Assembly: GCA_017463205.1 (NCBI GenBank)
Contig: JAFTPQ010000008.1
Location: 20,896 to 84,895 of the forward strand
Direction: 5' to 3'
Length of the DNA: 64,000 bases
Origin: Clostridia bacterium
Lineage (GTDB): Bacteria; Bacillota; Clostridia; Christensenellales; Borkfalkiaceae
The translations under genes and the position numbers were made by a program. Below are positions 1 to 64,000 of the stretch, one piece after another. Position 1 is the first letter of the stretch; the number at the start of each line of letters is the position of its first letter. A model generated the notes under the pieces. It searched no databases, had not been told where the DNA came from, and worked only from the letters and a program-made list of their open reading frames with translations.

Positions 1-1
1 C

Positions 2-262
2 AAGAAAAACCCTATCTACCGTATCGTGGTTGTTGACAGCAGAAAAGCTGCGACGGGCGAATACATCGATTGCGTTGGGCATTACAGACCCACCTGCGAT
101 CCCGTAGAATTGGATGTGAACGCAGATCTTGCAAAAGCATGGCTTGCAAAAGGCGTACAACCCACCGAAACTGTAAAGAATTTGCTTGTAAAAGCAGGTG
201 TTGTGGAAAAGAGCAACAAGCTCAGCCCTTCCAAGACCAAAGGCAAAAAGTCGAACAAATAA
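2..262 (+). CDS. rpsP: 30S ribosomal protein S16, 5' end cut by the window edge
   Basis: Frame 2 from nt 2 reads KKNPIYRIVVVDSRKAATGEYID..., the conserved S16 core. The ORF track begins only at an internal GTG (26). TAA stop at 260-262. Confidence 0.9.
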   Translation, partial: KKNPIYRIVVVDSRKAATGEYIDCVGHYRPTCDPVELDVNADLAKAWLAKGVQPTETVKNLLVKAGVVEKSNKLSPSKTKGKKSNK

Positions 263-372
263 GCCGTTTCCCGCAGTGGGAAAAACCGCATTTTCGTGGC
301 TTGCGTCTGCGCCGTTCGTTTGCGTAGACGTTGGGCTATATTGACTATACAGGAAAACAGGAGGCATTGTAT

Positions 373-642
373 ATGCTGGATTTAATTAAATACATTGTCG
401 GACAGTTTGCGGAAGACAAAGAAAACGTCGAATACGTAGTGGAAGAAAAAGACCGCATTATCGAAGTGACGGTTGTTCTTTCTCCCTCGGATATGGGTAA
501 AGTGATCGGGAAACAGGGCAAAATTGCCAAGGCGATGCGTACCATCGTTCGCGCGGCTACCCCTGCAAGCAGTAAGAGATACGTGATCGAAATCCGTGAA
601 AAGGGCGGCGACGCGGTAGACGTGGATATGTCAGCCGAATAA
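373..642 (+). CDS. KH-domain RNA-binding protein (YlqC/UPF0109 type)
   Basis: Contains the VIGKQGKIAKAMRTIV KH motif. GGAGG lies 8 nt before ATG 373. Position between rpsP and rimM is the usual one. Confidence 0.8.
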   Translation: MLDLIKYIVGQFAEDKENVEYVVEEKDRIIEVTVVLSPSDMGKVIGKQGKIAKAMRTIVRAATPASSKRYVIEIREKGGDAVDVDMSAE

Positions 643-708
643 AGACGCATCGATACAAGCAGACGCATGTTTTTTTGTTTGCTTGTAGGATATCTTAAGC
701 GCACAATA

Positions 709-736
709 AAAGGCTTTTTTGCAAAGCCTTTTTTTA
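709..736 (+). terminator. Intrinsic terminator-like hairpin between the KH gene and rimM
   Basis: Perfect 9-bp stem AAAGGCTTT/AAAGCCTTT with a 5-nt loop, running into a T tract. Confidence 0.55.
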
Positions 737-756
737 CGCTATGGGAAGAAATGCGT

Positions 757-775
757 GGGGCAGGTATGCGTTGAA
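757..775 (+). repeat. Dispersed 19-nt motif GGGGCAGGTATGCGTTGAA, 19/19
   Basis: Exact copy in the KH-rimM intergenic region, followed by tgt and then A6. Confidence 0.95.
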
Positions 776-828
776 TGTAAAAAATGCAAAAAAACCGTTA
801 GCTTTTTTTGCGCAAAAAGGAGTGCTTT

Positions 829-1329
829 ATGGACCGTTTACTGATAGGGGAAGTGTTAAAACCCCAAGGGATCAGAGGCGAATTGAAGGTGAAAACGTTT
901 ACGGACACGCCCGAAGACGTAAAAGCGTTTGGGACGGTGTACATCGACGACAAGGCGTATAAAATTTTGTCTTTTCGCGTCGGGCCGGACGGCGCGGCGT
1001 ATATGGGTTTGCGCGGGATCCCCGACAGAAACGCAGCCGAATTGTTCCGTGGGAAAAAGTTGGAAGGCGATCGTGAAGACGCGCCGCCTTTGGAAGAAGG
1101 TCGCTATTATATCGTCGATATCATCGGGCTTTCCTGCGAAACGGAGGAAGGCGAATTTTTGGGTAGAGTGAAAGATATCAAAAATCTTTCATCCGACGTA
1201 TATACCATTGAAAAAGACGGCAAAGATATTCTTTTTCCCGTTGTGAAAAACGTGATCAAGCATATCGATTTGGAACAGGGCAAAGTCATTTTAGACAAAG
1301 CGGTGTTCGACGAAATTGCCGTGATGTAA
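829..1329 (+). CDS. rimM: 16S rRNA processing protein RimM
   Basis: N-terminus LLIGEVLKPQGIRGELKV and a PRC-barrel C-terminus. AAAGGAG RBS before ATG 829. Follows rpsP and the KH gene. Confidence 0.9.
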   Translation: MDRLLIGEVLKPQGIRGELKVKTFTDTPEDVKAFGTVYIDDKAYKILSFRVGPDGAAYMGLRGIPDRNAAELFRGKKLEGDREDAPPLEEGRYYIVDIIGLSCETEEGEFLGRVKDIKNLSSDVYTIEKDGKDILFPVVKNVIKHIDLEQGKVILDKAVFDEIAVM

Positions 1330-1343
1330 AAGCAAAAGAAAAA

Positions 1344-1376
1344 CTCTTCCGTAGATGGCTTCGGAAGAGCTTTTTG
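1344..1376. terminator. Bidirectional intrinsic terminator (rimM / thiT convergent)
   Basis: Stem CTCTTCCG/CGGAAGAG flanked by an A run on the 5' side and a T run on the 3' side. Confidence 0.65.
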
Positions 1377-1402
1377 CCTTTTTTCGGCAGAAGAAAAACA
1401 TT

Positions 1403-2101
1403 TTATTTTTTACGTTTCATAAGAGCGGTCAATTTATGCAAGACGCCCGATTTTGTCAAAAATATCAATACCATGGTTGCGATCACCGCATCTAACGGGA
1501 TATAAACGCATTGATAAATGAAGGAATAAAGCAGAGCGTTTTGCATTGCCCAGCCGGGGAGCGGATCCCATATCGCGCCTTCCAAAAAGAAGATGATACC
1601 CGACAGCCAATGGAAGAAAAATCTTGCGCAAAACACGCAGACGCAACCCAAAACGATCGGTTTCAGCGTTGGCTGTTCCTGTTGTTTTTTGCCGAAAAAT
1701 CCCATCAGCGCAACGGACGCAAACGGCAACAAATAATCGAGGATAAACGTTGCGGGCGTGAGGATATACGGCGATTCGATAAAGTTCAACAAACCGTGTA
1801 TCAAGCCCACGATCAATCCGTCGGCAACGCCGTATACGTACGCGTAGATCAAGATGGGTACAAAAGACGCAACGGTGATCGATCCGCCAAATTGCACAAT
1901 TTTAAATTTAAAAATTGCAAGGGCAAACGACATCGCAACGCAAATGCCCGCAAACGCCAGCTTGCGCGCGTCAAATTTTTGTTTGTTCAACAAACCGAGC
2001 AAGGCGATTGCGCCAAGTAGCACCGCCACTGCGCCGACGGAGATCCATTTGACGACGTTGGTGGCTTGTTCGCTGACTTCCAGCAGGGAATAAAGATACA
2101 T
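1403..2101 (-). CDS. thiT: Energy-coupling-factor transporter S component, thiamine type (ThiT-like)
   Basis: A 232-aa protein with about 6 predicted TM segments. AAGGAGG RBS. A TPP riboswitch lies upstream on the same strand. Confidence 0.75.
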   Translation of the reverse strand: MYLYSLLEVSEQATNVVKWISVGAVAVLLGAIALLGLLNKQKFDARKLAFAGICVAMSFALAIFKFKIVQFGGSITVASFVPILIYAYVYGVADGLIVGLIHGLLNFIESPYILTPATFILDYLLPFASVALMGFFGKKQQEQPTLKPIVLGCVCVFCARFFFHWLSGIIFFLEGAIWDPLPGWAMQNALLYSFIYQCVYIPLDAVIATMVLIFLTKSGVLHKLTALMKRKK

Positions 2102-2269
2102 AAAAACACCTCCTTGTGTACCGTCGCACGCGTTTTGAAAAAATAACGCCTAACGAAAGGATCAGCCTTTGTAAATCAAGACTTCCCGCGTAGGCGCAAA
2201 GATTTTTCTTATCGCAGACGGCAAACAAAAAGGAAAAAATTTTTTTGTCTGTCAAAAGGATATAAAACG

Positions 2270-2352
2270 GTTATCGATCTCTCGCTCAGGGATTACCCTG
2301 CCGATTCAAATGGTATAATCTCAGCCTTTTTCAAGGCACCCACGACGGATAC
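2270..2352 (-). promoter_or_regulatory. TPP (THI-box) riboswitch aptamer
   Basis: Minus strand reads GGGUGCC..GGCUGAGAUUAUACC..UGAAUCGGCAGGGUAAUCCCUGAGCG. This has the CUGAGA box and a GGGUAAUCCC hairpin typical of RF00059, and it sits upstream of thiT. Confidence 0.7.
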
Positions 2353-2438
2353 GTTCAATTGTGTTTTTATTATAAAACAAAACGGTACGTTTGTCAAACG
2401 TCTGAAAGAAAAAAATTGAAAAATAAGGGAAAAAATTT

Positions 2439-3023
2439 ATGCGTTACGATTTTTACGCCTATATGGACCGAATGAAATATATCAAGCGTTGGCAGTTGAT
2501 GCGTTCGATGCGAGATGAAAATATTATGGAACATTCGCATCAAGTGACGATGCTGACGCACGCATTGGTCGCCATTCACAATCAGCTTTTCGAGGAAAAA
2601 GCGGACGTTACGAAAGCGGTGTTGTACGCGGTTTATCACGAGGTGAGCGAAGTGATGACGGGGGATCTTCCCACGCCTATCAAATATTATAACCGCCAGA
2701 TCCGCGGCGCGTATAAAGAGTTGGAACACAGCGCGTGCGAAAAGATCGTCCAAACGTTGCCTGAAGAACTGCGAGGGGAGCTTGAACCGTATATTTTAGC
2801 GGAGGAAGATTGCATCGAATACGATTTGGTGAAAGCGGCGGATCGTTTGGCGGCATATATCAAATGCTTGGAAGAACTTCGTTGCGGCAACACCGAGTTT
2901 GCCAAAGCGAAAAAGAGCATCGAAAAAGATTTGCAGAATAGAAAAATGCCGGAGATCGACTATTTTTTCACGCATTTTATCAAATCGCTTTCCTTGTCGT
3001 TGGACGATTTGGAAGGTTTGTAA
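2439..3023 (+). CDS. yfbR: HD-domain 5'-deoxynucleotidase (YfbR family)
   Basis: Colinear with E. coli YfbR: RWQLMR..ENIMEHSHQV..YHEVSEVMTGDLPTPIKYYN..KAADRLAAYIKCLEEL. Confidence 0.8.
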   Translation: MRYDFYAYMDRMKYIKRWQLMRSMRDENIMEHSHQVTMLTHALVAIHNQLFEEKADVTKAVLYAVYHEVSEVMTGDLPTPIKYYNRQIRGAYKELEHSACEKIVQTLPEELRGELEPYILAEEDCIEYDLVKAADRLAAYIKCLEELRCGNTEFAKAKKSIEKDLQNRKMPEIDYFFTHFIKSLSLSLDDLEGL

Positions 3024-3231
3024 ATTTACGTTGCTGAAAAGGCAAAAAGCGCAAAAAAAACATAAAAAATAAAATTTATCACACAATTTTCAAAAAACGA
3101 TAAACGAATCAACGAAAACGTTGTGTATAATAGTAACGGCAATAGGAAATAATTGCGTATAGAAGCATCCGAAAAACGCTGTAACGTTGATGACGTTGAT
3201 CAAAAAAAATCGCGAAGGAGTTTTCAAGGAT

Positions 3232-4629
3232 ATGAAGGGATTGAAACGTATTGCTGCGGTGGTAAGCGCAGTGTTGATGCTGACGTCGATGACGGCGTGC
3301 GGATTGGAAGACAAAGTGATCAATGCATACGAGATCGCCGTTCAAAACGGCTTTGTCGGAACAGAAGCAGAATGGTTGTCCAGCTTGAAAGGCGCAAACG
3401 GTAACGACGCGCCTGCGTTGGATATCGACGAAGTGTATCAAAGCGCAGTGGCGCAAGGTTACGAAGGCACGTTTTTACAGTTTCTGCAAGAATATTTAAA
3501 AGTGGACGTTAATGAAGACAACGACACGAAGACGATAGCGGAAAATATAATGTCTGTCGTCAGCATTTATTGCAGTTTTACGCAGACGAAGACGGTCGGC
3601 GGTTGGTTGGGTACGCAAAACCAAACCACGTTGTACAGTTCGGCGGGCAGCGGCGTGATCATCGATCTTAACAAAGAGGCGGGAAACGCGCTGATCGTCA
3701 CCAATTATCACGTGATCTACGACGCAAACAGCGACACGAAAACGCATATTTCCGATTCGATTTATCTTTATACCTACGGCGCGTTGAATATGTTTTCGAC
3801 GACGACAGGGAAAGATGAAGGCGGCGACGGGATCAAAGCGACGTACGTTGGCGGCGCGATGGATTACGATATCGCTATTTTGAAAGTGGAAGGCAGCGAG
3901 TTTTTGAAAAACAACGACGTACGCGAAGCGGAATTGGGAGATTCGGAAACGGTGAACGTCGGTGAAAAAGTGTATGCGATCGGCAATCCCGACGGCGCGG
4001 GGATCTCGGTGACAGGCGGCGTGCTTTCGGTGGAATCGGAATATATCACGATGTCGTCTACGGACGGGATCGGCTCGGTGGATTATCGAGTGATGCGTAT
4101 GGACGCCGCAATCAATCACGGCAATTCGGGCGGAGCGTTATTTAACGCGGAAGGCGAACTGATCGGGATCACCAATGCGAAAAACGTGGAAGACAGCGTA
4201 GATAATATGGGTTATGCTTTGCCGATTACGCCCGTGCGCTATCTTTGGGACAATTTGTTGGATAACGGGGGCGTTGTACAACGCGCAATGTTGGGCGTCA
4301 ACGTAAAAACGACTGATTCCAAAGCGACGTATGAAGACGGAAAATTGACGATCACGGAAGAATTTGTTGTGGATTCGACAAAGATCGACAACGGAGCGGC
4401 GGCGTATAATAAATTGCAGTTCGGAGATATATTCAAAACGTTGACGATCATTCCCGCCGGGGAAACGGAAGGGAAAACCATGACGCTTACCCGTCGTTTC
4501 CAAGTCAGCGATCTGTTGTTGACGGTTCGCAAAGGGGATACGGTGGTGTTGACGGTGTTGCGTGACGGAACGGAAACGCAAGTGCGTATCGTATACGATA
4601 AAGACAGCTATTTTACGCAATATAATTAA
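3232..4629 (+). CDS. Secreted or lipoprotein trypsin-like serine protease (S1C/HtrA-like catalytic domain)
   Basis: Signal peptide plus lipobox (LTSMTAC). Catalytic motifs TNYHV, DYDIAILKV and GNSGGALFN. GAAGGAG RBS before ATG 3232. Confidence 0.75.
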   Translation: MKGLKRIAAVVSAVLMLTSMTACGLEDKVINAYEIAVQNGFVGTEAEWLSSLKGANGNDAPALDIDEVYQSAVAQGYEGTFLQFLQEYLKVDVNEDNDTKTIAENIMSVVSIYCSFTQTKTVGGWLGTQNQTTLYSSAGSGVIIDLNKEAGNALIVTNYHVIYDANSDTKTHISDSIYLYTYGALNMFSTTTGKDEGGDGIKATYVGGAMDYDIAILKVEGSEFLKNNDVREAELGDSETVNVGEKVYAIGNPDGAGISVTGGVLSVESEYITMSSTDGIGSVDYRVMRMDAAINHGNSGGALFNAEGELIGITNAKNVEDSVDNMGYALPITPVRYLWDNLLDNGGVVQRAMLGVNVKTTDSKATYEDGKLTITEEFVVDSTKIDNGAAAYNKLQFGDIFKTLTIIPAGETEGKTMTLTRRFQVSDLLLTVRKGDTVVLTVLRDGTETQVRIVYDKDSYFTQYN

Positions 4630-4807
4630 ATCTTTCGATTAGGTAAACAAGCAAAACAAGCGACAAAACAAAGTCGCAGTCGAAAGACGAAATGCCTTTT
4701 GGGGAAATAAAACAGATTATACCAACTTCTCTTTTATGTTTTTTTGTGGAAGGACGCGCTCCGTAACGATCGGATCGCGTCTTTTCGCGCTTTATGGCAA
4801 TGGACAC

Positions 4808-4836
4808 TTGACATTTGAAAGGAATTATAGTATAAT
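4808..4836 (+). promoter_or_regulatory. Sigma-A type promoter, TTGACA-N17-TATAAT
   Basis: Perfect -35 and -10 hexamers with a 17-nt spacer, 29 nt upstream of ATG 4865. Confidence 0.55.
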
Positions 4837-4864
4837 CATAAAGAACAGAAAAGGAGAAACGAGT

Positions 4865-5614
4865 ATGAGATCGGAGGAATTTATCACGTCGATCATGCAG
4901 ACGGCGAAGGATAATGAGAAATTTGAGGAAGTGCGCAGAAATATTCCTATCGGGAAAGACAGCGTAGGAAATATCGTGGTGGCGCAAAAGCGCAAGGGGG
5001 CGGTTTCGTTGCAACACACTTGCGTAACGGGCGCGCACCGCGTCGGTTTTATCAAGCGGTTGTTGATCACGCTTTCTTGTTTGTACGAACCGAGCGACGC
5101 TTGTTTTATGGTGTTGTCCCCTCGGCAATCGTACGGGGATTTGCTGCGGTTAAATCATATGGACGTCACTGTGCCTTATATACGTTCGAAGTCCGATCTG
5201 GCGTTGGCGAAAGATACCGTACGCGAATTGGCGCAAATGTATGAAACAGGCGCGCAAGGATATCCTAAATTCTTCCTTGTATTAGACGGGCTGGAAGAAT
5301 TGCCCGAATGTAACGAAAATAACGACTTTGCCGAATATCGGGAGTTTATGGATATCGCAATGCGGAAAAACATCGAAGTGATCAGCGGGATCGATTTGAT
5401 GAAAAGCATTTTCAGCGGTTATCCGGGGGCGTTTATCGGGATCGGAAATTGTTTGATCACGACGACGGAAAAGGGAAAGGCAGACGTGACATACGTCAGC
5501 GAGGATACGTCGCTCACCCGTCCTTTGCCGATGAATTATCCCGATCAGCCGACGGTGGCGGAAACGATTACGTTTTTAAATGCGTTGTCCCATTCTAACG
5601 AGGAAGGGGCATAA
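4865..5614 (+). CDS. Hypothetical protein resembling an FtsK/SpoIIIE ATPase core with a degenerate P-loop
   Basis: AAAAGGAG RBS before ATG 4865. VTGAHRVGFIKRLL sits where FtsK has GxxGSGKS, and FFLVLDGLEEL resembles Walker B. The track ORF from 4736 is a 5' over-extension. Confidence 0.55.
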   Translation: MRSEEFITSIMQTAKDNEKFEEVRRNIPIGKDSVGNIVVAQKRKGAVSLQHTCVTGAHRVGFIKRLLITLSCLYEPSDACFMVLSPRQSYGDLLRLNHMDVTVPYIRSKSDLALAKDTVRELAQMYETGAQGYPKFFLVLDGLEELPECNENNDFAEYREFMDIAMRKNIEVISGIDLMKSIFSGYPGAFIGIGNCLITTTEKGKADVTYVSEDTSLTRPLPMNYPDQPTVAETITFLNALSHSNEEGA

Positions 5615-5621
5615 GGCGTTT

Positions 5622-6719
5622 ATGAAAAAACGAAAAGGGAACTCCCCGCAAGACAAGGCGGAATTTGTGTTTCAACGCATACCTGCCCCCTTGCTTTTGT
5701 GGTATAGGCAGCACAAACGGGATCTGCCGTGGCGAAAAAATCCCACGCCCTATCGCGTTTGGGTGTCGGAGATTATGTTGCAACAAACGCGTGTGGAGGC
5801 GGTGAAAGAATATTATCGCCGTTTTATGGAAGTCTTGCCGACGGTGGCGGATCTTGCGGCGTGTGAAGAAGAAAAACTGCTGAAATTGTGGGAAGGTTTG
5901 GGGTATTACAGCCGTGTACGCAATATGCAAAAAGCGGCGAAGATCATCGTGTCGGAATATGGCGGCGAACTTCCCAAAGATTTGTCGACGTTAAAAACTT
6001 TGCCGGGGATCGGCAGTTATACGGCGGGCGCAATCGCTTCGATCGCATACGGAATGCCTGTGGCGGCAGTGGACGGAAACGTGTTTCGGGTTGCGTCCCG
6101 TTTGACGGAAGATCCCACGCCTATCTCTGCGCCTGCCTACCGAACGTATTTGGAAAACGCCTTAACGGCGGTGTATCCGTCGGCGGGAAAGGATTGCGCC
6201 GATTTTACGCAGAGTTTGTTTGAATTGGGCGCAACGGTTTGCAAACCGCAAACGCCCGATTGTGATAGTTGTCCTGTAAAAGCGTTGTGTCACGCGTATC
6301 AAAGCGGTACGCAAAGCCAATATCCCGTGATGCCTGAAAAAAAAGCAAAACGGGTGGAAAACGTTTGTGTTTTTTTGATCGAAACGCCGCAAGGTTTTTG
6401 TATTCGACGTCGGGAAGAAGGCGTTTTAAAGGGAATGAACGAATTTCCTTCCCGTGTTTTAGAGGAAGGGGAAACGGCGGAAAATATTTTAAACGAATGG
6501 GGCATGTACGAGTTTACGCAAGTAAAACGTAAAAATTATACGCATATTTTCACCCATATCCGTTGGAATATGACGTGTGTTTGGATACGGACGGAAAGCG
6601 CGCCGTTTGATGCGTACACGTATGATGAAATTTTGGAAACGGTGTCCTTGCCCACGGCGTTTAAGCAGTGTATGGACATTTTAAAAGAGAGTGTGCAACA
6701 GTTGCGGTTGGAAATATAA
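5622..6719 (+). CDS. mutY: A/G-specific adenine DNA glycosylase MutY
   Basis: WYRQHKRDLPWR, VSEIMLQQTRV, the HhH-GPD motif LPGIGSYTAGAIASIA, a Cys cluster CKPQTPDCDSCPVKALC, and a NUDIX-like C-terminus. Confidence 0.9.
   Translation: MKKRKGNSPQDKAEFVFQRIPAPLLLWYRQHKRDLPWRKNPTPYRVWVSEIMLQQTRVEAVKEYYRRFMEVLPTVADLAACEEEKLLKLWEGLGYYSRVRNMQKAAKIIVSEYGGELPKDLSTLKTLPGIGSYTAGAIASIAYGMPVAAVDGNVFRVASRLTEDPTPISAPAYRTYLENALTAVYPSAGKDCADFTQSLFELGATVCKPQTPDCDSCPVKALCHAYQSGTQSQYPVMPEKKAKRVENVCVFLIETPQGFCIRRREEGVLKGMNEFPSRVLEEGETAENILNEWGMYEFTQVKRKNYTHIFTHIRWNMTCVWIRTESAPFDAYTYDEILETVSLPTAFKQCMDILKESVQQLRLEI
5671..5689 (-). repeat. Dispersed 19-nt motif, 19/19, reverse orientation, inside mutY
   Basis: The + strand reads TTCAACGCATACCTGCCCC, the exact reverse complement. 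It encodes FQRIPAP in the variable MutY N-terminus. Confidence 0.95.
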
Positions 6720-6745
6720 AAGTAGGGCTGAAAAGAGGTCGATTT

Positions 6746-7201
6746 ATGAAAAAAGAATATAAACTCACTTTTGAAATGGTGCCTGAAGAATGTTGGTATG
6801 CCAATCTTCGCAGCGTGTTAAAGCCTGCCGATTGGGATCGGGTACGCCGCGACGCATACGCCCGTGCAAACGGCAAATGTATGATCTGCGGCAGACGCGC
6901 CACAAGGTTGGAAGCGCATGAAAAGTGGAGTTACGACGATAAAAAAGCGTTGCAAAAACTGGAAGACGTCGTGGCGCTTTGCCATGCCTGCCACGAAGTG
7001 AAACACATCAGCAGAACGCAGTTAATGGGCAGAGGCGCGGAGGCGGAACAACATTTTATGAAAGTGAACGGTTGTACGCAAATGGATTTTCACGCCGCGC
7101 TTGGGGAAACGAATGAAGAATACGTCAGAAGAAATAAAATAGAAAATTGGACGACGGATATTTCTTGGTTGGAAGGTCGGTTTGACATTACATTGTTTTA
7201 A
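6746..7201 (+). CDS. Small HNH-motif protein
   Basis: CMICG..LEAHEKWSY..CHACHEVKH fits an HNH / zinc-finger pattern. ATG 6746 follows the mutY stop. Confidence 0.55.
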   Translation: MKKEYKLTFEMVPEECWYANLRSVLKPADWDRVRRDAYARANGKCMICGRRATRLEAHEKWSYDDKKALQKLEDVVALCHACHEVKHISRTQLMGRGAEAEQHFMKVNGCTQMDFHAALGETNEEYVRRNKIENWTTDISWLEGRFDITLF

Positions 7202-7238
7202 AATTAATAATAGAAAAGAAGGATAGGAGAAAAAAAGT

Positions 7239-7859
7239 ATGAAAGTATTATTGGTAAACGGCAGTTATCACGAAAAGGGTTGTACGTATACGGCGCTTGC
7301 GGAAGTGGCGAAGGCGTTAAACGACAACGGAGTGGAAACGGAAATCTATCAGTTAGCGGGCAAAAAAATAGAGGGTTGCAAAGGTTGTTGGGCTTGTAAA
7401 AAGGCGAAACAATGCGTTTTTGACGACGGCACGGTGAACGATTTTGTGGCGAAAGCGGCAGAATTTGACGGTTTTGTATTCGGTTCGCCTGTCTATTACG
7501 CATCGGCGTCGGGCGCATTGATCAGCTTTATGGACAGAGTGTTTTACAGCGGCGGAAAGTTGTTGGCTTATAAACCTGCGGCGGCGGTGGTCAGTTGCAG
7601 ACGCGCGGGGGCAAGTACGACGTTCGACGTGATCAATAAATATTTTACCATCAACAATATGCCCATCGTTTCGTCCAATTATTGGAACGAGATCCACGGC
7701 AACACGGCAGAGGAAGCGGCGCAAGACGAAGAAGGTTTGCAAACGATGCGCGTGTTGGGGAACAATATGGCGTGGTTGTTAAAATGCTTGCGGCTTGGGA
7801 AAGAAGCGGGCGTCGAACCTGTAAAAGAACGCAAAGTGATGACGAATTTTATCCGCTGA
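7239..7859 (+). CDS. Flavodoxin-like fold NAD(P)H-dependent FMN reductase / iron-sulfur flavoprotein
   Basis: MKVLLVNGSYHEKGCT N-terminus with a CKGCWAC motif. GGAG RBS. TGA stop. Confidence 0.7.
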   Translation: MKVLLVNGSYHEKGCTYTALAEVAKALNDNGVETEIYQLAGKKIEGCKGCWACKKAKQCVFDDGTVNDFVAKAAEFDGFVFGSPVYYASASGALISFMDRVFYSGGKLLAYKPAAAVVSCRRAGASTTFDVINKYFTINNMPIVSSNYWNEIHGNTAEEAAQDEEGLQTMRVLGNNMAWLLKCLRLGKEAGVEPVKERKVMTNFIR

Positions 7860-7923
7860 TCGACGTAAACGAAAAACTGCGCCCCTAAAGCTTTTGGCGA
7901 TCGGGGCGTTTTGTTTCTTAATT

Positions 7924-8286
7924 GGGGCATTGTCCCTTAACCCCTTATTGGGTATTGATAAGGTTACAAGTTCCGATAACGAAAGATAGAAAGTCAAGGT
8001 CAAGTGGAACGCTTGCGGAACGTTGGTTGACTGCTGCGCAGTAGTGGCGCAAGCAAAGCTTGCTTAACTTGGGCTTAACTTCGCAAGGGCTTCCGCCCCT
8101 GCACCCTGACAAGAAACTGAGTTTCTTGACTTCCTGTTGGGGGGTGATACGGTTACAAGCTTCAGTAACGAAAGATAGAAAAGACATGATCCAACGGAAC
8201 GTTGGCGGAACGCTTGCGGAACGTCGGTTGGAGAAGACGGAATACGGTTTTGTTGTGCAAGAAAAAATTTTACAAAACTTTAACAA
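7924..8286 (+). repeat. Modular intergenic repeat, copy 1 (cassette order P-U then B-U)
   Basis: Long near-identical blocks shared with 12147-12452: 7924-8026 matches 12338-12441, 8031-8146 matches 12147-12260, and 8265-8286 matches 12431-12452. Confidence 0.85.
8196..8223 (+). promoter_or_regulatory. Three GGAACG direct repeats at exact 11-bp phasing; candidate OmpR-family binding site
   Basis: GGAACG at 8196, 8207 and 8218. Pairs with the same phasing occur at 8006/8017 and 12420/12431. Confidence 0.35.
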
Positions 8287-8336
8287 TTTTGAAATGATTT
8301 AAAAATATCTGCGTAGTATGATAAAAGTGTAGGATA

Positions 8337-8355
8337 GGGGCAGGTATGCGTTGAA
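8337..8355 (+). repeat. Dispersed 19-nt motif, 19/19
   Basis: Exact copy ending 29 nt before the response-regulator start codon, followed by atat and AAAA. Confidence 0.95.
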
Positions 8356-8384
8356 ATATAAAACAAGGAGGCAGGTGCGCGATC

Positions 8385-9055
8385 ATGGCAAAAATTTTGG
8401 TTGTAGAAGACGATCGGGCGATCAATGGATTGATCTGTTTACGGCTTCGCGCCGAAGGACACGAGGTGACGGCTTGTTACGATGGCGAGGAGGCTCTTTC
8501 CGCGATGGAAACGGAGAGCTTTTCTATGATTATCAGCGATATTATGATGCCGAAAACGGACGGGTTTCAACTTGCCGAAAACGTGCGTTTGACGGATAAA
8601 AAAATTCCCATTTATTTATGACGGCAAAGGACGACAAGCCTTCTAAATTATACGCCTATCAATTGGGAGTAGACGATTACGTAGTGAAACCCTTCGATAT
8701 GGACGTGTTTATTTTAAAGGTGTCGGCGATGTTGCGCCGCGCGGGGATCGAGGCAAGCAAGCAACTGACGGTGGGAAATCTGTCGATGAACGCGGAAGAA
8801 CATACGGCGTATTTAAACGGGGAAGAATTATCCCTCACCGTGCGGGAATTCGATTTGCTGTTTAAATTGTTGTCCTATCCGAAAAAGACGTTTACGCGCT
8901 CGGCACTGATGGATGAATTTTGGGATTACGATTCGTCGGCAACGTCGCGGACGGTGGACGTATATATGGCGAAATTGCGCGAAAAGACGTCCGATTGCGA
9001 CGGGTTCGATATCGTCACGGTACACGGGCTTGGGTATAAGGCGGTGTTGAAATGA
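8385..9055 (+). pseudogene. OmpR-family response regulator interrupted by a 1-nt frameshift near 8611-8620
   Basis: ORF 8385-8621 is the receiver domain up to KKIPIYL*. ORF 8618-9055 continues with MTAKDD..., then the rest of the receiver and the winged-helix domain, in another frame. One extra T would restore IPIYFMTAKDD. Confidence 0.85.
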
Positions 9056-10095
9056 AACAAAACAACGGTTGGGCAACGGCGTGGGGATTTTTGCTGTTTT
9101 TGCTTACCAGCGCGGTGTCGGTGACGGCGACAATGTTGGTGTACGGCAAAGTGGAAGAAACGGGCGCAGGCTTAACAACGGTGATCGTCGTTATGCTGCT
9201 GGTTGTTGTGTTTTTGGCGGTGCTGTTTACGACGGCGGACGTTATACGCCGTCGCATTGCGGTGGAAAAACCCACCGAACAAATTTTGGCGGCTACCGAA
9301 CGGATCGCAAAAGGGGATTTTAATACGCGCCTTACCGTCGAGCACCGTTACGATCGTTACGATCAGTATGACGAAATAAAGGAAAATCTTAATCTGATGG
9401 CGGAAGAATTGAAAAAGTCGGAAATTTTAAAAACCGATTTCATTTCAAACGTTTCGCACGAATTAAAAACGCCGTTGTCGGTGATCCGCGCGTATGCGGC
9501 GGAACTGCAAAAAGAAGATCTGGATGACGAAACGCGTAAAAAATACGCCGATATTATCGTAAACGCGTCGAAACGCCTGACCGATCTGGTTACAAACGTG
9601 TTAAAATTAAATAAATTGGAAAATGCGAAAATTTTACCCGAAGCGGAAAAGTTTCGTTTGGACGAAAGTCTTGCGGAAACGGTGTTTGCATTTGAGGAGG
9701 GACTGGAAAATAAAAATATCTGCTTGGACGTACAGTTGGAAGAATTGTCCGTTTATTCGGTGAAAAGTTATTTGGAAATCGTATTCAACAACTTACTTTC
9801 CAATGCCGTAAAATTCACAAACGAGGGGGGCAGGGTTGCGTTAACGTTAAAAAAGCTGGGCAAAAATGCCGTCGTAACGGTGTCGGATACGGGCTGCGGG
9901 ATCGACGAAGAAACAGGCAAGCGTATCTTCGATAAATTTTATCAAGGGGATACGTCGCACGCGTTAGAAGGCAACGGCTTGGGATTGGCATTGGTGAAAA
10001 AAGTCATCGATATCCTCGGCGGAGAAATTACGGTGGAAAGCGAACAGGGGAAGGGGACGACCTTCACCGTCGTGTTAAAAGAAACGGTGGTATAA
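9052..10095 (+). CDS. Sensor histidine kinase, intramembrane-sensing type
   Basis: Two N-terminal TM helices with a loop of about 9 aa, HAMP, the H-box FISNVSHELKTPLS, and the HATPase motifs GGRVALTL and GNGLGLALVK. ATGA overlap with the regulator gene. Confidence 0.9.
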   Translation: MKQNNGWATAWGFLLFLLTSAVSVTATMLVYGKVEETGAGLTTVIVVMLLVVVFLAVLFTTADVIRRRIAVEKPTEQILAATERIAKGDFNTRLTVEHRYDRYDQYDEIKENLNLMAEELKKSEILKTDFISNVSHELKTPLSVIRAYAAELQKEDLDDETRKKYADIIVNASKRLTDLVTNVLKLNKLENAKILPEAEKFRLDESLAETVFAFEEGLENKNICLDVQLEELSVYSVKSYLEIVFNNLLSNAVKFTNEGGRVALTLKKLGKNAVVTVSDTGCGIDEETGKRIFDKFYQGDTSHALEGNGLGLALVKKVIDILGGEITVESEQGKGTTFTVVLKETVV

Positions 10096-10171
10096 CGTAA
10101 CGGAAATTTTTGCAAAAAGTTTTGTAAAAATGCGTTGAAAAAGTCAGTGTAACAGGCATAAAGGATCGAAG

Positions 10172-11083
10172 ATGAAAGATACATTTTTGCGTATTTGGCA
10201 ACAATTAAAAAAGCCGCGCGCGGCAATTTTCGCCTTATCGTGCGTGATCACAGCATTATTATCGACAGGTTCTCTGTGTATCCTTTTGATCGATTACGAA
10301 GGCACGGCGCTTGAATACGTTGCCTACGTGTTGTTTGGACTTGCGGCGATATCGCTGACGTACACGGTGTACGGTTTCGTTTTGTATATACCCCGTTGGA
10401 AAAAGAGCCTGACGGCATGGCTGAATACCATTCCTTTGACGGCAAAGCTGATGAAAAATTACGGTTTCCGTACGGTGCTGTTTTCTGCGCTGTCTTTGAC
10501 AATATCGATTTTGTACGGGTTGTACAACGGAGTGATCGCTCTGATTTTCCATTCTATTTGGTACGGCGCATTGGCGGCATATTACATCATTTTGGTTTGT
10601 ATGCGGGGCGGGATCGTACTCTATCACGGCAAGAAACGGGGCAAAGAGCGGAAGGACGCGACAGAGATGCGGAAATACCGTAACTGCGGCATTTTATTGA
10701 TCGTTACGATCTTGGCGTTGTCGATCGCTATTTTGCAAATGGTGGCGGCGGGCGCGGGGTTTGAAAAGCAAGGCTTGATGATCTATGTGGCGGCTACGTA
10801 CACGTTTTATAAAATGACGATGTCGATCGTCAACATTTTCAAAGCGAGAAGATCGCAAGATTATACGGTGCAAACGCTCCGCAACGTAAACCTTGCCGAT
10901 GCCTTGGTGTCGATTTTGGCGTTGCAAACGTCGATGTTTATCGCCTTTTCGGACGGAACGGGCGTGGCACTGGCAAACGCATTGACGGGCGGCGTAGTTT
11001 GCGCGTTGGTGTGTGCGTTGGGTGTATTTATGATCGTGAAAGGAAACCGTGCGTTGCGCAACGAAAAGAAGAAAAATGCATAA
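10172..11083 (+). CDS. Polytopic membrane protein, unknown function
   Basis: A 303-aa hydrophobic ORF directly downstream of the kinase gene. Confidence 0.55.
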   Translation: MKDTFLRIWQQLKKPRAAIFALSCVITALLSTGSLCILLIDYEGTALEYVAYVLFGLAAISLTYTVYGFVLYIPRWKKSLTAWLNTIPLTAKLMKNYGFRTVLFSALSLTISILYGLYNGVIALIFHSIWYGALAAYYIILVCMRGGIVLYHGKKRGKERKDATEMRKYRNCGILLIVTILALSIAILQMVAAGAGFEKQGLMIYVAATYTFYKMTMSIVNIFKARRSQDYTVQTLRNVNLADALVSILALQTSMFIAFSDGTGVALANALTGGVVCALVCALGVFMIVKGNRALRNEKKKNA

Positions 11084-11095
11084 TGGGAGAGAATT

Positions 11096-11506
11096 ATGAA
11101 AGAAACAAAAGATAAATTTGCCTATCAGTACAGCGCTCCGACCGAGCGCGAGCGCAAAACTGCGGAAGAGATTCGCGCAAGATATGCTCCGGAGGAAGAA
11201 ACCACGGATAAATTGTCGCAGTTGCAACGTTTGGATAAAAAAGCGTCGCAACCGCCTATGATCGTTGCGCTCAGTTTCGGTGTTGTGGGCATCTTGATTT
11301 TCGGGACGGGGTTGACAATGATCCTCGAATGGACTTTATTGTTATATGGTTGCCTCGTCGCGCTTTTGGGGTTGTTGCCCGTGGGGTTTGCATATCCCGT
11401 CTATCGAAAGTTGGCGGCGCGCGGACGAAAAAAATACGGCGCGCAAATTTTGAAATTGAGCGAAGAAATTTTAAAAGAATCGGAAGAAAACGACGAAAAC
11501 TCTTAA
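11096..11506 (+). CDS. Small two-TM membrane protein; paralog of 12552-12896
   Basis: Shares the pattern L..L.KKA..P..I.A..FG.VG.L..G.G...YxK....G..KY...IL.LS.EIL with the 12552 product. Confidence 0.55.
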   Translation: MKETKDKFAYQYSAPTERERKTAEEIRARYAPEEETTDKLSQLQRLDKKASQPPMIVALSFGVVGILIFGTGLTMILEWTLLLYGCLVALLGLLPVGFAYPVYRKLAARGRKKYGAQILKLSEEILKESEENDENS

Positions 11507-11569
11507 ACGAAAAATAAAAACGCGACCTTTTTAACAGGTTGCGTTTACTCTTTTATCGGTTTGTTTTTT

Positions 11570-11863
11570 CTATGCTTGCAGGTATGTGTTTGTCAGCAAT
11601 TCGTCAACGGAAACATGAAAGATTTGGCAAAAATACAGCAATTCGATATCCGTAACGAACCGCTGACCGCTTTCGATGCGCTGAATGGCGTTTTTATCTA
11701 TGTCCAATCCCAACAGTTGGCATTTCTGCGCCAACGATTGTTGCGACATTTTCGGGGTCGCTTGTTTCCGAAGTTGACAAATCGCGTTTCCGCAAACGTT
11801 GTTTTTTCCACTTTTTGCTCTGTTTTTAAACATTTTTTTTCCTATATATACGTTTTTTGACAT
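11570..11863 (-). CDS. XRE-family helix-turn-helix transcriptional regulator (start may be ATG at 11833)
   Basis: MSQQSLAQKCQLLGLDIDKNAIQRIESGQRFVTDIELLYFCQIFHVSVDELL is a typical Cro/C1 HTH. Confidence 0.7.
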   Translation of the reverse strand: MSKNVYIGKKMFKNRAKSGKNNVCGNAICQLRKQATPKMSQQSLAQKCQLLGLDIDKNAIQRIESGQRFVTDIELLYFCQIFHVSVDELLTNTYLQA

Positions 11864-11908
11864 TTTGTGCTTGACAAATTATATGATAGTATGTTAAAAT
11901 AATAAAAA

Positions 11909-12007
11909 TGACATTCACTAAATGTCAAAAAAATAAAACAGATCACACTCCTAAAAAATTTTTAAAAATACACTTTTGCGAAAAAAAGCCGCAAGAGTGT
12001 ATTTTTT
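11909..12007 (+). ncRNA. Candidate small RNA or leader: 5' hairpin plus strong intrinsic terminator
   Basis: A TTGACA-N18-TAAAAT promoter at 11871-11900. A TGACATT-CACTA-AATGTCA hairpin or operator at 11909-11927. A 13-bp stem at 11968-12002 followed by T5. No RBS-preceded ORF. Confidence 0.3.
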
Positions 12008-12146
12008 GTTGCGACCTAGGGGCTTGGAACGTGTTTTTAGGGTGAAGTTTTTTATGTTGAGTGAAGTTCGCTTTGCGAGTGAAGTTTTGTCTTGCGACAA
12101 AGTTGTAGCTGGGATTTATAACGGGCAACGACAAGCGTTGCCATAA

Positions 12147-12452
12147 CTGCTTCGCAGTAGTGGCGCAACCTTTCGGTTGCTTAATGGGGGCTTTACTTTG
12201 CAAGGGCTTCCGCCCCTGCACCCCGACAAGAAACTGAGTTTCTTGACTTCCTGTTGGGGAACGACAAGGTTATTAATATCAATAAAGAAAGATAGAAAGA
12301 CAAGATCCAACGGAACGTTGGCTGCCCACACCCGTAAGGGACAATGCCCCTTAACCCCTTATTGGGTGTCGATACGGTTACAAGTTCCGATAACGAAAGA
12401 TAGAAAGTCAAGGTCAAGCGGAACGCTTGCGGAACGTTGGCGGTTTTACAAA
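12147..12452 (+). repeat. Modular intergenic repeat, copy 2 (cassette order B-U then P-U)
   Basis: See copy 1. Same modules in the same orientation, but with the cassette order permuted. Confidence 0.85.
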
Positions 12453-12551
12453 ACTTTAACAAAACCTTTTCAAAACGTTTACCAAATTTTATTTTTTTGG
12501 AAATATATTCGGCGTATAATAGTGGTATCAAACAAAACCACGGAGGACGTT

Positions 12552-12896
12552 ATGGATAGAACAATAAAAATAGCGACAAACATTCGCGATCAATATACGG
12601 AAAAGCCCAAAACAAAATTGGACGAATTGATCGAATTAAATAAAAAGGCGAAACGCCCCGCGGAAATTTTCGCTTACGGGTTTGGTACGGTCGGTACGTT
12701 AGTGCTCGGTGCGGGAATGTGCTTGGCAATGGAAGTGTTGGGCACGGGACTGATGCCGATAGGAATTGCAATCGGGCTGGTGGGGATCACAATGGTGGCG
12801 ATAAATTACACGTTGTATAAAGGCTTGGAAAAGAAGGGAAAAGCCAAATACGCAAAAAAGATATTGTCGCTCAGCAACGAAATTTTACACGAGTAA
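12552..12896 (+). CDS. Small two-TM membrane protein; paralog of 11096-11506
   Basis: GGAGG RBS before ATG 12552. The track ORF from 12177 is an artefactual extension through the repeat. Confidence 0.55.
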   Translation: MDRTIKIATNIRDQYTEKPKTKLDELIELNKKAKRPAEIFAYGFGTVGTLVLGAGMCLAMEVLGTGLMPIGIAIGLVGITMVAINYTLYKGLEKKGKAKYAKKILSLSNEILHE

Positions 12897-12930
12897 GAAA
12901 AAAATAATATTATATCGGAGGATAAAAACA

Positions 12931-13071
12931 ATGGCAAACTTTTTCAAAAAAGCATTTCAGGACATGAAGGACAACGCAAAGGCGCAACATGAAGTGGACA
13001 AAGCGAATTTCGAGGCGGTGAAAGCCGAATCGAAAGCAACGCGGGAAGAAGCGAAGATGACGCCCGCGTAA
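12931..13071 (+). CDS. Small charged coiled-coil ORF (46 aa); the frame continues past an in-frame TAA to 13179
   Basis: GGAGGA RBS 8 nt before ATG 12931. MANFFKKAFQDMKDNAKAQHEVDKANFEAVKAE... with a TAA at 13069-13071, after which 35 further Lys/Glu/Ala-rich codons continue in the same frame. Confidence 0.35.
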   Translation: MANFFKKAFQDMKDNAKAQHEVDKANFEAVKAESKATREEAKMTPA

Positions 13072-13246
13072 CGACAGGCGATGATGCAACAAGAACGCGA
13101 CGAACAGATCGCAGAAGCAAACGTGCGCAAAGAGGCGGCGGAAGAACGCATCGAAGCGGCGAAAAACGGGCGTAAATAAGTCGAAAAACGGGGAACGGAA
13201 TACAGTTCTCCGTTTTGTCCTATTTCAACGTACAAGGGAGGGACGA

Positions 13247-14836
13247 ATGAAGAAAACGTATCGGTATAAAGTAAACGATAAACAAATAGAACGGGAATAT
13301 AATTATATCCCCGTTCGGTATATTTTGGCTGCGTTGATCACGCTGATCGAGATCGCGGCGATCATCGGCATTGTTGTGGCGTTGTGCTATTTTGTGCCCT
13401 ATTTTTATTTGGCGGCGTTTGCAACGCAAGTGTTTTGCGTCGTGCGGATCATCGCATCCGACGACAATCCCGATTATAAAGTGCCTTGGTTGCTGTTTGT
13501 GATGATCTTGCCCATCGCAGGGTTTATACTGTATTTCTTATTTTATTCCCGCAAACTGCAAAAAAAGTTTGTCAAACGGTTGAACGAGTTGAAAAACAAC
13601 GCCTATCAAAAGGAAGACGAGAAATTGTTTGTTCAATTGAAAGAAGAAAACATCGTGGCGTATAACCAAGCGAAAGCATTGTGCGCCGTATCCGAAGCGC
13701 ACCTGTTTTCCGATACGAAACAAACATATTTTGCGAGCGGCGAGGAAATGTTTGCAAGTATGTTGACCGATCTGCGCGCAGCGAAAAAATTTATTTTTAT
13801 GGAATATTTCATCATCGAAGAAGGGAAATTTTGGGATTCGATTTTAGAGATATTAAAAGAGAAAGCGGCGGCGGGATTGGACGTACGGGTGGTGTACGAT
13901 GACGTGGGTTGTATGTCCACTTTGCCGGGAGATTACGATCGGCAGTTGCGGAAATTCGGCATTGACGCCACGCCGTTTTCCCGTTTGAAAGGACAAGCCG
14001 ACGGCGAATTTAACAATCGAAGTCACCGAAAAATTACCGTGATCGACGGTTTCATCGCGTACACGGGTGGGGTGAATATCGCAGATGAATATATCAACCA
14101 CGTAGTGCGGTTTGGGCATTGGAAGGACGTGGGGTTGCGTTTGGAGGGCAACGCCGCGTGGGAGATGACGAAGTTGTTTTTGATCGATTACGGGCTGAAC
14201 AGTAAACCCAAAAAGCGGAAAAAGAAAAAGACGGCGCAAGAGGAAAGCAAGACGGAGTATTATCCCGTATGCAGTACGCGCGCGACGGGATACGTGATCC
14301 CTTTCGGGGACGGACCTCGTCCTATTTACGAACGGCGGGTGAGCAAGATCGCGATACAAAATATGTTGGATCAAGCGACGCGGTACGTGTATATGTTTAC
14401 GCCTTATTTGATTTTGGACAACGAAACGTGCGGTGCGATCGAAGGCGCAGCGTTGCGCGGAGTAGACGTTCGGATCGTCGTGCCGCATATTCCCGATAAA
14501 AAACTTGTTTTCGGTATGACGCGCAGTTTTTACTCCCGCTTGATGGACGCAGGGGTAAAGATATACGAATACACGCCCGGTTTTATTCATGCGAAGGTGT
14601 ATTTGGCGGACGACGAGCTGGCGATCGTGGGGACGGTGAACCTCGATTATCGCAGTTTGGTACATCATTTTGAAAACGGCGTATGGATGTACGGGTGCGA
14701 ATGTATCCGCGATATTAAGCAGGACGTACAGGAAACGTTGGCGAAAAGCGAATTGGTCGAAAAAAAGAATTTAAAAATCAGTATGTGGCAAAGAATGGTA
14801 CGTTCGGTGGTGAAAATTTTTGCGCCGATGCTGTAA
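13247..14836 (+). CDS. cls: Cardiolipin synthase (PLD superfamily), copy 1
   Basis: N-terminal TM pair and two HKD motifs (HRKITVIDG, HAKVYLADD). Confidence 0.9.
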   Translation: MKKTYRYKVNDKQIEREYNYIPVRYILAALITLIEIAAIIGIVVALCYFVPYFYLAAFATQVFCVVRIIASDDNPDYKVPWLLFVMILPIAGFILYFLFYSRKLQKKFVKRLNELKNNAYQKEDEKLFVQLKEENIVAYNQAKALCAVSEAHLFSDTKQTYFASGEEMFASMLTDLRAAKKFIFMEYFIIEEGKFWDSILEILKEKAAAGLDVRVVYDDVGCMSTLPGDYDRQLRKFGIDATPFSRLKGQADGEFNNRSHRKITVIDGFIAYTGGVNIADEYINHVVRFGHWKDVGLRLEGNAAWEMTKLFLIDYGLNSKPKKRKKKKTAQEESKTEYYPVCSTRATGYVIPFGDGPRPIYERRVSKIAIQNMLDQATRYVYMFTPYLILDNETCGAIEGAALRGVDVRIVVPHIPDKKLVFGMTRSFYSRLMDAGVKIYEYTPGFIHAKVYLADDELAIVGTVNLDYRSLVHHFENGVWMYGCECIRDIKQDVQETLAKSELVEKKNLKISMWQRMVRSVVKIFAPML

Positions 14837-14944
14837 CGATGCGTAACAATGCCATAAAAAAATCGTTTTTTAAGAAAAGTGTATAAAAAGGGCGACGAGT
14901 ATGAGCTCGCCGCCTTTTTCAAAGGGTATTCAATCAAATTTAGA

Positions 14945-16111
14945 TCACACGAAGGGGTGTTCTACGCGGATCACGCAAAAACAGTTGGGACGTTGCGCGC
15001 GTATCTTTTCCACCACTGCGTTTTCCGCTTCTTCCGTATTCATATTGCAATCGGGGGGCAACAGTAAGTCGAAGATTAAATTGATATTCGTTTCGCCCAT
15101 CGTCATACGGAAATCGTGAATGGAAAATCTGTCGTCCACCTCTTTTGCCGCTTGTTGCGCAAGCGCGCGCAATTCGTTGACGAGGGGATCGTTTACCACC
15201 AACGGATCGAGGTGTATCGTCACGATACAGCCAAAACGCGCGTTCATATCCCGCTCCATTCGATCGACTTCCTCGTGCGCGATATTGATATCGGAATCGG
15301 AGGGGACTTCGGCATGGAAAGAAACGATTTGCCGTCCGGGACCGTAATCATGTACCATAACGTCGTGGATCCCCACGATGCGCGGATAGTCTTTGGGAAA
15401 ATCGTAAATAGCTTGGATAAAAGCGGGGTCGGGCGTCGAACCCAACAGCAGATCGATGGTTTCTTTTGCTGCTTTCATGCCTGTAAAAAGAATGAAGATC
15501 GCCACCAAGATCCCTGCCCAACCGTCAATGCCGATTTGAAAATATTTGGCGACGATCGCAGACGCCAACACCAACGTTGTGGCAATGCAATCGGTGAGGC
15601 TGTCGGCGGCGGAGGCTTTTATCGGCGCGGAATTTGCCGATTTACCGATCTTGCGGTAAAAGAAAAACAGCCACACTTTCACCAAGATCGCCACGCCCAG
15701 CAAAACCAAAGTCACCGTTCCGACGTCGGGTAAAACGGGGTGTAAAATTTTATCCAAAGAGGATTTAAACAGTTCAAACCCGACCAAAATGATCAGCATA
15801 TCGACGATAAAGCCGGATACGTATTCTAATCTGCCGTGTCCCAAAGGATGTTCTTTATCGACGGGTTTGTTTGCCAAACGGCAGCCGATGAGGGTGATCA
15901 CGGACGAACCTGCGTCCGAAATATTGTTAAAAGCGTCTGCGATAATAGCAACGGACGCAGACAACAAACCGACGGTCAATTTTCCCGCAAACAGCAAGAT
16001 ATTCACCAAAATCCCCGTGATCCCCGCAAGGGATACGTATTTACTGCGTACGGCAGAGTCGTTCAAGTCGTTGTTTTTGCCTATAAAAAGGCGAATAAGA
16101 AAATGGATCAT
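14945..16111 (-). CDS. Cation diffusion facilitator family transporter
   Basis: Six TM segments with DAFNNISD and HxxxD-like sites, plus a cytoplasmic C-terminal domain. Confidence 0.85.
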   Translation of the reverse strand: MIHFLIRLFIGKNNDLNDSAVRSKYVSLAGITGILVNILLFAGKLTVGLLSASVAIIADAFNNISDAGSSVITLIGCRLANKPVDKEHPLGHGRLEYVSGFIVDMLIILVGFELFKSSLDKILHPVLPDVGTVTLVLLGVAILVKVWLFFFYRKIGKSANSAPIKASAADSLTDCIATTLVLASAIVAKYFQIGIDGWAGILVAIFILFTGMKAAKETIDLLLGSTPDPAFIQAIYDFPKDYPRIVGIHDVMVHDYGPGRQIVSFHAEVPSDSDINIAHEEVDRMERDMNARFGCIVTIHLDPLVVNDPLVNELRALAQQAAKEVDDRFSIHDFRMTMGETNINLIFDLLLPPDCNMNTEEAENAVVEKIRAQRPNCFCVIRVEHPFV

Positions 16112-16233
16112 AAAACACCTATCCGATCGAGCATTTATCTAATGAAAAGGAAAGAAAAGACCGACTTTGAAAACAACTTGTCGGTCTTTCTGTTTTAAAT
16201 TTTAAGACGGTACGCAGATCAATGCGTTAAGAT

Positions 16234-16458
16234 TTAAGCGTTTCCGTCATCGCCGCCTTGCGCTTGGCTTTCGCGTTCTTGTTTTGCTTTTTCCGCTTTT
16301 GTGATGATCGCAGAAGCGATTTTCACGGAAACGATGATCAAACCGATCACGACGAAAATAGCCAAAAGCCCTTGCCAAAGGAAGTTGAGCGCAGGTTTTA
16401 TCGTTTCCCAATTCATCGGAGTTAAACCTTCAAATACAGCCAATAACATAGTCAACAT
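16234..16458 (-). CDS. oadG: OadG-family sodium-pump decarboxylase gamma subunit
   Basis: A 74-aa single-TM protein immediately downstream of the beta subunit gene. AAGGAGG RBS. Confidence 0.65.
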   Translation of the reverse strand: MLTMLLAVFEGLTPMNWETIKPALNFLWQGLLAIFVVIGLIIVSVKIASAIITKAEKAKQERESQAQGGDDGNA

Positions 16459-16470
16459 AATCGTTCCTCC

Positions 16471-17607
16471 TTATAAACCGCAGAACGGGCCTAAAATACC
16501 GATGATCAAACCGCCGACGATAGCGGAAGCGATTTGTCCGGACACGTTTGCGCCGACGGCGTGCATCAAAAGATGGTTGGAAGGATCTTCCTTCGTACCC
16601 ATTTTTGCAACGACGCGGGCTGCCATAGGAAATGCGGAAATACCTGCCGCACCCAACATCGGGTTGATTTTTTCTTTGCTGAACAAGTTGATGAGTTTCG
16701 CGCACATAACGCCGCCGATGGTGTCGAATACGAATGCGAACAAACCAAGCAACATAATAATCAAAGTTTCCACTTTTACAAATTGATCGGCTTGCATTTG
16801 GAATGCAATGGTGATGCCCAAAAGCAACGTGATCGTATTAGAGAAAGTCGTTTGCGCCGTTTCGGACAGCGATTTTAATACGCCGCATTCGCGAAGCAAA
16901 TTACCGAACATCAACATACCGACAAGGGAAAGAGAATCGGGCGCGATCAACCCCGAAATGATCGTAACGATGATGGGGAACAAAATACGCATCAATTGCG
17001 GAATTTGTTTTGCGCTATACTTCATTTTGATCAAGCGTTCTTTTTTCGTTGTGCACATTTTAATAACGGCAGGCTGTACGATGGGTACAAGCGCCATATA
17101 AGAATAGGCAACTACCATGATAGGCCCGACGTATTTCGACGCTAATTGAATCGCGACAAGGATCGCCGTAGGGCCGTCTGCCGCACCGATGATACCGATC
17201 GCCGCCGCGTCGTTTAAGGGGAAACCGATCATTGCGGCAAAAATAATGGTGATGAAGATACCAAGTTGCGCCGCGCCGCCCAAAATAAACAATTTGGGGT
17301 TGGTAAGCAAGGGACCGAAATCGATCATACACCCGATGCCGATAAACAGCAACAAAGGCATAGCCTCGCTGGCCTCGATCCCCACTTTAAAAAGGGAAGT
17401 GATGATACCCAAATGTTCTCCGCCTTCGCCGCTGCCGATAACAGGGGAGAGGGGCAGGTTGACCAAAATGGCACCGAAGCCCATAGGCAAAAGCAAGGCA
17501 GGTTCCATATCTTTTTTGATGGCAAGATAAATAAGCAGACCGCCGATTATCCACATCACAACCTGTTGCCATTGCAGGGCTTGAAAGCCTTGTAACAAAA
17601 AGTCCAT
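16471..17607 (-). CDS. oadB: Sodium ion-translocating decarboxylase beta subunit
   Basis: MDFLLQGFQ...LLLPMGFGAILVNLP and a polytopic OadB/GcdB/MmdB-like sequence. GGAGG lies 6 nt before ATG at 17607. Confidence 0.85.
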   Translation of the reverse strand: MDFLLQGFQALQWQQVVMWIIGGLLIYLAIKKDMEPALLLPMGFGAILVNLPLSPVIGSGEGGEHLGIITSLFKVGIEASEAMPLLLFIGIGCMIDFGPLLTNPKLFILGGAAQLGIFITIIFAAMIGFPLNDAAAIGIIGAADGPTAILVAIQLASKYVGPIMVVAYSYMALVPIVQPAVIKMCTTKKERLIKMKYSAKQIPQLMRILFPIIVTIISGLIAPDSLSLVGMLMFGNLLRECGVLKSLSETAQTTFSNTITLLLGITIAFQMQADQFVKVETLIIMLLGLFAFVFDTIGGVMCAKLINLFSKEKINPMLGAAGISAFPMAARVVAKMGTKEDPSNHLLMHAVGANVSGQIASAIVGGLIIGILGPFCGL

Positions 17608-17730
17608 AAAATCCTCCATTTTATATAATGACAATACTATTATAAAAGAAATGGAAAAGGTTGTCAAGAAAAATGCGACAAAAGATTTTTAAATAAATAA
17701 AAATTTTTTTCATAAACGATATAAAAACGC

Positions 17731-17857
17731 TTGCAAAAGAATGAAAAATCGTATATAATATTTGCTGACTTCGAGCGTTCCGCTGCCTTTTTGGGCGTGA
17801 TGAGGAATCACGCAGCGGGTTATGAACGTTTCGTAAATAACGGAGGTAAAGTCTAAT
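17731..17857 (+). promoter_or_regulatory. rplS promoter (TTGCAA-N17-TATAAT) and structured leader, possibly L19-leader-like
   Basis: Hexamers at 17731-17736 and 17754-17759. Nested hairpin CCGCTG..CGTGAT-gagga-ATCACG..CAGCGG at 17780-17818. Confidence 0.4.
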
Positions 17858-18202
17858 ATGAAAGGTATCATCGAAGCTATCAACGCTGAAAGTATGAAAC
17901 CCGAAGTTCCCGCATTTGAAGTAGGCGACACGGTTAAGGTCGGCTTTAAGATCATCGAAGGCGGCAAGGAAAGAGTTCAGAACTTCGAAGGCATCGTTAT
18001 CGCCAAGAAAAACGGCGGTATTTCCGAAACTTTCACCGTTCGCCACATTTCTTATGGCGTAGGCGTAGAAAAAGTTTTCCCCCTTCATTCCCCGAAGATC
18101 GCATCCATCACGGTTGTTAGAAAGGGTAAAGTGAGAAGAGCAAAATTGTATTATTTGCGTTCTCGTACGGGTAAAGCAGCGAAAGTTAAGGAAAAAATTT
18201 AA
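17858..18202 (+). CDS. rplS: 50S ribosomal protein L19
   Basis: [54 protein letters not shown] is a clear L19 sequence. Confidence 0.95.
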
Positions 18203-18228
18203 GTTATCGGAACAAACCGAAAAGGATA

Positions 18229-18262
18229 AGTTCGCCCAAAGTCGGAGGCGAATTTATTTTTT
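18229..18262 (+). terminator. rplS intrinsic terminator
   Basis: TTCGCC/GGCGAA stem followed by TTTATTTTTT. Confidence 0.55.
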
Positions 18263-18326
18263 GCTTTTTATCATTCGATATTGTGTTTTATATACAAAAA
18301 GCCGCCTTTATACAGGGCGGCTTTCA

Positions 18327-18578
18327 CTATTCTACCTCTAAATGTTCCGAACGGAAAATTTCGTCGTCTAAAAACTCGGTAAGAGGCATATGAAACCCTC
18401 TTGCAAGCATGATGACGGTACTCAAAGTTACCGTTTTATTCCGTCCATTCATAATACATTGCATACTTCCGTGTTGTATTCCCGATTCTTGTTCCAAACG
18501 ATATTGGGACATATTCTTTTCTTGCAACAGCTTGGAAATACGCTTTGCAACAGCGTCATTTACAGTCAAGTTGGACAC
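18327..18578 (-). CDS. XRE-family HTH regulator (start codon uncertain: GTG 18578 or TTG 18569)
   Basis: VAKRISKLLQEKNMSQYRLEQESGIQHGSMQCIMNGRNKTVTLSTVIMLARGF is a Cro/C1-type HTH. Confidence 0.7.
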   Translation of the reverse strand: MSNLTVNDAVAKRISKLLQEKNMSQYRLEQESGIQHGSMQCIMNGRNKTVTLSTVIMLARGFHMPLTEFLDDEIFRSEHLEVE

Positions 18579-18601
18579 TCCTCATAAGAAGATTTAACTC
18601 C

Positions 18602-18714
18602 GTAGATTTACCTACATATATATTTTATCAAAAAATTAAAAAAATATACGAAGGTATACCTACATATGCTTGATTTTCTTGCAAAAGCGTGATATGCTAT
18701 GTAGGTATACCTAC
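18602..18714. promoter_or_regulatory. Operator-like sites of the form GTAGG-N4-CCTAC
   Basis: Perfect 14-bp palindrome GTAGGTATACCTAC at 18701-18714, just downstream of a TTGATT-N17-TATGCT promoter at 18670-18698. Related sites at 18602-18615 and 18652-18663. A fourth site lies in the hairpin at 18943-18958. Confidence 0.45.
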
Positions 18715-19228
18715 GTAAAAGCAAAATAGAGTGAAAACTGCGCTTTTGCGGATTTTAAAGAATAGAATCTCCAAAATAAGTGAAATTAGTTCACGTAATA
18801 TTGGTATCGCAACGCCAACACATAATTATTTTTGTGAGCAACAATAGCGGGTTCGTAACATCGGCAACGATGATAACAGTTGGGCAATAGGCTATTGTTT
18901 CAGCCACAGCTTGATCGGAAAATGGCGTTAGCTGATATAGGCGTAGGCTTTTACCTACGCCTTAAATTTTTGACAAATCTTATTTATATCCTTAATAAAG
19001 CACTTAAAATTATAGGCGGCAGAGAGAAAGACGAAGAATAACAAAGACAATTTAAAATGCGTAATCACATGGGTATTCCCGAAGTGGATTTCAGCTTCGG
19101 GTGTATTTTTATAGGTTTTACAAAAAAATATATAAAAATCTGTTTACATTTTTGTTTTTTTGGGTTACAATAGAAAGGAGCATATATAATGTAGGCGAAA
19201 ACCAAAGAAAAATAGGGAGGTGCGCGCT

Positions 19229-20764
19229 ATGATTGCAAGAGTACAAAGCTATGCTTTGTCGGGTTTGGAGGGCGTTTGCGTAACGGTGGAGGCAGACGTT
19301 TCCCGCGGCGTTCCGTCGTACGAAATGGTCGGGTTGCCCGATACGGCTGTGAAAGAATCGAAAGAACGGGTTCGCAGCGCCGTGAAAAACAGCGCGTTGG
19401 AATTTCCCGCGCATAAAATTACCATCAATCTTGCGCCTGCGTACGTAAAAAAAGAAGGTTCGTCGTTCGATCTGCCCGTCGCCATCAGTATATTGCTTGC
19501 GTACGGCACGTTGCAAGCAAACGTAGACGACACCATCTTTTTGGGGGAATTGGCTTTAAACGGCGATCTGCGTCCCGTTACGGGCGTTTTGCCGTCTATC
19601 ATTTCCGCGCGGGATAAAGGATTTACCAAATTTATTCTTCCTAAAGGAAACGAAAAAGAAGCGGGATTTATTCAAGGCGTAGAAGTGTACGCCGCGGCGT
19701 CGTTACGGGAAGTCGTCGATCATTTATCGGGTTTTTCGCCCTTGACGCGTATACCTGCCTCTGCCTTTTCGGCCGGAAAGAGCGAAAAAACAAAAACGTA
19801 CGATTTATCTTTTGTCAAAGGGCAAGCGATCGCAAAACGAGCGTTGGAAGTGGCGGTTGCGGGCGGACACAATATTTTGTTCGTAGGGCCTCCGGGCAGC
19901 GGTAAAACGATGTTGGCGAGGTCGATCCCGTCCGTGCTTCCCGATATGGCGTTTGACGAGGCGCTGGAGATCACGAAGATCCATTCGGTGGCAGGGACGT
20001 TGGGGGAAGACGGTATCGTATCCGAACGCCCGTTTAGAAGTCCTCACCACACGGCAACCACCGTATCTCTTTGCGGCGGCGGTAATAAATCGGTGCATCC
20101 GGGAGAAATCAGTCTTGCGCACGGCGGCGTGCTGTTTTTGGACGAATTGCCCGAATACAAACGTTCGTCGTTGGAAGCGATGCGACAGCCCTTGGAAGAC
20201 GGCGTTATCACCATTTCCCGTTCGGGCGGTACGGTTACGTATCCTGCGTCGTTTATGCTTTGCGCCAGTATGAACCCCTGTCCTTGCGGGCATTACGGCA
20301 GTGCGAAACGGCGTTGCACGTGTACGCCCAACGATATTCGGCGGTATCGCGCGCGGATATCCGGGCCGCTGATAGACCGTATCGATATCCAAGTGGAAGT
20401 GGACGGCGTGGATTATGACGATCTGGTTTCCGAAACGCAAGAGGAAACGAGCGCAACGGTGAAAGAGCGCGCGGACAGCGCAAGAAAGATCCAACGCGAA
20501 CGTTTTGGCGACAGCGCCGTGAAAACGAATGCGGAAATGGGCGAAAAGGAAACGCGGGAATATTGCAAGCTGGATAAAGAATGTGAAGACGTTTTACGGG
20601 AAGCGTTTGAAAAATTGCATTTATCGGCGCGCGCGCGGGCACGGATATTAAAAGTGGCGCGGACGATCGCCGATCTAGATTTATCCGAACGTATTTTGCC
20701 CGAACATTTATACGAGGCGATCTCCTATCGCACGTACGGCGCGGAACTGCACGAAGTGGATTAA
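19229..20764 (+). CDS. comM: YifB/ComM family Mg-chelatase-like AAA+ ATPase
   Basis: N-terminal Lon-like domain, Walker A GPPGSGKT, FLDELPEY, and a zinc-ribbon-like CPCGHYGSAKRRCTC. Confidence 0.9.
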   Translation: MIARVQSYALSGLEGVCVTVEADVSRGVPSYEMVGLPDTAVKESKERVRSAVKNSALEFPAHKITINLAPAYVKKEGSSFDLPVAISILLAYGTLQANVDDTIFLGELALNGDLRPVTGVLPSIISARDKGFTKFILPKGNEKEAGFIQGVEVYAAASLREVVDHLSGFSPLTRIPASAFSAGKSEKTKTYDLSFVKGQAIAKRALEVAVAGGHNILFVGPPGSGKTMLARSIPSVLPDMAFDEALEITKIHSVAGTLGEDGIVSERPFRSPHHTATTVSLCGGGNKSVHPGEISLAHGGVLFLDELPEYKRSSLEAMRQPLEDGVITISRSGGTVTYPASFMLCASMNPCPCGHYGSAKRRCTCTPNDIRRYRARISGPLIDRIDIQVEVDGVDYDDLVSETQEETSATVKERADSARKIQRERFGDSAVKTNAEMGEKETREYCKLDKECEDVLREAFEKLHLSARARARILKVARTIADLDLSERILPEHLYEAISYRTYGAELHEVD

Positions 20765-20776
20765 AGGGAGCGGTCT

Positions 20777-21043
20777 ATGTACGTATACTTGATTTTTCTT
20801 TTGATCATGTCGTCGATCACGTTTTGCTTATATGCGGCGGATAAGAAGAAGGCGCAAAAGGGACAGTGGCGTATTCCCGAAGCGACGTTGCTTTTGGCGT
20901 CCTTTTTGGGCGGCGCGATCGGCGGCGTGTGGGCTATGTTTTTGAAACGGCATAAAACCAGGCATTGGTATTTTACCGTCGTTAATTTTCTTGGACTTAC
21001 ATGGCAGTTTGGGTTGCTTATGTATTGGATGATTAATAATTGA
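20777..21043 (+). CDS. DUF1294-family small membrane protein
   Basis: ADKKKAQKGQWRIPE..LGGAIGG..F.KRHKTRH pattern. Confidence 0.65.
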   Translation: MYVYLIFLLIMSSITFCLYAADKKKAQKGQWRIPEATLLLASFLGGAIGGVWAMFLKRHKTRHWYFTVVNFLGLTWQFGLLMYWMINN

Positions 21044-21045
21044 GT

Positions 21046-21909
21046 ATGTTTATCGATTTGAAGAACAACTTAACGGAAATAGAATTTTCCTCGTCGGAGT
21101 ATCCTTTGGAATGGAAGGCGCTTACGGACGCGCCGAAACGGTTGTACGCGCTTGGCGACGTTTCGCTGTTGCGGAAACGGAAATTCACCGTTGTCGGTTC
21201 GCGCAGGACGCCTGCAAACGCTTTGAAGATCGGCGCGCAGATCGTCAAAGACGTATCGGAAGCGTTTGTCATCGTAACGGGTACGGCGGACGGCGGTGAC
21301 AATGCGGCGATCGAGGGCGCTTTGGCGGGCAGCGGCAAAATCATCTGCGTATTGGCAGGCGGTTTTTCGGCGTTGCCGCAAGCGAATTTGTCCTTGTTAC
21401 AACGAGTTGCGCAAAAAGGTTTGCTGTTATCCCCGCACGAATTTGAAACGCCCGTACGCTCCTTTTCCTACGAATACCGCAACAAATTGTTGGCGGCGCT
21501 AGGAGAAGGAACGTTGGTGCTTGGCGCGGCGGAAAAGAGCGGTGCGCTGATCACGGCAAGATACGCCGAAAGTTTCGGAAAGAAAATTTTTGCGTTGCCG
21601 TACGCGCCGGGCAGTTCGGCAGGCGGCGGTTGCAACGCTTTGATAAAAAAAGGCGGATATTTGACGGAAAATTCGGTTGACATTTTAGGTCGGTTTGGTA
21701 TAAACTTGATAGAGAAAAAATCGACGGTGTCGTTGACGGCGGACGAAGAAAAATTGTACGAAGCGTTGAAAGACCTGTCGGAAGGGCATATCAACGAATT
21801 GGCGTCTAGATCGGGCGTGCCTGCCTTTAAGGCGCGAGGCGTGCTTTCGGCGTTGGAAGTGAAAGGGCTTGCGGTATCGCTGGGCGGAAACCGTTATTCG
21901 GTTTGTTGA
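21046..21909 (+). CDS. dprA: DNA-processing protein DprA (start 21040 TTG or 21046 ATG)
   Basis: VVGSRRTP..IVTGTADGGDNAAIEGAL..LSPHEFETP... is a Rossmann-like DprA core, with a winged-helix C-terminus. Confidence 0.85.
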   Translation: MFIDLKNNLTEIEFSSSEYPLEWKALTDAPKRLYALGDVSLLRKRKFTVVGSRRTPANALKIGAQIVKDVSEAFVIVTGTADGGDNAAIEGALAGSGKIICVLAGGFSALPQANLSLLQRVAQKGLLLSPHEFETPVRSFSYEYRNKLLAALGEGTLVLGAAEKSGALITARYAESFGKKIFALPYAPGSSAGGGCNALIKKGGYLTENSVDILGRFGINLIEKKSTVSLTADEEKLYEALKDLSEGHINELASRSGVPAFKARGVLSALEVKGLAVSLGGNRYSVC

Positions 21910-21982
21910 ATCAAAAAACAACGGCGAAAACAGATGGGCAGGCAATAGAAAACAGTAAAAAATTATTTTAAGGATAGATAGA

Positions 21983-24319
21983 ATGGATTTAATTATCGTA
22001 GAGTCGCCTTCCAAGGCGAAAACCATCACCAAATATCTCAAGGGCAAATATCGGGTAGACGCTTCGGCGGGGCATATCCGCGATCTGCCCGTGCATACGC
22101 TTGGCGTGGACGTGAAAAACAATTTCGAGCCGAAGTACGTCAATTCCGAAGGGAAAGAAGACGTGATCAGACGTTTGGTAGACGCGACGAAAAAAGCCGA
22201 TCGCGTTTACCTCGCAACCGACCCCGACCGTGAAGGAGAAGCGATCGCGTGGCATTTGCAGACGGTGTTGGGGCTGGATACGGAAGGGGAAAACCGTATC
22301 GAATTTAACGAAGTTTCCCAACGCGCGATCGAAGCGGCGTTAAAAACGCCCCGTCAAATCAATTACAGCCTTGTAGACGCGCAACAGGCACGCCGCGTGT
22401 TAGACCGTTTGGTGGGGTATAAACTCTCGACGCTGTGAAATCATAAAATCGAAGATAAAAACGGCAACGGCAAGCGCACGCTTTCGGGCGGACGGGTGCA
22501 ATCGGTGGCGCTTCGCTTGGTGGTGGAGCGAGAACGGGAAATCACCTCGTTCGTGCCGCAAGAATATTGGAATTTGACGGCGGAATTGCAAGATCTGCCC
22601 AAACAATACGCGCCGTTTAAAGCATTGCTTGAAAAGAAGGGATCGAAAAAATACAAGCCGTCGTCTGCGGAAGAAACCGCGCAGGTGTTGGCGGCGTTGG
22701 AACAGGGGAAATTCGTTGTTTCCAAAGTGAAAAAAGCGATTGCAAAATCGCACGCGCCCGCGCCGTTCACCACAAGTTCGTTGCAACAAGACGCTTCGAC
22801 GAAGCTCGGATTCACCGCGCCGGAAACGATGACGCTTGCGCAACATTTGTACGAAGGTATCGAAACGGAAAACGGCGATCATATCGCCTTTATCACCTAT
22901 ATGCGTACCGACTCCGTTCGCGTATCGAAAGAAGCGCAGGAAAGGGCGTTAGAGCGTATCCGCGAAGTGTACGGTGCGGAATACGCCCCTGAAAAGCCCA
23001 ATTATTATGCGTCGAAGAAGGGTGCGCAGGACGCGCACGAAGCGATCCGTCCCAACGATCTTTCGATGACGCCCGAAAAGGCGAAAGGGTTGTTGGATAA
23101 AAAGCACTACGCTTTGTACAAATTGGTGTACGAGCGCTTCTTGGCGTCGCAAATGGCGGAAGCGAGATACAACAGTATGCAAATGGAAATCGACAACGGC
23201 GGCTACGTGTTTAAGGCGAGCGGAAAGGTGTTGCTGTTTGCAGGGTTTACGGCGGTATATCAAGACGCAAGCGCGCAGAAAAAAGAAGATGAAGACGAGA
23301 TCAGCAGTGAAAAGTTGTTGCCCGATTTAAACGAAGGGGACGCATTGGATCTGGTTTCGATGAAAAAGGAACAAAAATTCACCAAACCGCCCCTGCGGTA
23401 TACGGACGCGTCGCTGGTAAAAGCGATGGAAGAAAAGGGGATCGGCAGACCGTCTACGTATGCGACGATCATTTCCAAATTGACGCAAAAATACGTAAAA
23501 AAAGACGGAAAATATATGCTTCCCACGCCGATCGCTTACGACGTAGTGGATATGTTGGTGAAATGCTTTGTGGACGTAATGGACGTCGGGTTTACGGCAG
23601 GCATGGAAACCAAACTGGACGACATCGAAGAAGGGGACGTAGATTGGCGCAAAGTGATCGGGGATTTCTATCCCGGATTTGAAAAAAATTTGCGTCAGGC
23701 GTCGGCATACGGGGACGAATTGACGGAAACGACGTGCGGCAAGTGCGGTCATTTTATGATCCGCCGTATGGGGAAATTCGGCAAATATTTGGCTTGTTCC
23801 AACTATCCCGAATGTCACAATATTTTAAGTGAAAGCAAGGAGGAAATTTCTGCGGTGCGCTGTCCGAAATGCGGCGAAAATATGGTGGTGAAAAGTGGGA
23901 AATTCGGCAGATTTTTGGCGTGTCCCAGCTATCCCGACTGTAAATCGACGATGTCGATGCCGACGGATGAAGAACCCAAGCTGGCAGGGAAATGTCCCGA
24001 ATGCGGCGCGGCGATGACGGTGCGCAAATCGAAGAAAGGCAAAGTGTATTACAGCTGTTTGGGCTATCCCGATTGCAAATTTATGAGTTGGGACGTGCCG
24101 ACGGGGGATAAATGTCCCGAATGTCAAGGCGCTTTGGTACAAACGGCGCGCGGAAACGTGAAATGCAGCAACAAAGATTGTTCCTACCGTATCAAAACGG
24201 AAAAACCAAAAACGGACAAAGCAACGAAAAAGAGTAATCCGATCCCGATGGACGACGATTTTGCGCCGCCTCCCTTGATGGACGAACCGATGTATTTCGA
24301 TTTTAGCGACGAAGAATAA
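21983..24319 (+). pseudogene. topA: DNA topoisomerase I: one continuous frame with a single in-frame TGA at 22436-22438
   Basis: Track ORFs 21983-22438 and 22496-24319 are in the same frame (offset 513 nt). A TOPRIM N-terminus, GRVQSVALRLVVEREREI after the stop, and C-terminal zinc ribbons. The TGA aligns with the W of the conserved SPLLWKK segment. Confidence 0.9.
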
Positions 24320-24321
24320 CG

Positions 24322-25680
24322 ATGGGTATGGAAAAAGAAGTGTTGGTGATCGGCGGCGGTTTGGCGGGCAGTGAAGCGGCGTATTATCTGGCTTCGCGCG
24401 GCATCAAAACGACGTTGGTGGAAATGAAACCGAAAAAATTTACTCCCGCGCACGAAAGCGCTTGTTACGGCGAATTGGTCTGTTCCAATTCGCTGAAAAG
24501 CAACGACGCCTATGGCAATGCTTGCGGCTTGTTGAAAGAAGAAATGCGGCGGTTGGGTTCGATGATCATCGAGGCTGCGGACGCGACGAAAGTGCCTGCG
24601 GGCGCGGCTCTTGCCGTCGATCGGGAAAAATTTTCGGCGTATATTACGGAAAAATTGCAAAATTGTCCCAACCTCACCCTGCTTTCGGAGGAAGTGAAAA
24701 CTCTGCCCGAATTGGAAAAGGAAGGGGGCAGGTATGCGATCATCGCTACGGGGCCGTTGACGGCGGAGGATCTCAGCCGCGATATTTTGGAAAAAACGGG
24801 CGGCGGTTTACATTTTTACGACGCGTCTGCGCCTATCGTGTCCGCTGACAGCGTGGATATGCGTTATGCGTTCACGGGCGATCGTTATGGCAAAGGTACG
24901 GGCGATTATATCAACTGCCCGATGAACAAAGAAGAATATTATGCGTTTGTAGACGCCTTGCTTTCGGCGGAACGCACGCACTTGCACGATTTTGAAAAGG
25001 GGGAAATTTTCGAGGGGTGCATGCCGGTGGAAGTGATGGCTTCGCGCGGACGGGATACGTTGCGGTTTGGAACGTTAAAGCCCGTCGGGCTGGAATATGA
25101 AGACGGAAAACGGGCGTACGCAGTGTTACAGCTCCGCAAGGAAAACAACGAGGGAACGACGTATAATTTGGTGGGCTTTCAAACCAATTTGAAATTTCCC
25201 GAACAAAAACGAGTGTTTTCTATGATCCCTGCGTTGCAAAACGCCGAATTTTTACGCTATGGCGTGATGCATAGAAATACGTATATTCAATCGCCCGATG
25301 TTTTAAATCGCGATTTTTCGTTTAAGAATAATAGACGAATGTTTTTTGCGGGGCAGATCACGGGTGTGGAAGGGTATGTCGAAAGCGCGGCAAGCGGACT
25401 TTTGGCGGCGATCCATATAACGGACGAAATTTTAAAACGCCCCACCCATGTATTTGATGAACGCACAATGTGCGGCGCTTTGGAAACGCATATTTCCACG
25501 CCGACGAAAGATTTTCAGCCGATGAATGCCAATTTTGGGATTCTCACGCCGATGTCCGTGCGCATACGGGATAAAAAAGAACGTTATCGCGCCATGGCAG
25601 AACGTGCGTTGGCTGTCATTGACGAAATGAACGGACAAGGCGTTTTCGATCAAAGTCAAACGGCGAAGAAGGAAAAATAA
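24322..25680 (+). CDS. trmFO: Methylenetetrahydrofolate--tRNA-(uracil-5-)-methyltransferase TrmFO
   Basis: VIGGGLAGSEAAYYL FAD motif, CSNSLKS, FAGQITGVEGYVESAASG. Follows topA, as in Bacillus. Confidence 0.9.
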   Translation: MGMEKEVLVIGGGLAGSEAAYYLASRGIKTTLVEMKPKKFTPAHESACYGELVCSNSLKSNDAYGNACGLLKEEMRRLGSMIIEAADATKVPAGAALAVDREKFSAYITEKLQNCPNLTLLSEEVKTLPELEKEGGRYAIIATGPLTAEDLSRDILEKTGGGLHFYDASAPIVSADSVDMRYAFTGDRYGKGTGDYINCPMNKEEYYAFVDALLSAERTHLHDFEKGEIFEGCMPVEVMASRGRDTLRFGTLKPVGLEYEDGKRAYAVLQLRKENNEGTTYNLVGFQTNLKFPEQKRVFSMIPALQNAEFLRYGVMHRNTYIQSPDVLNRDFSFKNNRRMFFAGQITGVEGYVESAASGLLAAIHITDEILKRPTHVFDERTMCGALETHISTPTKDFQPMNANFGILTPMSVRIRDKKERYRAMAERALAVIDEMNGQGVFDQSQTAKKEK

Positions 25681-25769
25681 CGGCGTTTTGAACGTGCGGC
25701 AATCCGCAAAGGCAGGAAACAGAAGGAAAGAAGCCGCCGACGAAGGTTGGCGAGAGGAGAAAACAGGTT

Positions 25770-26357
25770 ATGGAATTTAGAGGAACTACCATTTGCGCGG
25801 TTAAGCGCAACGGCGTTACGGCGATTGCCGGCGACGGGCAAGTGACGATGGGCGAATCGATCATTTTCAAAAATACCGCCATAAAAGTACGCCGTATTTT
25901 CGGCGGAAAGGTCATTCTCGGTTTTGCAGGCTCGGTGACAGACGCATTTGCGCTCACCGAACGTTTCGAGGGAATGTTGAATAAATTCGGCGGTAATTTG
26001 ATGCGTTCCGCCGTGGAACTTGCCGAACTGTGGCGCAGTGATAAAATCGGCAGAAAGTTAGACGCAATGATGATTACGGCGGATGAAAACACGTTGCTTA
26101 TTTTGTCGGGAACGGGCGAAGTGATCGAACCGGACGAAGGGGTTTGCGCGATCGGCAGCGGTGGAAATTATGCGTTGGCGGCGGCGCGAGCGTTGTATCA
26201 GGAAACCGATTACGACGCGGAAACGATTGCAAAAAAAGCGTTGAAGATCGCTTCGGAAATTTGTGTGTTTACCAACGATCAAATTCGTTGCGAAGTTGTG
26301 GGCAATACGGAAGAAAAACCGAAAAAGAAACGCGCGCCTAAGGCAAAGGAGGAATAA
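25770..26357 (+). CDS. hslV: ATP-dependent protease subunit HslV
   Basis: [17 protein letters not shown].. N-terminal Thr protease. A Lys-rich C-terminal tail is unusual for HslV. Confidence 0.9.
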
Positions 26358-26360
26358 AAT

Positions 26361-27668
26361 ATGGATCTTTCCCCCAAGCAGATCGTTCATCGATTGGATA
26401 AATATATCATAGGACAAGACGAGGCGAAAAAGGCTGTGGCGATCGCCTTGCGAAACCGTTATCGCCGCGCGCAGTTACCTGCGGAGATCCGCGAGGAGAT
26501 CACGCCGAAAAATATCATTATGAAAGGCCCGACAGGGGTTGGGAAAACGGAAATCGCAAGACGGCTTGCCAAGCTTGTAAAAGCGCCGTTTGTAAAAGTG
26601 GAAGCGACGAAATACACCGAAGTCGGATACGTCGGAAAGGACGTGGAAGGTATGATCCGCGATCTGGCAGAGTGCGCCTATCGGTTGGTGAAAGCGGAAA
26701 AGGAAGAGGAAGTGAAAGCCAAGGCGACGTTGGCGGCAGAGAAACGTTTGGTACGTGCTTTGGCGGAAGCGAAGAAAGAGGAAAAAGGGGACACGGCGAA
26801 AGAAGTGTTTGAAGCTAACCTTTTAGACGGACTCCGCAAAGGCGCATACGACAATTTTACCATTGAAATGGAAGTGATCGACAATCCGCAACCGATGGAA
26901 CTTGTTCCCGGCGGAGCGGCGATCTCGATCGGAAGTATTTTCGGAGATATGTTCCAACAAAAGAAAAAGAAACGCCGTTTCACCGTAAAAGAAGCTTTCC
27001 AAATCGCATTGGAAGAAGAATCTTCTAAATTGGTAGACGACGATGCGATCAAATCGGAAGCGATCTTCCGCGCGGAGAACGACGGGATCGTATTCATCGA
27101 CGAAATCGATAAAATTGCGGGTAAGGGCAACCGCGGCGGCGCAGACGTTTCGCGCGAAGGCGTTCAGCGGGATATTTTGCCCATCGTGGAAGGCAGTACG
27201 GTGGTGACGAAGTACGGCCCGATCAAAACGGATTTCATTTTGTTTATCGCGGCGGGCGCGTTTCACGTGGCGGCTGTGGAAGATTTGATTCCCGAATTGC
27301 AAGGGCGTTTCCCCGTTTCGGTGGAATTGCACAGCTTGACGAAAGAAGATTTTGTCCGCATTTTGACGGAAACGGAAAACTCGCTCACGTTCCAATACGG
27401 AAAATTGTTGAGCGTGGACAACATCGATCTGCAATTCGATCAAAGCGCAATCGAACGGATCGCAGAGATTTCCGTAGAACTCAATCTGACGTCGGAAGAC
27501 ATTGGGGCGAGAAGACTGCATACGGTGATGGAATATTTGTTGGAAGATATTTCCTTTAACGCAGGCGGCGATTATCCCATGTTTACGTTGCATATCGACA
27601 AAAAATACGTGGACGAGCATTTGCGGAAATTGACAGGCGACCGCAATTTACGGAAATACGTTTTATAA
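26361..27668 (+). CDS. hslU: ATP-dependent protease ATPase subunit HslU
   Basis: [51 protein letters not shown]. Confidence 0.95.
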   Translation: MDLSPKQIVHRLDKYIIGQDEAKKAVAIALRNRYRRAQLPAEIREEITPKNIIMKGPTGVGKTEIARRLAKLVKAPFVKVEATKYTEVGYVGKDVEGMIRDLAECAYRLVKAEKEEEVKAKATLAAEKRLVRALAEAKKEEKGDTAKEVFEANLLDGLRKGAYDNFTIEMEVIDNPQPMELVPGGAAISIGSIFGDMFQQKKKKRRFTVKEAFQIALEEESSKLVDDDAIKSEAIFRAENDGIVFIDEIDKIAGKGNRGGADVSREGVQRDILPIVEGSTVVTKYGPIKTDFILFIAAGAFHVAAVEDLIPELQGRFPVSVELHSLTKEDFVRILTETENSLTFQYGKLLSVDNIDLQFDQSAIERIAEISVELNLTSEDIGARRLHTVMEYLLEDISFNAGGDYPMFTLHIDKKYVDEHLRKLTGDRNLRKYVL

Positions 27669-27689
27669 ATTTCGTATAAGAGGCGCGCT

Positions 27690-28352
27690 ATGGATAAAGC
27701 AATAAAAAACGTTTTGATTTTCGGGGATAGTTATTCGACTTTTGAGGGCTATATCCCCGAAGGATATGCAACCTATTATGCGCCGGTAAATATAAAGCCG
27801 ACAGACGTATGCAGAGTAGAAGAAACTTGGTGGAAATCGTTTATTGACAAGATCGGCGGAAATTTGGTTTTAAATAACAGCTGGTCGGGATCGACGATCG
27901 GGTATACAGGCTATGGAAACAGCGATTGCTCGCAATCGTCTTCCTTTATTTATCGTTTCAGAAAACTGTTAAAAGAGGGATTTTTCAAAGATAACGCCGT
28001 GGATACGGTGATCGTGTTTGGTGGAACGAACGACAGTTGGTCGGATGCGCCGCTTGGAGGAATGAAATTTTCCGATTGGCAGGAAGGGGATCTGTTTTCC
28101 GTTTTGCCTGCGATCTGCTATTTGGCTTACGGTTTAAAACAGGAATTGCCAAATGCAAACGTAATTTTTTTGGTGAATACGGAAATTAAAGAAGAAATCC
28201 GAACGGCTTTGCGGGAGGCTGCGGAACATTACGGCGCGCAAGCGGTTATGTTACAGGATATAGATAAAGCAGGCGGGCACCCGACGGTGAACGGAATGGC
28301 TTCCATTTGCGAGCAGTTGTTGAGATCCGTTATTTTAGAAAATAATCAATAA
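27690..28352 (+). CDS. SGNH/GDSL-family hydrolase
   Basis: IFGDSYS block I and GGTNDS block III. Confidence 0.65.
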   Translation: MDKAIKNVLIFGDSYSTFEGYIPEGYATYYAPVNIKPTDVCRVEETWWKSFIDKIGGNLVLNNSWSGSTIGYTGYGNSDCSQSSSFIYRFRKLLKEGFFKDNAVDTVIVFGGTNDSWSDAPLGGMKFSDWQEGDLFSVLPAICYLAYGLKQELPNANVIFLVNTEIKEEIRTALREAAEHYGAQAVMLQDIDKAGGHPTVNGMASICEQLLRSVILENNQ

Positions 28353-28373
28353 ATCAGAGAAGGTATAAAAATT

Positions 28374-29624
28374 ATGATCAATATTCCAAAGGGCACAAAA
28401 GACGTATTGCCCGTTGATTCGTATAAATGGCAATATGTGGAAAGTACGGCGCGTGAAACGGCGAAACTTTTCAATTTGAAAGAGATTCGCACTCCCGTTT
28501 TCGAGCATACGGAACTGTTTTTGCGTAGCGTAGGCGATACGACGGATATCGTGACGAAAGAAATGTACACCTTTAAGGACAAAGGGGATAGGTCGATCAC
28601 GTTAAAACCGGAAGGGACGGCGGGCGCGGTGCGTTCGTTTGTGGAAAACGGCATGGGCAGCGGCGTATTGCCGGCAAAAATGTATTATATCACGCCTGCG
28701 TTCCGTTACGAGCGTCCGCAAGCAGGACGCTTGCGCGAATTTCATCAATTCGGCGTCGAAATTTTCGGGGCAAGCGGCGCGCAAACGGACGCGGAAGCGA
28801 TTTTAGTGGCGGATTCGCTGTTGAAAAACTTGGGTTTAAACGTGCAACTGTATATTAATTCGATCGGTTGTCCCACTTGTCGCGCGGCGTTCAACAAAGG
28901 GTTGAAAGAGTTTTTTGCGCCTCATTTGGACGAGCTTTGTTACGATTGCAAAACCCGTTACGAAAAGAACCCGTTGCGGCTTCTCGATTGTAAAGAGGAG
29001 GCTTGTAAAAAGATCAACGTGTCAGCACCGTCCATTTTAGAATATTTATGCGACGATTGCGCGGCGCATTTCGAGGCGTTGAAAGGATATTTGGCGTCGG
29101 CGGGGGTCGCATACGAGATCAATCCCCGCATCGTGCGCGGATTGGATTATTACACCCGTACCGTGTTTGAGTTTGTATCGACGTCGATTGGCGCGCAAGG
29201 CACGGTTTGCGGCGGCGGTAGATACGACGGTTTGATCGAGGAATTGGGCGGAAACAAAGTGCCTGCCGTGGGGTTTGCCGTAGGGATCGAACGGCTTTTG
29301 ATGGTGATGGAACAAACGGGTGCGGAAATTCCTGCACCGTCTGTGCCGACGGTATATTTGGCGGGTATGGACGCGGAATGTCGGAAAAAAGCTTTTGAAA
29401 TGGCGACAATATTGCGCAAAAACGGAATTTTTGCCGAAATCGACCACATGGAACGTTCGGTAAAAGCACAATTTAAGTATGCAGACAAAATCGGGGCGAA
29501 ATACGTTGCGGTGATTGGCGGAAACGAATTGGCGGAGGGGAAAGCCAACGTTAAGTGCATGGCAACGGGAGAAAGCGAAGCGGTGGCGTTTGCCGATATG
29601 TTGGCGTTTTTTCAAAATCAATAA
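28374..29624 (+). CDS. hisS: Histidine--tRNA ligase
   Basis: GTKDVLP, class II motifs FRYERPQAGRLREFHQFG and GGGRYDGL, and an anticodon-binding C-terminus. Confidence 0.95.
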   Translation: MINIPKGTKDVLPVDSYKWQYVESTARETAKLFNLKEIRTPVFEHTELFLRSVGDTTDIVTKEMYTFKDKGDRSITLKPEGTAGAVRSFVENGMGSGVLPAKMYYITPAFRYERPQAGRLREFHQFGVEIFGASGAQTDAEAILVADSLLKNLGLNVQLYINSIGCPTCRAAFNKGLKEFFAPHLDELCYDCKTRYEKNPLRLLDCKEEACKKINVSAPSILEYLCDDCAAHFEALKGYLASAGVAYEINPRIVRGLDYYTRTVFEFVSTSIGAQGTVCGGGRYDGLIEELGGNKVPAVGFAVGIERLLMVMEQTGAEIPAPSVPTVYLAGMDAECRKKAFEMATILRKNGIFAEIDHMERSVKAQFKYADKIGAKYVAVIGGNELAEGKANVKCMATGESEAVAFADMLAFFQNQ

Positions 29625-29663
29625 AGAACGGCAACAAAAAGAAAAATAAGCGAGGTGAAAATT

Positions 29664-29987
29664 ATGGTGAAATATGTAAATGCAAAGGAATTGGAAGAAT
29701 TGATCGCAACAAGCGAATTGCCTGTATTTTGCGATTTTTGGGCAAATTGGTGCGGGCCGTGCAGAATGTTAGCGCCTGTGTTTGAAGATTTGTCCGACGC
29801 ATACGACGGCAAAGCGGTGTTTGTGAAGATCGATATCGACGAAGAAGACAGCGAAGCGGCTGCGATCAAATACGGCATCACGTCGATCCCCAACGTGATC
29901 GCGTTTAAAAGCGGTAAGCCCGTAGCAAACAGTTTGGGGTTTAAACCGCAAGCCGTTTTAGAGGAATTTGTAAAAGAAAATTTATAA
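29664..29987 (+). CDS. trxA: Thioredoxin
   Basis: [13 protein letters not shown] active site. About 107 aa. GAGGTG RBS. Confidence 0.9.
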
Positions 29988-30029
29988 ACGTTACGAAAGG
30001 AAAAACGCCTGCCCCGCAGCAAAAGCTGT

Positions 30030-30048
30030 GGGGCAGGTATGCGTTGAA
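30030..30048 (+). repeat. Dispersed 19-nt motif, 19/19
   Basis: Exact copy 42 nt after the trxA stop. Its GGGGCAGG half is the 3' arm of the 13-bp hairpin at 30008-30037. Confidence 0.95.
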
Positions 30049-30084
30049 GTCGATTTTTTTAGGTTGACAGTGCAATTTTTAAAA

Positions 30085-30124
30085 ATAAAAAAAGGCTATC
30101 CCTCGACAAGGAGGACGTCGAGGG
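30085..30124 (-). terminator. Rubrerythrin intrinsic terminator
   Basis: CCCTCGAC/GTCGAGGG stem with a T run on the minus strand. Confidence 0.6.
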
Positions 30125-30176
30125 ACAGCAATGGAATTGTTTAATAATTGTAAGCTGGATCAATAGGAAAGCGAAA

Positions 30177-30818
30177 TTAATAATTTTCCGCTCTCACTTG
30201 GAAATATGCTTGCGGATGCGCGCAGATGGGGCAAACTTCGGGCGCTTTTTTGCCAACGACGATATGACCGCAGTTCGAGCATTGCCATACAGCATCGCCG
30301 TCTTTCGAGAAGACCAAATCACCCTTTACGTTTGCAAGCAATTTTCTGTATCTTTCTTCGTGTTCTTTTTCGATCGCCGCAACGCCGTCAAACAATTTTG
30401 CGATGTCTTCAAAACCTTCCGCACGCGCTTCTTTTGCGAATTCTGCGTACATATCCGTCCATTCGTAGTTTTCGCCTTCCGCTGCCGCCAACAAATTGTC
30501 AGCCGTGGAGGAAATGTCGCCGCCGTTCAACAACTTGAACCAAATTTTTGCGTGTTCTTGTTCGTTTTTCGCCGTTTCTTCAAAAATTGCCGCAATCTGC
30601 ACAAATCCTTCCTTTCTTGCTTTGCTTGCAAAATAGGTGTATTTGTTTCTTGCTTGCGAGTCGCCTGCAAATGCGGTTTGTAAATTTGCTTCCGTCTTCG
30701 TGCCCTTCAAGGGGTTGATCGCTTCAAATTTACCGCTTTGTTTGCAAACGGGGCAGACTTCGGGAGCAACGTCTGCTTCTGCTACATAGTGACATACTGA
30801 ACATTCGAATTTTTTCAT
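30177..30818 (-). CDS. rbr: Rubrerythrin with rubredoxin-like CxxC pairs at both termini
   Basis: N-terminal CSVC..CPVC, a ferritin-like diiron core ([16 protein letters not shown]), and C-terminal CSNC..CPIC. Confidence 0.9.
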
Positions 30819-31145
30819 AAATTTTACCTCATAATGCCCTTAATAGGACTTAGTTTTATTAACTGATTATAGTATAATATAAAAAAATATATTTGTCAAT
30901 AGTTTTTTCAAAAAAAATTGTGAAAAATGGAAAAAATTTTAAAAAAAGTTTTTCACAATCGAAAAAAGGGCTTGTTTCACAAAAATTTAACCGAGTTGTC
31001 GTTTTTTTATAATGGAAGGAGGGTATACTGTAAGAGAAAAATTCCCATATTCTGTTAAAAAACGAAGGACGGGAATTGACAAACGAGGAAAAAGCTGATA
31101 AAATAAAGTTGTATTCTTTATATATGTTATAAGGAAGGAAATAAA

Positions 31146-32831
31146 ATGAAACGTTTAAGCGAGCGAAAAAAGAAATGGATCGAACGGACGGTGGCAAACG
31201 ACCGAAGTTATAAACTGTTTTTATACAATCGTTTTTTTATATTTTTGGTGCTTGTATTGATACAAGTAGTGTTACTGATCGGTTTAACGTATCTGATCGT
31301 TTACAATTCGACCATCGGTATTTTGTTACAACTCGTCATCGGTATATTAGAGTTGGTGATGGTGTTATATTTGGTCAATAAAACCGATCGGCCGTCATCC
31401 AAACTCAATTGGATACTGTTTATCGTGGCGCTTCCTGCGGTCGGCGTGCCTACCTATCTATTGTACGGAGAGGGCAGACCGACGCGAAAAATGCATAAAA
31501 AAATCCAACGTTCCAAAACGGAGAACGCAAAATATATGCAAAAAAGCGGGGGAACGGACGCACTGCCGCTTTCCAAACCGATTTCGCCATTATGCGTAAC
31601 GCAAGAACAAAGCTTGAACGATCGAGCAGAGGGGCTCAGTCGTTATTTGGAAAAGTATGCCGGATATCCCGTTTTTTACGATGGGGACGTAACGTATTAT
31701 AAGAGCGGGGAAGAAATGTATCCCGAACTGTTACAGGCATTGGAAAGCGCCGAAAAATTTATTTTGGTCGAATATTTCATCATCGCCGGTGGCAAGATGT
31801 GGGGAAACATTTTAAAAGTGTTGTTGCGAAAAGCGATGGAAGGGGTGCAAGTGCGTATCATTTATGACGATTTCGGTTGTATGATGACGTTGCCGCCTCG
31901 TTACGATCGGTATTTAAGCAGTCTGCATCCCAATATGAAATGCCTTTCTTTTAATAAAGTAGTGCCGTTGTTTGCGTTGCGTATGAACAATCGCGATCAT
32001 AGGAAAATTTTGGTCGTGGACGGCAAAACGGGCTTTACGGGCGGCATCAATCTGGCGGACGAATACATCAACGAAAAACGTCGGTTTGGGTATTGGAAAG
32101 ATACGGGAGTCAAGATCACGGGCGGCGCAGTGGATTCGTTTACGAAAATGTTTTTCTATATGTGGAACGCTTTCCACGGAGAAAAAGAAGATTTGAGTAA
32201 TTATCTATTTTGCGGGGACGGTCGAGCGGAAACGCCGTCGCCGTCGGCAGGTGAGAGCGAGGATAAAACGCCGCAGAAAAACACGGCGTTTCGGTTGCAA
32301 CCGTACGACGATTCGCCGCTTGATAAAATCAGTGTGGGAGAAACGGTGTATGCGGATATCATTCACAGAGCGTCAAAATACGTATGGATATTTACACCGT
32401 ATTTGCTGCTGGATGATTATATGCGTTCGGCATTGGCTATGGCGGCGATGCGCGGGGTAGATGTGCGGATCGTGACGCCCGGTATTCCCGATAAAAAAAC
32501 CACCTACCGTTTGACGCGCGCCAATTATGCGGTTTTGATGAAATCGGGTGTAAAGATATACGAATATACGCCCGGATTTATCCATGCGAAAAGTATGCTT
32601 TGTGATGACGAGTATGCCGTAGTGGGGACGATCAACTTGGATTATCGCAGCCTCTATCTGCATTTTGAAAACGCCGTATATTTTGCGGGTTGTGACGCGG
32701 TTGCGGATATGAAACGGGATTATGAAGAGGTGTTTTCCGTATCGAAAGAATGTACGCAGAAAGATCCGAAACGCAGTTTGTTGGGGCGTTTGATCGATTC
32801 GGTGTTGCGATTGTTTGAAACGATGATGTAG
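31146..32831 (+). CDS. cls: Cardiolipin synthase, copy 2
   Basis: TM N-terminus and two HKD motifs (HRKILVVDG, HAKSMLCDD). Paralog of 13247-14836. Confidence 0.9.
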   Translation: MKRLSERKKKWIERTVANDRSYKLFLYNRFFIFLVLVLIQVVLLIGLTYLIVYNSTIGILLQLVIGILELVMVLYLVNKTDRPSSKLNWILFIVALPAVGVPTYLLYGEGRPTRKMHKKIQRSKTENAKYMQKSGGTDALPLSKPISPLCVTQEQSLNDRAEGLSRYLEKYAGYPVFYDGDVTYYKSGEEMYPELLQALESAEKFILVEYFIIAGGKMWGNILKVLLRKAMEGVQVRIIYDDFGCMMTLPPRYDRYLSSLHPNMKCLSFNKVVPLFALRMNNRDHRKILVVDGKTGFTGGINLADEYINEKRRFGYWKDTGVKITGGAVDSFTKMFFYMWNAFHGEKEDLSNYLFCGDGRAETPSPSAGESEDKTPQKNTAFRLQPYDDSPLDKISVGETVYADIIHRASKYVWIFTPYLLLDDYMRSALAMAAMRGVDVRIVTPGIPDKKTTYRLTRANYAVLMKSGVKIYEYTPGFIHAKSMLCDDEYAVVGTINLDYRSLYLHFENAVYFAGCDAVADMKRDYEEVFSVSKECTQKDPKRSLLGRLIDSVLRLFETMM

Positions 32832-32843
32832 TAGGAGAATAGT

Positions 32844-33116
32844 ATGAGCGAAAACAAAAACGAAAAAAGAGAAGAAGTAAAACAAGAAGAAACACGCGCA
32901 AAAAGCAGAGATTTTTACGATTCGACTATGCCGCAAACGTTACATTGCCGAAAATGCCGTACGGAAATGAAGGACGGCGTTTGCCCTACGTGCGGTTTTA
33001 AAATGTACGTGCCGATGGATCCCAAAAAACGGGATAAGATCCGCTTGATCTTAACGGCAGTGATGATTGCGGCATTTGTGGTCATTTTCGTTGCGATGCA
33101 GATTGCGAAAAGTTGA
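32844..33116 (+). CDS. Zinc-ribbon plus single-TM small protein
   Basis: CRKCRTEMKDGVCPTCG followed by a C-terminal TM helix. Confidence 0.5.
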   Translation: MSENKNEKREEVKQEETRAKSRDFYDSTMPQTLHCRKCRTEMKDGVCPTCGFKMYVPMDPKKRDKIRLILTAVMIAAFVVIFVAMQIAKS

Positions 33117-33133
33117 ATTTTTTCAAAACGGCA

Positions 33134-33152
33134 TAGGCAGGTATGCGTTGAG
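33134..33152 (+). repeat. Dispersed 19-nt motif, variant 16/19 (TAGGCAGGTATGCGTTGAG)
   Basis: Lies 17 nt after the stop at 33116, followed by at and A6. Confidence 0.8.
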
Positions 33153-33330
33153 ATAAAAAATATACAGTTACTAAACACGTTGAGGAAAAGCTCGGCGTGT
33201 TTCTTTTTTGAAAAATGCAATTGTCAAACAAGTGAAAATATATTTTACGAAAAGTTTTAAAACACAGTTTAAGATGCGTTCGATATGTTTACAAATATAT
33301 TGAAAACAAACAAGAAAGGAGGCATTTTAT

Positions 33331-35931
33331 ATGGATATGAGAAAGTTTACCGAAAAATCGGTGGCGGCATTACAGAAGTCGCAGGCGGTTGCGCGCGAAT
33401 ACGGCAATCAGGAAGTGAAACAAGCGCATTTGCTGTACGCTTTGGCGTCTGATCGCGACGGGTTGATCGCGCAGTTGTTGCAGGGCATGGAAAAAGACGT
33501 AACGGCAATTGAAAATGCGGCGTTGGAAAGTATTAAAAAATTGCCCAAGGTAAGCGGGGGAGAGCAATACGTTGGGCGGAGTTTGGCAGACGCATTGGAA
33601 GCGGCGGAAGCGCAGATGACGAAAATGGGAGATTTGTATTTGTCGGTAGAACATCTGTTTTTCGGTTTGACGGAAAAGGCGGACGGGGATTTGAAAGGGT
33701 TGTTCAAGCGGTTTTCTATCGAACAAAACGTGTTTATGCAAGCGTTGGCAGGGGTGCGCGGAAACCGTACGGTGCAAAGCGAAAACCCCGAAGATACTTA
33801 CGACGTATTGCATAAATACGGCACTGATTTGGTGGAAAAGGCAAGGGCGCAAAAAATCGATCCCGTCATCGGCAGAGATGAAGAGATACGAAACGTAGTG
33901 CGGATATTGTCGAGAAAGACGAAAAACAATCCTGTGTTGATCGGGGAAGCGGGCGTCGGGAAGACGGCGATCGCAGAAGGATTGGCGATTCGTATTATGC
34001 GCGGGGACGTACCCGATTCGTTAAAGGACAGAAAGGTGTTTTCGTTGGATATCGGCGCATTGATCGCGGGGGCGAAATTCCGCGGTGAATTTGAAGAACG
34101 TTTAAAAGCGGTGCTTGCCGAGGTGAAAAAGAGCGAAGGGGGCATAATTTTGTTCATTGATGAATTGCATACGATCGTCGGGGCGGGGAAAACGGACGGC
34201 GCGATGGACGCAGGTAATTTGTTAAAACCGATGTTGGCTCGCGGAGAGCTGCATTGTATCGGCGCGACGACGTTGGACGAATACCGTAAATATATCGAAA
34301 AAGATCCTGCGCTGGAACGGCGTTTTCAACCCGTGCTGGTGACAGAACCCACCGTCGAAGATACCATTTCCATTTTGCGTGGCTTGAAAGACCGCTATGA
34401 AGTGTATCACGGCGTAAAGATACAAGACAACGCGCTGATCGCGGCGGCCACGCTGTCTAACCGTTATATCACCGATCGTTTTTTGCCGGATAAAGCGATC
34501 GATTTGGTGGACGAAGCGTGCGCGATGATCAAAACGGAAATGCAATCGATGCCGTCGGAAATGGACGAGATCGCGCGGAAAATTATGCAACTTGAAATTG
34601 AGGAAAACGCCTTAAAAAAAGAAACGGACGCGTTATCGAAATCGCATTTGGAGGAAATTGAAAAAGAACTGTCCGTTCTTCGCGCGGAATATTCGGAAAT
34701 GAAAGCCAAATGGGAGAACGAGAAAAACGCCATCGGAGAATCGCAAAAATTGCGCGAGGAGTTGGAAACGGCAAACGCACAACTTGAAAAGGCGCAACGG
34801 GAATACGATTTGGAAACGGCGTCCAAATTGAAATACGGCAAAATCCCCGATCTGATCAAGCGTATTGAAGCGTGTGAAAAACAAGAAACGACGGGGGCAG
34901 GTATGCGTTCAACGGAAAATTCATTGTTGCGCGATCGGGTGACGGAAGAGGAAATTTCTCGGATCGTAGCCCGTTGGACGGGAATACCCGTTTCCAAATT
35001 GATGGAGGGCGAACGCGAAAAATTGTTGCGTTTGGACGAAACGTTGCACGCGCGCGTAATCGGGCAAGACGAAGCCGTGCAAGCGGTGGCGGACGCCATA
35101 TTACGTTCTCGCGCGGGGATCGCAGATCCCAATCGGCCGATCGGTTCGTTTCTGTTTTTAGGCCCGACGGGGGTAGGGAAAACGGAGCTTGCCAAAACGC
35201 TGGCTCGTTTGTTGTTCGACGACGAAAAAAATATGGTGCGGATCGATATGAGCGAATATATGGAAAAATATTCCGTTTCCCGTTTGATCGGCGCGCCTCC
35301 GGGATACGTTGGTTATGACGAAGGCGGACAGTTGACGGAAGCGGTGCGCAGAAAACCGTACAGCGTTGTGCTGTTCGATGAAGTGGAAAAGGCGCATCCC
35401 GACGTGTTCAACGTGCTGTTGCAGGTGTTGGACGACGGCAGGATCACCGACGGGCAGGGCAGGACGGTCGATTTTAAAAACACCGTCATCATTCTAACTT
35501 CCAATTTGGGTTCTACGACCATTTTAGAGGGAATCGAATACGATGGGAGTTTGTCGGAAGAAGCGAAAGAGGAAGTAAATCGTTTATTGAAAGCCTCTTT
35601 CCGTCCGGAATTTTTAAACCGCTTGGACGAAACGGTGTTTTTTACGCCGCTGACGAAGCCGCAAGTTCATCAAATCGTGCGGTTGTTGGCGGAAGGTTTG
35701 ATCAAGCGTTTGGAAGAAAAACAGTTGTATCTGACGTTGACGGATGCCGCGGTAGAATTGATCGTGGAAAAGGGATACGATCCTGTTTACGGGGCGCGGC
35801 CGTTAAAACGGTTTATTCAGCACAGTTTGGAAACGATGTTGGCAAAAAGCATTTTGGCGGGCAATTTTACAGCCGGCGACAGGTTGACGGTGGACGCGCG
35901 GCAGGGCGAATTGTCGGTGAAAAAAGCATAA
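33331..35931 (+). CDS. clpB: ATP-dependent chaperone ClpB
   Basis: Clp N domain, two AAA+ modules ([30 protein letters not shown]), and a middle coiled coil. Confidence 0.95.
34894..34912 (+). repeat. Dispersed 19-nt motif, 18/19 (TGA changed to TCA), in frame inside clpB
   Basis: acgGGGGCAGGTATGCGTTCAa encodes TGAGMRS in the ClpB linker before [11 protein letters not shown]. Confidence 0.9.
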
Positions 35932-35969
35932 CGGACTTTGATCGGTGAAAAACCTTTTATCGAGGCGTG

Positions 35970-36008
35970 CAAGGGCAAACTTTTACGGTTTGCTCTTGTT
36001 TATTTTTT
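35970..36008 (+). terminator. clpB intrinsic terminator
   Basis: 11-bp stem CAAGGGCAAAC/GTTTGCTCTTG followed by TTTATTTTTT. Confidence 0.65.
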
Positions 36009-36037
36009 GAAAAAGCGAACAAATTTTCTTTTTCTTG

Positions 36038-36066
36038 TTTACAAGAAAAAGAAAGTATGTTATAAT
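36038..36066 (+). promoter_or_regulatory. Promoter TTTACA-N17-TATAAT, overlapped by a perfect 13-bp inverted repeat at 36025-36054
   Basis: Hexamers at 36038-36043 and 36061-36066. Repeat arms TTTCTTTTTCTTG / CAAGAAAAAGAAA. Confidence 0.5.
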
Positions 36067-36100
36067 AGAAAGTAATAAAACGTACGCAGGGGAGAAAACT

Positions 36101-37183
36101 ATGAAGATCATACACACGGGCGACGTGCATTTGGGTTCTACGATGAAAAATTTGCCGCCCGAAAAGGCGAAATTGCGGCAGGCGGAATTGATGGATACGT
36201 TTGCACAACTTGCCGTCTATGCAAAAAACAACGGAGTTTCCGCCGTGATCATCGCAGGGGATCTGTTTGATGAAAATAACCTGTTGCGGCGATATAAGCA
36301 AGACGTGTTCGCTGTAATAAAGGACGCCGCGCCCGTGGGATTTTTTTACGTTTCGGGCAATCATGACGACGAATTTGATTACGAAGACGAACTGCCGCCC
36401 AATTTATTTTTGTTTTCCAAAAGTCGGGGCTGGCAAAGTTACGATTTTCCCGAAAATATCACGCTGACGGGCATGGACAGTAAATTTATGCGCGCGGAAA
36501 CGCTTGCCGCATTGTCGTTGGATAAAACGCGGTTTAATATCGTGGTTTTGCACGGCGATATCGCAGGCGGTAAAACGAGTTTTGAAACAATTCCCCTCAC
36601 GGCGTTGCAAAATAAGTACGTCGATTATTTGGCGTTGGGGCATATCCATAAGCCGATGGCGGCGGCGAAACCTTTAGACGGACGGGGGATCTACCGTTAT
36701 TGCGGTTGTTTGGAAGGCAGAGGGTTTGACGAATGCGGTCAGCGGGGATTTTTCCTGTTGGATATCGAAAATGGGCGGTTGGTTCGCGAACAGTTTATTT
36801 CCATCGCCAAGCGAACGGTGGTGGAAGCGCATGCGGATATTTCCGATTGCGGCAGTTATTACGACGTGGAAAAAACGGTGGCGGCGGTATTAGGGCAGAT
36901 CCCGACGGGCAGTATCGTAAAATTGGTGCTTTGCGGGCGTTGCGTTGCGGGATTGCGCAAAGAATTATCCTTGTTGGAAATGCGTTTCGGACAGCAATTT
37001 TTTCATATTCGGGCGGAGGACGAAACGAAAACGTTTATCGATTATCGCGCCTACGAACATGATCACACCGCGCGCGGAGAATTTGTCCGCGAAGTGGGCA
37101 GGCGTGAAATGTCGGAAGAATTGCGCGCCGAAATTTTAGACGTGGGGTTAAAAGCTCTGGCAGGGGAGGAGATCGATTTATGA
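36101..37183 (+). CDS. SbcD/Mre11-like metallophosphoesterase (YhaO-like DNA repair exonuclease)
   Basis: MKIIHTGDVHLG, GDLFD, SGNHD, GHIH motifs. Overlaps the downstream ATPase gene (ATGA). Confidence 0.8.
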   Translation: MKIIHTGDVHLGSTMKNLPPEKAKLRQAELMDTFAQLAVYAKNNGVSAVIIAGDLFDENNLLRRYKQDVFAVIKDAAPVGFFYVSGNHDDEFDYEDELPPNLFLFSKSRGWQSYDFPENITLTGMDSKFMRAETLAALSLDKTRFNIVVLHGDIAGGKTSFETIPLTALQNKYVDYLALGHIHKPMAAAKPLDGRGIYRYCGCLEGRGFDECGQRGFFLLDIENGRLVREQFISIAKRTVVEAHADISDCGSYYDVEKTVAAVLGQIPTGSIVKLVLCGRCVAGLRKELSLLEMRFGQQFFHIRAEDETKTFIDYRAYEHDHTARGEFVREVGRREMSEELRAEILDVGLKALAGEEIDL

Positions 37184-39423
37184 AATTGTTATCCTGTTAT
37201 ATTGCCGGGTTTGGGAAATTTGTCAAACGGCAAATTCCATTTGACGGCAACCCTGTCGTGATCAAAGAGGACAATGGCTGGGGAAAAACGACGCTTGCCG
37301 ATTTCATTAAATGTATGTTATACGGCATGGAAAACAGCAGAAGCCGCGCTTTGGAAACAAACGAACGAAAAAAATACGAACCGTGGCAAGGCGGCGTATT
37401 CGGCGGTTCGCTTACGTTTTTATACGCAGGACGGAAATACCGCATCGAGCGGACGTTTGGCAAAACGGCGAGTATGGATACGGCGCGGCTGTTTGACGAA
37501 AACGAGATGCAATCGTACGCGTTTGGCGATAAAGCGGAGCATTTGGGCGAGGCGTTGTTTGGCGTCGATCGCGACAGTTATCAGCGCAACGTGTATGTTC
37601 CGCAAGGGGAGATCCCGACGGGGAATTTGCCCGACGATATGAAAAACCGCTTGCTTGCGTTGCTTGGCGGCAACGGGCAGGGCGGCGGTTCGGAAGTGGC
37701 GTTCGAGCGGCTGGAAACGGCAGAACGGGCGTTGCGCGCAAAGCGAAAACCCGCCAAAGGGAAGTTGGACGCGATCGACGAGCGGTTGCAAGAAATTTCA
37801 CGGGAAAAAGCAAATTGCGAACAGTGTCTTGCACAAGCGCGTTCGTTGCGCGCGGATATGCAACGCAAAGAGGAAGAAATCGGCTTTTACAATCAACGTT
37901 TGGAAGGTTTGTCGGCGGCAATCGAAAAGCTCAGCCGTCAAAACGAATGGCAGGCTCGGCAAGACGCCTATCGTCAAGCGCAAACGCAACTGCGAGGGAA
38001 CAACGCCACGCTTGGCGAGTTGCAGGCTTTCTTTGGCGACGTTGCGCCTGCTTCCGTCAACGTGGACGGCTTGCAAACGGCGGTTGGAGAATTTTATTCC
38101 TTGAAAGGCGCGCTGGCGGATACCGAACGGGAATTATCGCGCGCGGAAGACGTTTTGCGTGAAAAAAAGAACTTGGAAACGCAATTTTCCGCCTGTCAAA
38201 AAGCGAAGAAAACGTACGATCTGTTTATGGCAGGAAAAGGGGAAAGGACAGGGGCAGGTATGCGTTCACCGTCTGAAAAGCGAGCAAAAGTCGGCGGCAT
38301 AAAAGGCGTGTTTTGGTTTGTTTTTTTGCTGATCGCGGTTTTGGGCGGCGGACTTGTGAAAACGCAACCCGTTTTGGGCGGTATCGCATTGACGATCGGG
38401 GCAGTCGGCATATTGACGATGACGGTTATGTTGCTTCGCGGAAGAAAACGCAATGCCAAACGGTCGAATAAAGAAGAAACTGCGACGGAAGAAGCTTTAA
38501 AAGGTCTTGCGGAAACAGAAAAAGAATTGGCGGAGATCAGCCGTCGTTTGTCGGCGTTCCCTTCCGACGCCGAACAGATTTGTCAACGCTTGACCGCGCA
38601 AAAAACGCAACAAAAGCAGCGTTTGGACAGCGTGGAAAAGGGGATCGCCCGTTTTTTACAAAAATTTGCATTTCGGGAAATATACGATTATCGGGTGGCA
38701 TTGTCCACGTTAAAAGAAAATATTGCCTCTTACGCGCGGCTCACCCACTCCGTAGCGGAGCTGCAAACGCAGGTAAACGCTTGGGCGGACGGCTTGCAGG
38801 GGCAGGACGTTGCGCCGCAAGAGAGCGCTTTGGGGGATATTTCGGCACTGAAAAACGAAAAGGCGCAGATGGAGCGCGCAAAAGAAAGTTCGGTTGCCGA
38901 ACACGCTCGGTTGGCGACGAAGGCAGAACAGTTGGAAGAAGCGGCGGACACGTCGGGTTTGGACGGGGAGGCGGACGCGCTAAACCACGAAAAAGAACGT
39001 TTGGAAAGGCGATTGTACGCAATCAAGGCGGCGAAAGAAATATTGCTTCGCGCGGAAGAAAATATAGCGTCTCGGTATTTAGAACCGGTGGGGTTGCGTT
39101 GTCGGGCATATTTGAAAATGTTGCAAGGCGAAACGGGCGCAACGTTACGTTTTTCCGCCGACGGCGCGCCGTTCATTGAAGAAAACGGAGGGACGCATGA
39201 AGTGGATTATTACAGCGTCGGCTCGAAAGAATTGATCGGTTTTTGCACGCGTATCGCATTGGCGGAAACGATGTTTACACGTGAAACGCCTGTATTGATT
39301 TTAGACGATCCGTTTGTGAATTTGGACGATGAAAAAACGGAAAAAGCCAAACGGCTTGTCAAAGAATTGTCGAAAAAATATCAAATCGTATATTTTACTT
39401 GCAAAAACGAACGGCGCTTGTGA
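37180..39423 (+). CDS. SMC/SbcC-like AAA ATPase (YhaN-like) with an internal TM hairpin
   Basis: N-terminal Walker A DNGWGKTT, long coiled coils, and a C-terminal LILDDPFVNLDD Walker B. Hydrophobic segment at 38305-38436. Confidence 0.75.
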   Translation: MKLLSCYIAGFGKFVKRQIPFDGNPVVIKEDNGWGKTTLADFIKCMLYGMENSRSRALETNERKKYEPWQGGVFGGSLTFLYAGRKYRIERTFGKTASMDTARLFDENEMQSYAFGDKAEHLGEALFGVDRDSYQRNVYVPQGEIPTGNLPDDMKNRLLALLGGNGQGGGSEVAFERLETAERALRAKRKPAKGKLDAIDERLQEISREKANCEQCLAQARSLRADMQRKEEEIGFYNQRLEGLSAAIEKLSRQNEWQARQDAYRQAQTQLRGNNATLGELQAFFGDVAPASVNVDGLQTAVGEFYSLKGALADTERELSRAEDVLREKKNLETQFSACQKAKKTYDLFMAGKGERTGAGMRSPSEKRAKVGGIKGVFWFVFLLIAVLGGGLVKTQPVLGGIALTIGAVGILTMTVMLLRGRKRNAKRSNKEETATEEALKGLAETEKELAEISRRLSAFPSDAEQICQRLTAQKTQQKQRLDSVEKGIARFLQKFAFREIYDYRVALSTLKENIASYARLTHSVAELQTQVNAWADGLQGQDVAPQESALGDISALKNEKAQMERAKESSVAEHARLATKAEQLEEAADTSGLDGEADALNHEKERLERRLYAIKAAKEILLRAEENIASRYLEPVGLRCRAYLKMLQGETGATLRFSADGAPFIEENGGTHEVDYYSVGSKELIGFCTRIALAETMFTRETPVLILDDPFVNLDDEKTEKAKRLVKELSKKYQIVYFTCKNERRL
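38251..38269 (+). repeat. Dispersed 19-nt motif, 17/19 (TGA changed to TCA), in frame inside the yhaN-like gene
   Basis: acaGGGGCAGGTATGCGTTCAc again encodes TGAGMRS. It matches the clpB copy at 20 of 21 nt. Confidence 0.9.
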
Positions 39424-39481
39424 AAATAGCGATGAAAAAAATGAAAATTCAGTGAAAAGGGGAATTTTTTCATTGAAATCA

Positions 39482-39510
39482 TTGACATTCGTTTTTAAGA
39501 AAAATATAAT
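39482..39510 (+). promoter_or_regulatory. Promoter TTGACA-N17-TATAAT for the ABC exporter pair
   Basis: Perfect hexamers, with a leader of about 120 nt before ATG 39634. Confidence 0.55.
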
Positions 39511-39633
39511 AGATATTGTCATTTGTTTTATTGTAGATTAAGGTCGCCCGCGCGCGAAAGAAAGGAGTGGGTAAGACGATTGAAACGAAAACAGAGAAAA
39601 ATAACGAAAAAGTTCGGGAGGTGAAAAGCCGAA

Positions 39634-41442
39634 ATGAAAAAAACGATAAAAACGTTGTTAAAAAGCGTTCGACAGTATAAAAAACCGTCGCTGATCACGC
39701 CCATTTTCATGGCGTTGGAGGCGTTTTGCGAGTGTTTGATCCCTTTTGTTATGGCAAAATTGATCAAATCGATCGACGTAGAGGGGATCGACTCAGCTTT
39801 GGCGATGCAAAATATTTTAAAATACGGCGCAATGTTGTTGGGGTTGGCGGTTTGTTCGATGTTAACGGGCGCATTTGCGGGAAAGTTTGCTGCGACGGCA
39901 AGTTGCGGATTTGCGCGCAATTTACGGCACGATCTGTTTTATCGAGTGCAAAAATTTTCGTTTGCCAACGTAGATAAATTTTCCACGTCTTCCCTCGTCA
40001 CCCGTTTGACGACGGACGTCACCAACGTACAGCAATCCTATCAAATGTGTTTGCGTATCGCTATCAGAGTGCCGTTGCAATTTTTATTTGCGATCATCAT
40101 GAGCTTTACCATCAATCCTCGCCTTGCGTGGATATTTCTTGCGGTTGTACCCTTCCTTGGGCTGGTGATCATTTCGATTATGCGTTACGTAATGCCTTTC
40201 TTTCGTCGTATTTTCAAAAAGTATGACGCGTTAAACAATTCCGTGCAAGAAAACGTGGGCGGTATCCGTGTTGTAAAATCGTTTGTACGGGAAGACTTTG
40301 AAAAGAAAAAATTTGAAAAAGCGGCAGGCGAAGTGCGTGACGATTTCACGAAAGCGGAAAAAATTATGGCGTTAAACAACCCGATGATGACCTTTTTCAT
40401 CAATTTTGCTTCGGTGTTGATTTCGGCGTTTGCGGCGTATGCGATCATTGATAAAACGCATTGGGCGGCGTTTGACGGGTTTGGCAAAGGCGAACTGTCG
40501 GCGCTGATCTCGTACGGGATACAAATGTTGTCCTGTTTGATGATGTTTTCGATGATCTTCGTTATGTTGTCGATGTCGTTGGAATCTGCCCGCCGTATCG
40601 GCGAAGTGTTAAATGAAGAATCGGATATCGTCAGCCCCGAAAACGGCGTAAAAGAAGTGAAAGACGGTTCGATCCGTTTTGAAAACGTCAGTTTTAAATA
40701 TTCGGCGAAAGCCAACCATTACGCTCTTTCCGACATTGATTTGGAAATAAAATCGGGGGAAACGGTGGGGGTTTTAGGCGGAACGGGTTCGTCGAAAACG
40801 ACATTGATTCAGTTGATCCCCCGCTTATACGACGCGTCCGAAGGCAACGTGTTTGTCGGTGGCGTCAACGTGAAAGAATACGATTTGGAAACCCTTCGCA
40901 AAGAAGTGTCCGTCGTGTTGCAAAAGAACGTACTGTTTTCGGGTACGATCAAAGAAAATTTGCGTTGGGGGGACGAAAAAGCTACGGATGAAGACATCGT
41001 GCGCGTTTGTAAATTGGCGCAAGCGGACGAATTTATCACGGCATTTCCCGACGGTTACGACACGTATATCGAACAGGGCGGGACGAACGTTTCGGGCGGT
41101 CAGAAACAACGTCTTTGTATTGCCCGCGCATTGCTTAGAAAACCCAAAGTGTTGATTTTGGACGATTCGACGTCGGCGGTGGATACCAAAACGGACGCGT
41201 TGATCCGTCACGCGTTTAAAATGGAAATTCCCGATACGACGAAAATTATCATCGCGCAGCGTATCGCTTCCGTCGAACATGCGGATAAGATATTGGTTTT
41301 GGAAGGCGGTAAGATCATTGCTTGCGGCAACCACACGCAGTTGATGGAAACCAGCGATATCTATCGCGAGATCTACGACGCGCAAACCAAAAGCCGTTCG
41401 ACGGAAACGGAAGAAGAAAACGCGCAAGGAGGTGAGGCATAA
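39634..41442 (+). CDS. ABC transporter permease/ATP-binding protein (type I exporter half-transporter)
   Basis: Six-TM domain plus NBD with [24 protein letters not shown] and ILDDSTSAVD. Confidence 0.9.
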   Translation: MKKTIKTLLKSVRQYKKPSLITPIFMALEAFCECLIPFVMAKLIKSIDVEGIDSALAMQNILKYGAMLLGLAVCSMLTGAFAGKFAATASCGFARNLRHDLFYRVQKFSFANVDKFSTSSLVTRLTTDVTNVQQSYQMCLRIAIRVPLQFLFAIIMSFTINPRLAWIFLAVVPFLGLVIISIMRYVMPFFRRIFKKYDALNNSVQENVGGIRVVKSFVREDFEKKKFEKAAGEVRDDFTKAEKIMALNNPMMTFFINFASVLISAFAAYAIIDKTHWAAFDGFGKGELSALISYGIQMLSCLMMFSMIFVMLSMSLESARRIGEVLNEESDIVSPENGVKEVKDGSIRFENVSFKYSAKANHYALSDIDLEIKSGETVGVLGGTGSSKTTLIQLIPRLYDASEGNVFVGGVNVKEYDLETLRKEVSVVLQKNVLFSGTIKENLRWGDEKATDEDIVRVCKLAQADEFITAFPDGYDTYIEQGGTNVSGGQKQRLCIARALLRKPKVLILDDSTSAVDTKTDALIRHAFKMEIPDTTKIIIAQRIASVEHADKILVLEGGKIIACGNHTQLMETSDIYREIYDAQTKSRSTETEEENAQGGEA

Positions 41443-43433
41443 TGGCTGAAATGAAAACTTCGGAAAGAAGACCTGTAATGCCCAAAGGTCCTATGCGCGG
41501 ACGCGGAATGCCCGTTCCCAAGGGTGCGATCAAGAAAGGCACGTTAAAACGTTTGCTGAAAATGGCGTTCCGTTATTATAAATGGCAGTTGCTTTTGGTG
41601 TTGATCTGCATCGTATTCAGTTCGGTGGGCGGTTTGGTGTCCTCGGTGTATATGCAAAGCCTTGTAGACGATGTGATCACGCCTGCGCTGACGGGCGTCG
41701 GCGGTTTTACGGCGGAATTGCAAGGTAAATTGATGGGATTGATCATAATGATGGTGGTTGTGTACGGCATCGTCGTCATTTCCTCCTTCCTGTATACGCG
41801 CATCGGCGCGGTCGTGACGCAAGGGATGCTGTATCATTTGCGTACGGAAATGTTTGCAAAAATGCAAAGTTTGCCGATTAAGTATTTCGATACGCATGCG
41901 CACGGTGATATTATGAGTAGTTACACCAACGATACGGACGCGACACGGCAATTGATCGGGCAGAGTTTGCCTACGATTTTAAGCAGCTCGTTGACGCTGA
42001 TCGTTTCGTTGACGTTGATGTTGACGTACAGTTTTTGGTTGTCGTTGGTGGTGTTTATTTGCACCTTTTTTATGACGTTTGTCGTAAAAAAGATCGGCGG
42101 CAACAGCGCAAAATTCATGGTATCGCAACAAACTTCGTTGGCGCGCGAAGAAGGTTTTGTCGAAGAAATGATGAAAGGCCAAAAGGTGGTGAAAGTATTC
42201 ACGCACGAGGAAAAGTCGAAAGAAGATTTCGACGCGCTGAACGATCAGTTGTTTAAAGACAGCGAACGGGCGCATATTTTCGGTAATATTTTAGGCCCGA
42301 TCCTTGGCAATATCGGCAATTTCACGTACGTGTTGATTTCGATCGTCGGCGGTGCATTGTTTGCGTTGAACGTACCCAACCTCAGTTTTACCTCGTTGTT
42401 TGGCGGCGCGAAAACGTTGGGGATCGGCGTGATCATTGCCTTTTTGGGGATGTCGAGAAACTTTACGCAGGTCGTTAATCAAATGTCGCAGCAAATTTCG
42501 ATGATCGCGATGGGGCTGGCAGGCGCAAGCCGTGTGTTTACGCTGATGGATGAAACGCCCGAACAGGACGACGGATACGTAACGCTTGTCAACGCCAAAG
42601 AAGACGAACAGGGCAATTTGACGGAAACGGCGCAACGTACGGGGATTTGGGCTTGGAAACATTATCATAAAGCGGAGGACGTTACGACGTATACCCGTCT
42701 TCGCGGCGATATCGTGATGGATCAGGTGGATTTTGGTTACGTACCCGAAAAGCAGGTGCTTTCCGACGTAACGCTGTATGCAAAACCGGGGCAAAAGATC
42801 GCTTTTGTCGGCGCAACGGGCGCAGGAAAAACCACGATCACCAACCTCATCAACCGTTTCTATGATATCGCGGACGGAAAGATCCGTTACGACGGTATCA
42901 ATATCAACAAGATCCGCAAAAGCGATCTGCGCCGCTCGTTGGGGATCGTATTGCAAGACACCAATTTATTTACGGGTACGGTGATGGAAAATATTCGTTA
43001 CGGGCGCTTGGATGCGACGGACGAAGAATGTATTGAGGCGGCAAAACTTGCCAACGCGGACGATTTTATCTCCCGCCTACCCGACGGGTATCAGACAATG
43101 TTGACAAACAACGGCGCTAACTTGTCGCAGGGACAGCGGCAGTTGTTGTCGATTGCCCGCGCGGCAGTTGCAGACGCGCCTGCGATGATCTTGGACGAAG
43201 CAACTTCCTCCATCGATACGCGCACGGAAGCGCTTGTCAACGACGGTATGGATAAATTGATGAAAGGCAGAACTGTGTTCGTCATCGCCCATCGATTGTC
43301 TACCGTGCGCAATTCCGATGCGATCATGGTGCTCGATCACGGCAAGATCATCGAACGCGGTACGCACGAGCAGTTGTTGGAACAGAAGGGGACGTATTAT
43401 CAATTATATACGGGCGCATTCGAGTTAGAATAA
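41442..43433 (+). CDS. ABC transporter permease/ATP-binding protein; heterodimer partner
   Basis: GATGAGKTT, LSQGQRQLLSIARA, ILDEATSSID. Start overlaps the upstream stop. Confidence 0.9.
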   Translation: MAEMKTSERRPVMPKGPMRGRGMPVPKGAIKKGTLKRLLKMAFRYYKWQLLLVLICIVFSSVGGLVSSVYMQSLVDDVITPALTGVGGFTAELQGKLMGLIIMMVVVYGIVVISSFLYTRIGAVVTQGMLYHLRTEMFAKMQSLPIKYFDTHAHGDIMSSYTNDTDATRQLIGQSLPTILSSSLTLIVSLTLMLTYSFWLSLVVFICTFFMTFVVKKIGGNSAKFMVSQQTSLAREEGFVEEMMKGQKVVKVFTHEEKSKEDFDALNDQLFKDSERAHIFGNILGPILGNIGNFTYVLISIVGGALFALNVPNLSFTSLFGGAKTLGIGVIIAFLGMSRNFTQVVNQMSQQISMIAMGLAGASRVFTLMDETPEQDDGYVTLVNAKEDEQGNLTETAQRTGIWAWKHYHKAEDVTTYTRLRGDIVMDQVDFGYVPEKQVLSDVTLYAKPGQKIAFVGATGAGKTTITNLINRFYDIADGKIRYDGININKIRKSDLRRSLGIVLQDTNLFTGTVMENIRYGRLDATDEECIEAAKLANADDFISRLPDGYQTMLTNNGANLSQGQRQLLSIARAAVADAPAMILDEATSSIDTRTEALVNDGMDKLMKGRTVFVIAHRLSTVRNSDAIMVLDHGKIIERGTHEQLLEQKGTYYQLYTGAFELE

Positions 43434-43605
43434 AAACGACGTATATACTTCGCAATACTTCGTCAAGCTTACGTTTTTTCTTGCTCACGTACTTCTATGT
43501 ACGCTCCCGGCGAAAAATCCGCGCTTTCCTTGTCTTGCTCGTATCTACGCCGTTTTTCCAAAAAACAATGTTGAGCGAAAAATGTACAATTCAAGAAAAA
43601 CATCC

Positions 43606-43624
43606 TACCCAGGTATGCGTTGAA
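43606..43624 (+). repeat. Dispersed 19-nt motif, variant 15/19 (TACCCAGGTATGCGTTGAA)
   Basis: The 3' 15 nt are exact. Followed by taag and AAAA, and then the bidirectional terminator. Confidence 0.75.
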
Positions 43625-43629
43625 TAAGA

Positions 43630-43670
43630 AAACAGGCTGTTGAACGATCGTTTAACAGCCTGTTTCTTAT
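43630..43670. terminator. Bidirectional intrinsic terminator (17-bp stem)
   Basis: AAACAGGCTGTTGAACG-at-CGTTTAACAGCCTGTTT, lying between convergent operons. Confidence 0.75.
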
Positions 43671-43677
43671 TGCAAAA

Positions 43678-44433
43678 TTATAAGAGTTTTTCCACGATAT
43701 GAAAACCTAATTCGTCTGCCCATTGTCTTGCGGTTTGTTCGGAAGCGGGATCGAATACGATGTCAGGGCTGTGTGCGTCTACACCCAATACGATATCGTT
43801 GCCCACTTCTGCGGCAATTTTAAAAAACCGCCGATCGGGATAATGCCGATTCGAACGCACGCCCAAAAAGTTAAGCTCCAACGGGATATGCATGCGTTTT
43901 GCACCTTCGCACAAGCGTCGGTATTCTTGTTGCATAACTTCTTCCGAATAATCGTATCCGGACAGATCGGGGTGTGCCAAATATAAAAAATCGCCCGTAG
44001 CCAACCCCGCCAACACCTCCGTCACGTACATACACAACGTCCAATCTTCGTTGGATCGCGGCGATATCCATTTTGTCAGTTCACTGTTCAGCACGTGTTG
44101 CCCCATAATCAGATAATCGGGGGACACCTGCTTTAAAAACGCCATTTCTTCAGCATGAAAATCGGGATAATATTCCAATTCGAACCCGCAAAGGATACGG
44201 ATATCCTTTTCGTATTCTTTTGCCAACGAGCGCACGCTTTCTGCATATTCGAACAAGAGATCCGTCTTCATGCGAAAGGACGATTGATAATCGGTGTTCG
44301 GAAACAGATAGGGGGCGTGATCGGAAAATCCAAGCGTTTTCAAACCGTTTTTGACGGCGTTTTCTACGTATTCGCGGTCTTCCCCTTGGGCGTGATTGCA
44401 ACGTTTCGTATGAGTATGATAATTGTGCAGCAT
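43678..44433 (-). CDS. PHP-domain histidinol-phosphatase (HisJ family)
   Basis: N-terminus YHTHTKRCNHA and the GFSDH motif. Confidence 0.75.
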   Translation of the reverse strand: MLHNYHTHTKRCNHAQGEDREYVENAVKNGLKTLGFSDHAPYLFPNTDYQSSFRMKTDLLFEYAESVRSLAKEYEKDIRILCGFELEYYPDFHAEEMAFLKQVSPDYLIMGQHVLNSELTKWISPRSNEDWTLCMYVTEVLAGLATGDFLYLAHPDLSGYDYSEEVMQQEYRRLCEGAKRMHIPLELNFLGVRSNRHYPDRRFFKIAAEVGNDIVLGVDAHSPDIVFDPASEQTARQWADELGFHIVEKLL

Positions 44434-44461
44434 TTAAAAACTCCTTAAAATAAGTGCCGGT

Positions 44462-45373
44462 TTACAGTATTTTCGATAAAAATTCTTTTAACCGTTCATC
44501 TTTGGGATTTTCGAAAAATTCTTTGGGCGAATTTTCTTCTTTGATCACACCTTCGTTCATAAAGATGATCCGCGACGCCACTTCTTTGGCAAATCCCATT
44601 TCGTGCGTCACCACCACCATCGTCATGCCTTCGTTGGCAAGCTCGGTCATGACTTTCAGCACTTCGCCCACCATTTCGGGATCGAGCGCGGAAGTCGGCT
44701 CATCAAACAGCATCACTTCGGGTTCCATAGCAAGGGCGCGCACAATGGCGATACGTTGTTTCTGACCGCCCGAAAGCGTTGCGGGATACACGTTTGCCTT
44801 ATCTTCCAATCCGATTTTTTTCAACAGCGCCATCGCTTTTTCCGTCGCCTCTTTTTCGGGCATATTTTTCAGTTTCATCGGCGCAAGCGTAATGTTTTTT
44901 AATACGGTGAGGTGGGGGAATAAATTAAATTGTTGAAAAACCATTCCGATTTTTTGTCTGTGCAGATTCACCTGTTTCGTTGCGGTTTTTTCTATTTGCT
45001 TTTCCGATTCGCGCAAAGCGTTATATTCCGCTTCCGTTTTTTCATATTCCGCGGCGGCGGTTTCGTCGAATTGCCCGTATTTTTTCAACACTTGCAATTC
45101 TTTCATTTTTTGTTTGAGGTAAATGCGTTCGTTTTTAAATACGTATTCGCCGTCCAACAAAATTTCGCCTGCGGTGGGCATTTCCAATAAATTCAAACAG
45201 CGGAGAAAGGTCGATTTTCCGCACCCCGACGGACCGATCACGGCGACGACGTCGCCTTTTCGTATCTCGACGTTCACCCCTTGCAAAACGTTCAATTTGC
45301 CAAAGGACTTATGCAAATTTTTTACGGAGATCAACGTTTCCCTTTTTTCGTTTTCCATCTTTTTATCGTTCAT
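44462..45373 (-). CDS. Amino-acid ABC transporter ATP-binding protein with an internal insertion of about 45 aa
   Basis: [38 protein letters not shown]. Extra helical segment between ILLDGE and [12 protein letters not shown]. Confidence 0.85.
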
Positions 45374-46064
45374 TTTTCGCCAACCTCTTTTCCATGAATT
45401 TGATCAATAGGGTAAACACCAGCACCAATACGATATAAACAATGGCAAGCGCCAAATAGCAGATGATGGGATTATACACCGTATTTTGCAATTTAAAAGC
45501 AACTTGCAAATCGGTGACGCTGACGAATCCGGCAACGGACGTTTCTTTTACAATGGCGATCAATTCGTTGCCAATGGACGGCAAACAGTTTTTAATGGCT
45601 TGCGGCATAATAATTTTAAGCATAGTTTGCGTATAATTAAAGCCCAAACTTCTGCCGGCTTCCATTTGCCCTTTATCGACGGATAAAATACCGCCGCGAA
45701 TGATCTCGGACATATACGCCCCCGAATTTAAACCGAAAATAACCAACCCCCACAATAATGCGCTGGCTTGCGTAATGCCCAAAATGGGTTTGATGACGTA
45801 CCAACCGACCAGCAGTTGTACAACAAGAGGGGTCCCTCGAAAGAGACCCACGTATAATTTAGATATATTTTTTAACAGGGTTGTCACTTTGTTTTGCGGC
45901 AATAATTGCATAACGGCGAGAATAATACCGAGGATCAATCCGATAACAAATCCGCCAAGCGCAATAATCAACGTGTTTTGCAAACCTTCCAAAACGGTTT
46001 TATATCCACCGTAACGGAACATTTGATTTACAAAGCTCTCCCACAAATAATTCCAATTGATCAT
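45363..46064 (-). CDS. Amino-acid ABC transporter permease (His/Glu/Gln/Arg/opine family)
   Basis: [11 protein letters not shown]-loop motif and 5 TM segments. Confidence 0.85.
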
Positions 46065-46088
46065 TATATCCTCTTGTAAGATCGAATT

Positions 46089-46997
46089 TTAAGCAGCCGC
46101 ATTGATTTGCGCAACGATTTGCGCAGCAACGAGGTTATCGACGATGCAAAGGGAAACTTGCCCGTTTACCATATCGCGTACAGCGTCAGCGTGCGTGTCG
46201 TAGGGTTTTAAGGTGAGGTTTGCATATCCGTTAAATCCAAACCCGTCGGGATCGTCTTTGTCGCCGCTGATATATTTTGCGCCTGTCGTACCCGTTTGGC
46301 TGCCGACTTTCGTGCCGTTTGCCAATTCAGCGAGTTTCGCTTCGATTTCCGCCGTCGTCTTGCAATCGTCAAATCTGGTATCGTTTTCTTTAACAACGAT
46401 CACTTGATAAGCTTCGTTGTAGTAAGGGTCGGAAAACGTAACGGTGTTTTGACGAGCGGGCGTAATGGTAAGACCTGCCAAACCGATATCGGCGTCGCCG
46501 TTATTCACTGCCATACAAATCGTATCGAATGCAGTTTGTTTCACCGCAAGGGTTTTTCCCAATTCTTCAGCGATCATCTGACCGATTTCAATGTCGATAC
46601 CGCCCCAATTTTCTCCAACTTTATATTCCCAAGGAGCAAAAGGTGCGTCGGTTGCCATCACCAAATATGCGTCGTTGTTGCTCATGCTTTCTTGATAGGT
46701 TACAACGCCTTCCACATAGCTGTTGTCGGTAGGAACGTCATCTTCATAATTTTTGCTTTCGTACACGTCGATCATCGCTGCGATCTCGTCTGCGTTTTCC
46801 GTAAGAACTTTATTTACGCTTTCCAACAAAGCAGCGTCGCTTTTATTGACGGCAACGCCGTACGATTCGGAAGAAAGAGAAACGTCGATCAATTTCACTT
46901 TGTTTGTATCGTTGTTGTTGTCACCGCCGCAGGAAGCCATACCGATGGTTGCCAGCGCTGCCACTGCAGCCAATGTTGTCGCAATTAATTTTTTCAT
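46089..46997 (-). CDS. Amino-acid ABC transporter substrate-binding lipoprotein
   Basis: Signal peptide plus lipobox (GMASC). Family-3 SBP features. Confidence 0.8.
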   Translation of the reverse strand: MKKLIATTLAAVAALATIGMASCGGDNNNDTNKVKLIDVSLSSESYGVAVNKSDAALLESVNKVLTENADEIAAMIDVYESKNYEDDVPTDNSYVEGVVTYQESMSNNDAYLVMATDAPFAPWEYKVGENWGGIDIEIGQMIAEELGKTLAVKQTAFDTICMAVNNGDADIGLAGLTITPARQNTVTFSDPYYNEAYQVIVVKENDTRFDDCKTTAEIEAKLAELANGTKVGSQTGTTGAKYISGDKDDPDGFGFNGYANLTLKPYDTHADAVRDMVNGQVSLCIVDNLVAAQIVAQINAAA

Positions 46998-47182
46998 AAC
47001 TTGGTTCTCCTTTTATAAAAAATATTTTTTGTTTGCTTATATAATAATGAAATTATTTATATGGCTATTGTAAACCTAATTTATACGAAAGTCAACCTTT
47101 TTTTTGTGTTAAATGCAAAATTTTTTACATTTTTAAAGTTTGAAGTGTATAAATGTATAAAATATGTGAATATTATGCATAA

Positions 47183-48409
<1,227 letters not shown>

Positions 48410-48426
48410 TAAAAAATGACAAAAAA

Positions 48427-48457
48427 CGGCTCTCTTTAAAAAGAGGGCTGTTTTTTT
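48427..48457 (+). terminator. tgt intrinsic terminator
   Basis: CGGCTCTCTT/AAGAGGGCTG stem (two G-U pairs) followed by T7. Confidence 0.6.
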
Positions 48458-48537
48458 AAAATCTTCCTGCAAACGCTTGACAACGGCTGAAATATATGAT
48501 ATCATTTTGATATCAATACAAAAACACGGAGAGCAGT

Positions 48538-49266
48538 ATGTTAAAAATAGAAAATTTGACGAAGCGATATGGGGAGAAAAGCGCGGTAGATAACGTTACG
48601 TTGCATATTCGCGCAGGGGAAATTTACGGATTTATCGGGCATAACGGTGCAGGAAAAACCACGACGTTGAAGGCGTGTTGCGGCATTTTGCAATTTGAAG
48701 AAGGGGAAATTTTTATCGACGGCGCGTCTGTGCGAAAAGAACCGCTTGTTTGCAAACAAAAAATTGCGTACATTCCCGATAATCCCGATTTGTACGCCTT
48801 TATGACGGGGATACAGTATTTGAATTTCGTGGCGGACGTATTTAAAGTGCCGTCGGCGGAGCGTTCGGCACGCATTAAGAAATATGCCGACGCCTTTGAA
48901 TTGACGTTTGCTTTGGCGCAACCCATTTCCACCTATTCTCACGGAATGAAACAAAAATTAGCGGTAATTTCCGCTTGGATACACGCGCCGAAGCTTATTT
49001 TAATGGACGAACCGTTTGTGGGGCTCGATCCCAAGGCGGCGCACACGTTGAAAGAAATGATGCGGGAAGTTTGCGACAACGGCGGCGCAATTTTCTTTTC
49101 CACGCACGTATTGGAAGTGGCGGAAAAATTATGCGATAAAGTGGCGATCATCAAAGACGGAAAATTGATAAAAGAGGGTACCATGGACGAGGTGAAAGGG
49201 GATTCCACCCTCGAAAACGTCTTTTTGGAATTGGTGGAAACGCCCTCCGACGTCGCAAAGGAGTGA
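48538..49266 (+). CDS. ABC transporter ATP-binding protein
   Basis: GHNGAGKTT, YSHGMKQKLAVISA, LMDEPFVGLDP. Confidence 0.85.
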   Translation: MLKIENLTKRYGEKSAVDNVTLHIRAGEIYGFIGHNGAGKTTTLKACCGILQFEEGEIFIDGASVRKEPLVCKQKIAYIPDNPDLYAFMTGIQYLNFVADVFKVPSAERSARIKKYADAFELTFALAQPISTYSHGMKQKLAVISAWIHAPKLILMDEPFVGLDPKAAHTLKEMMREVCDNGGAIFFSTHVLEVAEKLCDKVAIIKDGKLIKEGTMDEVKGDSTLENVFLELVETPSDVAKE

Positions 49267-50867
49267 GTATGCTGAAAACGTTGTTGAAAAAAGAACTGTT
49301 GGCGATTTTGGCGTTTTTCACGATAGGAAAAAACGGAAAACGCCGTTCCGCAGGTGTGATGGCAGGGTTTGCGCTGTTGATGTTGTATGCGTTCGGCGCA
49401 ATGGTTTTTATGTTTTGGGAAATGAGCAAAATGCTGTGCGCGCCGTTGGTCACAACGGGGCAAGCGTGGATATATTTTTCCGTAATGGGGTTGATGGCAA
49501 CGTCGTTGGGGGTGATCGGCGGCATTTTTATGGCAAAAAGCAAATTATACGAGGCGAAAGATAACGATTTGCTGTTGTCGATGCCGATTTCCGCGTGGAA
49601 ATTGTTGGCGGTGCGTACAATCGGCTTGTATGCGTTCACCTTTGTATTTGAAGGATTGGTGTTTTTGCCTGCCGTTGTGCAATATTTTACGGTAGTCGGC
49701 GCGCAGTGGCAAGCCGTTATCGGATGCGTCGTTGTCACTCTATTGATGCCGTTTTTGGCATTGGCGGTTTGTTGTCTGCTCGGTTTCGTTATGGCTTGGA
49801 TGCTGGGGAAATTGCCTTATAAAAATTTGTTTGCGATCCTTGGATTTTTAGCGTTTATGATCGTCTATTTTCTGTTATACAGCAAAATATACGACGCTTT
49901 AAATTACGTAATTATCAATGGGGAAGCGGTGGGCGCAATGATGCAAACGGCGCTGTTCCCCTTCGCGCAACTTGGCAAGGCGGCGATTGGAAACGGCGTT
50001 TCGCTCCTTTGGTTTTTGTTGGTGTTTGTGGGAGCGTTCGCCGTGGTGTACGGCTTGTTGTCCGTCACGTATTTGCGTATCGTGACGGCGAAAAAAGGTG
50101 AACGTTACGCCAAATATAAAGCAACGGAGCACAAGGTGTCTTCTCCTCGAAAGACTTTGTTGAAACGTGAGTTTTTGCGTTTGTTCAAAAGCCCCGGCTA
50201 TTTTTTGAACGCGTCTATGGGTACGTTTATGACTCTGTTGGTCGTCATTATGGCAGTGATACAGGGGGATGTGTTTGGAATGACGGCGGAAACGTTGCAG
50301 ACGAGCGGTTTCATCAAAATCGCGTCGATGATCCTTCCGCTTGCGCTGTGTTTTTTGGCATCTTCCAATACGTTGACGGCAGTATCCGTGTCCTTGGAAG
50401 GGGAAACGTTGTGGCAGTTACGTTCGTTGCCCGTAAAAACACAAGACGTGTTAAATGCAAAACTTTTGTTGCATTTTATCATGACGGCGGTTCCCGTCGC
50501 TTTGTGCGGTTGTGGAATGGGAATCGTGTTGAAACTTGCTTGGTATCACGTTGTATTTGCGGTATTGACGGGAATTTTGGCGTCGGCTTTTTTTGCGGAA
50601 ATGGGCTTGATGATCAATTTAAAATTCCCCAATTTGCATTGGACAAACGAAATGGTTGCCGTGAAACAAAGTCTGTCTGCCGTTTTCGCGATGTTTGGCG
50701 GCTGGGGCGTATCGTTATTGCCGCTCGGCGGATATTTCCTCTTTGGAAAATATATGCCCGCGTGGGGGTACGTCGCCCTTTGGCTGGGGATATTCGCATT
50801 GGCAACGACGGTGTTGTGGCTGTGCATAAAAAAATGGGGAACTTTGTTGTTTGAAAGTTTGTCATAA
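49263..50867 (+). CDS. Polytopic membrane protein, putative ABC exporter permease partner
   Basis: A 534-aa protein with many TM segments. Overlaps the ATPase gene stop. Confidence 0.6.
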   Translation: MSMLKTLLKKELLAILAFFTIGKNGKRRSAGVMAGFALLMLYAFGAMVFMFWEMSKMLCAPLVTTGQAWIYFSVMGLMATSLGVIGGIFMAKSKLYEAKDNDLLLSMPISAWKLLAVRTIGLYAFTFVFEGLVFLPAVVQYFTVVGAQWQAVIGCVVVTLLMPFLALAVCCLLGFVMAWMLGKLPYKNLFAILGFLAFMIVYFLLYSKIYDALNYVIINGEAVGAMMQTALFPFAQLGKAAIGNGVSLLWFLLVFVGAFAVVYGLLSVTYLRIVTAKKGERYAKYKATEHKVSSPRKTLLKREFLRLFKSPGYFLNASMGTFMTLLVVIMAVIQGDVFGMTAETLQTSGFIKIASMILPLALCFLASSNTLTAVSVSLEGETLWQLRSLPVKTQDVLNAKLLLHFIMTAVPVALCGCGMGIVLKLAWYHVVFAVLTGILASAFFAEMGLMINLKFPNLHWTNEMVAVKQSLSAVFAMFGGWGVSLLPLGGYFLFGKYMPAWGYVALWLGIFALATTVLWLCIKKWGTLLFESLS

Positions 50868-50879
50868 TGAAAAACGAGC

Positions 50880-50898
50880 GGGGCAGGTATGCGTTGAA
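50880..50898 (+). repeat. Dispersed 19-nt motif, 19/19
   Basis: Begins 12 nt after the stop at 50867. GGCAGG (50882-50887) pairs with CCTGCC (50907-50912), followed by a T-rich run, so it looks like a terminator. Confidence 0.95.
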
Positions 50899-51008
50899 TT
50901 GCAAAACCTGCCTTTCTTTTTTTAAAAAAACAGATCGATAAAAAAAGACAAAAACCGCGTGAAAAACGGGTGAAAAATAAAAAAATGAAAAAACGGGCGA
51001 AAAATCGC

Positions 51009-51037
51009 TTGCAAAAATGGTAAAAAAAGGATATGAT
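51009..51037 (+). promoter_or_regulatory. Promoter TTGCAA-N17-TATGAT upstream of yajC
   Basis: Hexamers at 51009-51014 and 51032-51037, preceded by A-tract-rich DNA. Confidence 0.45.
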
Positions 51038-51090
51038 ATAGGCAATAAAATATTTACGCGTGAAAAACGCGATGAAAAGGAGAAAATTAT

Positions 51091-51630
51091 ATGCTTTGGA
51101 ATTTATTGAGCGCAACATCGGACGTTGGTTCGTCTTCGGGCGCAGGTGCAGGAAACAATATGGGTTCATGGTTAATGATCATTGTTTTGGCGTTGGTGAT
51201 CATTGTCTTTTCGGTGTTCAGCAGACGTTCGCAAAAGAAAAGACAGGAAGAAACGCAAAATATGTTAGACGCGATCAAACCGGGTACGAAAGTGATGACG
51301 ATCGGCTGTATTTGGGGCGTGATCGTAGAGGTTTGCGACGACAATACGTTCATTATGGAAACAGGTTCGGAAACGACGGGCAAATCCTATCTTAAATTGG
51401 ATAAAAGAGCCATCTATCAATCGGACGCAACGGTAGAAAAAACGGAAAACGCCGAAACGCAGGAAGCGGAAGAGGTGAAAACGGAAGAAACGTCGGAAGA
51501 AAGTCCTTTTGAAGAAGTTGTAAACGCAACGGAAGAAAAAACGGAAGAAGTTGCGGAAACCGCGGAAGAAACCGTAGAGGAAACGGCTGAACCTGCCGAA
51601 AATACGGAAACGGAAGAAACAAACGAATAA
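51091..51630 (+). CDS. yajC: Preprotein translocase subunit YajC with a long Glu-rich C-terminal tail
   Basis: TM helix plus the RRSQKKRQEE..L..IKPGTKVMTIGCIWGVIVEV YajC core. The tail runs from about 51421. Confidence 0.8.
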   Translation: MLWNLLSATSDVGSSSGAGAGNNMGSWLMIIVLALVIIVFSVFSRRSQKKRQEETQNMLDAIKPGTKVMTIGCIWGVIVEVCDDNTFIMETGSETTGKSYLKLDKRAIYQSDATVEKTENAETQEAEEVKTEETSEESPFEEVVNATEEKTEEVAETAEETVEETAEPAENTETEETNE

Positions 51631-51696
51631 TATACAAACAAATAATATTCTAAAAACACAACGCCTTCGCATAGGATAATGCGGAGGTGTTTTTAT

Positions 51697-52077
51697 ATGC
51701 GAGACGAAACGAATTACGGAAAGGGATTTTTCGGAGTGTTGAAAGGCGCGGGCGCGGCGTTGGGCTTTTCTTTTTTGGCTTCGGTGTTGTTTGCCGCATT
51801 GTTGCAGGGGACGGCAATTTCGGACAAAGTGATCTATCCCGTCAATCAAACGTTGAAAGTGTTGGCGGTGTTGCTGGGCGCGTTGTTGTTTGTGCGAGGC
51901 GAAAAGGGTTGGTTGCAAGGTTGCGCAATCGGTTTGTTGTTTACGGCGTTGTCCTATTTGGCGTTTTCCGCGATCGGCGGCGATTTTTCCCTGTCGTGGT
52001 TGATTTTTGCCGAATTGCTGTTGGCGGCGTTTGCCGGCGTAGTGGGAGGCGTGATCGCCGTCAATATCAAGCGATAA
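51697..52077 (+). CDS. Small four-TM membrane protein of the kind found next to SCIFF loci (TIGR04086-like)
   Basis: GGAGG RBS before ATG 51697. Position between yajC and the SCIFF gene. Confidence 0.6.
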   Translation: MRDETNYGKGFFGVLKGAGAALGFSFLASVLFAALLQGTAISDKVIYPVNQTLKVLAVLLGALLFVRGEKGWLQGCAIGLLFTALSYLAFSAIGGDFSLSWLIFAELLLAAFAGVVGGVIAVNIKR

Positions 52078-52131
52078 AATAAAAAAACGGCGAGGTGGCG
52101 TTGAAAACTCGAAAAAAGTGTGATAAACCGC

Positions 52132-52160
52132 TTGCAATTTATCAAAAAGTGTATTATAAT
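52132..52160 (+). promoter_or_regulatory. Promoter TTGCAA-N17-TATAAT upstream of the SCIFF peptide gene
   Basis: Hexamers at 52132-52137 and 52155-52160. Confidence 0.5.
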
Positions 52161-52203
52161 AGTAATACGAATTTTTGAAATCATAACAGGAGGACGCTAA
52201 GCT

Positions 52204-52356
52204 ATGATTAAAACGATTGCGAAACCCGCAGATAAAAAGGTGACCGCTTGCGGCGAATGCAGAAGCACCTGTCAATCCGCTTGCAAAACGAGCTGCACGG
52301 TAGGTAATCAATCCTGCGAAAGAATCACGCGCGAAGAAAAGATCGAACGCAAATAA
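52204..52356 (+). CDS. scfA: SCIFF (six-cysteines-in-forty-five) ranthipeptide precursor; 50 aa, absent from the ORF track
   Basis: Hand translation gives MIKTIAKPADKKVTACGECRSTCQSACKTSCTVGNQSCERITREEKIERK. It matches the SCIFF core CGEC.TSCQSACKTSCTVGNQ.CE and lies directly upstream of the maturase gene. Confidence 0.85.
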   Translation: MIKTIAKPADKKVTACGECRSTCQSACKTSCTVGNQSCERITREEKIERK

Positions 52357-52476
52357 GCAAGGCGGGGCTGAAAAGCCGAAAACGAAGAAAGAAAAATCGC
52401 AGAAAACGGCGTATTTATGCAAGTACGCCGTTTTTAACCGAGTTTTGCGATTTTTCGCGGAAAGGAGTGTAAAAAC

Positions 52477-53802
52477 GTGATTCACGTATTTTCATACAGG
52501 GATAAAAATTACATTTATGACGTGGGCAGCGGCTCTTTGCACGAATGCGACGGGGCGACTGCCGATTATTTAAAGGCAAAAGAAGAAGGACAAGCCGTAG
52601 ATATCACGTATATCACGGATGAACAGATCAAGGAAATTTTGTTCGACGTGGAAGGTCTGAAAGAACAAGGCTTGCTTTTTAAGGACGAAATGAAAACGTA
52701 TCCGATGAAAAGCGACGAGGTGAAGGCACTTTGCATCCATATTTGCCACGATTGCAACTTCCGTTGCCGCTATTGTTTTGCCGACGAGGGGGCATACCAC
52801 TCGAAACGGGAATCGATGACGCTGGAAACAGCGAAAGCGGCGGTCGATTTTCTGATTGAAAACAGCGGGAAGCGCAAAGTGCTGGAAATGGACTTTTTCG
52901 GCGGCGAACCGTTGATGAATTTCGACGTATTGAAACAGACGGTGTATTATGCGAAAGAGGCGGGGGCGAAAGCAGGCAAAAAATTCCTGTTCACCACAAC
53001 GACCAACGCGTTGCTGTTAAACGATGAAGTAATTCGTTTCTTCAACGAAGAAATGGAAAACGTAGTGCTTTCGTTGGACGGACGGAAAGAAGTGCACGAC
53101 GCCATTCGCAAATCGATCAACGGCAAAGGCACGTTCGATCTGATCATCGACAAAATTAAAAACTTTATTTCCTTGCGCGGCGAAAAAAGCTATTACGTGC
53201 GCGGTACGTTCACGGCGAAAAATCTCGATTTTGCCAAGGACGTACTCTTTATTGCCGATCAAGGCGTCGATTCCATTTCGATGGAACCCGTCGTGACGGA
53301 GATCGACGATTTGCAAATCAAAGAGGAACATTTGCCGACGATCGAAAAAGAATACGAAAACCTCTGCGACGCATATCTACAACGTTTTGCCGAAGGGAAG
53401 GGCTTTAATTTCTTCCATTTCAACGTCGATCTGGAAGGCGGGCCTTGCCTTTCCAAGCGTGTATCCGCTTGCGGTACGGGCAACGAATATTTTTCCGTCG
53501 TTCCCAACGGAGATCTGTATCCCTGCCATCAATTTGCAGGGGACGAAAACTACCGTATGGGCAGCGTGCACGAGGGGATCGTTCGCCCCGATATCAGAGA
53601 GAAATTTAAAAATTCTTGCCTGTTTACACGGAAAAAATGTGAAAATTGTTTTGCGAAATTTATTTGTTCGGGCGGTTGCAGCGCAAATAATTATCATTTT
53701 AACGGCGACATTGACGAGCCGTATGAAACGACTTGCGCGATGATGAAAAAACGCGTAGAATGCGCGATGCATATTCTTGCGCAGAAAAAAATCATGCAAT
53801 AA
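52477..53802 (+). CDS. scfB: Radical SAM/SPASM thioether-forming SCIFF peptide maturase
   Basis: CNFRCRYCF radical SAM cluster motif and a C-terminal SPASM cysteine cluster (CENCFAKFICSGGCSANNY). GTG start at 52477. Confidence 0.9.
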   Translation: MIHVFSYRDKNYIYDVGSGSLHECDGATADYLKAKEEGQAVDITYITDEQIKEILFDVEGLKEQGLLFKDEMKTYPMKSDEVKALCIHICHDCNFRCRYCFADEGAYHSKRESMTLETAKAAVDFLIENSGKRKVLEMDFFGGEPLMNFDVLKQTVYYAKEAGAKAGKKFLFTTTTNALLLNDEVIRFFNEEMENVVLSLDGRKEVHDAIRKSINGKGTFDLIIDKIKNFISLRGEKSYYVRGTFTAKNLDFAKDVLFIADQGVDSISMEPVVTEIDDLQIKEEHLPTIEKEYENLCDAYLQRFAEGKGFNFFHFNVDLEGGPCLSKRVSACGTGNEYFSVVPNGDLYPCHQFAGDENYRMGSVHEGIVRPDIREKFKNSCLFTRKKCENCFAKFICSGGCSANNYHFNGDIDEPYETTCAMMKKRVECAMHILAQKKIMQ

Positions 53803-53950
53803 AACTAAAAAAAAGCGATTTTTTTGTCGTTTTTTTTAAAAAAATCGGATATGGTCCTCGTTATGGCTTGACGAGCGGTCGTAAAATAGAGTATAATATT
53901 TGGGTAACATTGTCACTCGGAGCAAATCCGAGACAAACAGGAGGCTTTAA

Positions 53951-55429
53951 ATGGGCAAAAAGAAATCGATGGTATTGATGGTTTTGCTTACCATCGTCAT
54001 CGTCGTATTGTGCGCGATCACGGTGTTCCCGACGTTCGCTCTTGGCGGAGTGAAGAAGTGGAATCCCGCAATCAAACAATACGATTTGGGCGCTGACCTC
54101 GGCGGGGTGTACTATGCGTACTATTATCCGGAAGGGGTAATTTCCGAGGCGGAATATGAAGACAACAAGAAGATGTTGGAAGGCGACGAATTGGCAGATT
54201 ACGAAGCGTCGTATCTTCCTCACGGCGGATTGTATCTCGAAAGAGAGAAAATCGTAACCGGCGACACGGCTACGCCCGATTTCGAAGAGGCGTTCAATGC
54301 GGCGGCGGCAGAAATTGCGGCGCGCTATGCGGCAAACGGCTATTCGGATTATCGTGTTTCCGTAGTGGACGATTATGCGTTGAAAGTGGAACTTCCCGTA
54401 TCGGATAGCAATGCGGGTACGGCGTTTACGTATTTTTCGTACACGGGTGAAATGACGCTTGCAAAAGGCGGCGAATTGGTGGACGAACTGAAAGGCAAAG
54501 AAGCGGATATCAAAGATTTGATCAAAGGCTTCTCGGTCGGCACGCAATACGACGTAGCTTATATCAAGGTGAACTTGACGAAAGCAGGCAGAAAGATGGT
54601 AGACGAACTCAAATCTTCGCTTACCGAATCGACGGCTGCTTCCGAATCGGAAAGCGCAACGACGTTAGACGTTAAGATCGGCGATCAAGTGATCGTATCC
54701 ATCTATAAAGATCATATCGACACGGATAACGAAGTGAAAGTTCCCCTTGCATATAAAGAAAATAAAGCATTGGTGAACATGATCGAAGTGTTGCTCGATT
54801 CCGCATTGGAAAAGGGTGGGTTCGACATTGAATTTGCGGCGGTTACCAACGGGGAAATCCGTGTTGCGGAACCGGTTGCGGGTGAAAATGCAAGCACGGT
54901 GATCTACGTAACGGTGGGCGTTGTGATGTTGTTGCTTATCGTATTGGCTGTTTTGAAAATGGGCGGCTTTGGATGGGTAAACGCATACACCACTCTTTCC
55001 TATCTCATCATCGTTGGACTTTGCTTTGCGTTTATTTCCAAGGGCATCTTTGAAATTACGCTTGGTTCGGTGCTTATTTTCGTGGCAGGTTTGGTGCTTA
55101 CCAACGTTGTACACGCGTTTATTTACAATGCGATCAAAGAAGAAGCGGCAACCGGTAAAACGATGGAATCTTCCGTAAAAGGCGGTTATAAAACCACGCT
55201 TTGGGGGATCGTCGATTTGTACGCAGTGTTGTTGCTTGGTAGCCTTGCGCTTTTGATCGGCGCAGCAGGCGTACAAACGTTTGCGTTGCAAGCGATCATT
55301 GTTGTGGTGACGGCGGCGTTCTGCAACTTGCTTTGGGGGCGCGTGATCAACTACGTTGCAATGTCCGCAAGCAAAGATAAATTTAAATTTTTCCGCCTCG
55401 TAAGAAAGGAGGATGAAGACGATGACTAA
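53951..55429 (+). CDS. secD: Protein translocase subunit SecD (divergent)
   Basis: N-terminal TM, a periplasmic-type domain, and a C-terminal 5-TM block with IKEEAATGKT..GYKTTLWGIVD. Sits in yajC/secF context. Confidence 0.75.
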   Translation: MGKKKSMVLMVLLTIVIVVLCAITVFPTFALGGVKKWNPAIKQYDLGADLGGVYYAYYYPEGVISEAEYEDNKKMLEGDELADYEASYLPHGGLYLEREKIVTGDTATPDFEEAFNAAAAEIAARYAANGYSDYRVSVVDDYALKVELPVSDSNAGTAFTYFSYTGEMTLAKGGELVDELKGKEADIKDLIKGFSVGTQYDVAYIKVNLTKAGRKMVDELKSSLTESTAASESESATTLDVKIGDQVIVSIYKDHIDTDNEVKVPLAYKENKALVNMIEVLLDSALEKGGFDIEFAAVTNGEIRVAEPVAGENASTVIYVTVGVVMLLLIVLAVLKMGGFGWVNAYTTLSYLIIVGLCFAFISKGIFEITLGSVLIFVAGLVLTNVVHAFIYNAIKEEAATGKTMESSVKGGYKTTLWGIVDLYAVLLLGSLALLIGAAGVQTFALQAIIVVVTAAFCNLLWGRVINYVAMSASKDKFKFFRLVRKEDEDDD

Positions 55430-56609
55430 GATGATTAAAAAAGGTACGCTTTGGTCGGTGATCATTGCGGTGATCCTTGTGGCGGCTTGTGCTTTGGGGA
55501 TCGTGTTCGGCGGTTTCAACGGCGACGCATCGATGAAAAATGCAAACACCATCACGGTTACGATGAATACGTTTGCTTATAACAATCAGTTGGACGAAGT
55601 ACAAGACGTATGCGACGATGCGTTTGCATCGTTCGACGTTGTAAAAGTGATTAAGGGCGGTATGTCCGGTGACGAATGCGAACTTGTTTACGTATTTGAC
55701 GAAGACGTTGATTTGACGGCTGTTAAAACGAATTTGCGTAACACGTTCGATGCAAAAACGGCAGACGGCGCTGAATGGGACGGTACGTTTATCACCGTTT
55801 CGTCTGCAAAAGAAAACGTATCGGCAGTGCTTGCGCAGCATTACGTGCTCCGCGGTGTGATCGCAGGCGTTGTGTTTGCAGTGCTTGCATTCGCTTACGT
55901 GGCGTTGCGTTATAATCTTCGCGTAGGTATTGTATCCGGTATCGTTACGTTGGTAGGTATGGCAGTGACGGCGGCGCTGGTGATGCTTGTCCGCATTCCC
56001 GTAACCGCATCCGTTGCATACGCTGTTGCGGCGTCCGGTTTGTTGTCTGCGGCAACTGCTTTGCTCACGTTTGCAAAGATCCGCGCAAACGAACAGATTG
56101 GCGAAAAGGCAGAAGACGCGATCGGCAACAACGTAGCCGTAAAAGAAATCGGTTTGCTTACGTTGCTCGGCGTAGTAGCGTTCGTATTGATCGGCGGCGC
56201 GTCGGCGATTTTCGGCGGTTTGACGGCGATCGTTTGGTTCTCGGTTGCAGTTGTAGTGGCTTTTGTGGTTGCGGCGTTTATGGGTATGGTATATGCGCCC
56301 GCGCTGTATCTTCCTTTTAAGAAAGCGGTGGATGCGAAGAATGTCGGCCGTACGAAGTCCGATTACGTTGGCGCAGTGAAAACCAGCACCAAAGTGAAGA
56401 AGACCTACGAAAAGAAAAAAGCAGCTCCCGTAGAAGAAAAGAAAGCGGAAGACGTGAAAGAAGAACCCGTAAAAGAAGTTGCGGAAGAAAAGGTTGAAGA
56501 AGTAGTTGAACCCGAAGCGGAAGAAGTTGCAGAAGAAGTAGCTGAACCCGAAGCGGAAGAAGTTGCGGAAGCAACCGAAGAAGAAAAAAAGGACGAAGCG
56601 GAAGCGTAA
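55422..56609 (+). CDS. secF: Protein translocase subunit SecF (divergent) with an acidic repeat tail
   Basis: TM block following SecD. ATG 55422 is better spaced from AAGGAGG than ATG 55413. The tail contains a 36-nt tandem duplication. Confidence 0.65.
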   Translation: MTKMIKKGTLWSVIIAVILVAACALGIVFGGFNGDASMKNANTITVTMNTFAYNNQLDEVQDVCDDAFASFDVVKVIKGGMSGDECELVYVFDEDVDLTAVKTNLRNTFDAKTADGAEWDGTFITVSSAKENVSAVLAQHYVLRGVIAGVVFAVLAFAYVALRYNLRVGIVSGIVTLVGMAVTAALVMLVRIPVTASVAYAVAASGLLSAATALLTFAKIRANEQIGEKAEDAIGNNVAVKEIGLLTLLGVVAFVLIGGASAIFGGLTAIVWFSVAVVVAFVVAAFMGMVYAPALYLPFKKAVDAKNVGRTKSDYVGAVKTSTKVKKTYEKKKAAPVEEKKAEDVKEEPVKEVAEEKVEEVVEPEAEEVAEEVAEPEAEEVAEATEEEKKDEAEA

Positions 56610-56750
56610 GTTTGCAAAGAAAAATTCTTTGCGTATAGTTCAATAACAATGGGCGGGAGGAGGTTTCTTCTTTTCCCGCTCAAATTATTATATCTATAAA
56701 GAACATTACAATATAAATTAAAGAAAGAAAACAGAGAAAACAGAGAAAAC

Positions 56751-59075
56751 ATGAAAAGGATCATACCCGAATATTCCTTTACGGAAGAACAACTGAATAC
56801 GATTGCCCTTCTCGCTAAAGAATCGGGGCTGACGGAACAGATTACGCGTATTTTGTATGCGCGTGGGATCGATGACGTGCAAAAAATTCATCGGTTTATG
56901 CATCCGTCGGAGAAGAATTTTCTGTCGCCCTATCTTATGCGCGGCATGCAAGAAGCCGTGGAAATGATTACGCGGGCGCGGGACGAAGGAATGACGGTGG
57001 CGGTGTTTGGCGATTATGACGCCGACGGCGTTTGCGCTTCCGCCATTATGTTTCACGCCTTACGCGATTTTGGGATCGACGCTCACGTATACGTGCCCGA
57101 ACGCGCAGACGGTTATGGGTTGTCCATTGAAATGATCGACCGTATTTTCGAGGAGTGCAATCCCGAATTGTTTATCACGGTTGACTGTGGTATTTCTTGC
57201 GCGAAAGAAGCGCAATATATTTATGAGTTGGGTTCGGACGTGATCGTCACCGACCATCACGAATTGCCGGAAGTTTTGCCCGATTGCGTTATCATCAATC
57301 CCAAATTGAAAGACGATTATCCCTACGACAACCTTTGCGGTGCGGGGGTGGCGTTTAAAGTGGCGTGCGCGCTGATCGGAAAAGACGCCTATCAATATCT
57401 CGATTTTGCAACGTTGGCGACGGTTGCGGACAGTGTGCCGTTGTTGGGCGAAAACCGTGATATCGTAACGGAAGGGTTAAAAATTTTCAATTCGCATATG
57501 CGATCTTGTTTTTCGGCACTGATCGGAAAAAATTACGAAGCGGTAACGGCGCAGACGTTGGCGTTTACGGTTGCTCCTCGTGTAAATGCGGCGGGCAGAA
57601 TGGGTGACGCGCAAGCGGCGTTCCGTCTGTTTACAGCGGAAAATGAAAGCGAAATTTATGATTTGGCAACCAAACTTTGCCTGTATAACACCGAACGCCA
57701 AAAATGCTGTGAAGAATTATACGTTTCCGCAAAGAAGAAATTGACGGAAAAGGGTGCGTACGGCAATGTGATTATGTTGTCGGACGAAACGTGGAACACG
57801 GGCTTCATCGGCATAGTGGCGGCGCGGATTTCGGAAGAATACAATCGTCCAACGTTGCTATTCGTGCACAATGGCGATATGTTGAAGGGGAGCGCCAGAA
57901 GTATCGAAAATATCAATATTTTTACAATGCTGAAAAATTGTTCGCAGTACATCGAAGAATTCGGCGGTCACGCGCAAGCGGCGGGGATCAATATACGTTT
58001 TGAAAATTTCGACGTATTAGAACGCGCGTTAAACGAGGAGATCGCCCGTGCGTATACAGGTGCGGATTTTGAACAGGCAATTCCCGTCAGTGAGGAGATC
58101 GACGCGCCTTTTTCGGAAAAATTTGCACGCGAACTGATGGCGATGGAACCTTACGGCGTTGGACACCGCCGTCCCTTGTTTTCCATTTCGGCAGGCGCGT
58201 GTGCGGTGAAACCCGTCAAACCGATGTCCCAGCATTTATCGGTGCGCAGCGATTATATCGATTTGATCTATTTTTCGGGCGCAAGACATTTAAAAATCAT
58301 CGAAAGCGACGTTAAAAAGCAGTTTATTTTTGAAATCAACGTGTCGCATTACCGCGGCAGAGAATATATAAAAGGTCAAGTACGCGATCTGTTGTATGAC
58401 GGGCGTACGGGCAAAGGCGCAGCAGACCGCATTTTTGCCAATTCGGTGTTGCGCGCCGGCAGAGAGGATATCGCGCAAGAGCGCACGGCGCTTTCCACGT
58501 CGGAAATCGTCGAACTGATCGAACGGAAACGCCAAGAATGTCCTTACGGATTGTGTTTGATCGCTTCCGATCGCCGCACGTTACGTTTTTACGAGGGCTT
58601 GGAAGAATTCGGTTGCGATCTGTTTCATCTTTCCTCACGAGACGTATCCAATGCACTGATCGTATCGCCTGCGGCAGATGCCGATCTTTCGGGGTTTCGA
58701 GATTTTATATTTTTGGATACTCCGTCCGATTTCCATATTGCGGCATTGGAAAACAAATCGGTGTATTACAACCGTGATATATGCGGTTATAAAATGTTTG
58801 AAGCGCTGGACGTTACGCGCGAGGGACTGTTGGAAATTTTTGCCGCGCTTCGTCGCGAAGTCAACAGTTTGATGGGACAAACGGCGGAAGAATTGGCGAT
58901 CTCCTGCGACGGGCTTGGTTTTGATAAGCGAGAATTTATGTTCGCTTTAAACGTGTTTGAAGAATTGGGCTTGGTGTCGTTTGGTGACGGACATTTAACC
59001 GTATATCGCGGGGTGAAAGCAGAATTGGGAGATTCGGCATTGTATCGCAAGGTATGCGCGTTACAAAAAATTTAA
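56751..59075 (+). CDS. recJ: Single-stranded-DNA-specific exonuclease RecJ
   Basis: DHH motifs (VFGDYDADGV, DCG, VTDHH) and DHHA1 (GGHAQAAG). Confidence 0.9.
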   Translation: MKRIIPEYSFTEEQLNTIALLAKESGLTEQITRILYARGIDDVQKIHRFMHPSEKNFLSPYLMRGMQEAVEMITRARDEGMTVAVFGDYDADGVCASAIMFHALRDFGIDAHVYVPERADGYGLSIEMIDRIFEECNPELFITVDCGISCAKEAQYIYELGSDVIVTDHHELPEVLPDCVIINPKLKDDYPYDNLCGAGVAFKVACALIGKDAYQYLDFATLATVADSVPLLGENRDIVTEGLKIFNSHMRSCFSALIGKNYEAVTAQTLAFTVAPRVNAAGRMGDAQAAFRLFTAENESEIYDLATKLCLYNTERQKCCEELYVSAKKKLTEKGAYGNVIMLSDETWNTGFIGIVAARISEEYNRPTLLFVHNGDMLKGSARSIENINIFTMLKNCSQYIEEFGGHAQAAGINIRFENFDVLERALNEEIARAYTGADFEQAIPVSEEIDAPFSEKFARELMAMEPYGVGHRRPLFSISAGACAVKPVKPMSQHLSVRSDYIDLIYFSGARHLKIIESDVKKQFIFEINVSHYRGREYIKGQVRDLLYDGRTGKGAADRIFANSVLRAGREDIAQERTALSTSEIVELIERKRQECPYGLCLIASDRRTLRFYEGLEEFGCDLFHLSSRDVSNALIVSPAADADLSGFRDFIFLDTPSDFHIAALENKSVYYNRDICGYKMFEALDVTREGLLEIFAALRREVNSLMGQTAEELAISCDGLGFDKREFMFALNVFEELGLVSFGDGHLTVYRGVKAELGDSALYRKVCALQKI

Positions 59076-59137
59076 AATTCATTACGAAACAAAGAAAACA
59101 AAAGCAGTAAGTAACGCAAAGCAAAAGAGGCAGACAG

Positions 59138-61285
59138 ATGGAAACGACGCTTAAAAAAATAGAACAGACGTATGGAGCGGGGGATAGAGAAACGCTGATC
59201 AAGGCGTATAACTATGCCGAAACCGCGCATGCCAATCAAAAACGCGCGTCGGGAGAACCTTATTTCATTCATCCCTGCGCCGTAGCCGATATTTTGATGG
59301 AGCTGGGCTTAGATGCCGCGACGATCGCCGCGGCGCTTTTGCACGATGTGATCGAGGACACCGATTCGACGGCGGAGGATATCAAACGGGAATTCGGCGA
59401 CGAAGTGTTAGATCTGGTAAGCGGCGTTACAAAGCTGGAAAAAATAGAATTTAAATCGAAAGAAGACGCCGAAGCGGAAAATTTCCGTAAAATTTTCGTT
59501 GCGATGGCAAAAGACGTGCGCGTGATCATCATTAAGCTTGCCGACAGATTGCACAATATGCGTTCGCTCAACTTCCTTTCGTACGAACGCCAACAGCGTA
59601 TGGCAAGCGAAACGCTGGATATTTACGCACCGCTTGCGGGCAGATTGGGTATTTCGCAAATCAAGTGCGAATTGGAAGACTTGTGCTTGAAATATCTCGA
59701 TCCCGAAGCGTACGAATCGTTGGTGTATAACATTCGCGAAAAATTGTCGGAAAGAAAAGAATTTGTCAATACCATCGTCGAGGAAATTAAAGAATTGATG
59801 AATGCCGACGGAATCGACGGCGAAGTGTTCGGACGACCCAAACATTTTTATTCTATCTATAAAAAGATGAAAAATAAGGGCAAGACGTTAGATCAAATTT
59901 ACGATTTAACGGCAGTCCGCGTGATCGTTAGCGACATCAAAGAATGTTACACGATTTTGGGGCGAATCCATGAAAAATGGAAACCCATTCCCGGGCGGAT
60001 CAAAGATTATATTGCCACGCCCAAACCCAATAAATATCAATCGTTGCATACGACGGTGATGACGAGATACGGTCAACCGTTCGAAATTCAGATCCGTACG
60101 GAAGAAATGCACCGTATCGCAGAATTCGGTATCGCGGCGCATTGGAAATATAAGGAAGGCAGAACGGAAGAGGAAAGCAGCAATTTCGAAAGCCGTTTAA
60201 CGTGGTTGCGCGAAGTGATGGAATGGCAAGGGGATCTGAAAGACTCGAAAGAGTTTATCGATGCCTTGAAAACGGAGCTTTACAGTCACGAATTGTTGGT
60301 GTTTACGCCGCGCGGGAAGGTCATTTCTCTGCCGCCGGGGGCAACGCCGGTCGATTTTGCGTATGCGATCCACTCGGAAGTGGGCAATCATTGTACGGGG
60401 GCGCGAGTCAACTCAAAAATCGTGCCGTTGACAACGACGCTGGAAGTGGGGGACGTCGTCGAGATCATCACGTCGCCAAATTCCAAAGGCCCTTCGCGAG
60501 ATTGGCTGAAATTTATCAAATCGTCCAGCGCAAAAGCGAAGATCCGTCAATTTTATAAAAACGAACTCAAAGAAGAAAATATCCGCATCGGGCAGATCAA
60601 ATTGGACGAAGAAGCGCGGAAAAAAGGCTTTTCGCTGTCTACGTTACTTACGGAGGAGAGTTTCAAACGCATTTCCGAACGGTTTTCGTTTGGGGAAATG
60701 GAAGAAATGTTTGCGGCGGTGGGATACGGTTCGGTCAGCGTCAATCAAGTATTGTTTAAATTGATCGATTTCTACCGTAAAGAAAAACCGTTGGCGTTTG
60801 AAGTGCACGCAGGTGATGGCGGCGGCAGAACGCCGGGCGGCGTGCTTGTCAACGGGCAGGCGGGGCTGTTGGTGCATTTTGCGGGGTGCTGTTCGCCCGT
60901 TCCCGGTGACGAGATCATCAGTTACACTTCTCGTGGTCGCGGAACGGTGATACATCGTGCCGATTGCCCCAATATACGCGGCGTCGAACAAATGCGTTTG
61001 TTGCCTGCGTCGTGGCAGATCGCCGCGGGCGCAAAACAACGTTATAACGCCAATATCGCGATACGCGCCAACGATCAAGGGGCGGCGCTTTCGGTGTTGT
61101 CGTCGGTCGTTTCGGAAATGAAGTTGTCGATCACGGCGGTAAACGGCAGAATCGACAAAAATCATGACGCGGTGTTGGAGGCGTCGATTTCCCTGACGGA
61201 TATTTCGGAAGTCGATCTTTTGATTAAAAAAATGCAAGCGGATAAACGCATTTACGAAGTGCACCGTATCACTTCATTGTCGTAA
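59138..61285 (+). CDS. relA: Bifunctional (p)ppGpp synthetase/hydrolase RelA/SpoT
   Basis: HD domain (HPCAVADIL, LHDVIEDT), synthetase domain (YQSLHTTV), and TGS and ACT domains. Confidence 0.95.
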   Translation: METTLKKIEQTYGAGDRETLIKAYNYAETAHANQKRASGEPYFIHPCAVADILMELGLDAATIAAALLHDVIEDTDSTAEDIKREFGDEVLDLVSGVTKLEKIEFKSKEDAEAENFRKIFVAMAKDVRVIIIKLADRLHNMRSLNFLSYERQQRMASETLDIYAPLAGRLGISQIKCELEDLCLKYLDPEAYESLVYNIREKLSERKEFVNTIVEEIKELMNADGIDGEVFGRPKHFYSIYKKMKNKGKTLDQIYDLTAVRVIVSDIKECYTILGRIHEKWKPIPGRIKDYIATPKPNKYQSLHTTVMTRYGQPFEIQIRTEEMHRIAEFGIAAHWKYKEGRTEEESSNFESRLTWLREVMEWQGDLKDSKEFIDALKTELYSHELLVFTPRGKVISLPPGATPVDFAYAIHSEVGNHCTGARVNSKIVPLTTTLEVGDVVEIITSPNSKGPSRDWLKFIKSSSAKAKIRQFYKNELKEENIRIGQIKLDEEARKKGFSLSTLLTEESFKRISERFSFGEMEEMFAAVGYGSVSVNQVLFKLIDFYRKEKPLAFEVHAGDGGGRTPGGVLVNGQAGLLVHFAGCCSPVPGDEIISYTSRGRGTVIHRADCPNIRGVEQMRLLPASWQIAAGAKQRYNANIAIRANDQGAALSVLSSVVSEMKLSITAVNGRIDKNHDAVLEASISLTDISEVDLLIKKMQADKRIYEVHRITSLS

Positions 61286-61298
61286 ACGAGGAAAAGTT

Positions 61299-61919
61299 AT
61301 GCAGATCATTACAATATTTCCGCGTGGGTTCGGCGCAAACACGTATATTTTGACGGAAGACGGAGAAAATGCGTTGGTGATCGATCCCGCCGATACGCGG
61401 ATCGCGGATGAATTGAAAAAGCGCGGTTTGAAATGCGCATACGTTTTATTAACGCACTGTCATTTCGATCACGTCGGCGGCGTGGAAGTTTTGCAGGAAC
61501 AGGGCGCGAAAGTGGTGTGTTCCGCGGAAGAAAAAACATTGGTCGGGACAAGCGCGGCGCTGTTTGCATTGGCGGGAATGCCGCCTGTGGAATATACGGT
61601 GAACAAAACGTTGACGGACGAAGAGGAATGTTTTTTGTGCGGCATACAGTTGAAAATGTTATTGACGCCGGGGCATACGAAAGGGAGTTGTTGCTATCTC
61701 ATTACGGAAAAGGACGGGGGCAGGTATTTGTTCACGGGCGATACACTGTTTGCCGACAGTATGGGCAGGACAGATTTTCCGACGGGGGATTTGGAAGCGA
61801 TGCGCAAGAGTTTAAAACGCCTCGCCGCGTTGGATGATATGCCTGTTTATCCCGGTCATAACGAAGAGACGACGATCGAGCGGGAGCGCACCTACAATCC
61901 TTTTGTTCTTGATGCGTAA
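61299..61919 (+). CDS. MBL-fold metallo-hydrolase
   Basis: LLTHCHFDHVGG metal-binding motif and TPGHTKGS. Confidence 0.85.
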   Translation: MQIITIFPRGFGANTYILTEDGENALVIDPADTRIADELKKRGLKCAYVLLTHCHFDHVGGVEVLQEQGAKVVCSAEEKTLVGTSAALFALAGMPPVEYTVNKTLTDEEECFLCGIQLKMLLTPGHTKGSCCYLITEKDGGRYLFTGDTLFADSMGRTDFPTGDLEAMRKSLKRLAALDDMPVYPGHNEETTIERERTYNPFVLDA

Positions 61920-61953
61920 AAAAATGCAAAATCACAGGCAAAATAGGGAAGTT

Positions 61954-63351
61954 ATGTTGACAACCGATTGTAAATTTTTGGAAAATGAATTAATGGATAT
62001 TGTGCGGTTGTTTCGCCGCCGATCCGATTTCATCACGCACTCTTTCACCTATGAAGAGGGCGTTTTTTCCAACACTTTCACGGTGGACGGAAAGGAATAT
62101 TTTTTCAAAGACGGGGGGCAGGTGTGCGACGAATTGGAATTTAAACGGTTCGAGCGTCGTTTTGCCAAACTGCGTTTATACGAAATTTTAAGCGAATTAT
62201 ATCAAGAAAAAATGCCTTGGGGGGCATTGACGGGGATCCGCCCGACGAAATTGGCGTATATGGAATTGGAAAAAGGTCGCAATTTCCGCGATTTATTCCA
62301 AAAAATGCAGGTGCGTGAAGATAATATTCAATTGGTGGCGGAAATTTTAAAAACGCAAGAGGAGATTTACGAAAAGAAAGACGGCAACACCGACTTGTTT
62401 GTATCCATTCCGTTTTGCCCCACGAAATGCGCCTATTGCTCGTTTATTACCGCGCCGATTGAAAAGACGCGGCATTTTCTGCCGCAATATTTAACGTGTT
62501 TGGAAAAAGAATTGTCTGCGGCAGGCGACTGCGTGGGGAATTTGCGCAGCGTCTATATTGGCGGCGGCACGCCGTTTGCCTTGGATACGCCCGATTTGGA
62601 AAGAGTTTTAAAAGGGATCGCGCCACTGCGTCAAACCTATGCGCCGAATTGCGAATACACGGTGGAGGCAGGGCGGCCGGACGTGTTTACGGAAGAAAAA
62701 TTACGGCTTTTGAAGGAATACGGTGTGACGAGAATTTGCATCAATCCGCAAACGTTTTCAGACGAAACGTTGCAAAAGATCTGCAGAAAACATACGGTTG
62801 CGGATATTTACAAGGCTTTTGAACTGTCGGAAAAATATAATTTTATCATCAACGTCGATCTGATCGCGGGTCTGACGGATGAAACGCCCGACGTTTTTGA
62901 AAAAAGCGTTGAAAAAGCGGTGGCAACGGGTGTGGACAATATCACGGTGCATTGTTTGTCGTTAAAATCGGGCGCAAAGCTGAAAGAAGATATGTTGAAA
63001 GAGGAAAACGTATATTTGGAAAACGATTTCATCTCGTACATGGTGGCGTCTTCCCGTCAAATTTTAAGTCAAAACGGATATTTGCCTTATTATATGTACC
63101 GCCAAAAATATCAGGTGGGAAACAACGAAAACGTGGGCTGGACAAAGCCGAACAAAGCGTGCGTATACAACGTGGATATTATGGAAGAAACGGCGGACAA
63201 TCTTGCTGTGGGTGCAAACGCCGTGTCCAAACGGGTATATACAGATCAAGGCTTGATCACGCGCCTTGCTTCGCAAAAAGATTTAAAAACGTACATCGAC
63301 GGCGTAGACGTCACCATAGAAAAGCGCAGAAAATTTTTTGAAAATCCATAA
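61954..63351 (+). CDS. Radical SAM coproporphyrinogen-dehydrogenase-like protein (HemZ/HemN-like); start could be 61924
   Basis: IPFCPTKCAYCSF radical SAM motif, YIGGGTP, and a HemN-type C-terminus. Confidence 0.75.
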   Translation: MLTTDCKFLENELMDIVRLFRRRSDFITHSFTYEEGVFSNTFTVDGKEYFFKDGGQVCDELEFKRFERRFAKLRLYEILSELYQEKMPWGALTGIRPTKLAYMELEKGRNFRDLFQKMQVREDNIQLVAEILKTQEEIYEKKDGNTDLFVSIPFCPTKCAYCSFITAPIEKTRHFLPQYLTCLEKELSAAGDCVGNLRSVYIGGGTPFALDTPDLERVLKGIAPLRQTYAPNCEYTVEAGRPDVFTEEKLRLLKEYGVTRICINPQTFSDETLQKICRKHTVADIYKAFELSEKYNFIINVDLIAGLTDETPDVFEKSVEKAVATGVDNITVHCLSLKSGAKLKEDMLKEENVYLENDFISYMVASSRQILSQNGYLPYYMYRQKYQVGNNENVGWTKPNKACVYNVDIMEETADNLAVGANAVSKRVYTDQGLITRLASQKDLKTYIDGVDVTIEKRRKFFENP

Positions 63352-63379
63352 AAAATAATCAAAAACGAGGCGAATTTGG

Positions 63380-63408
63380 TTTACATTATAGAAAGAATAT
63401 GTTAAAAT
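63380..63408 (+). promoter_or_regulatory. Promoter TTTACA-N17-TAAAAT upstream of rpsO
   Basis: Hexamers at 63380-63385 and 63403-63408, followed by a GC-rich leader of about 80 nt. Confidence 0.45.
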
Positions 63409-63490
63409 AATAATAACGGCTGTCTGAGCGGCTCGATTCTCCACGGTCTGCGCAGCGGTACGAGATAACATTTCAATAGGAGGATAAAAA

Positions 63491-63745
63491 ATGGAAAAGA
63501 ACGAAATTATTGCGAAATTTGCTACCCACGAAGGCGACACGGGTTCTCCCGAAGTGCAAATTGCACTGCTCACCTTCAGAATCAACCACCTCAACGAACA
63601 CTTAAAAGAACACAAACAGGACAACCATTCCCGTCGTGGTCTTTTGAAGATGGTAGGTAAACGTCGTGGTTTGCTCGATTATCTGAAAGCGAAAGATATC
63701 GCAAGATACAGAGCGATCGTTGAAGCATTGGGTCTTAGAAAATAA
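63491..63745 (+). CDS. rpsO: 30S ribosomal protein S15
   Basis: [43 protein letters not shown] is a clear S15 sequence. Confidence 0.95.
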
Positions 63746-63945
63746 TGCAAGCACGAAAGGGCGGGTTATTTTAACTCGCTCTTTTTTGTGATATAGGCAG
63801 GAAAGAACCAAAACGGGCGTTGAAACAAGCGGACAAGCCTTGGCATAAGCTTTGTTTGCGATTCAGCGTCGAACCCCCCCGCCCCCGTCGGGCGACGGCG
63901 GCGGACAAGAACAAAAAAGAATTAAAGAATAAGGAGATTAAAAAA

Positions 63946-64000
63946 ATGCCAGATTTAAGTAATTACAAGATGTTTAAAATGGACTACGCGGGCAGAGAAC
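63946..64000 (+). CDS. pnp: Polyribonucleotide nucleotidyltransferase, 5' end only (cut by the window edge)
   Basis: AAGGAG RBS, then MPDLSNYKMFKMDYAGRE. The rpsO-pnp order is conserved. Confidence 0.65.
   Translation, partial: MPDLSNYKMFKMDYAGRE

Follow-up and report, generated by a model that had tools for sequence, protein, structure and literature searches.

Copies of the 19-mer in the window

The window (the entire 64-kb stretch of DNA that was analyzed) carries the word GGGGCAGGTATGCGTTGAA in five exact copies and in six or seven further copies with one to four mismatches. Four of the exact copies are on the + strand. These are found at 757..775, in the intergenic region between the terminator after a KH-domain gene and the rimM start (808/829); at 8337..8355, before the start (8385) of a response-regulator gene, in its leader; at 30030-30048, 42 nt past a stop codon and within a hairpin feature spanning 30008..30048; and at 50880-50898, 12 nt past the stop codon of an ABC permease gene and within a terminator feature spanning 50880..50920. 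The fifth (5671..5689, - strand) is antisense in the mutY N-terminus, where it encodes FQRIPAP. A repeated element of ~300 nt (7924-8230) stands just 5' of the copy at 8337.

All inexact copies are on the + strand. The closest match (34894..34912, one mismatch) falls in clpB, in the variable linker of the M domain, where it encodes TGAGMRST and where a G17C change abolishes an in-frame TGA; the relative P0122 has TTGAGTRS at this place. A copy with two mismatches (38251..38269) lies within an SbcC/YhaN-like ATPase gene (37180-39423). Copies with three mismatches are located within trmFO (24725..24743; gene 24322-25680), in the intergenic region upstream of clpB (33134..33152) and within a radical-SAM gene (62115..62133; gene 61834-63351). 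With four mismatches there are a copy at 43606..43624, which follows an ABC exporter pair and immediately precedes a strong bidirectional terminator (43621-43675) that is unrelated to it, and the degenerate copy GGGGCAGGTATTTGTTCAC in coding sequence (61717..61735). An earlier sequence-only reading of the window had placed the five exact copies and those at 34894, 38251, 33134 and 43606 correctly, and had missed those at 24725, 62115 and 61717. Its distances of 12, 17 and 42 nt past stop codons and 29 nt before the regulator start were also correct, the stop codon at 33116, from which the 17 nt are counted, closing a putative 93-codon ORF.

About 5e-7 to 2e-6 exact copies are expected by chance per 64 kb, and 0.04 copies with up to three mismatches are expected in the window. 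None of 100 shuffled sequences reached the observed number of copies. The proposal that the recurrence is not due to chance is borne out (five exact copies versus about 1e-6 expected). Copies with up to two mismatches occur approximately once per 7-9 kb in the window, its extensions and five unbiased relatives, over 78 kb of the source genome and 100 kb of relatives. The word is massively over-represented throughout the sequence examined, which is a hallmark of the uptake sequences DUS and USS.

Two of the six intergenic copies in the window are in strong hairpins, one of them a clear terminator. At 30030, the first 10 nt of the copy serve as 3' arm in a hairpin of 14 bp, for which an upstream partial inverted arm (CCTGCCCC...) is present; the 81-nt stretch containing this hairpin (30008-30037) has a folding energy of -38.9 kcal/mol (z = -6.1). 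At 50880, an intrinsic terminator (hairpin 50882-50912, -21.3 kcal/mol, z = -4.0) uses GGCAGGT as its 5' arm, with the partner ACCTGCC followed by a T-run. Both hairpins had been predicted, and these values indicate that they are real. No structure beyond that of shuffled controls was detected at the other four intergenic copies, including the copy at 33134.

Extent, placement and conservation among related genomes

The 19-mer proposed at first is the core of a longer element, an asymmetric signature of ~27 nt at the DNA level that reads AAA-N-G-A-N-G-GGGGCAGGTATGCGTTGAA. All 19 positions of the word are constrained, GGGCAGGT most of all; the weaker 5' extension comprises A at -8 to -6, G at -4, A at -3 and G at -1, and a weak CGCAT/T-rich tail is seen on the 3' side. 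Runs of A follow eight of nine copies in the window (background 17%), as had been noted, but this feature does not belong to the motif itself, since over 90 independent clade sites their frequency equals background (21%). An AT tract, which had been suggested to be part of the signal, is therefore local to the window. T-runs after the motif are enriched (40%) at the same 90 sites.

Close relatives, in which a count of the motif had been suggested, do carry it. A genome scan located the 19-mer in at least 115 chunks from at least ~50 species-level MAGs, the carriers being Candidatus Scatosoma and related gut and rumen Clostridia. In more distant relatives (985 kb, ClpB identity 54-69%), neither copies with up to three mismatches nor an alternative “dialect” of the word was found, and a collection of 2.9 million viral contigs yielded one match only. 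The consensus is common to related species and missing from the more distant relatives examined, as is the case for DUS and USS.

Placement was assessed using 92 independent sites. Fifty of these (~55%) are intergenic, while ~89% of the DNA is coding, and 36 (~40%) are in ORFs. Intergenic sites are mostly just 3' of stop codons. The median distance is 35 nt to a facing stop codon versus 82 nt to a facing start, which agrees with the enrichment near stops that had been suspected, and 13 sites are in convergent regions versus 4 in divergent regions. Intergenic copies cluster 7-60 nt past the stop, and the ratio of sense to antisense copies in co-directional spacers is 18:7. For the host ORFs, Pfam domains were identified in 26 of 30 tested, with 16 copies in sense and 10-11 in antisense orientation. 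AddA, AddB, MutY, TatD, DnaX and Mrr are among the products of host genes. DUS are reportedly biased towards genome-maintenance genes (a finding ascribed to Davidsen et al. 2004), a bias that these hosts of the 19-mer may echo. In orthologues of the ABC exporter, GGAILVE stands against GGQVCVE at equal length, with ~9 of 19 nt differing between near-identical flanks. Coding copies arose via substitution, not insertion.

Within 60 nt downstream, 28% of intergenic sites have a complementary stretch of 6 nt or more, versus 4% in the control; about a third of intergenic sites belong to a hairpin or terminator that also contains an inverted partner. Two copies in inverted arrangement form a stem of 14 bp with the loop TTGAA/TTCAA, and several species have perfect 33-nt palindromes. 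The 19-mer itself corresponds to the left arm and loop, which are conserved; the right arm is not. The word thus occurs inside genes and outside them, is enriched past gene ends and forms inverted pairs in terminators, in which USS and DUS are likewise common (PMC13020248).

At orthologous sites the 19-mer is 17-19/19 identical, and the flanks are ~70-75% identical or unalignable. In mutY the site is conserved at 19/19 among five species with flanks of 70-75% identity; the sequence upstream of it is unalignable, and third codon positions vary downstream. FQRIPAP is kept in 80 of 120 MutY homologues. The site at 757 is exact in one relative (L065) and has three different single mismatches in three others (L197 5036, L199 5018 and L201 5006). 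There is no copy at the place matching 8337 in L199 and L202, and in L100 the site of the 50880 copy is present and the two ABC genes are missing. More generally, the same sites in unbiased relatives have differing single or double mismatches or have been lost. These sites are constrained at the nucleotide level and sit in a balance between mutation and constraint.

Interpretation as a possible uptake sequence and alternatives

The DUS of Neisseriaceae is the 12-mer AT-GCCGTCTGAA, which is bound by the minor pilin ComP. The USS of Pasteurellaceae has the core AAGTGCGGT with AT-rich flanks, and is oriented about equally on both strands. The 19-mer resembles the DUS as a short, asymmetric, over-represented word that is present clade-wide in coding and non-coding DNA and enriched after genes, with inverted pairs as terminators, conserved orthologous sites, semi-conserved flanking positions and several genome-maintenance genes among its hosts. 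With the USS it shares a core with a weaker flanking consensus, a balance between perfect copies and those with one mismatch, a coding location in frames and segments where the encoded peptide is tolerated, and inverted pairs in terminators. Both the DUS and the 19-mer end in TGAA, which is taken as coincidence. The word differs from the DUS in length (19-27 nt versus 10-12), in density (~1 per 8 kb versus ~1 per kb), in occurring in a Gram-positive, spore-forming Clostridia lineage and in its 82% co-orientation with GC skew; it differs from the USS in length, density and phylum, and has no conserved downstream AT-tract flank.

We favor the reading that the 19-mer serves in uptake or self-recognition, like DUS and USS, and has been co-opted into terminators, to which we assign a probability of roughly 0.4. 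Among the three hypotheses of the sequence-only reading, this best fits the clade-wide distribution, the tolerant coding segments in both orientations, the enrichment between genes and near 3' ends, the hairpins and the balance between mutation and constraint; competence, preferential uptake and a receptor are inferred within it. A receptor of the transformation machinery would favor DNA fragments bearing the word. Alleles with the word would be imported and recombined more often, a molecular drive by which copies would build up wherever they are tolerated: just past stops, in leaders and, whichever way they point, in parts of proteins that are variable or compatible with the word. Copies paired in inverted arrangement could then be recruited as intrinsic terminators. 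Two competence-associated genes named earlier, comM and dprA, are present in the window, but searches by regular expression and tblastn of ~1 Mb of clade DNA (~0.5 genome-equivalent over many genomes) revealed no signatures of comG, comE (ComEA, ComEC), pilin/type IV pilus or T4P-ATPase, and no ComP-like receptor. Two features sit awkwardly with the uptake reading: a stepwise drive from a 10/19 match to the 19-mer is hard to picture, and a word of 19-27 nt is long beside the 9-12 nt of DUS/USS and ~8 times sparser.

To our knowledge, sequence-specific DNA uptake has not been described in Gram-positive bacteria, and we know of self-recognition uptake sequences only in relatives of Neisseria and Haemophilus. 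Sequence-specific uptake is named for two families only, both diderm, Neisseriaceae and Pasteurellaceae (PMC13020248). The 19-mer may tentatively represent the first Gram-positive/monoderm uptake signal and by a wide margin the longest known uptake word (19-27 bp), or, if uptake is not involved, a new conversion-driven, genome-wide 19-nt signature. The uptake reading, if true, would imply that uncultured gut Clostridia have a novel DNA receptor able to read sequence.

A rather unlikely alternative is a chromosome signal of polar or architectural type, in which the copies would be recognized, in a replication-oriented manner, by a protein that binds or translocates DNA and is specific to the clade (KOPS/SRS-, Chi- or nucleoid-protein-like). 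In a comparison that had been recommended, the copies are oriented with the local GC skew at 75 of 92 independent sites (75:17, 82%) and in 14 of 15 cases from the same genome. The orientation is independent of the direction of transcription, and copies on one contig share it. Like those motifs the word is G-rich with a putative leading-strand bias, its ~8-kb spacing is presumably close to KOPS/SRS and Chi densities, and GGGCAGGT differs by one base from GGGNAGGG, a resemblance that we take to count for a polar signal. The strand bias is the main support for the polar reading; equal frequency on both replication strands would be expected of DUS/USS. However, base composition alone predicts a bias of 8-25:1 for chance matches to such a G-rich word, so that the polarity needs no function and the departure from equal orientation may be secondary, an explanation that holds only if the sites began as chance near-matches. 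Known polar motifs are also 5-8 nt long, with no longer conserved word, and none is known that reads 19-27 nt. They are not known to form inverted pairs, which here account for about a third of intergenic sites, perfect palindromes included, and would give contradictory polarity. Selection per site (~250 sites) would be too weak for 19/19 identity without drive.

Less probable again is a REP/REPIN- or MITE-like hairpin, the 33-nt palindrome GGGGCAGGTATGCG-TTGAA-CGCATACCTGCCCC, spread by a dedicated single-stranded-DNA enzyme (e.g. HUH/RAYT-like) and leaving single 19-mers as decayed half-sites. Perfect and partial palindromes do exist, weak right-arm remnants (CGCAT...CC) are seen downstream even of single copies, and two window copies adjoin gene-content breakpoints between species. 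The word shares with REP/BIME sequences its imperfect palindrome and its long vertical persistence in the clade, and we assume that its density (~1 per 8 kb) and location 3' of genes are similar to those of E. coli REPs. The bias of the word to the lagging-strand template is of the kind that single-strand-DNA transposases yield. REPs, however, lie exclusively outside genes and require both arms, whereas ~40% of the independent sites (36 of 92 in ORFs) are within verified genes and most copies are single arms. The imperfect palindrome is not the conserved unit; retention of the left arm and loop without the right is the opposite of what a hairpin enzyme would need. Coding copies are substitutions of equal length, whereas MITEs insert as indels with conserved ends, and neither target-site duplications nor conserved flanks, the latter having been suggested as a check, were found around the copies. 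No RAYT-like gene came up in the sequences examined, and the 381 proteins flanking the 19-mer include no recurrent transposase-like or other neighbor family. These observations, together with an orientation that is independent of transcription, weaken the earlier hypothesis of a very small mobile, REP-like or 3'-UTR RNA element.

An RNA-level element, i.e. a terminator arm, 3'-UTR element or decoy ribosome site, is the most doubtful of the functional explanations. The word can be read as an SD-like GGGGG, a 5-nt spacer and the mini-ORF ATG CGT TGA, with an A-rich 5' extension, and the position past stops, the sense excess in co-directional spacers and the two hairpin-borne window copies are in accord with this. 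Coding copies, on the other hand, are antisense as often as chance predicts (16:10-11), some two thirds of the copies between genes lack a partner arm, four of the six in the window show no more structure than shuffled controls, there is no Rfam match, and neither a stem nor an SD requires conservation of all 19 nt.

Chance, segmental duplication and assembly or vector artefact are refuted, as the shuffled sequences, the unrelated flanks of the copies, the in-frame copies in conserved genes and the assemblies of many independent studies leave these explanations with virtually no probability, and no evidence in their favor was found for the 19-mer pattern. The window copies were also recovered in the assembly of an independent sample of the same strain.

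Copies of the 19-mer and their distribution

A mismatch-tolerant scan of the window located exact copies of the 19-mer GGGGCAGGTATGCGTTGAA at 757, 8337, 30030 and 50880 on the + strand and at 5671 on the − strand. Copies with one to three mismatches, all on the + strand, lie at 34894, 38251, 33134, 24725 and 62115, and copies with four mismatches at 43606 and 61717. The exact copies, and those at 34894, 38251, 33134 and 43606, had been listed in a sequence-only reading, and its claim that the word is over-represented also held: 0.04 matches with ≤3 mismatches are expected by chance, none of 100 shuffles came near the observed count, and under Markov models the expected number of exact copies in 64 kb is 5e-7 to 2e-6. 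All of the window's most frequent repeated 10- and 12-mers derive from the 19-mer. Segmental duplication is excluded as the source of the copies because their 50-nt flanks share no similarity, and chance and artefact are likewise excluded.

The window belongs to a 142-kb metagenome contig in ENA, and a near-identical strain (99.96–99.98%) was assembled from a second sample. Together with 14 kb past the window's ends, 78 kb of this genome were examined. They contain 6 exact copies, 11 at ≤2 mismatches and 15 at ≤3 mismatches, 14 of these 15 being on the + strand.

The exact 19-mer was also scanned against GTDB, using one genome per species, and was found in at least 115 chunks of 8 kb from at least about 50 MAG assemblies. 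Among the matches listed, all MAGs were assigned to Candidatus Scatosoma or “Clostridia bacterium”, with the exception of one Candidatus Flemingiibacterium, and came from human, ruminant and other guts. Sporulation proteins are encoded by this clade. Only 1 of 2.9 million viral contigs carries the word. A metagenome scan with ClpB returned solely distant relatives (≤69% identity) that lack the motif, and these served as a negative control: the clpB surroundings of the 80 nearest ones (54–69% ClpB identity), 985 kb in all, contained no copy at ≤3 mismatches. A de novo search for repeated 13-mers in these distant loci gave no other repeated long word that might represent a variant “dialect”, its finds being confined to Walker-A coding repeats and arrays resembling CRISPR. 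Two of the loci (L159 and L179) have arrays of 13-mers in 5–6 copies that look CRISPR- or tandem-repeat-like.

Placement, anatomy and origin of sites

After merging orthologous sites, the 123 exact sites (window plus the 115 loci listed) were reduced to 92 independent sites. Fifty are intergenic, 36 lie within ORFs and 6 overlap gene ends, in DNA that is ∼89% ORF. Host ORFs of coding copies were confirmed as genes by Pfam in 26 of 30 cases, including AddA, AddB, MutY, TatD, DnaX, an Mrr-type nuclease, ABC transporters, glycosidases and sporulation proteins. Coding copies are sense in 16 cases and antisense in 10–11, which is the ratio predicted by independence from transcription. Intergenic copies occupy convergent versus divergent spacers 13 to 4 and lie at a median of 35 nt from stop codons versus 82 nt from start codons; copies are thus enriched near stops, and the individual distances to stop and start codons given in the sequence-only reading are correct. 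The most widely conserved coding sites are those in AddA, MutY, AddB and TatD. Genome-maintenance genes seem to be enriched among the hosts (AddA, AddB, MutY, TatD, DnaX, DUF4130 and Mrr; located in relatives' loci L053, L077, L062, L054, L008 and L012 and at window 5671).

Constraint within the word was assessed from 79 non-exact copies. Positions 19, 15, 17, 11, 13 and 1 are tolerant, and GGGCAGGT together with positions 12, 14, 16 and 18 is the most constrained part. Nearly all occurrences of the 9-mer GGGGCAGGT in clade DNA belong to a recognisable copy of the 19-mer. A weaker consensus precedes 121 exact copies (A at −8 to −6, 60–80%; G at −4; A at −3, 68%; G at −1), at coding and intergenic copies alike, and a weak CGCAT, then a T-rich and then a C-rich stretch follow. 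The run of A noticed earlier downstream of the motif reaches significance in the window and is at background level across the clade, and the A-tract was rejected as part of the signal on the latter ground. In several species the 19-mer overlaps its own reverse complement (GGGGCAGGTATGCG-TTGAA/TTCAA-CGCATACCTGCCCC), giving a 14–15-bp stem of −29.6 kcal/mol. TTGAA was rejected as a promoter −35 element, since no consistent −10 element lies downstream and copies also occur in coding DNA. A TnpB/guide-RNA target with TTCAA as TAM was rejected because constraint is among the weakest at the positions that would form the TAM.

An antisense copy in the N-terminus of mutY (FQRIPAP) is 19/19 in five species, where the upstream sequence is unalignable and the downstream third codon positions are variable. 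Because these loci had been selected for an exact match, unbiased relatives were fetched through MutY homologues (72–78% identity). FQRIPAP is kept in 80 of 120 MutY homologues, and the others differ at 1–4 residues (one entry is truncated). At five unbiased 21-kb loci, the sites in mutY and upstream of rimM range from exact, through copies with one or two mismatches that differ between loci, to lost; these loci have 12 copies at ≤2 mismatches per 100 kb, only 2 of them exact. This spectrum of sites is a balance of decay against a force restoring or retaining the word.

Three species read RFYDVD(G/R)GQVCVE(G/N) at a site in an ABC exporter. The orthologue of another species reads RFYDVNGGAILVEN, of equal length and with near-identical flanks, and differs at ∼9 of 19 nt. 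Copies therefore arise by substitution, not insertion. The exporter is heterodimeric, and its partner (paralogous) subunit has acquired the word in the equivalent place of the structure, following the Walker A strand (L033, 5942 and 7730; L102, 3777 and 5517; GGQVCVEG and GGQVCVDG). The clpB copy lies in a frame where TGA would be a stop and carries G17C; a search with a 200-aa ClpB fragment returned mostly protein fragments, and the site was covered in one close relative only (protein P0122).

Candidate functions

The reading ranked first, to which we give a probability of roughly 40%, is that the 19-mer may be an uptake or self-recognition sequence comparable to the DNA uptake sequences of Neisseriaceae (DUS) and Pasteurellaceae (USS). 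To our knowledge, such sequences are the sole known bias of bacterial natural transformation toward own-kind DNA, and occur in two Gram-negative families only. This reading was placed first because the known signature of uptake sequences is matched and biased transmission would solve the problem of weak per-site selection: transmission bias could maintain the word at ∼250 sites, each of which would by itself be under too little selection to hold 19 nt. Like DUS and USS, the 19-mer is a clade-specific word, constrained at the DNA level irrespective of coding status and transcription, originating by substitution in tolerant protein segments, enriched after genes, with inverted pairs serving as terminators and with perfect and slightly mismatched copies side by side. 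Unlike them, it is far longer and sparser. The ABC exporter case, in which the changes were apparently fixed in one patch, suggests an event poorly explained by stepwise drive. The window contains the transformation genes comM and dprA; regex and tblastn searches of ∼1 Mb of clade DNA, only about half a genome-equivalent, turned up no others. In a 2026 survey, uptake sequences are still confined to Neisseriaceae and Pasteurellaceae, where they occur in at most 37% and 22% of terminators, respectively (PMC13020248). Our literature search for uptake sequences in Firmicutes/Clostridia gave cases from those two families only. The 19-mer itself was not found in the papers searched, nor was a published description of any uptake-like sequence in Bacillota.

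If a DUS-like word does exist in this abundant clade of uncultured gut Clostridia, the phenomenon would extend to Gram-positives and natural competence would be predicted for the clade. The word could then be added to transforming DNA as a handle for genetic manipulation, used as a tag when binning and when looking for foreign DNA in these MAGs, and would define a search for a receptor reading 19 bp. Even with another function, a 19-nt word kept intact within genes over tens of species needs an undescribed mechanism.

A polar or architectural protein-binding site is the next candidate, though an unlikely one; it fits the orientation and spacing of copies but not the word length or the inverted pairs. 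Orientation follows GC skew, as a polar signal proposed from sequence would have it: the G-rich strand of the word is on the locally G-rich strand at 75 of 92 independent sites, with co-directional and non-co-directional host genes alike. The window (47% G+C) has a GC skew of +0.15 to +0.2 over nearly its full length and mostly + genes, and is therefore one replication arm along the leading strand. Note that the 19-mer has 9 G and 2 C, that strand composition makes chance matches 8–25 times likelier on the + strand, and that near-matches with 7–9 mismatches are already 2–3:1 for that strand. Strand bias thus needs no polar function and was rejected as proof of polarity, although a polar function may be compatible with it.

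A REP/REPIN-like hairpin element is less probable still. The palindromes and 3′-of-gene location fit it. Of 50 intergenic copies, 14 are followed within 60 nt by a complementary stretch of ≥6 nt (against 2 with a shuffled arm), and two hairpins drawn earlier at copies proved correct. In the window, 2 of 6 intergenic copies are within strong hairpins, the remainder being at shuffled-control level, and the copy at 50880 is a textbook terminator. The coding copies and one-armed conservation do not fit, no neighbouring gene recurs, and a neighbour-family search around copies found no associated mobilising gene. In four species, a cobalamin riboswitch carries the 19-mer within its variable peripheral stem (L010, 5897–6115; L025, L047 and L105), with the motif's GGCAGGT opposite the B12-box ACCTGCC. 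Scanning the window for Rfam families and tRNAs produced no matches. An RNA-level terminator or mini-ORF (GGGGG, 5 nt, then ATG CGT TGA) would suit part of the intergenic copies; antisense copies in coding sequence do not fit it, and it is the least credible of these readings.

Other features of the window and neighbouring loci

The topA gene is split by an in-frame TGA (22436–22438) aligned with the conserved Trp of “…SPLLWKKI…”; relative L201 has an intact 789-aa TopA. TGA is a stop elsewhere here, so the split reflects either a nonsense mutation or an error in the MAG consensus. Downstream of the 8337 copy, the response-regulator gene (8385–9055) has a frameshift near 8617, probably an assembly indel, since the gene (223 aa) is intact in the near-identical strain L205.

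A second repeat family consists of two-unit elements of ∼100–190 nt at 7924–8230 and 12146–12443, with 85–96% identity between both places and no Rfam match. It brackets a two-component-system cassette, and relatives carry an LDcluster4 gene at its location.

In ffh, 1.3 kb before the window begins, there is a sharp breakpoint (L203 about 3000–3100 versus L205 about 7790). Downstream of it, the strain's two assemblies match at 100% over tens of kb; upstream, identity falls to ∼75–85%. The cause is either homologous recombination between lineages or a chimera in the metagenome assembly, and the junction itself carries no motif copy.

At ∼9–10 kb past the right end of the window (L204, 17336–20255), mnmG (gidA) and dnaA are on the opposite strand, converging with the window's + genes, and GC skew turns negative. 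The geometry of this strand switch beside dnaA is terminus-like rather than origin-like, and three motif copies lie within 4 kb just before it. Finally, the 13-mer GAATACGATTTGG has four + strand copies in coding regions (2817, 34801, 40876 and 54077; 0.2 expected).

Follow-up and report, generated by a model that had tools for sequence, protein, structure and literature searches.

The two look-alike blocks on either side of a two-component locus in the window, the whole 64-kb stretch of DNA that was analysed, are probably (a probability of roughly 0.75) two arrays that arose independently from one family of composite small interspersed repeats, a family confined to Candidatus Scatosoma and allied uncultured gut Clostridia. 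The best reading is a mosaic repeat like BIME and BOX elements, selfish or neutral, that accreted upstream of both promoters. Because the arrays belong to a dispersed, multi-copy, hairpin-rich intergenic family, they are not regarded as a device belonging to the two-component locus. The initial annotation had described a single repeat, modular and non-coding, built from hairpin cassettes and present in two copies with permuted order. These blocks were recovered by blastn and by exact repeats, and both the hairpin cassettes and the intergenic setting are supported by the present analysis. What had been taken for one repeat consists of two objects, however: only the dispersed repeat arrays belong to the family, and the 3' end is a probable response-regulator box with its promoter.

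Array 1 (positions 7924-8230) has the order P-U then B-U, and array 2 (12146-12440) the order B-U then P-U. Their shared blocks are 85-93% identical, with all cassettes on the + strand (Table 1). The two P-U units align over 103 nt at 93% identity (blastn, E 8e-40) and the two B-U units over 178 nt at 85% (E 3e-51), while the U parts of P-U and B-U cross-match at 75-80%. The 32-mer GGTTACAAGTTCCGATAACGAAAGATAGAAAG occurs exactly twice in the window and was not matched in 100 shuffles of it; perfect matches inside the P-U units reach at most about 40 nt. P begins with 13 nt that are inverted in one copy relative to the other (GGGGCATTGTCCC versus GGGACAATGCCCC), the two versions differing at the three non-palindromic positions only. 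According to the gene calls of the source contig, array 1 lies within the intergenic region 7860-8384 and array 2 within 11864-12551, where no gene is called. Searches found no cassette-like sequence elsewhere in the window and no further array copies in about 9 kb of the source contig beyond its left end; as this readable sequence (64 kb plus about 9 kb) holds no others, we infer dispersal in the organism's own genome from its relatives.

Table 1. Features of the two array loci (window positions; R1, covariance model of the core)
Feature	Position	Strand	Description
Terminator-like hairpin of flavodoxin-family gene	7879..7915	+	GCGCCCC..GGGGCG then TTTTGTTT, read from sequence; array 1 begins 8 nt past it
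P-U unit, array 1	7924..8026	+	93% identical to 12338-12440; P head (flipped degenerate first hairpin and ACCCC..GGGT hairpin), short GTTA/TAAC hairpin, core, one extra 11-mer
Core 1	7973..8017	+	GAAAGATAGAAA, spacer and CAAGTG-GAA-CGCTTG hairpin with one U-G pair; R1 56.7 bits, E 5e-12
B-U unit, array 1	8030..8206	+	85% identical to 12146-12322; B head of four small hairpins (ACTGC..GCAGT, GCAAGC..GCTTGC, GGGC..GCCC, CAAGAAACT..GTTTCTTG), then GTTAC..GTAAC hairpin, then core
Core 2	8162..8207	+	Hairpin CCAACG-GAA-CGTTGG; R1 63.9 bits, E 1e-13
Tandem 11-mer tail	8195..8230	+	CGGAACGTTGG / CGGAACGCTTG / CGGAACGTCGG; Tandem Repeats Finder period 11, 2.7 copies
Probable response-regulator box	8263..8286	+	11-bp-periodic TTnACAAAAC ahead of response-regulator promoter; outside repeat family
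Hairpin with T-runs on both sides	11964..12006	.	Inverted repeat I14 and terminator-like match; between divergent helix-turn-helix gene and array 2
B-U unit, array 2	12146..12322	+	Compensatory changes versus copy 1 in two hairpins, GCAACC..GGTTGC and TTATT..AATAA
Core 3	12279..12323	+	R1 67.1 bits, E 2e-14
P-U unit, array 2	12338..12440	+	First hairpin TAAGGG..CCCTTA intact
Core 4	12387..12431	+	Hairpin CAAGCG-GAA-CGCTTG; R1 61.8 bits, E 3e-13
3.8 tandem 11-bp TTnACAAAAC boxes	12444..12486	+	Tandem Repeats Finder period 11; outside repeat family; precede promoter (TATAAT near 12512) of 114-aa membrane-protein gene, ATG at 12552

A conserved 45-nt core closes every unit and consists of YCGAnnAn-GAAAGATAGAAA, about 8 nt and a 6-bp hairpin with a GAA loop. 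In an alignment of 63 cores (A1) the hairpin spans 15 nt, preceded by ..CAnGAT and followed by variable bases. Zero to three tandem CGGAACGYTKG 11-mers come after the core, as they do behind cores in other genomes, and are slipped copies of the 3' half of the core hairpin. The 12-nt GAAAGATAGAAA and the CGGAACG centre are almost unchanged across species whose proteins are 55-90% identical. P-U and its counterparts in the metagenome-assembled genome (MAG) SIG405 form a gap-free alignment of 99 columns, B-U shares 77-84% identity with the B-U units that three unrelated metagenome contigs (L226-L228) carry, and sub-modules of B are found separately at other loci (L085-L089, L099 and L105). Unit ends differ between copies, tandem unit junctions have only 1-4 nt of microhomology, and in the multi-core arrays found the cores always share one orientation.

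The core hairpin covaries, with stem variants CCAACG/CGTTGG, GCAACG/CGTTGC, CCAGCG/CGCTGG and CAAGCG/CGCTTG. Counted on pattern matches in which the outer stem positions were left unconstrained, pair 1 was CG in 34 cases, GC in 18, AT in 2 and TA in 2, pair 2 was CG in 52, AT in 3 and TA in 2, and pair 4 was AT in 49 and GC in 9; the stem was unpaired in four chance pattern matches from other phyla. Pairing holds in 99% of the cells of alignment A1, and 41 of its cells are changed on both sides, a result reached by none of 500 shuffles. The covariation and conservation checks that the initial annotation had proposed thus both came out positive: the hairpins covary and the family recurs in relatives, so the cassettes are not the locally confined, non-covarying sequence that it had named as the alternative outcome.

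The family is dispersed among relatives. The pattern GAAAGATAGAAA-N12-15-GGAACGYTKG matched 15 stretches from MAGs of Ca. Scatosoma and of the SIG405 type, as well as 6 metagenome contigs, and a looser pattern matched 43 stretches in about 10 related MAGs. Besides the four cores of the window, R1 identified 82 in the loci of about 10 related MAGs; MAG_159 contributes at least 25 of these and SIG405 at least 16. A stricter pattern, with the GGTTAY hairpin as an obligatory part, gave no match, being too specific because this hairpin is variable. A spurious ORF across array 2, used as a protein query, gave three matches only, which yielded further B-U copies. Cores adjoin unrelated housekeeping genes in either orientation; ten array neighbours are housekeeping genes, and SMC, formate-THF ligase, IlvC/IlvD, HisS, RsmG, FakA and a ParA-like protein are among the neighbours. 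Arrays have no context bias (28 tandem, 6 convergent and 6 divergent, which fits the background, p = 0.80) and no orientation bias (16 versus 13 in tandem contexts, p = 0.71). Many arrays of MAG_159 lie inside operons (IlvC-IlvD; a glycyl-radical enzyme (GRE) gene and its activase) or end 8-100 nt before start codons and should therefore be co-transcribed. An all-against-all comparison of the 259 predicted proteins of the retrieved loci revealed no multi-copy or transposase-like gene beside the arrays.

Arrays are present or absent at orthologous sites. The proposal that the repeats bracket the two-component locus does not agree with the same cassettes lying beside unrelated housekeeping genes in relatives, and the tie between arrays and locus is broken in a syntenic relative (L006), which keeps the locus and has neither array. 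There the gene order is that of the window, the flavodoxin is 88% identical in amino acids and both regulator boxes are present; the spacers of about 140 and 200 nt contain no cores by R1, and the equivalent terminator directly abuts the regulator box. Two further relatives (L142 and L144) have the two-component genes without cores. A second site was provided by 56 related GRE-gene loci scanned with R1, more than 50 of which have no cores. Among the 15 in which the gene-activase spacer was measured, it is 5-57 nt in eight, as opposed to 363 nt with cores on the + strand in L145 and 296 nt with cores on the - strand in L152, which points to independent gain at one site. Filled and empty sites (window/L006; L145, L152/L148, L150, L153) are too diverged for nucleotide-exact junctions.

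REP and BIME units are mostly paired in opposite orientation (the REPIN or BIME arrangement), and REPs have an associated RAYT gene (an IS200-like tyrosine transposase) flanked by repeats. MITEs carry terminal inverted repeats of 15-30 bp and a target-site duplication, and the terminal inverted repeats of BOX resemble those of ISSpn2. To our knowledge, tagged REPs are essentially unreported in Clostridia. Composite small interspersed repeats, which include BIME, BOX and NIME, are multi-copy, intergenic and shorter than about 300 bp, with sub-sequences in varying combinations (PMC3049150), and the Scatosoma-type arrays fit this description. A REP is a palindrome of 20-40 bp with one end tagged GTAG or CGTC (PMC3733652), and the BIMEs of enterobacteria are short hairpin modules in mosaic intergenic arrays (PMC3733652, PMC3049150). 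The present arrays are similar in their mosaic of intergenic hairpin modules, which differ from one related genome to the next, frequently follow a gene closely or sit within an operon, and are plausibly co-transcribed. However, their units are direct rather than alternating, the hairpin has only 6 bp, and it is a single-stranded 12-mer on the 5' side of the hairpin that is conserved. Alignment A1 shows neither a GTAG nor a CGTC column around the hairpin, and no RAYT gene was seen beside arrays in the loci examined (259 predicted proteins).

BOX of Streptococcus pneumoniae (boxA-boxB(n)-boxC) is considered parasitic and can affect neighbouring genes (PMC3049150). Compared by this published description, it is likewise a composite repeat of Bacillota with a variable tandem internal module, extensive secondary structure and a narrow clade, but the present family lacks terminal inverted repeats and has a looser module set and order, with interchangeable and flippable heads. 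The inverted-repeat search of 7500-13000 gave local hairpins only, the sole inverted match between arrays being the flipped 16-nt P hairpin. MITEs such as RUP, Correia/NEMIS, ERIC and Bcr1 resemble the present family in unit size (100-200 nt), in being non-coding and folded, and in having many intergenic copies that some relatives carry and others lack; the units here have no recognisable target-site duplication at the diverged sites compared and chain head to tail. No match was found at gathering thresholds in the window with Rfam 15, nor in PLSDB plasmids or INPHARED phages; an E-value search of 7800-12700 against Rfam gave chance-level matches only (E 0.2-8), viral contigs gave one chance match inside a coding region, and literature searches with the motif strings returned unrelated eukaryotic papers only. 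Judged from the sequence, the core does not qualify as a promoter of the sigma-70 or ECF type, a CsrA sponge, an integron attC site, a CRISPR or a terminator, each being rejected on spacing, orientation or size.

A covarying sub-terminal hairpin beside an invariant single-stranded motif is the kind of signal that HUH enzymes read, and this likeness to IS200/IS605 and RAYT substrates provides a lead. It is tempered by the lack of such an enzyme near the arrays in the loci examined, the lack of strand bias and an element that ends at the hairpin foot instead of several nt beyond. The conservation of GAAAGATAGAAA and the CGGAACG centre is stronger than expected of neutral junk and could reflect a host function. 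It is conceivable, if rather doubtful, that the core, in which GAAAGATAGAAA stands at a fixed distance 5' of the hairpin, is a signal for a hairpin-specific protein, either an HUH/Y1-like mobilising enzyme or an RNA- or DNA-binding host factor, and represents a new type of mobile hairpin module co-opted by the host. If so, Clostridia would harbor a type of hairpin module that chains head to tail and lacks both terminal inverted repeats and a GTAG tag, and co-option would be possible beside terminators, inside operons and at regulator-box promoters.

The initial annotation had also considered a structured RNA. Units acting in one sense, as a stability or processing element in UTRs and operons or as a small-RNA family whose purine-rich GAAAGAUAGAAA and ACGGAA hairpin loop contact a conserved RNA-binding protein, would agree with the covarying hairpins, the near-invariance of the core across species, the expected co-transcription in MAG_159 and the U-G pair of core 1 on the + strand. 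This sense-specific version is nevertheless unlikely, as orientation to flanking genes is random, cores have opposite orientations at one orthologous site in two genomes (L145 and L152), Rfam gave no matches and the window arrays lie upstream of promoters, outside UTRs. Fold z-scores are similar on the two strands (-1.3 and -3.4 versus -3.0 and -3.3) and do not tell them apart, since modules of palindromic DNA should fold about as well on either strand; wobbles and mismatches are sparse and contradictory as to strand, G-U and A-C mismatches giving too few events, in both directions.

A role as direct repeats for homologous recombination, which would make the two-component module of about 4.4 kb excisable or duplicable as first suggested, has still less in its favour. 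The blocks are directly oriented, deletion or duplication is physically possible, the P-U units contain the perfect matches noted above, and the module varies among relatives, being absent in L136-L138, present in L142 and L144 and deleted in L143. However, that deletion, the only one found, belongs to a lineage without arrays and has brought two terminator hairpins together, and arrays elsewhere flank nothing in particular. Of four contigs that carry the upstream gene, the two from the strain group that span the module retain it with both arrays; the other two are short and stop within or just past array 1, one inside core 1. In the window, a 1-nt frameshift splits the response-regulator gene, the gene annotated as XRE matches a helix-turn-helix only weakly, below the Pfam cut-off, and the 114-aa membrane-protein gene sits upstream of a cardiolipin-synthase gene.

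The 19-nt block TTTTACAAAACTTTAACAA, whose copies at 8268-8286 and 12444-12462 do not differ, stands outside the repeat family. It has the features of OmpR/PhoB-type operators, direct repeats that recur every 10-11 bp just upstream of promoters and are conserved with the regulator. In 22 of 72 homologous loci, where chance would give about 0.75, a box with up to four mismatches precedes the regulator start by 50-130 nt, and orthologous boxes precede the homologous membrane-protein gene in L006 and L105. The 11-bp-periodic TTnACAAAAC box is probably the binding site of the OmpR-type regulator, pointing to autoregulation. A core lies immediately upstream of all three regulator-box promoters examined in core-bearing genomes (two in the window, one in L105), which could be more than coincidence. 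Even so, locus-specific regulatory DNA, whether made of upstream sites bound by the response regulator or some other factor or of promoter DNA that was simply duplicated, is very improbable, since the abutting boxes and the 11-bp spacing of GGAACG units, typical of OmpR-family sites, are outweighed by the same cores and GGAACG tails beside dozens of unrelated genes, by L006, L142, L144 and other homologous two-component loci that keep TTnACAAAAC boxes with no cores, and by a covarying stem, unlike a sequence-specific operator.

Under the preferred reading of an interspersed repeat family, a library of short hairpin modules (heads P, B and others) is joined to the almost invariant 45-nt core. 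Arrays occupy intergenic DNA in any orientation beside any gene, are gained and lost between species, and expand and change their order as units duplicate locally in tandem and modules are shuffled. The array-free arrangement that survives in a related species would be ancestral, and one array lies between an upstream terminator and each of the two regulator-box promoters, of which one serves the regulator/kinase operon and the other the gene for the 114-aa membrane protein. The spread may depend on a protein that acts in trans on the invariant single-stranded motif and hairpin, as RAYT/IS200-type enzymes do on REPs; with no transposase, terminal inverted repeats or target-site duplication found, this means of spread is pure inference. 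Co-transcribed hairpins may change mRNA stability or read-through, like REP, BIME and BOX elements, and the two-component system would be affected only in passing, for instance by being insulated from transcripts that read through from upstream or by gaining a substrate for recombination.

The symmetry around the two-component locus would thus stem from a genome-wide repeat family and a shared operator and not from a dedicated cassette device, which removes a false lead. Comparison of sequences among relatives also shows that the two-component module is strain-variable and defines a probable binding box for its regulator. Repeats of this kind interrupt short-read assemblies, give rise to spurious ORFs and are usable as strain markers, and R1 can be used to find further family members. 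The composite repeat family appears to be undescribed and belongs to a poorly studied uncultured gut lineage, in which the unusually conserved core offers a concrete handle on the protein that reads it.

Two modular repeat blocks with permuted cassettes had been described in the initial annotation, and direct reading, a repeat search and self-blastn of the window confirmed them. Each block joins two interchangeable heads, P and B, to copies of a common 3′ part, U, and the U parts of the P-U and B-U cassettes cross-match at 75-80%. Copy 1 is arranged as P-U/B-U, copy 2 as B-U/P-U. A U-derived 32-mer occurs exactly twice in the window and in none of 100 shuffles, and neither blastn nor the covariance model R1 identified further cassette copies in the 64-kb window. 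Both blocks are intergenic, with no gene called at either in the source contig. Comparison of the two copies in the window reveals compensatory changes in two hairpins, one being GCAAGC..GCTTGC in one copy and GCAACC..GGTTGC in the other, the second GTTAC..GTAAC and TTATT..AATAA. Furthermore, the first P hairpin is inverted between the arrays, with the differences confined to its three non-palindromic positions and the resulting G-T pair falling on opposite strands in copies 1 and 2, suggesting hairpin inversion or module insertion in either orientation. Three unevenly spaced copies of GTGAAGTT occur in the unique sequence that separates an upstream hairpin from array 2.

Coordinates of the repeat arrays, regulator boxes and associated features (window positions unless stated otherwise)
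Feature	First site	Second site	Remarks
Arrays 1 and 2	7924-8230	12146-12440	
P-U cassette	7924-8026	12338-12440	103 nt, 93% identity (self-blastn, repeat search, reading of 7700-8500 and 11800-12650)
B-U cassette	8030-8206	12146-12322	178 nt, 85% identity (self-blastn)
P hairpin 1	7924-7936	12338-12350	
19-mer TTTTACAAAACTTTAACAA	8268-8286	12444-12462	Identical
TTnACAAAAC boxes	8263-8286	12444-12486	11-bp-periodic runs
Response-regulator gene	8385-9055		1-nt frameshift near 8610
Complementarity TTTTTGCGTATTTGGC / GCCAAATACGCAAAAA	10184-10199	12843-12858	16 nt, perfect; 5′ end of 303-aa gene and 3′ end of 114-aa gene, both + strand
136-aa and 114-aa membrane proteins	11096-11506	12552-12896	Paralogues
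Hairpin upstream of array 2		11964-12006	
GTGAAGTT, three copies		12033-12095	
Region compared for module variation	7860-14900		
GRE-activase spacer, L145	6577-6942		Locus positions; 363 nt, + cores
GRE-activase spacer, L152	6258-6556		Locus positions; 296 nt, - cores

In order to identify other members of the family, sequence patterns and a covariance model were used. An initial pattern containing the U hairpin gave no matches. The pattern GAAAGATAGAAA-N12-15-GGAACGYTKG matched 6 metagenome contigs and 15 stretches of GTDB genomes, the latter belonging to two Ca. Scatosoma MAGs, 'Clostridiales bacterium SIG405' and RGIG4556, and a looser pattern matched 43 stretches in about ten related MAGs along with four single matches in unrelated phyla. 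An alignment (A1) and R1 were built from 63 distinct copies of the core, the 45-nt unit end. R1 scored four cores in the window at 57-67 bits, with nothing else above 10 bits, and gave 82 matches across the Scatosoma-clade loci retrieved. It detected no cores in the two-component loci of relatives, in the four out-of-clade hits or in the flavodoxin neighbourhoods of close relatives. No copy was found in viral contigs, plasmids or phages, the family is absent from Rfam, and a literature search with the motif strings returned no relevant paper.

The core follows the consensus YCGAnnAn-GAAAGATAGAAA-R-nCAnGAT-[NNANCG-GAA-CGNTNN], and on its 3′ side come zero to three CGGAACGYTKG units in tandem, or incomplete units starting at TAGAAA. 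The terminal hairpin covaries: among pattern hits with unconstrained outer stem positions, pair 1 is CG in 34, GC in 18, AT in 2 and TA in 2, pair 2 is CG in 52, AT in 3 and TA in 2, and pair 4 is AT in 49 and GC in 9. As a control, the four out-of-clade hits fail to pair at this hairpin. In A1, 99% of hairpin cells are paired and 41 are changed on both sides, a result matched by 0 of 500 shuffles and by no slid register; the unfiltered pair counts are the fairer covariation figure because A1 was pre-filtered for at least 5/6 pairs. Both arrays, folded on both strands, are better than or about equal to shuffles (z = -1.3, -3.4, -3.0 and -3.3).

The heads are mosaic. P, with two hairpins, plus U gives a gap-free alignment of 99 columns with units of SIG405. 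B consists of four small hairpins, which occur separately in other genomes, and whole B-U units 77-84% identical to those of the window are present on unrelated metagenome contigs. The head in the related MAG_159 differs from both P and B and spans about 170 nt. Tandem-unit junctions have only 1-4 nt of common sequence, consistent with slippage or microhomology duplication.

Array contexts were called with a simple codon-usage gene caller. Tandem, convergent and divergent contexts numbered 28, 6 and 6, against a background of 75, 13 and 12% (p = 0.80), and in tandem contexts 16 arrays ran with and 13 against transcription (p = 0.71). Distances of 1-20 nt between the hairpin end and a stop codon, or of 8-100 nt between it and a start codon, are frequent. 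Ten array-neighbouring genes were unrelated housekeeping genes, and no multi-copy gene accompanied the arrays among the neighbouring genes of the fetched loci.

Gain of arrays could be followed at a second site, the spacer between a glycyl-radical enzyme (GRE) gene and its activase gene; in MAG_159, three arrays flank this operon. As an independent test, 56 related GRE loci were scanned with R1, and the spacer was measured in 15. It is 5-57 nt long in 8 of the 15, and cores are absent from more than 50 of the 56 loci. Two loci contain cores of opposite orientation (L145 and L152; see table), those in L152 from 8 nt past the stop codon, and three other genomes carry head modules or a degenerate core at the site. 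Long spacers are filled by differing hairpin modules; an outlier of 2.6 kb (L156) holds an inserted coding region, and the rest are 5-363 nt among close relatives. The spacer is thus a hotspot of mosaic repeat accumulation inside an operon, and the comparison indicates that arrays have been gained independently, in one orientation or the other, and that operons tolerate them. The L152 spacer also contains 'cttcact' strings resembling GTGAAGTT on the opposite strand.

The arrays are distinct from a short, probably regulatory box adjoining each of them. When the blocks were blasted against 80 homologous kinase loci, recurrence was limited to the last ~20 nt, a stretch that directly precedes the regulator genes and occurs again downstream of the kinase. 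By blast or R1, no homologous kinase locus had a counterpart to the P, B or U cassettes. In 22 of 72 loci, a box with up to 4 mismatches to TTTTACAAAACTTTAACAA was present 50-130 nt ahead of the regulator start, where overall box density predicts ~0.75 loci by chance. In loci L006 and L105, the TTnACAAAAC box also precedes the gene for the 114-aa membrane protein. Boxes with 11-bp periodicity are the expected form of an OmpR/PhoB-family operator, and on sequence grounds these are probably the operator of the response regulator. A predicted operator at both sites would imply autoregulation and a small regulon comprising the two-component operon, the 114-aa gene and, probably, its downstream ORFs. 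The initial reading holds in that the repeats are modular, non-coding and conserved in relatives, but not in tying them to the locus or in merging them with the probable operator.

The window is contained in the ENA metagenome contig k141_180676 (142 kb), for which three near-identical contigs exist; the source samples carry the accessions ERZ27256818 and ERZ28654276. A MutY-like gene, a small unknown gene and an FMN-reductase/flavodoxin-family gene precede array 1, which is followed by an OmpR-type response regulator, a histidine kinase, 303-aa and 136-aa membrane proteins and a weak helix-turn-helix gene (minus strand). Beyond array 2 lie the 114-aa membrane protein, an 82-aa ORF, a cardiolipin synthase and a cation-efflux gene (minus strand). 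For the kinase and the flavodoxin-family protein, the closest homologues belong to uncultured Clostridia, many of them annotated as Candidatus Scatosoma or Christensenellaceae. Absence of a T in ATTTATTT(T)ATG breaks the regulator gene into ORFs of 78 and 145 aa, in the source contig (L001) and in one sister contig as well; another sister contig (L002) has the gene intact. The split reflects either genuine inactivation by frameshift in this strain or an assembly error in a homopolymer. The 136-aa and 114-aa proteins cross-match by tblastn in several relatives and match no Pfam family above cut-off. The complementarity between the 303-aa and 114-aa genes exceeds that in shuffles (at most 10 nt) and is not conserved in five relatives. 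Contigs L134 and L135 are near-identical over the window region and diverge further upstream, past locus position ~13,570 (455 versus 417 aa for an M50 peptidase; an extra 260-aa ORF), which suggests strain-level mosaicism or chimeric assembly.

The two-component module downstream of the conserved flavodoxin-family gene varies by strain and species. In a Ca. Scatosoma MAG (L006), gene order is conserved, with flavodoxin and the regulator C-terminal part 88% and 89% identical to those of the window; terminators adjoin both regulator boxes in spacers of ~140 and ~200 nt, with no cores and no helix-turn-helix gene. The module is absent from L136-L138, where the cation-efflux gene directly follows flavodoxin, and is replaced by a 322-aa ORF in L139. 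L142 and L144 retain the two-component genes without cores, and L143 precisely lacks the module, its junction fusing two terminator hairpins with ~10-21 nt of overlap; by R1, that lineage has no arrays. Within the window strain group, both module-spanning contigs keep the module and both arrays, and two shorter contigs stop within or just past copy 1. Recombination between the arrays, as initially proposed, is possible and was unobserved among the contigs compared.

Taken together, the data show the family to be a small interspersed repeat of composite structure, behaving as DNA. The repeat search of the window revealed no terminal inverted repeats, and no linked transposase was found beside the arrays. 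REP elements by definition carry a GTAG or CGTC tag (PMC3733652), whereas the family has neither in A1. Hairpin-specific HUH enzymes read a single-stranded motif and a hairpin, and the near-invariant single-stranded 12-mer, placed at constant distance from a hairpin that covaries, resembles this type of signal. REP/BIME, BOX, ERIC and Correia elements serve as attenuators, stabilisers or RNase targets when co-transcribed (PMC3049150), and by analogy this family may have similar effects. At the two-component locus, the arrays sit upstream of promoters and would probably do no more than block upstream read-through or provide recombination homology.

Follow-up and report, generated by a model that had tools for sequence, protein, structure and literature searches.

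The segment of clpB described here belongs to a short DNA word that very probably spans a lineage of gut Clostridia, Candidatus Scatosoma and its relatives, and is preserved there as nucleotide sequence. We read it as an old, orthologously conserved, stop-free copy of this word, which would be a recognition signal most like a DNA uptake sequence; we give this reading as a whole about even weight. The window is the whole stretch of 64,000 nucleotides that was analysed.

The word and its spread

Written as GGGGCAGGTATGCGTT[G/C]A, the word occurs 10 times in the 64-kb window where 0 copies are expected (18-mer with S at position 17, ≤2 mismatches, 100 shuffles), and 9 of these 10 lie on the + strand. 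All five exact TGA copies fall outside long ORFs; the two exact TCA copies both sit within ORFs, in frame 0 (Table 1). To these comes a halo of seven copies with 2-4 mismatches, against 0.36 expected. The word is 18-27 bases long, with the core GGGGCAGGTATGCGTTGA and the extended consensus AAAnGAnG-core-A. Each of the 18 core positions is at least 96% identical; the flank consensus (AAAnGAnG on the 5' side, A on the 3' side) is weak and common to genic and non-genic copies.

Table 1. Copies of the word in the window, with positions counted from its first letter.
Copy	Positions	Strand	Setting
Exact TGA	757..774	+	Intergenic, 34 nt upstream of rimM (808..1329)
Exact TGA	5672..5689	- (only - strand exact TGA copy)	Between ORF 4736..5614 and mutY
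Exact TGA	8337..8354	+	Intergenic, 31 nt upstream of response-regulator gene (8385..)
15/18 (GGGGCAGGGTTGCGTTAA)	9827..9844	+	Histidine kinase gene; part of the degenerate halo
16/18 (GGGGCAGGTATGCGATCA)	24725..24742	+	trmFO, frame 1, GGRYAII
Exact TGA	30030..30047	+	Thioredoxin-rubrerythrin convergent spacer
16/18 (TAGGCAGGTATGCGTTGA)	33134..33151	+	180 nt upstream of clpB
clpB, in frame; core GGGGCAGGTATGCGTTCA (GAGMRS)	34885..34914, core 34894-34911	+	M-domain/NBD2 linker of ClpB, ORF 33331..35931; flanks GAAACGACG and ACG fit the extended consensus
yhaN-like, in frame (TCA, GAGMRS)	38251..38268	+	Linker before transmembrane segment, ORF 37180..39423 (747 aa, AAA_23/SMC_N, YhaN-like ATPase)
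Degenerate, 14/18 (TACCCAGGTATGCGTTGA)	43606..43623	+	Convergent spacer
Exact TGA	50880..50897	+	13 nt past stop of ORF 49263..50867
Degenerate, genic (GGGGCAGGTATTTGTTCA)	61717..61734	+	ORF 61433..61837
15/18 (GGGGCAGGTGTGCGACGA)	62115..62132	+	Radical-SAM gene 61834..63351

Across the lineage we found more than 112 stretches with the exact TGA form and more than 114 with the exact TCA form, nearly all of them from different species of Scatosoma/Clostridia MAGs. Sequences of the DUS/USS type are likewise distinguished by a hundred- to thousand-fold genomic excess of one exact word that related species share. The exact density is ~1 per 13 kb (~0.08/kb) in the window and ~1 per 80-150 kb (~0.01/kb) in other genomes of the clade, where copies with ≤2 mismatches come at 1 per 12-17 kb (0.06-0.08/kb). 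Each genome apparently holds tens to a few hundred copies, and sister species differ in word density. Away from full copies, constituent 7-mers (GGGCAGG, for example) show an enrichment of only ~2-fold. A single match was found in viral contigs and none in phage and plasmid collections.

The Rfam scan of the whole window returned no family at gathering score. Searches of the literature for the word, on either strand, found no publication, and those on Scatosoma and on uptake sequences in Clostridia/Firmicutes found nothing relevant. We rejected several identities for the word: a sigma-54 or other promoter (unsuitable spacing), a fragment of tRNA, tmRNA or SRP RNA, and the 5' end of a group II intron (no fit in either case). 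A division into ATG and ACG "dialects" was likewise abandoned, as one MAG with ACG in its clpB copy has ATG in copies elsewhere (L198 against L278/L323).

The copies in clpB and other genes

That the motif lies in frame within clpB, with its TGA converted to TCA, had been noticed in the initial annotation and is borne out by positions 34888-34911, which read acg ggg gca ggt atg cgt tca. The canonical word would indeed end in a stop here, frame 0 being the only one in which it contains a stop (TGA). The same G-to-C change is present in both + strand coding copies: 34894-34911 and 38251-38268 are each GGG GCA GGT ATG CGT TCA. The encoded TGAGMRS sits in the linker as described, but not directly before the next block, since the five residues STENS separate the motif peptide from LLRD. 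Similarly, the linker is 7 residues longer than that of E. coli ClpB (4d2q), but these are not the seven residues encoded by the motif, because the HMMER alignment puts 2 of the extra residues ahead of it and 5 behind, with GAGMR opposite GKTMR.

The clpB loci of relatives were gathered with the linker segment as query; among the whole-ClpB matches listed, the best has 69% identity and none is from Scatosoma. The closest ClpB beyond the same strain (P0001, P0121) shows ~86% identity among the relatives found. At the DNA level the copy is present at the orthologous site in 10/10 ingroup sequences examined, in agreement with the protein level, and GAGMR is found in most of the 120 ClpB homologs listed. 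Because the orthologous site is occupied in every ingroup clpB examined, the copy predates species divergence.

Third-codon-position identity in clpB is 0.93 within the word versus 0.49 across the adjoining 90 codons, a value that none of 85 six-codon windows reaches. Within the word it is the third positions that are kept, and residues M and R that vary (T, L, K, S, P). Judging from these alignments, the clpB word looks constrained at the level of DNA. The copy has no RNA structure (fold z = -0.06).

The matched linker stretch measures 198 or 189 nt in motif-bearing genes and 183 nt in motif-less outgroups. Word-bearing linkers are thus 2-5 codons longer, which is less than the 6-10 codons that word and flank together occupy; the word therefore lies over linker codons that were already there. 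The alignment of clpB orthologs did not yield the expected 21-nt indel: outgroup linkers that lack the motif fall short by 5 codons and not by 7. The origin of the copy may still have been accompanied by a small indel at this place.

In the yhaN-like gene, positions 38248-38268 read aca ggg gca ggt atg cgt tca and again encode TGAGMRS. Most YhaN-like homologs (42-61% identity) have GAG[TM]R at the same site, those without the word are ~3 residues shorter there, and L273 reads GAG GCA GGT GTA AAG CGA. The string CCGTCTGAA past this copy resembles Neisseria DUS, a likeness that we judged to be chance. The trmFO site has a 13/18 counterpart in the ortholog of a sister species (L274); because the alignment is gap-free, this copy shows no length difference. 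RqcH carries an in-frame TCA-type copy at an orthologous site across the clade, with GAGMRS in all of the best 120 matches and no motif-less outgroup among them.

Frames, strands and hairpins

More than half of the copies (82/146) are inside ORFs, in all frames and both orientations, 32 of these 82 being antisense to the gene. Non-coding copies occupy intergenic spacers, often just past genes, and the variable region of a riboswitch; in protein genes the copies coincide with variable loops or linkers, and all six frames are used. Host genes include those for an AddA-like helicase, an ABC ATPase, AroC, LigA, RqcH and EcfA; the copies in ClpB, YhaN-like, RqcH and LigA proteins fall in linkers and loops. 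Peptides read from other frames are GGRYAL and GQVCV[ED], and the DNA word is equally common there.

TCA variants lie in frame 0 of long ORFs in 39 of 114 cases. An internal TGA is never kept in frame-0 copies: TCA is the usual stop-free form, with TTA and CGA rarer, and 4/122 exact copies apparently supply the gene's own stop codon. Recoding of TGA as Trp was rejected, TGA terminating 7/37 ORFs.

Exact intergenic copies share 18-19 nt of identity amid unrelated flanks. Many are placed 8-27 nt past a co-oriented stop codon, at a highly variable distance from the next start codon. The unit of the word is not self-complementary. An inverted partner accompanies ~12/48 (~25%) of the non-genic exact copies, and ~13-15 of the TCA-variant copies other than the 39 in frame 0 form the centre of a 33-nt palindrome; near-perfect 33-nt palindromes number 13 + 6. 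Some of the palindromic or inverted copies give strong hairpins followed by U-runs, as in terminators.

Three spacers of the window contain hairpins. At 50880, GGCAGGT pairs with a downstream ACCTGCC that precedes a T-run, a terminator-like structure (fold z = -4.0). The 5' part of the 30030 copy pairs with CCTGCCCC at ~30007-30014 in a strong hairpin (fold z = -4.8), and this copy is absent in L273/L274. Past the 33134 copy, positions 33173-33202 form a terminator-like hairpin; L273/L274 lack the entire ~97-nt block. Comparison with relatives revealed no clean insertion polymorphism. At 30030 and 33134 the spacers of the window and of L273/L274 are too divergent for clean indels to be defined.

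The copies favour the G-rich strand 87:18 (83%, 4.8:1). In USS and DUS the two orientations are about equally common. The skew does not settle the matter, and the departure from DUS/USS orientation may be trivial, because base composition alone (word G9 C2, GC skew 0.15) predicts a ratio of ~7:1.

Candidate origins and functions

The closest parallel is with the DUS of Neisseriaceae and the USS of Pasteurellaceae. Like the word, they are lineage-specific, asymmetric and massively overrepresented, have a weaker flank consensus, are conserved across related species and are rare in phage and plasmid DNA. They are both intergenic and coding, in several frames, and originate by mutation and recombination at poorly conserved protein positions (PMC2817400); their inverted pairs likewise form terminator hairpins (PMC1852404). 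The word differs in having 18 invariant bases against 9-12, a strand skew, though one explained by composition, and a host lineage of Gram-positive-type Clostridia. Its density is 10-100 times lower and does not reach 0.3-1 copy per kb, whereas Haemophilus and Neisseria have 0.80-0.89 (~0.8-0.9) uptake sequences per kb (PMC2817400).

The word is found in any tolerant setting, and in frame 0 it either supplies the gene's stop or survives only as a one-off variant, mostly TCA. Its copies probably arise and persist through point substitution plus homologous recombination or selection on the DNA, with no 21-nt unit transposing, and the word may act as a DNA-level recognition signal. If that signal is one of uptake, a preference for conspecific DNA that carries the word would renew it again and again, even at synonymous sites. 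By analogy with USS and DUS, we tentatively suggest that its function may be uptake. The window encodes ComM, DprA and RecJ; ComM and DprA are widespread also among non-transformable bacteria. To our knowledge, sequence-specific DNA uptake has not been described in Bacillota, and we know of no uptake signal with as much information as 18 invariant positions. The fullest version of the proposal is the more speculative one: a sequence-specific uptake or self-recognition signal of naturally transformable gut Clostridia, the first outside Proteobacteria and the longest known, kept so firmly by biased uptake and recombination as to enter the linkers of core proteins (ClpB, RqcH, YhaN-like, LigA and AddA) and even to fuse neighbouring genes where TGA is lost.

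Conservation of orthologous positions over long divergence, synonymous positions included, would also be expected of sites for a lineage-specific DNA-binding protein, serving for instance nucleoid organisation, segregation or defence self-marking. The apparent copy number would suit a chromosomal set of tens to hundreds of individually conserved sites, and a genic location is normal for sites of the parS, NBS and matS type. Known sites of this kind are, however, palindromic and bound by dimers, whereas the word lacks such symmetry; the analysis produced no candidate protein, and the degenerate halo and the differing densities of sister species look more like turnover than like a fixed set. We regard this alternative as unlikely.

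Slightly less probable still is a polar chromosome-processing signal on one strand, co-oriented with replication, either Chi-like for AddAB or KOPS/SRS-like for FtsK/SpoIIIE. Chi (RecBCD/AddAB) and KOPS/SRS are G-rich words of the G-rich, leading strand, tolerated in genes at one per several kb. The word resembles them in its preference for the presumed leading strand, in its genic copies and in its spacing of ~1 per 6-17 kb, near the densities of Chi and KOPS in E. coli. Its 5' half, GGGCAGGT, agrees at 7/8 positions with GGGNAGGG, which we take to be the E. coli KOPS, and genes for AddA-like and SbcCD/YhaN-like proteins are present. Known Chi and KOPS/SRS words have only 5-8 nt, less than half the length of the word and its 18 invariant positions. 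Perfect inverted pairs are common and give one of their two copies the "wrong" polarity, the skew does not exceed the prediction from composition, sub-words are barely enriched, and single sites are conserved between species.

The initial annotation had favoured a ~21-nt mobile element inserted into clpB and the yhaN-like gene, with selection then turning TGA into TCA to keep the frame open. The avoidance of stops holds; the insertion itself is unsupported and, to us, improbable. In its favour, word-bearing clpB linkers are longer and wordless YhaN-like proteins shorter, several exact intergenic copies are missing at syntenic places in L273/L274, as after a copying burst, and a tiny unit would give exact identity amid unrelated flanks. 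However, the length differences of 2-5 codons are never 7, the clpB and yhaN-like copies are old and stand at orthologous sites in many species, and the trmFO copy has no indel. The strand ratio tracks base composition, as for a mutational origin, and the phage and plasmid collections contain no copy. REP/BIME and MITE-like repeats are also short and dispersed in tens to hundreds of copies, and some intergenic 33-nt forms of the word are palindromic like them. Unlike in these elements, the single unit of the word is non-palindromic, more than half of its copies are genic, and we saw no terminal repeats, target duplications, or link to a RAYT or transposase.

A role in RNA or translation is more improbable again. 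A AAAGGAGG-like flank followed by an ATG CGT TGA mini-ORF (M-R-stop), or a terminator arm, would act in termination, in coupling or on the stability of mRNA. A consensus of A-A-A-(G)-(G)-A-n-G lying 9 nt before ATG could be read in this way, as could the copies shortly past stop codons and those in terminator-like hairpins. Yet genic copies share the flank consensus, frames 1 and 2 and the antisense orientation are also used, the clpB copy is unstructured, and nothing in the window matches Rfam. Moreover, a mini-ORF needs no exact spacer GGGGCAGGT, and the distance to the next start is highly variable.

A function of the GAGMRS peptide itself, as flexible linker or modification/cleavage motif with the DNA likeness secondary, is scarcely credible: linkers of ClpB, YhaN-like and RqcH proteins all retain GAGMR, opposite which E. 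coli ClpB carries GKTMR, but the word is as common in other frames, antisense and in non-coding DNA, and in clpB it is residues M and R that vary.

A further precedent for a word kept at the nucleotide level is HIP1 of cyanobacteria, the highly iterated palindrome GCGATCGC. It too pervades coding and non-coding DNA across a lineage, but as an 8-bp palindrome at very high density, whereas the word is 18-nt, asymmetric and of low density.

Meaning for gut Clostridia

The word offers a clear case of protein sequence being shaped by a constraint other than coding. Unrelated proteins keep the same six codons (GAGMRS) on account of the DNA and not the peptide, and the only change tolerated takes away the stop. 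As a sharp taxonomic marker, the word can serve in MAG binning and contamination checks, and it lends itself readily to use as a ligand in the search for the protein that binds it. If it is a recognition signal, it would mark "self" DNA in widespread uncultured Clostridia of the animal and human gut, and would suggest that this group undergoes natural transformation or discriminates between DNAs in some other process.

The clpB copy and its constraint at the DNA level

The clpB copy of the word lies in frame and ends in TCA, as the initial annotation had it (Table). Its linker is indeed 7 residues longer than that of E. coli ClpB, but the extra residues do not equate to the 21-nt motif: in the HMMER alignment GAGMR is paired with E. 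coli GKTMR, and the gap falls on both sides of it, 2 positions ahead and 5 behind. The linker GAGMR or a near variant is found in most of the 120 ClpB homologs listed (81-86% identity); a more distant set, with AAASAKDS, is without GAGMR and 5 residues shorter. Among the matches listed, ClpB relatives outside the Candidatus Scatosoma and Clostridia MAGs that bear the word reach 69% identity at best.

The clpB genes of all 10 ingroup sequences hold the word at the same site, as GGG GCA GGT AYG CGT TCA or a decayed form of it. At this site GAG GCA GGT ATG CGT CGA stands in one further MAG, and outgroup genes, including those of S. pullicola and S. pullistercoris, have an unrelated GCG GCG GCT TCC GCC. 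When the 10 sequences are compared pairwise at third codon positions, identity is 0.93 over the word's six codons versus 0.49 in the next 90, despite 88% protein identity in the latter; a value as high as the word's is found in 0 of 85 six-codon windows. At the M and R residues, substitutions to T, L, K, S or P occur. The peptides of the other frames are entirely different, so it is the DNA word that is conserved and not the peptide GAGMRS.

Copies in the window and across genomes

Allowing ≤2 mismatches, the 64 kb contain 10 matches to the 18-mer GGGGCAGGTATGCGTT[G/C]A against none expected, and nine of them lie on the + strand. All five exact TGA copies lie outside long ORFs, and both TCA copies lie in frame 0 of ORFs, the frame in which the canonical word ends in a stop. 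Copies with 2-4 mismatches number 7 against 0.36 expected and half-words are 2-fold enriched, which fits gradual gain and decay. The copies at 50880 and 30030 each make up one arm of a strong hairpin (z = -4.0 and -4.8, respectively), unlike the unstructured clpB copy. The Neisseria-like stretch beside the YhaN-like copy was judged a chance resemblance, as there is no other sign of the DUS word.

Coordinates of word copies and other features
Feature	Position	Strand	Remarks
clpB copy, acg ggg gca ggt atg cgt tca	window 34891-34911	+	in 866-aa ClpB ORF, 33331..35931
YhaN-like copy, aca ggg gca ggt atg cgt tca	window 38248-38268		TGAGMRS; 747-aa AAA_23/SMC_N ORF
CCGTCTGAA	window 38269-38277		directly 3' of YhaN-like copy; 9/10 bases of Neisseria DUS core
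Riboswitch with copy	L094 5918-6004	-	RF00174 aptamer, 69-80 bits across L094, L113 and L144; word in variable peripheral region
comM-like (Mg_chelatase/YifB) and dprA, adjoining	window 19220-21909		then topA, trmFO, hslVU
recJ	window 56751..59075		
topA in-frame TGA	window 22436-22438		..DRLVGYKLSTL*NHKIEDK..; ORFs 21983..22438 and 22496..24319
OmpR-type response regulator	window 8385-9055		receiver ORF 8385..8621; Trans_reg_C ORF 8618..9055; A7 run at ~8597-8603
HindIII-like restriction enzyme and N6/N4 methyltransferase, a pair	L273 3591-5424		housekeeping genes hslU and hisS there in L274

Among GTDB species-representative genomes, the exact TGA 18-mer occurs in more than 112 stretches and the TCA form in more than 114, nearly all from Candidatus Scatosoma or Clostridia MAGs of animal and human guts. 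Rfam has no entry for the word, no publication describing it was found, and it is absent from the phage and plasmid collections; one of 2.9 million viral contigs has it. A consensus of 143 copies adds A-A-A-n-G-A-n-G 5' of the core and an A 3' of it, a flank common to genic and non-genic copies. A simple ORF model places 82 of 146 copies within ORFs, where every frame and either orientation is represented; among the hosts are an AddA-like helicase (GGRYAL), an ABC ATPase (GQVCVDG), chorismate synthase, LigA, an RqcH/NFACT protein and EcfA. Non-genic copies often lie 8-27 nt 3' of a co-oriented stop codon, and about one in four is paired with an inverted copy, the extreme form being a perfect 33-nt palindrome, GGGGCAGGTATGCGT-TCA-ACGCATACCTGCCCC. 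In three MAGs (loci L094, L113 and L144) a cobalamin riboswitch holds the exact word in its variable region, and the ~28 nt 3' of it are unaligned to the RF00174 model. The double variant GGGGCATGTCTGCG[T/A]TGA (G7T + A10C) recurs in four different MAGs (L081, L126, L181, L187) and may be a second sub-family or dialect.

Stop avoidance and the origin of copies

The proposal that the change from TGA to TCA avoids a stop generalises: of 114 TCA copies listed, 39 read in frame 0 within long ORFs; the RqcH gene accounts for ~22 of these, and the EcfA1-EcfA2 linker, LigA and further sites for the rest. Another 23 of the 114 are in frame 1, and ~13-15 sit at a palindrome centre, where TCA is the complement of the partner's TGA. 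TTA and CGA are other frame-0 solutions; TGA is a single step from either TCA or CGA, which are two steps apart. In four of 122 exact copies (L151, L158, L165 and L182, with long frame-0 ORFs) the word's TGA has apparently been donated as the gene's stop (..GAGMR*), and TGA is a normal stop in the window, ending 7 of 37 ORFs.

At three loci (L095, L327, L372), EcfA1- and EcfA2-like domains of ECF-type ABC ATPases read as one ORF of 540-640 aa, joined by a linker that is the GAGMRS of a TCA copy, which suggests that the two genes fused when the TGA of the word was lost. A second GAGM[RH] lies near the C-terminus in L095 and L327. Separately, topA of the window is split by an in-frame TGA into a Toprim and a Topoisom_bac ORF, near a position where E. 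coli TopA has a conserved Trp; possible causes are a nonsense mutation, an error of assembly or decay to a pseudogene. The response regulator is split by a frameshift beside an A7 run, either real or a sequencing error.

The insertion of 21 nt into clpB, proposed as the first step, is not borne out. The matched clpB stretch measures 198 or 189 nt in species with the word versus 183 nt in most outgroups. This gain of 5 or 2 codons is less than the 6-10 codons covered by word and flank, so the word must overlie pre-existing linker codons; a small indel at its birth is conceivable. In trmFO, the window's 16/18 copy (GGRYAII) aligns gap-free to a 13/18 site (GGMYLMI) in the syntenic sister species L274. 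Homologs of the YhaN-like protein are only 42-61% identical, yet most have GAG[TM]R at the same site; those without the word are ~3 residues shorter, and the sister species L273 has a half-decayed word at unchanged length. The RqcH copy SPFDGAGMRSRLE is present in each of the 120 best homologs listed. The coding copies in ClpB, the YhaN-like protein and RqcH are thus old shared features, not recent events in the window genome. The observation itself is confirmed and its earlier interpretation partly supported.

Copies favour the G-rich strand by 87:18, which is close to the ratio of about 7:1 that base composition gives a G9C2 word at GC skew 0.15, as expected if they arise by mutation. Within window 23000-46000 there are 5-6 copies, while syntenic L273 and L274 (ClpB 86% identical) have the clpB copy only; several intergenic copies are missing at the syntenic sites, in spacers too diverged for the events to be classified. 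Exact copies are 6-10 times as dense in the window as in the clade's other genomes, so their number changes dynamically from species to species.

A lineage-wide word and its possible role

The word is lineage-wide, asymmetric, 18-27 nt long and kept at the nucleotide level; it is tolerated at sites where it costs little, and the one constraint on it is that no internal stop may result. It would be read on DNA, and its behaviour appears to match DNA uptake sequences best: these originate by mutation and recombination, occupy positions where the protein is poorly conserved, and pair up in inverted form within terminators (PMC2817400, PMC1852404). The window also encodes ComM, DprA and RecJ, transformation and recombination genes that are common in non-competent bacteria too. 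Against this reading, the word is 10-100 times less dense than the uptake sequences of Haemophilus and Neisseria, far longer than known uptake signals, and skewed in orientation. A Chi- or KOPS-like polar signal, a site for some DNA-binding protein, a tiny mobile unit and an RNA or mini-ORF element each fit some of these features and fail others.

The genomic word is undescribed, and its copy in clpB is ancient, constrained as DNA and stop-avoiding; the word family, more than this copy itself, is the object of interest.
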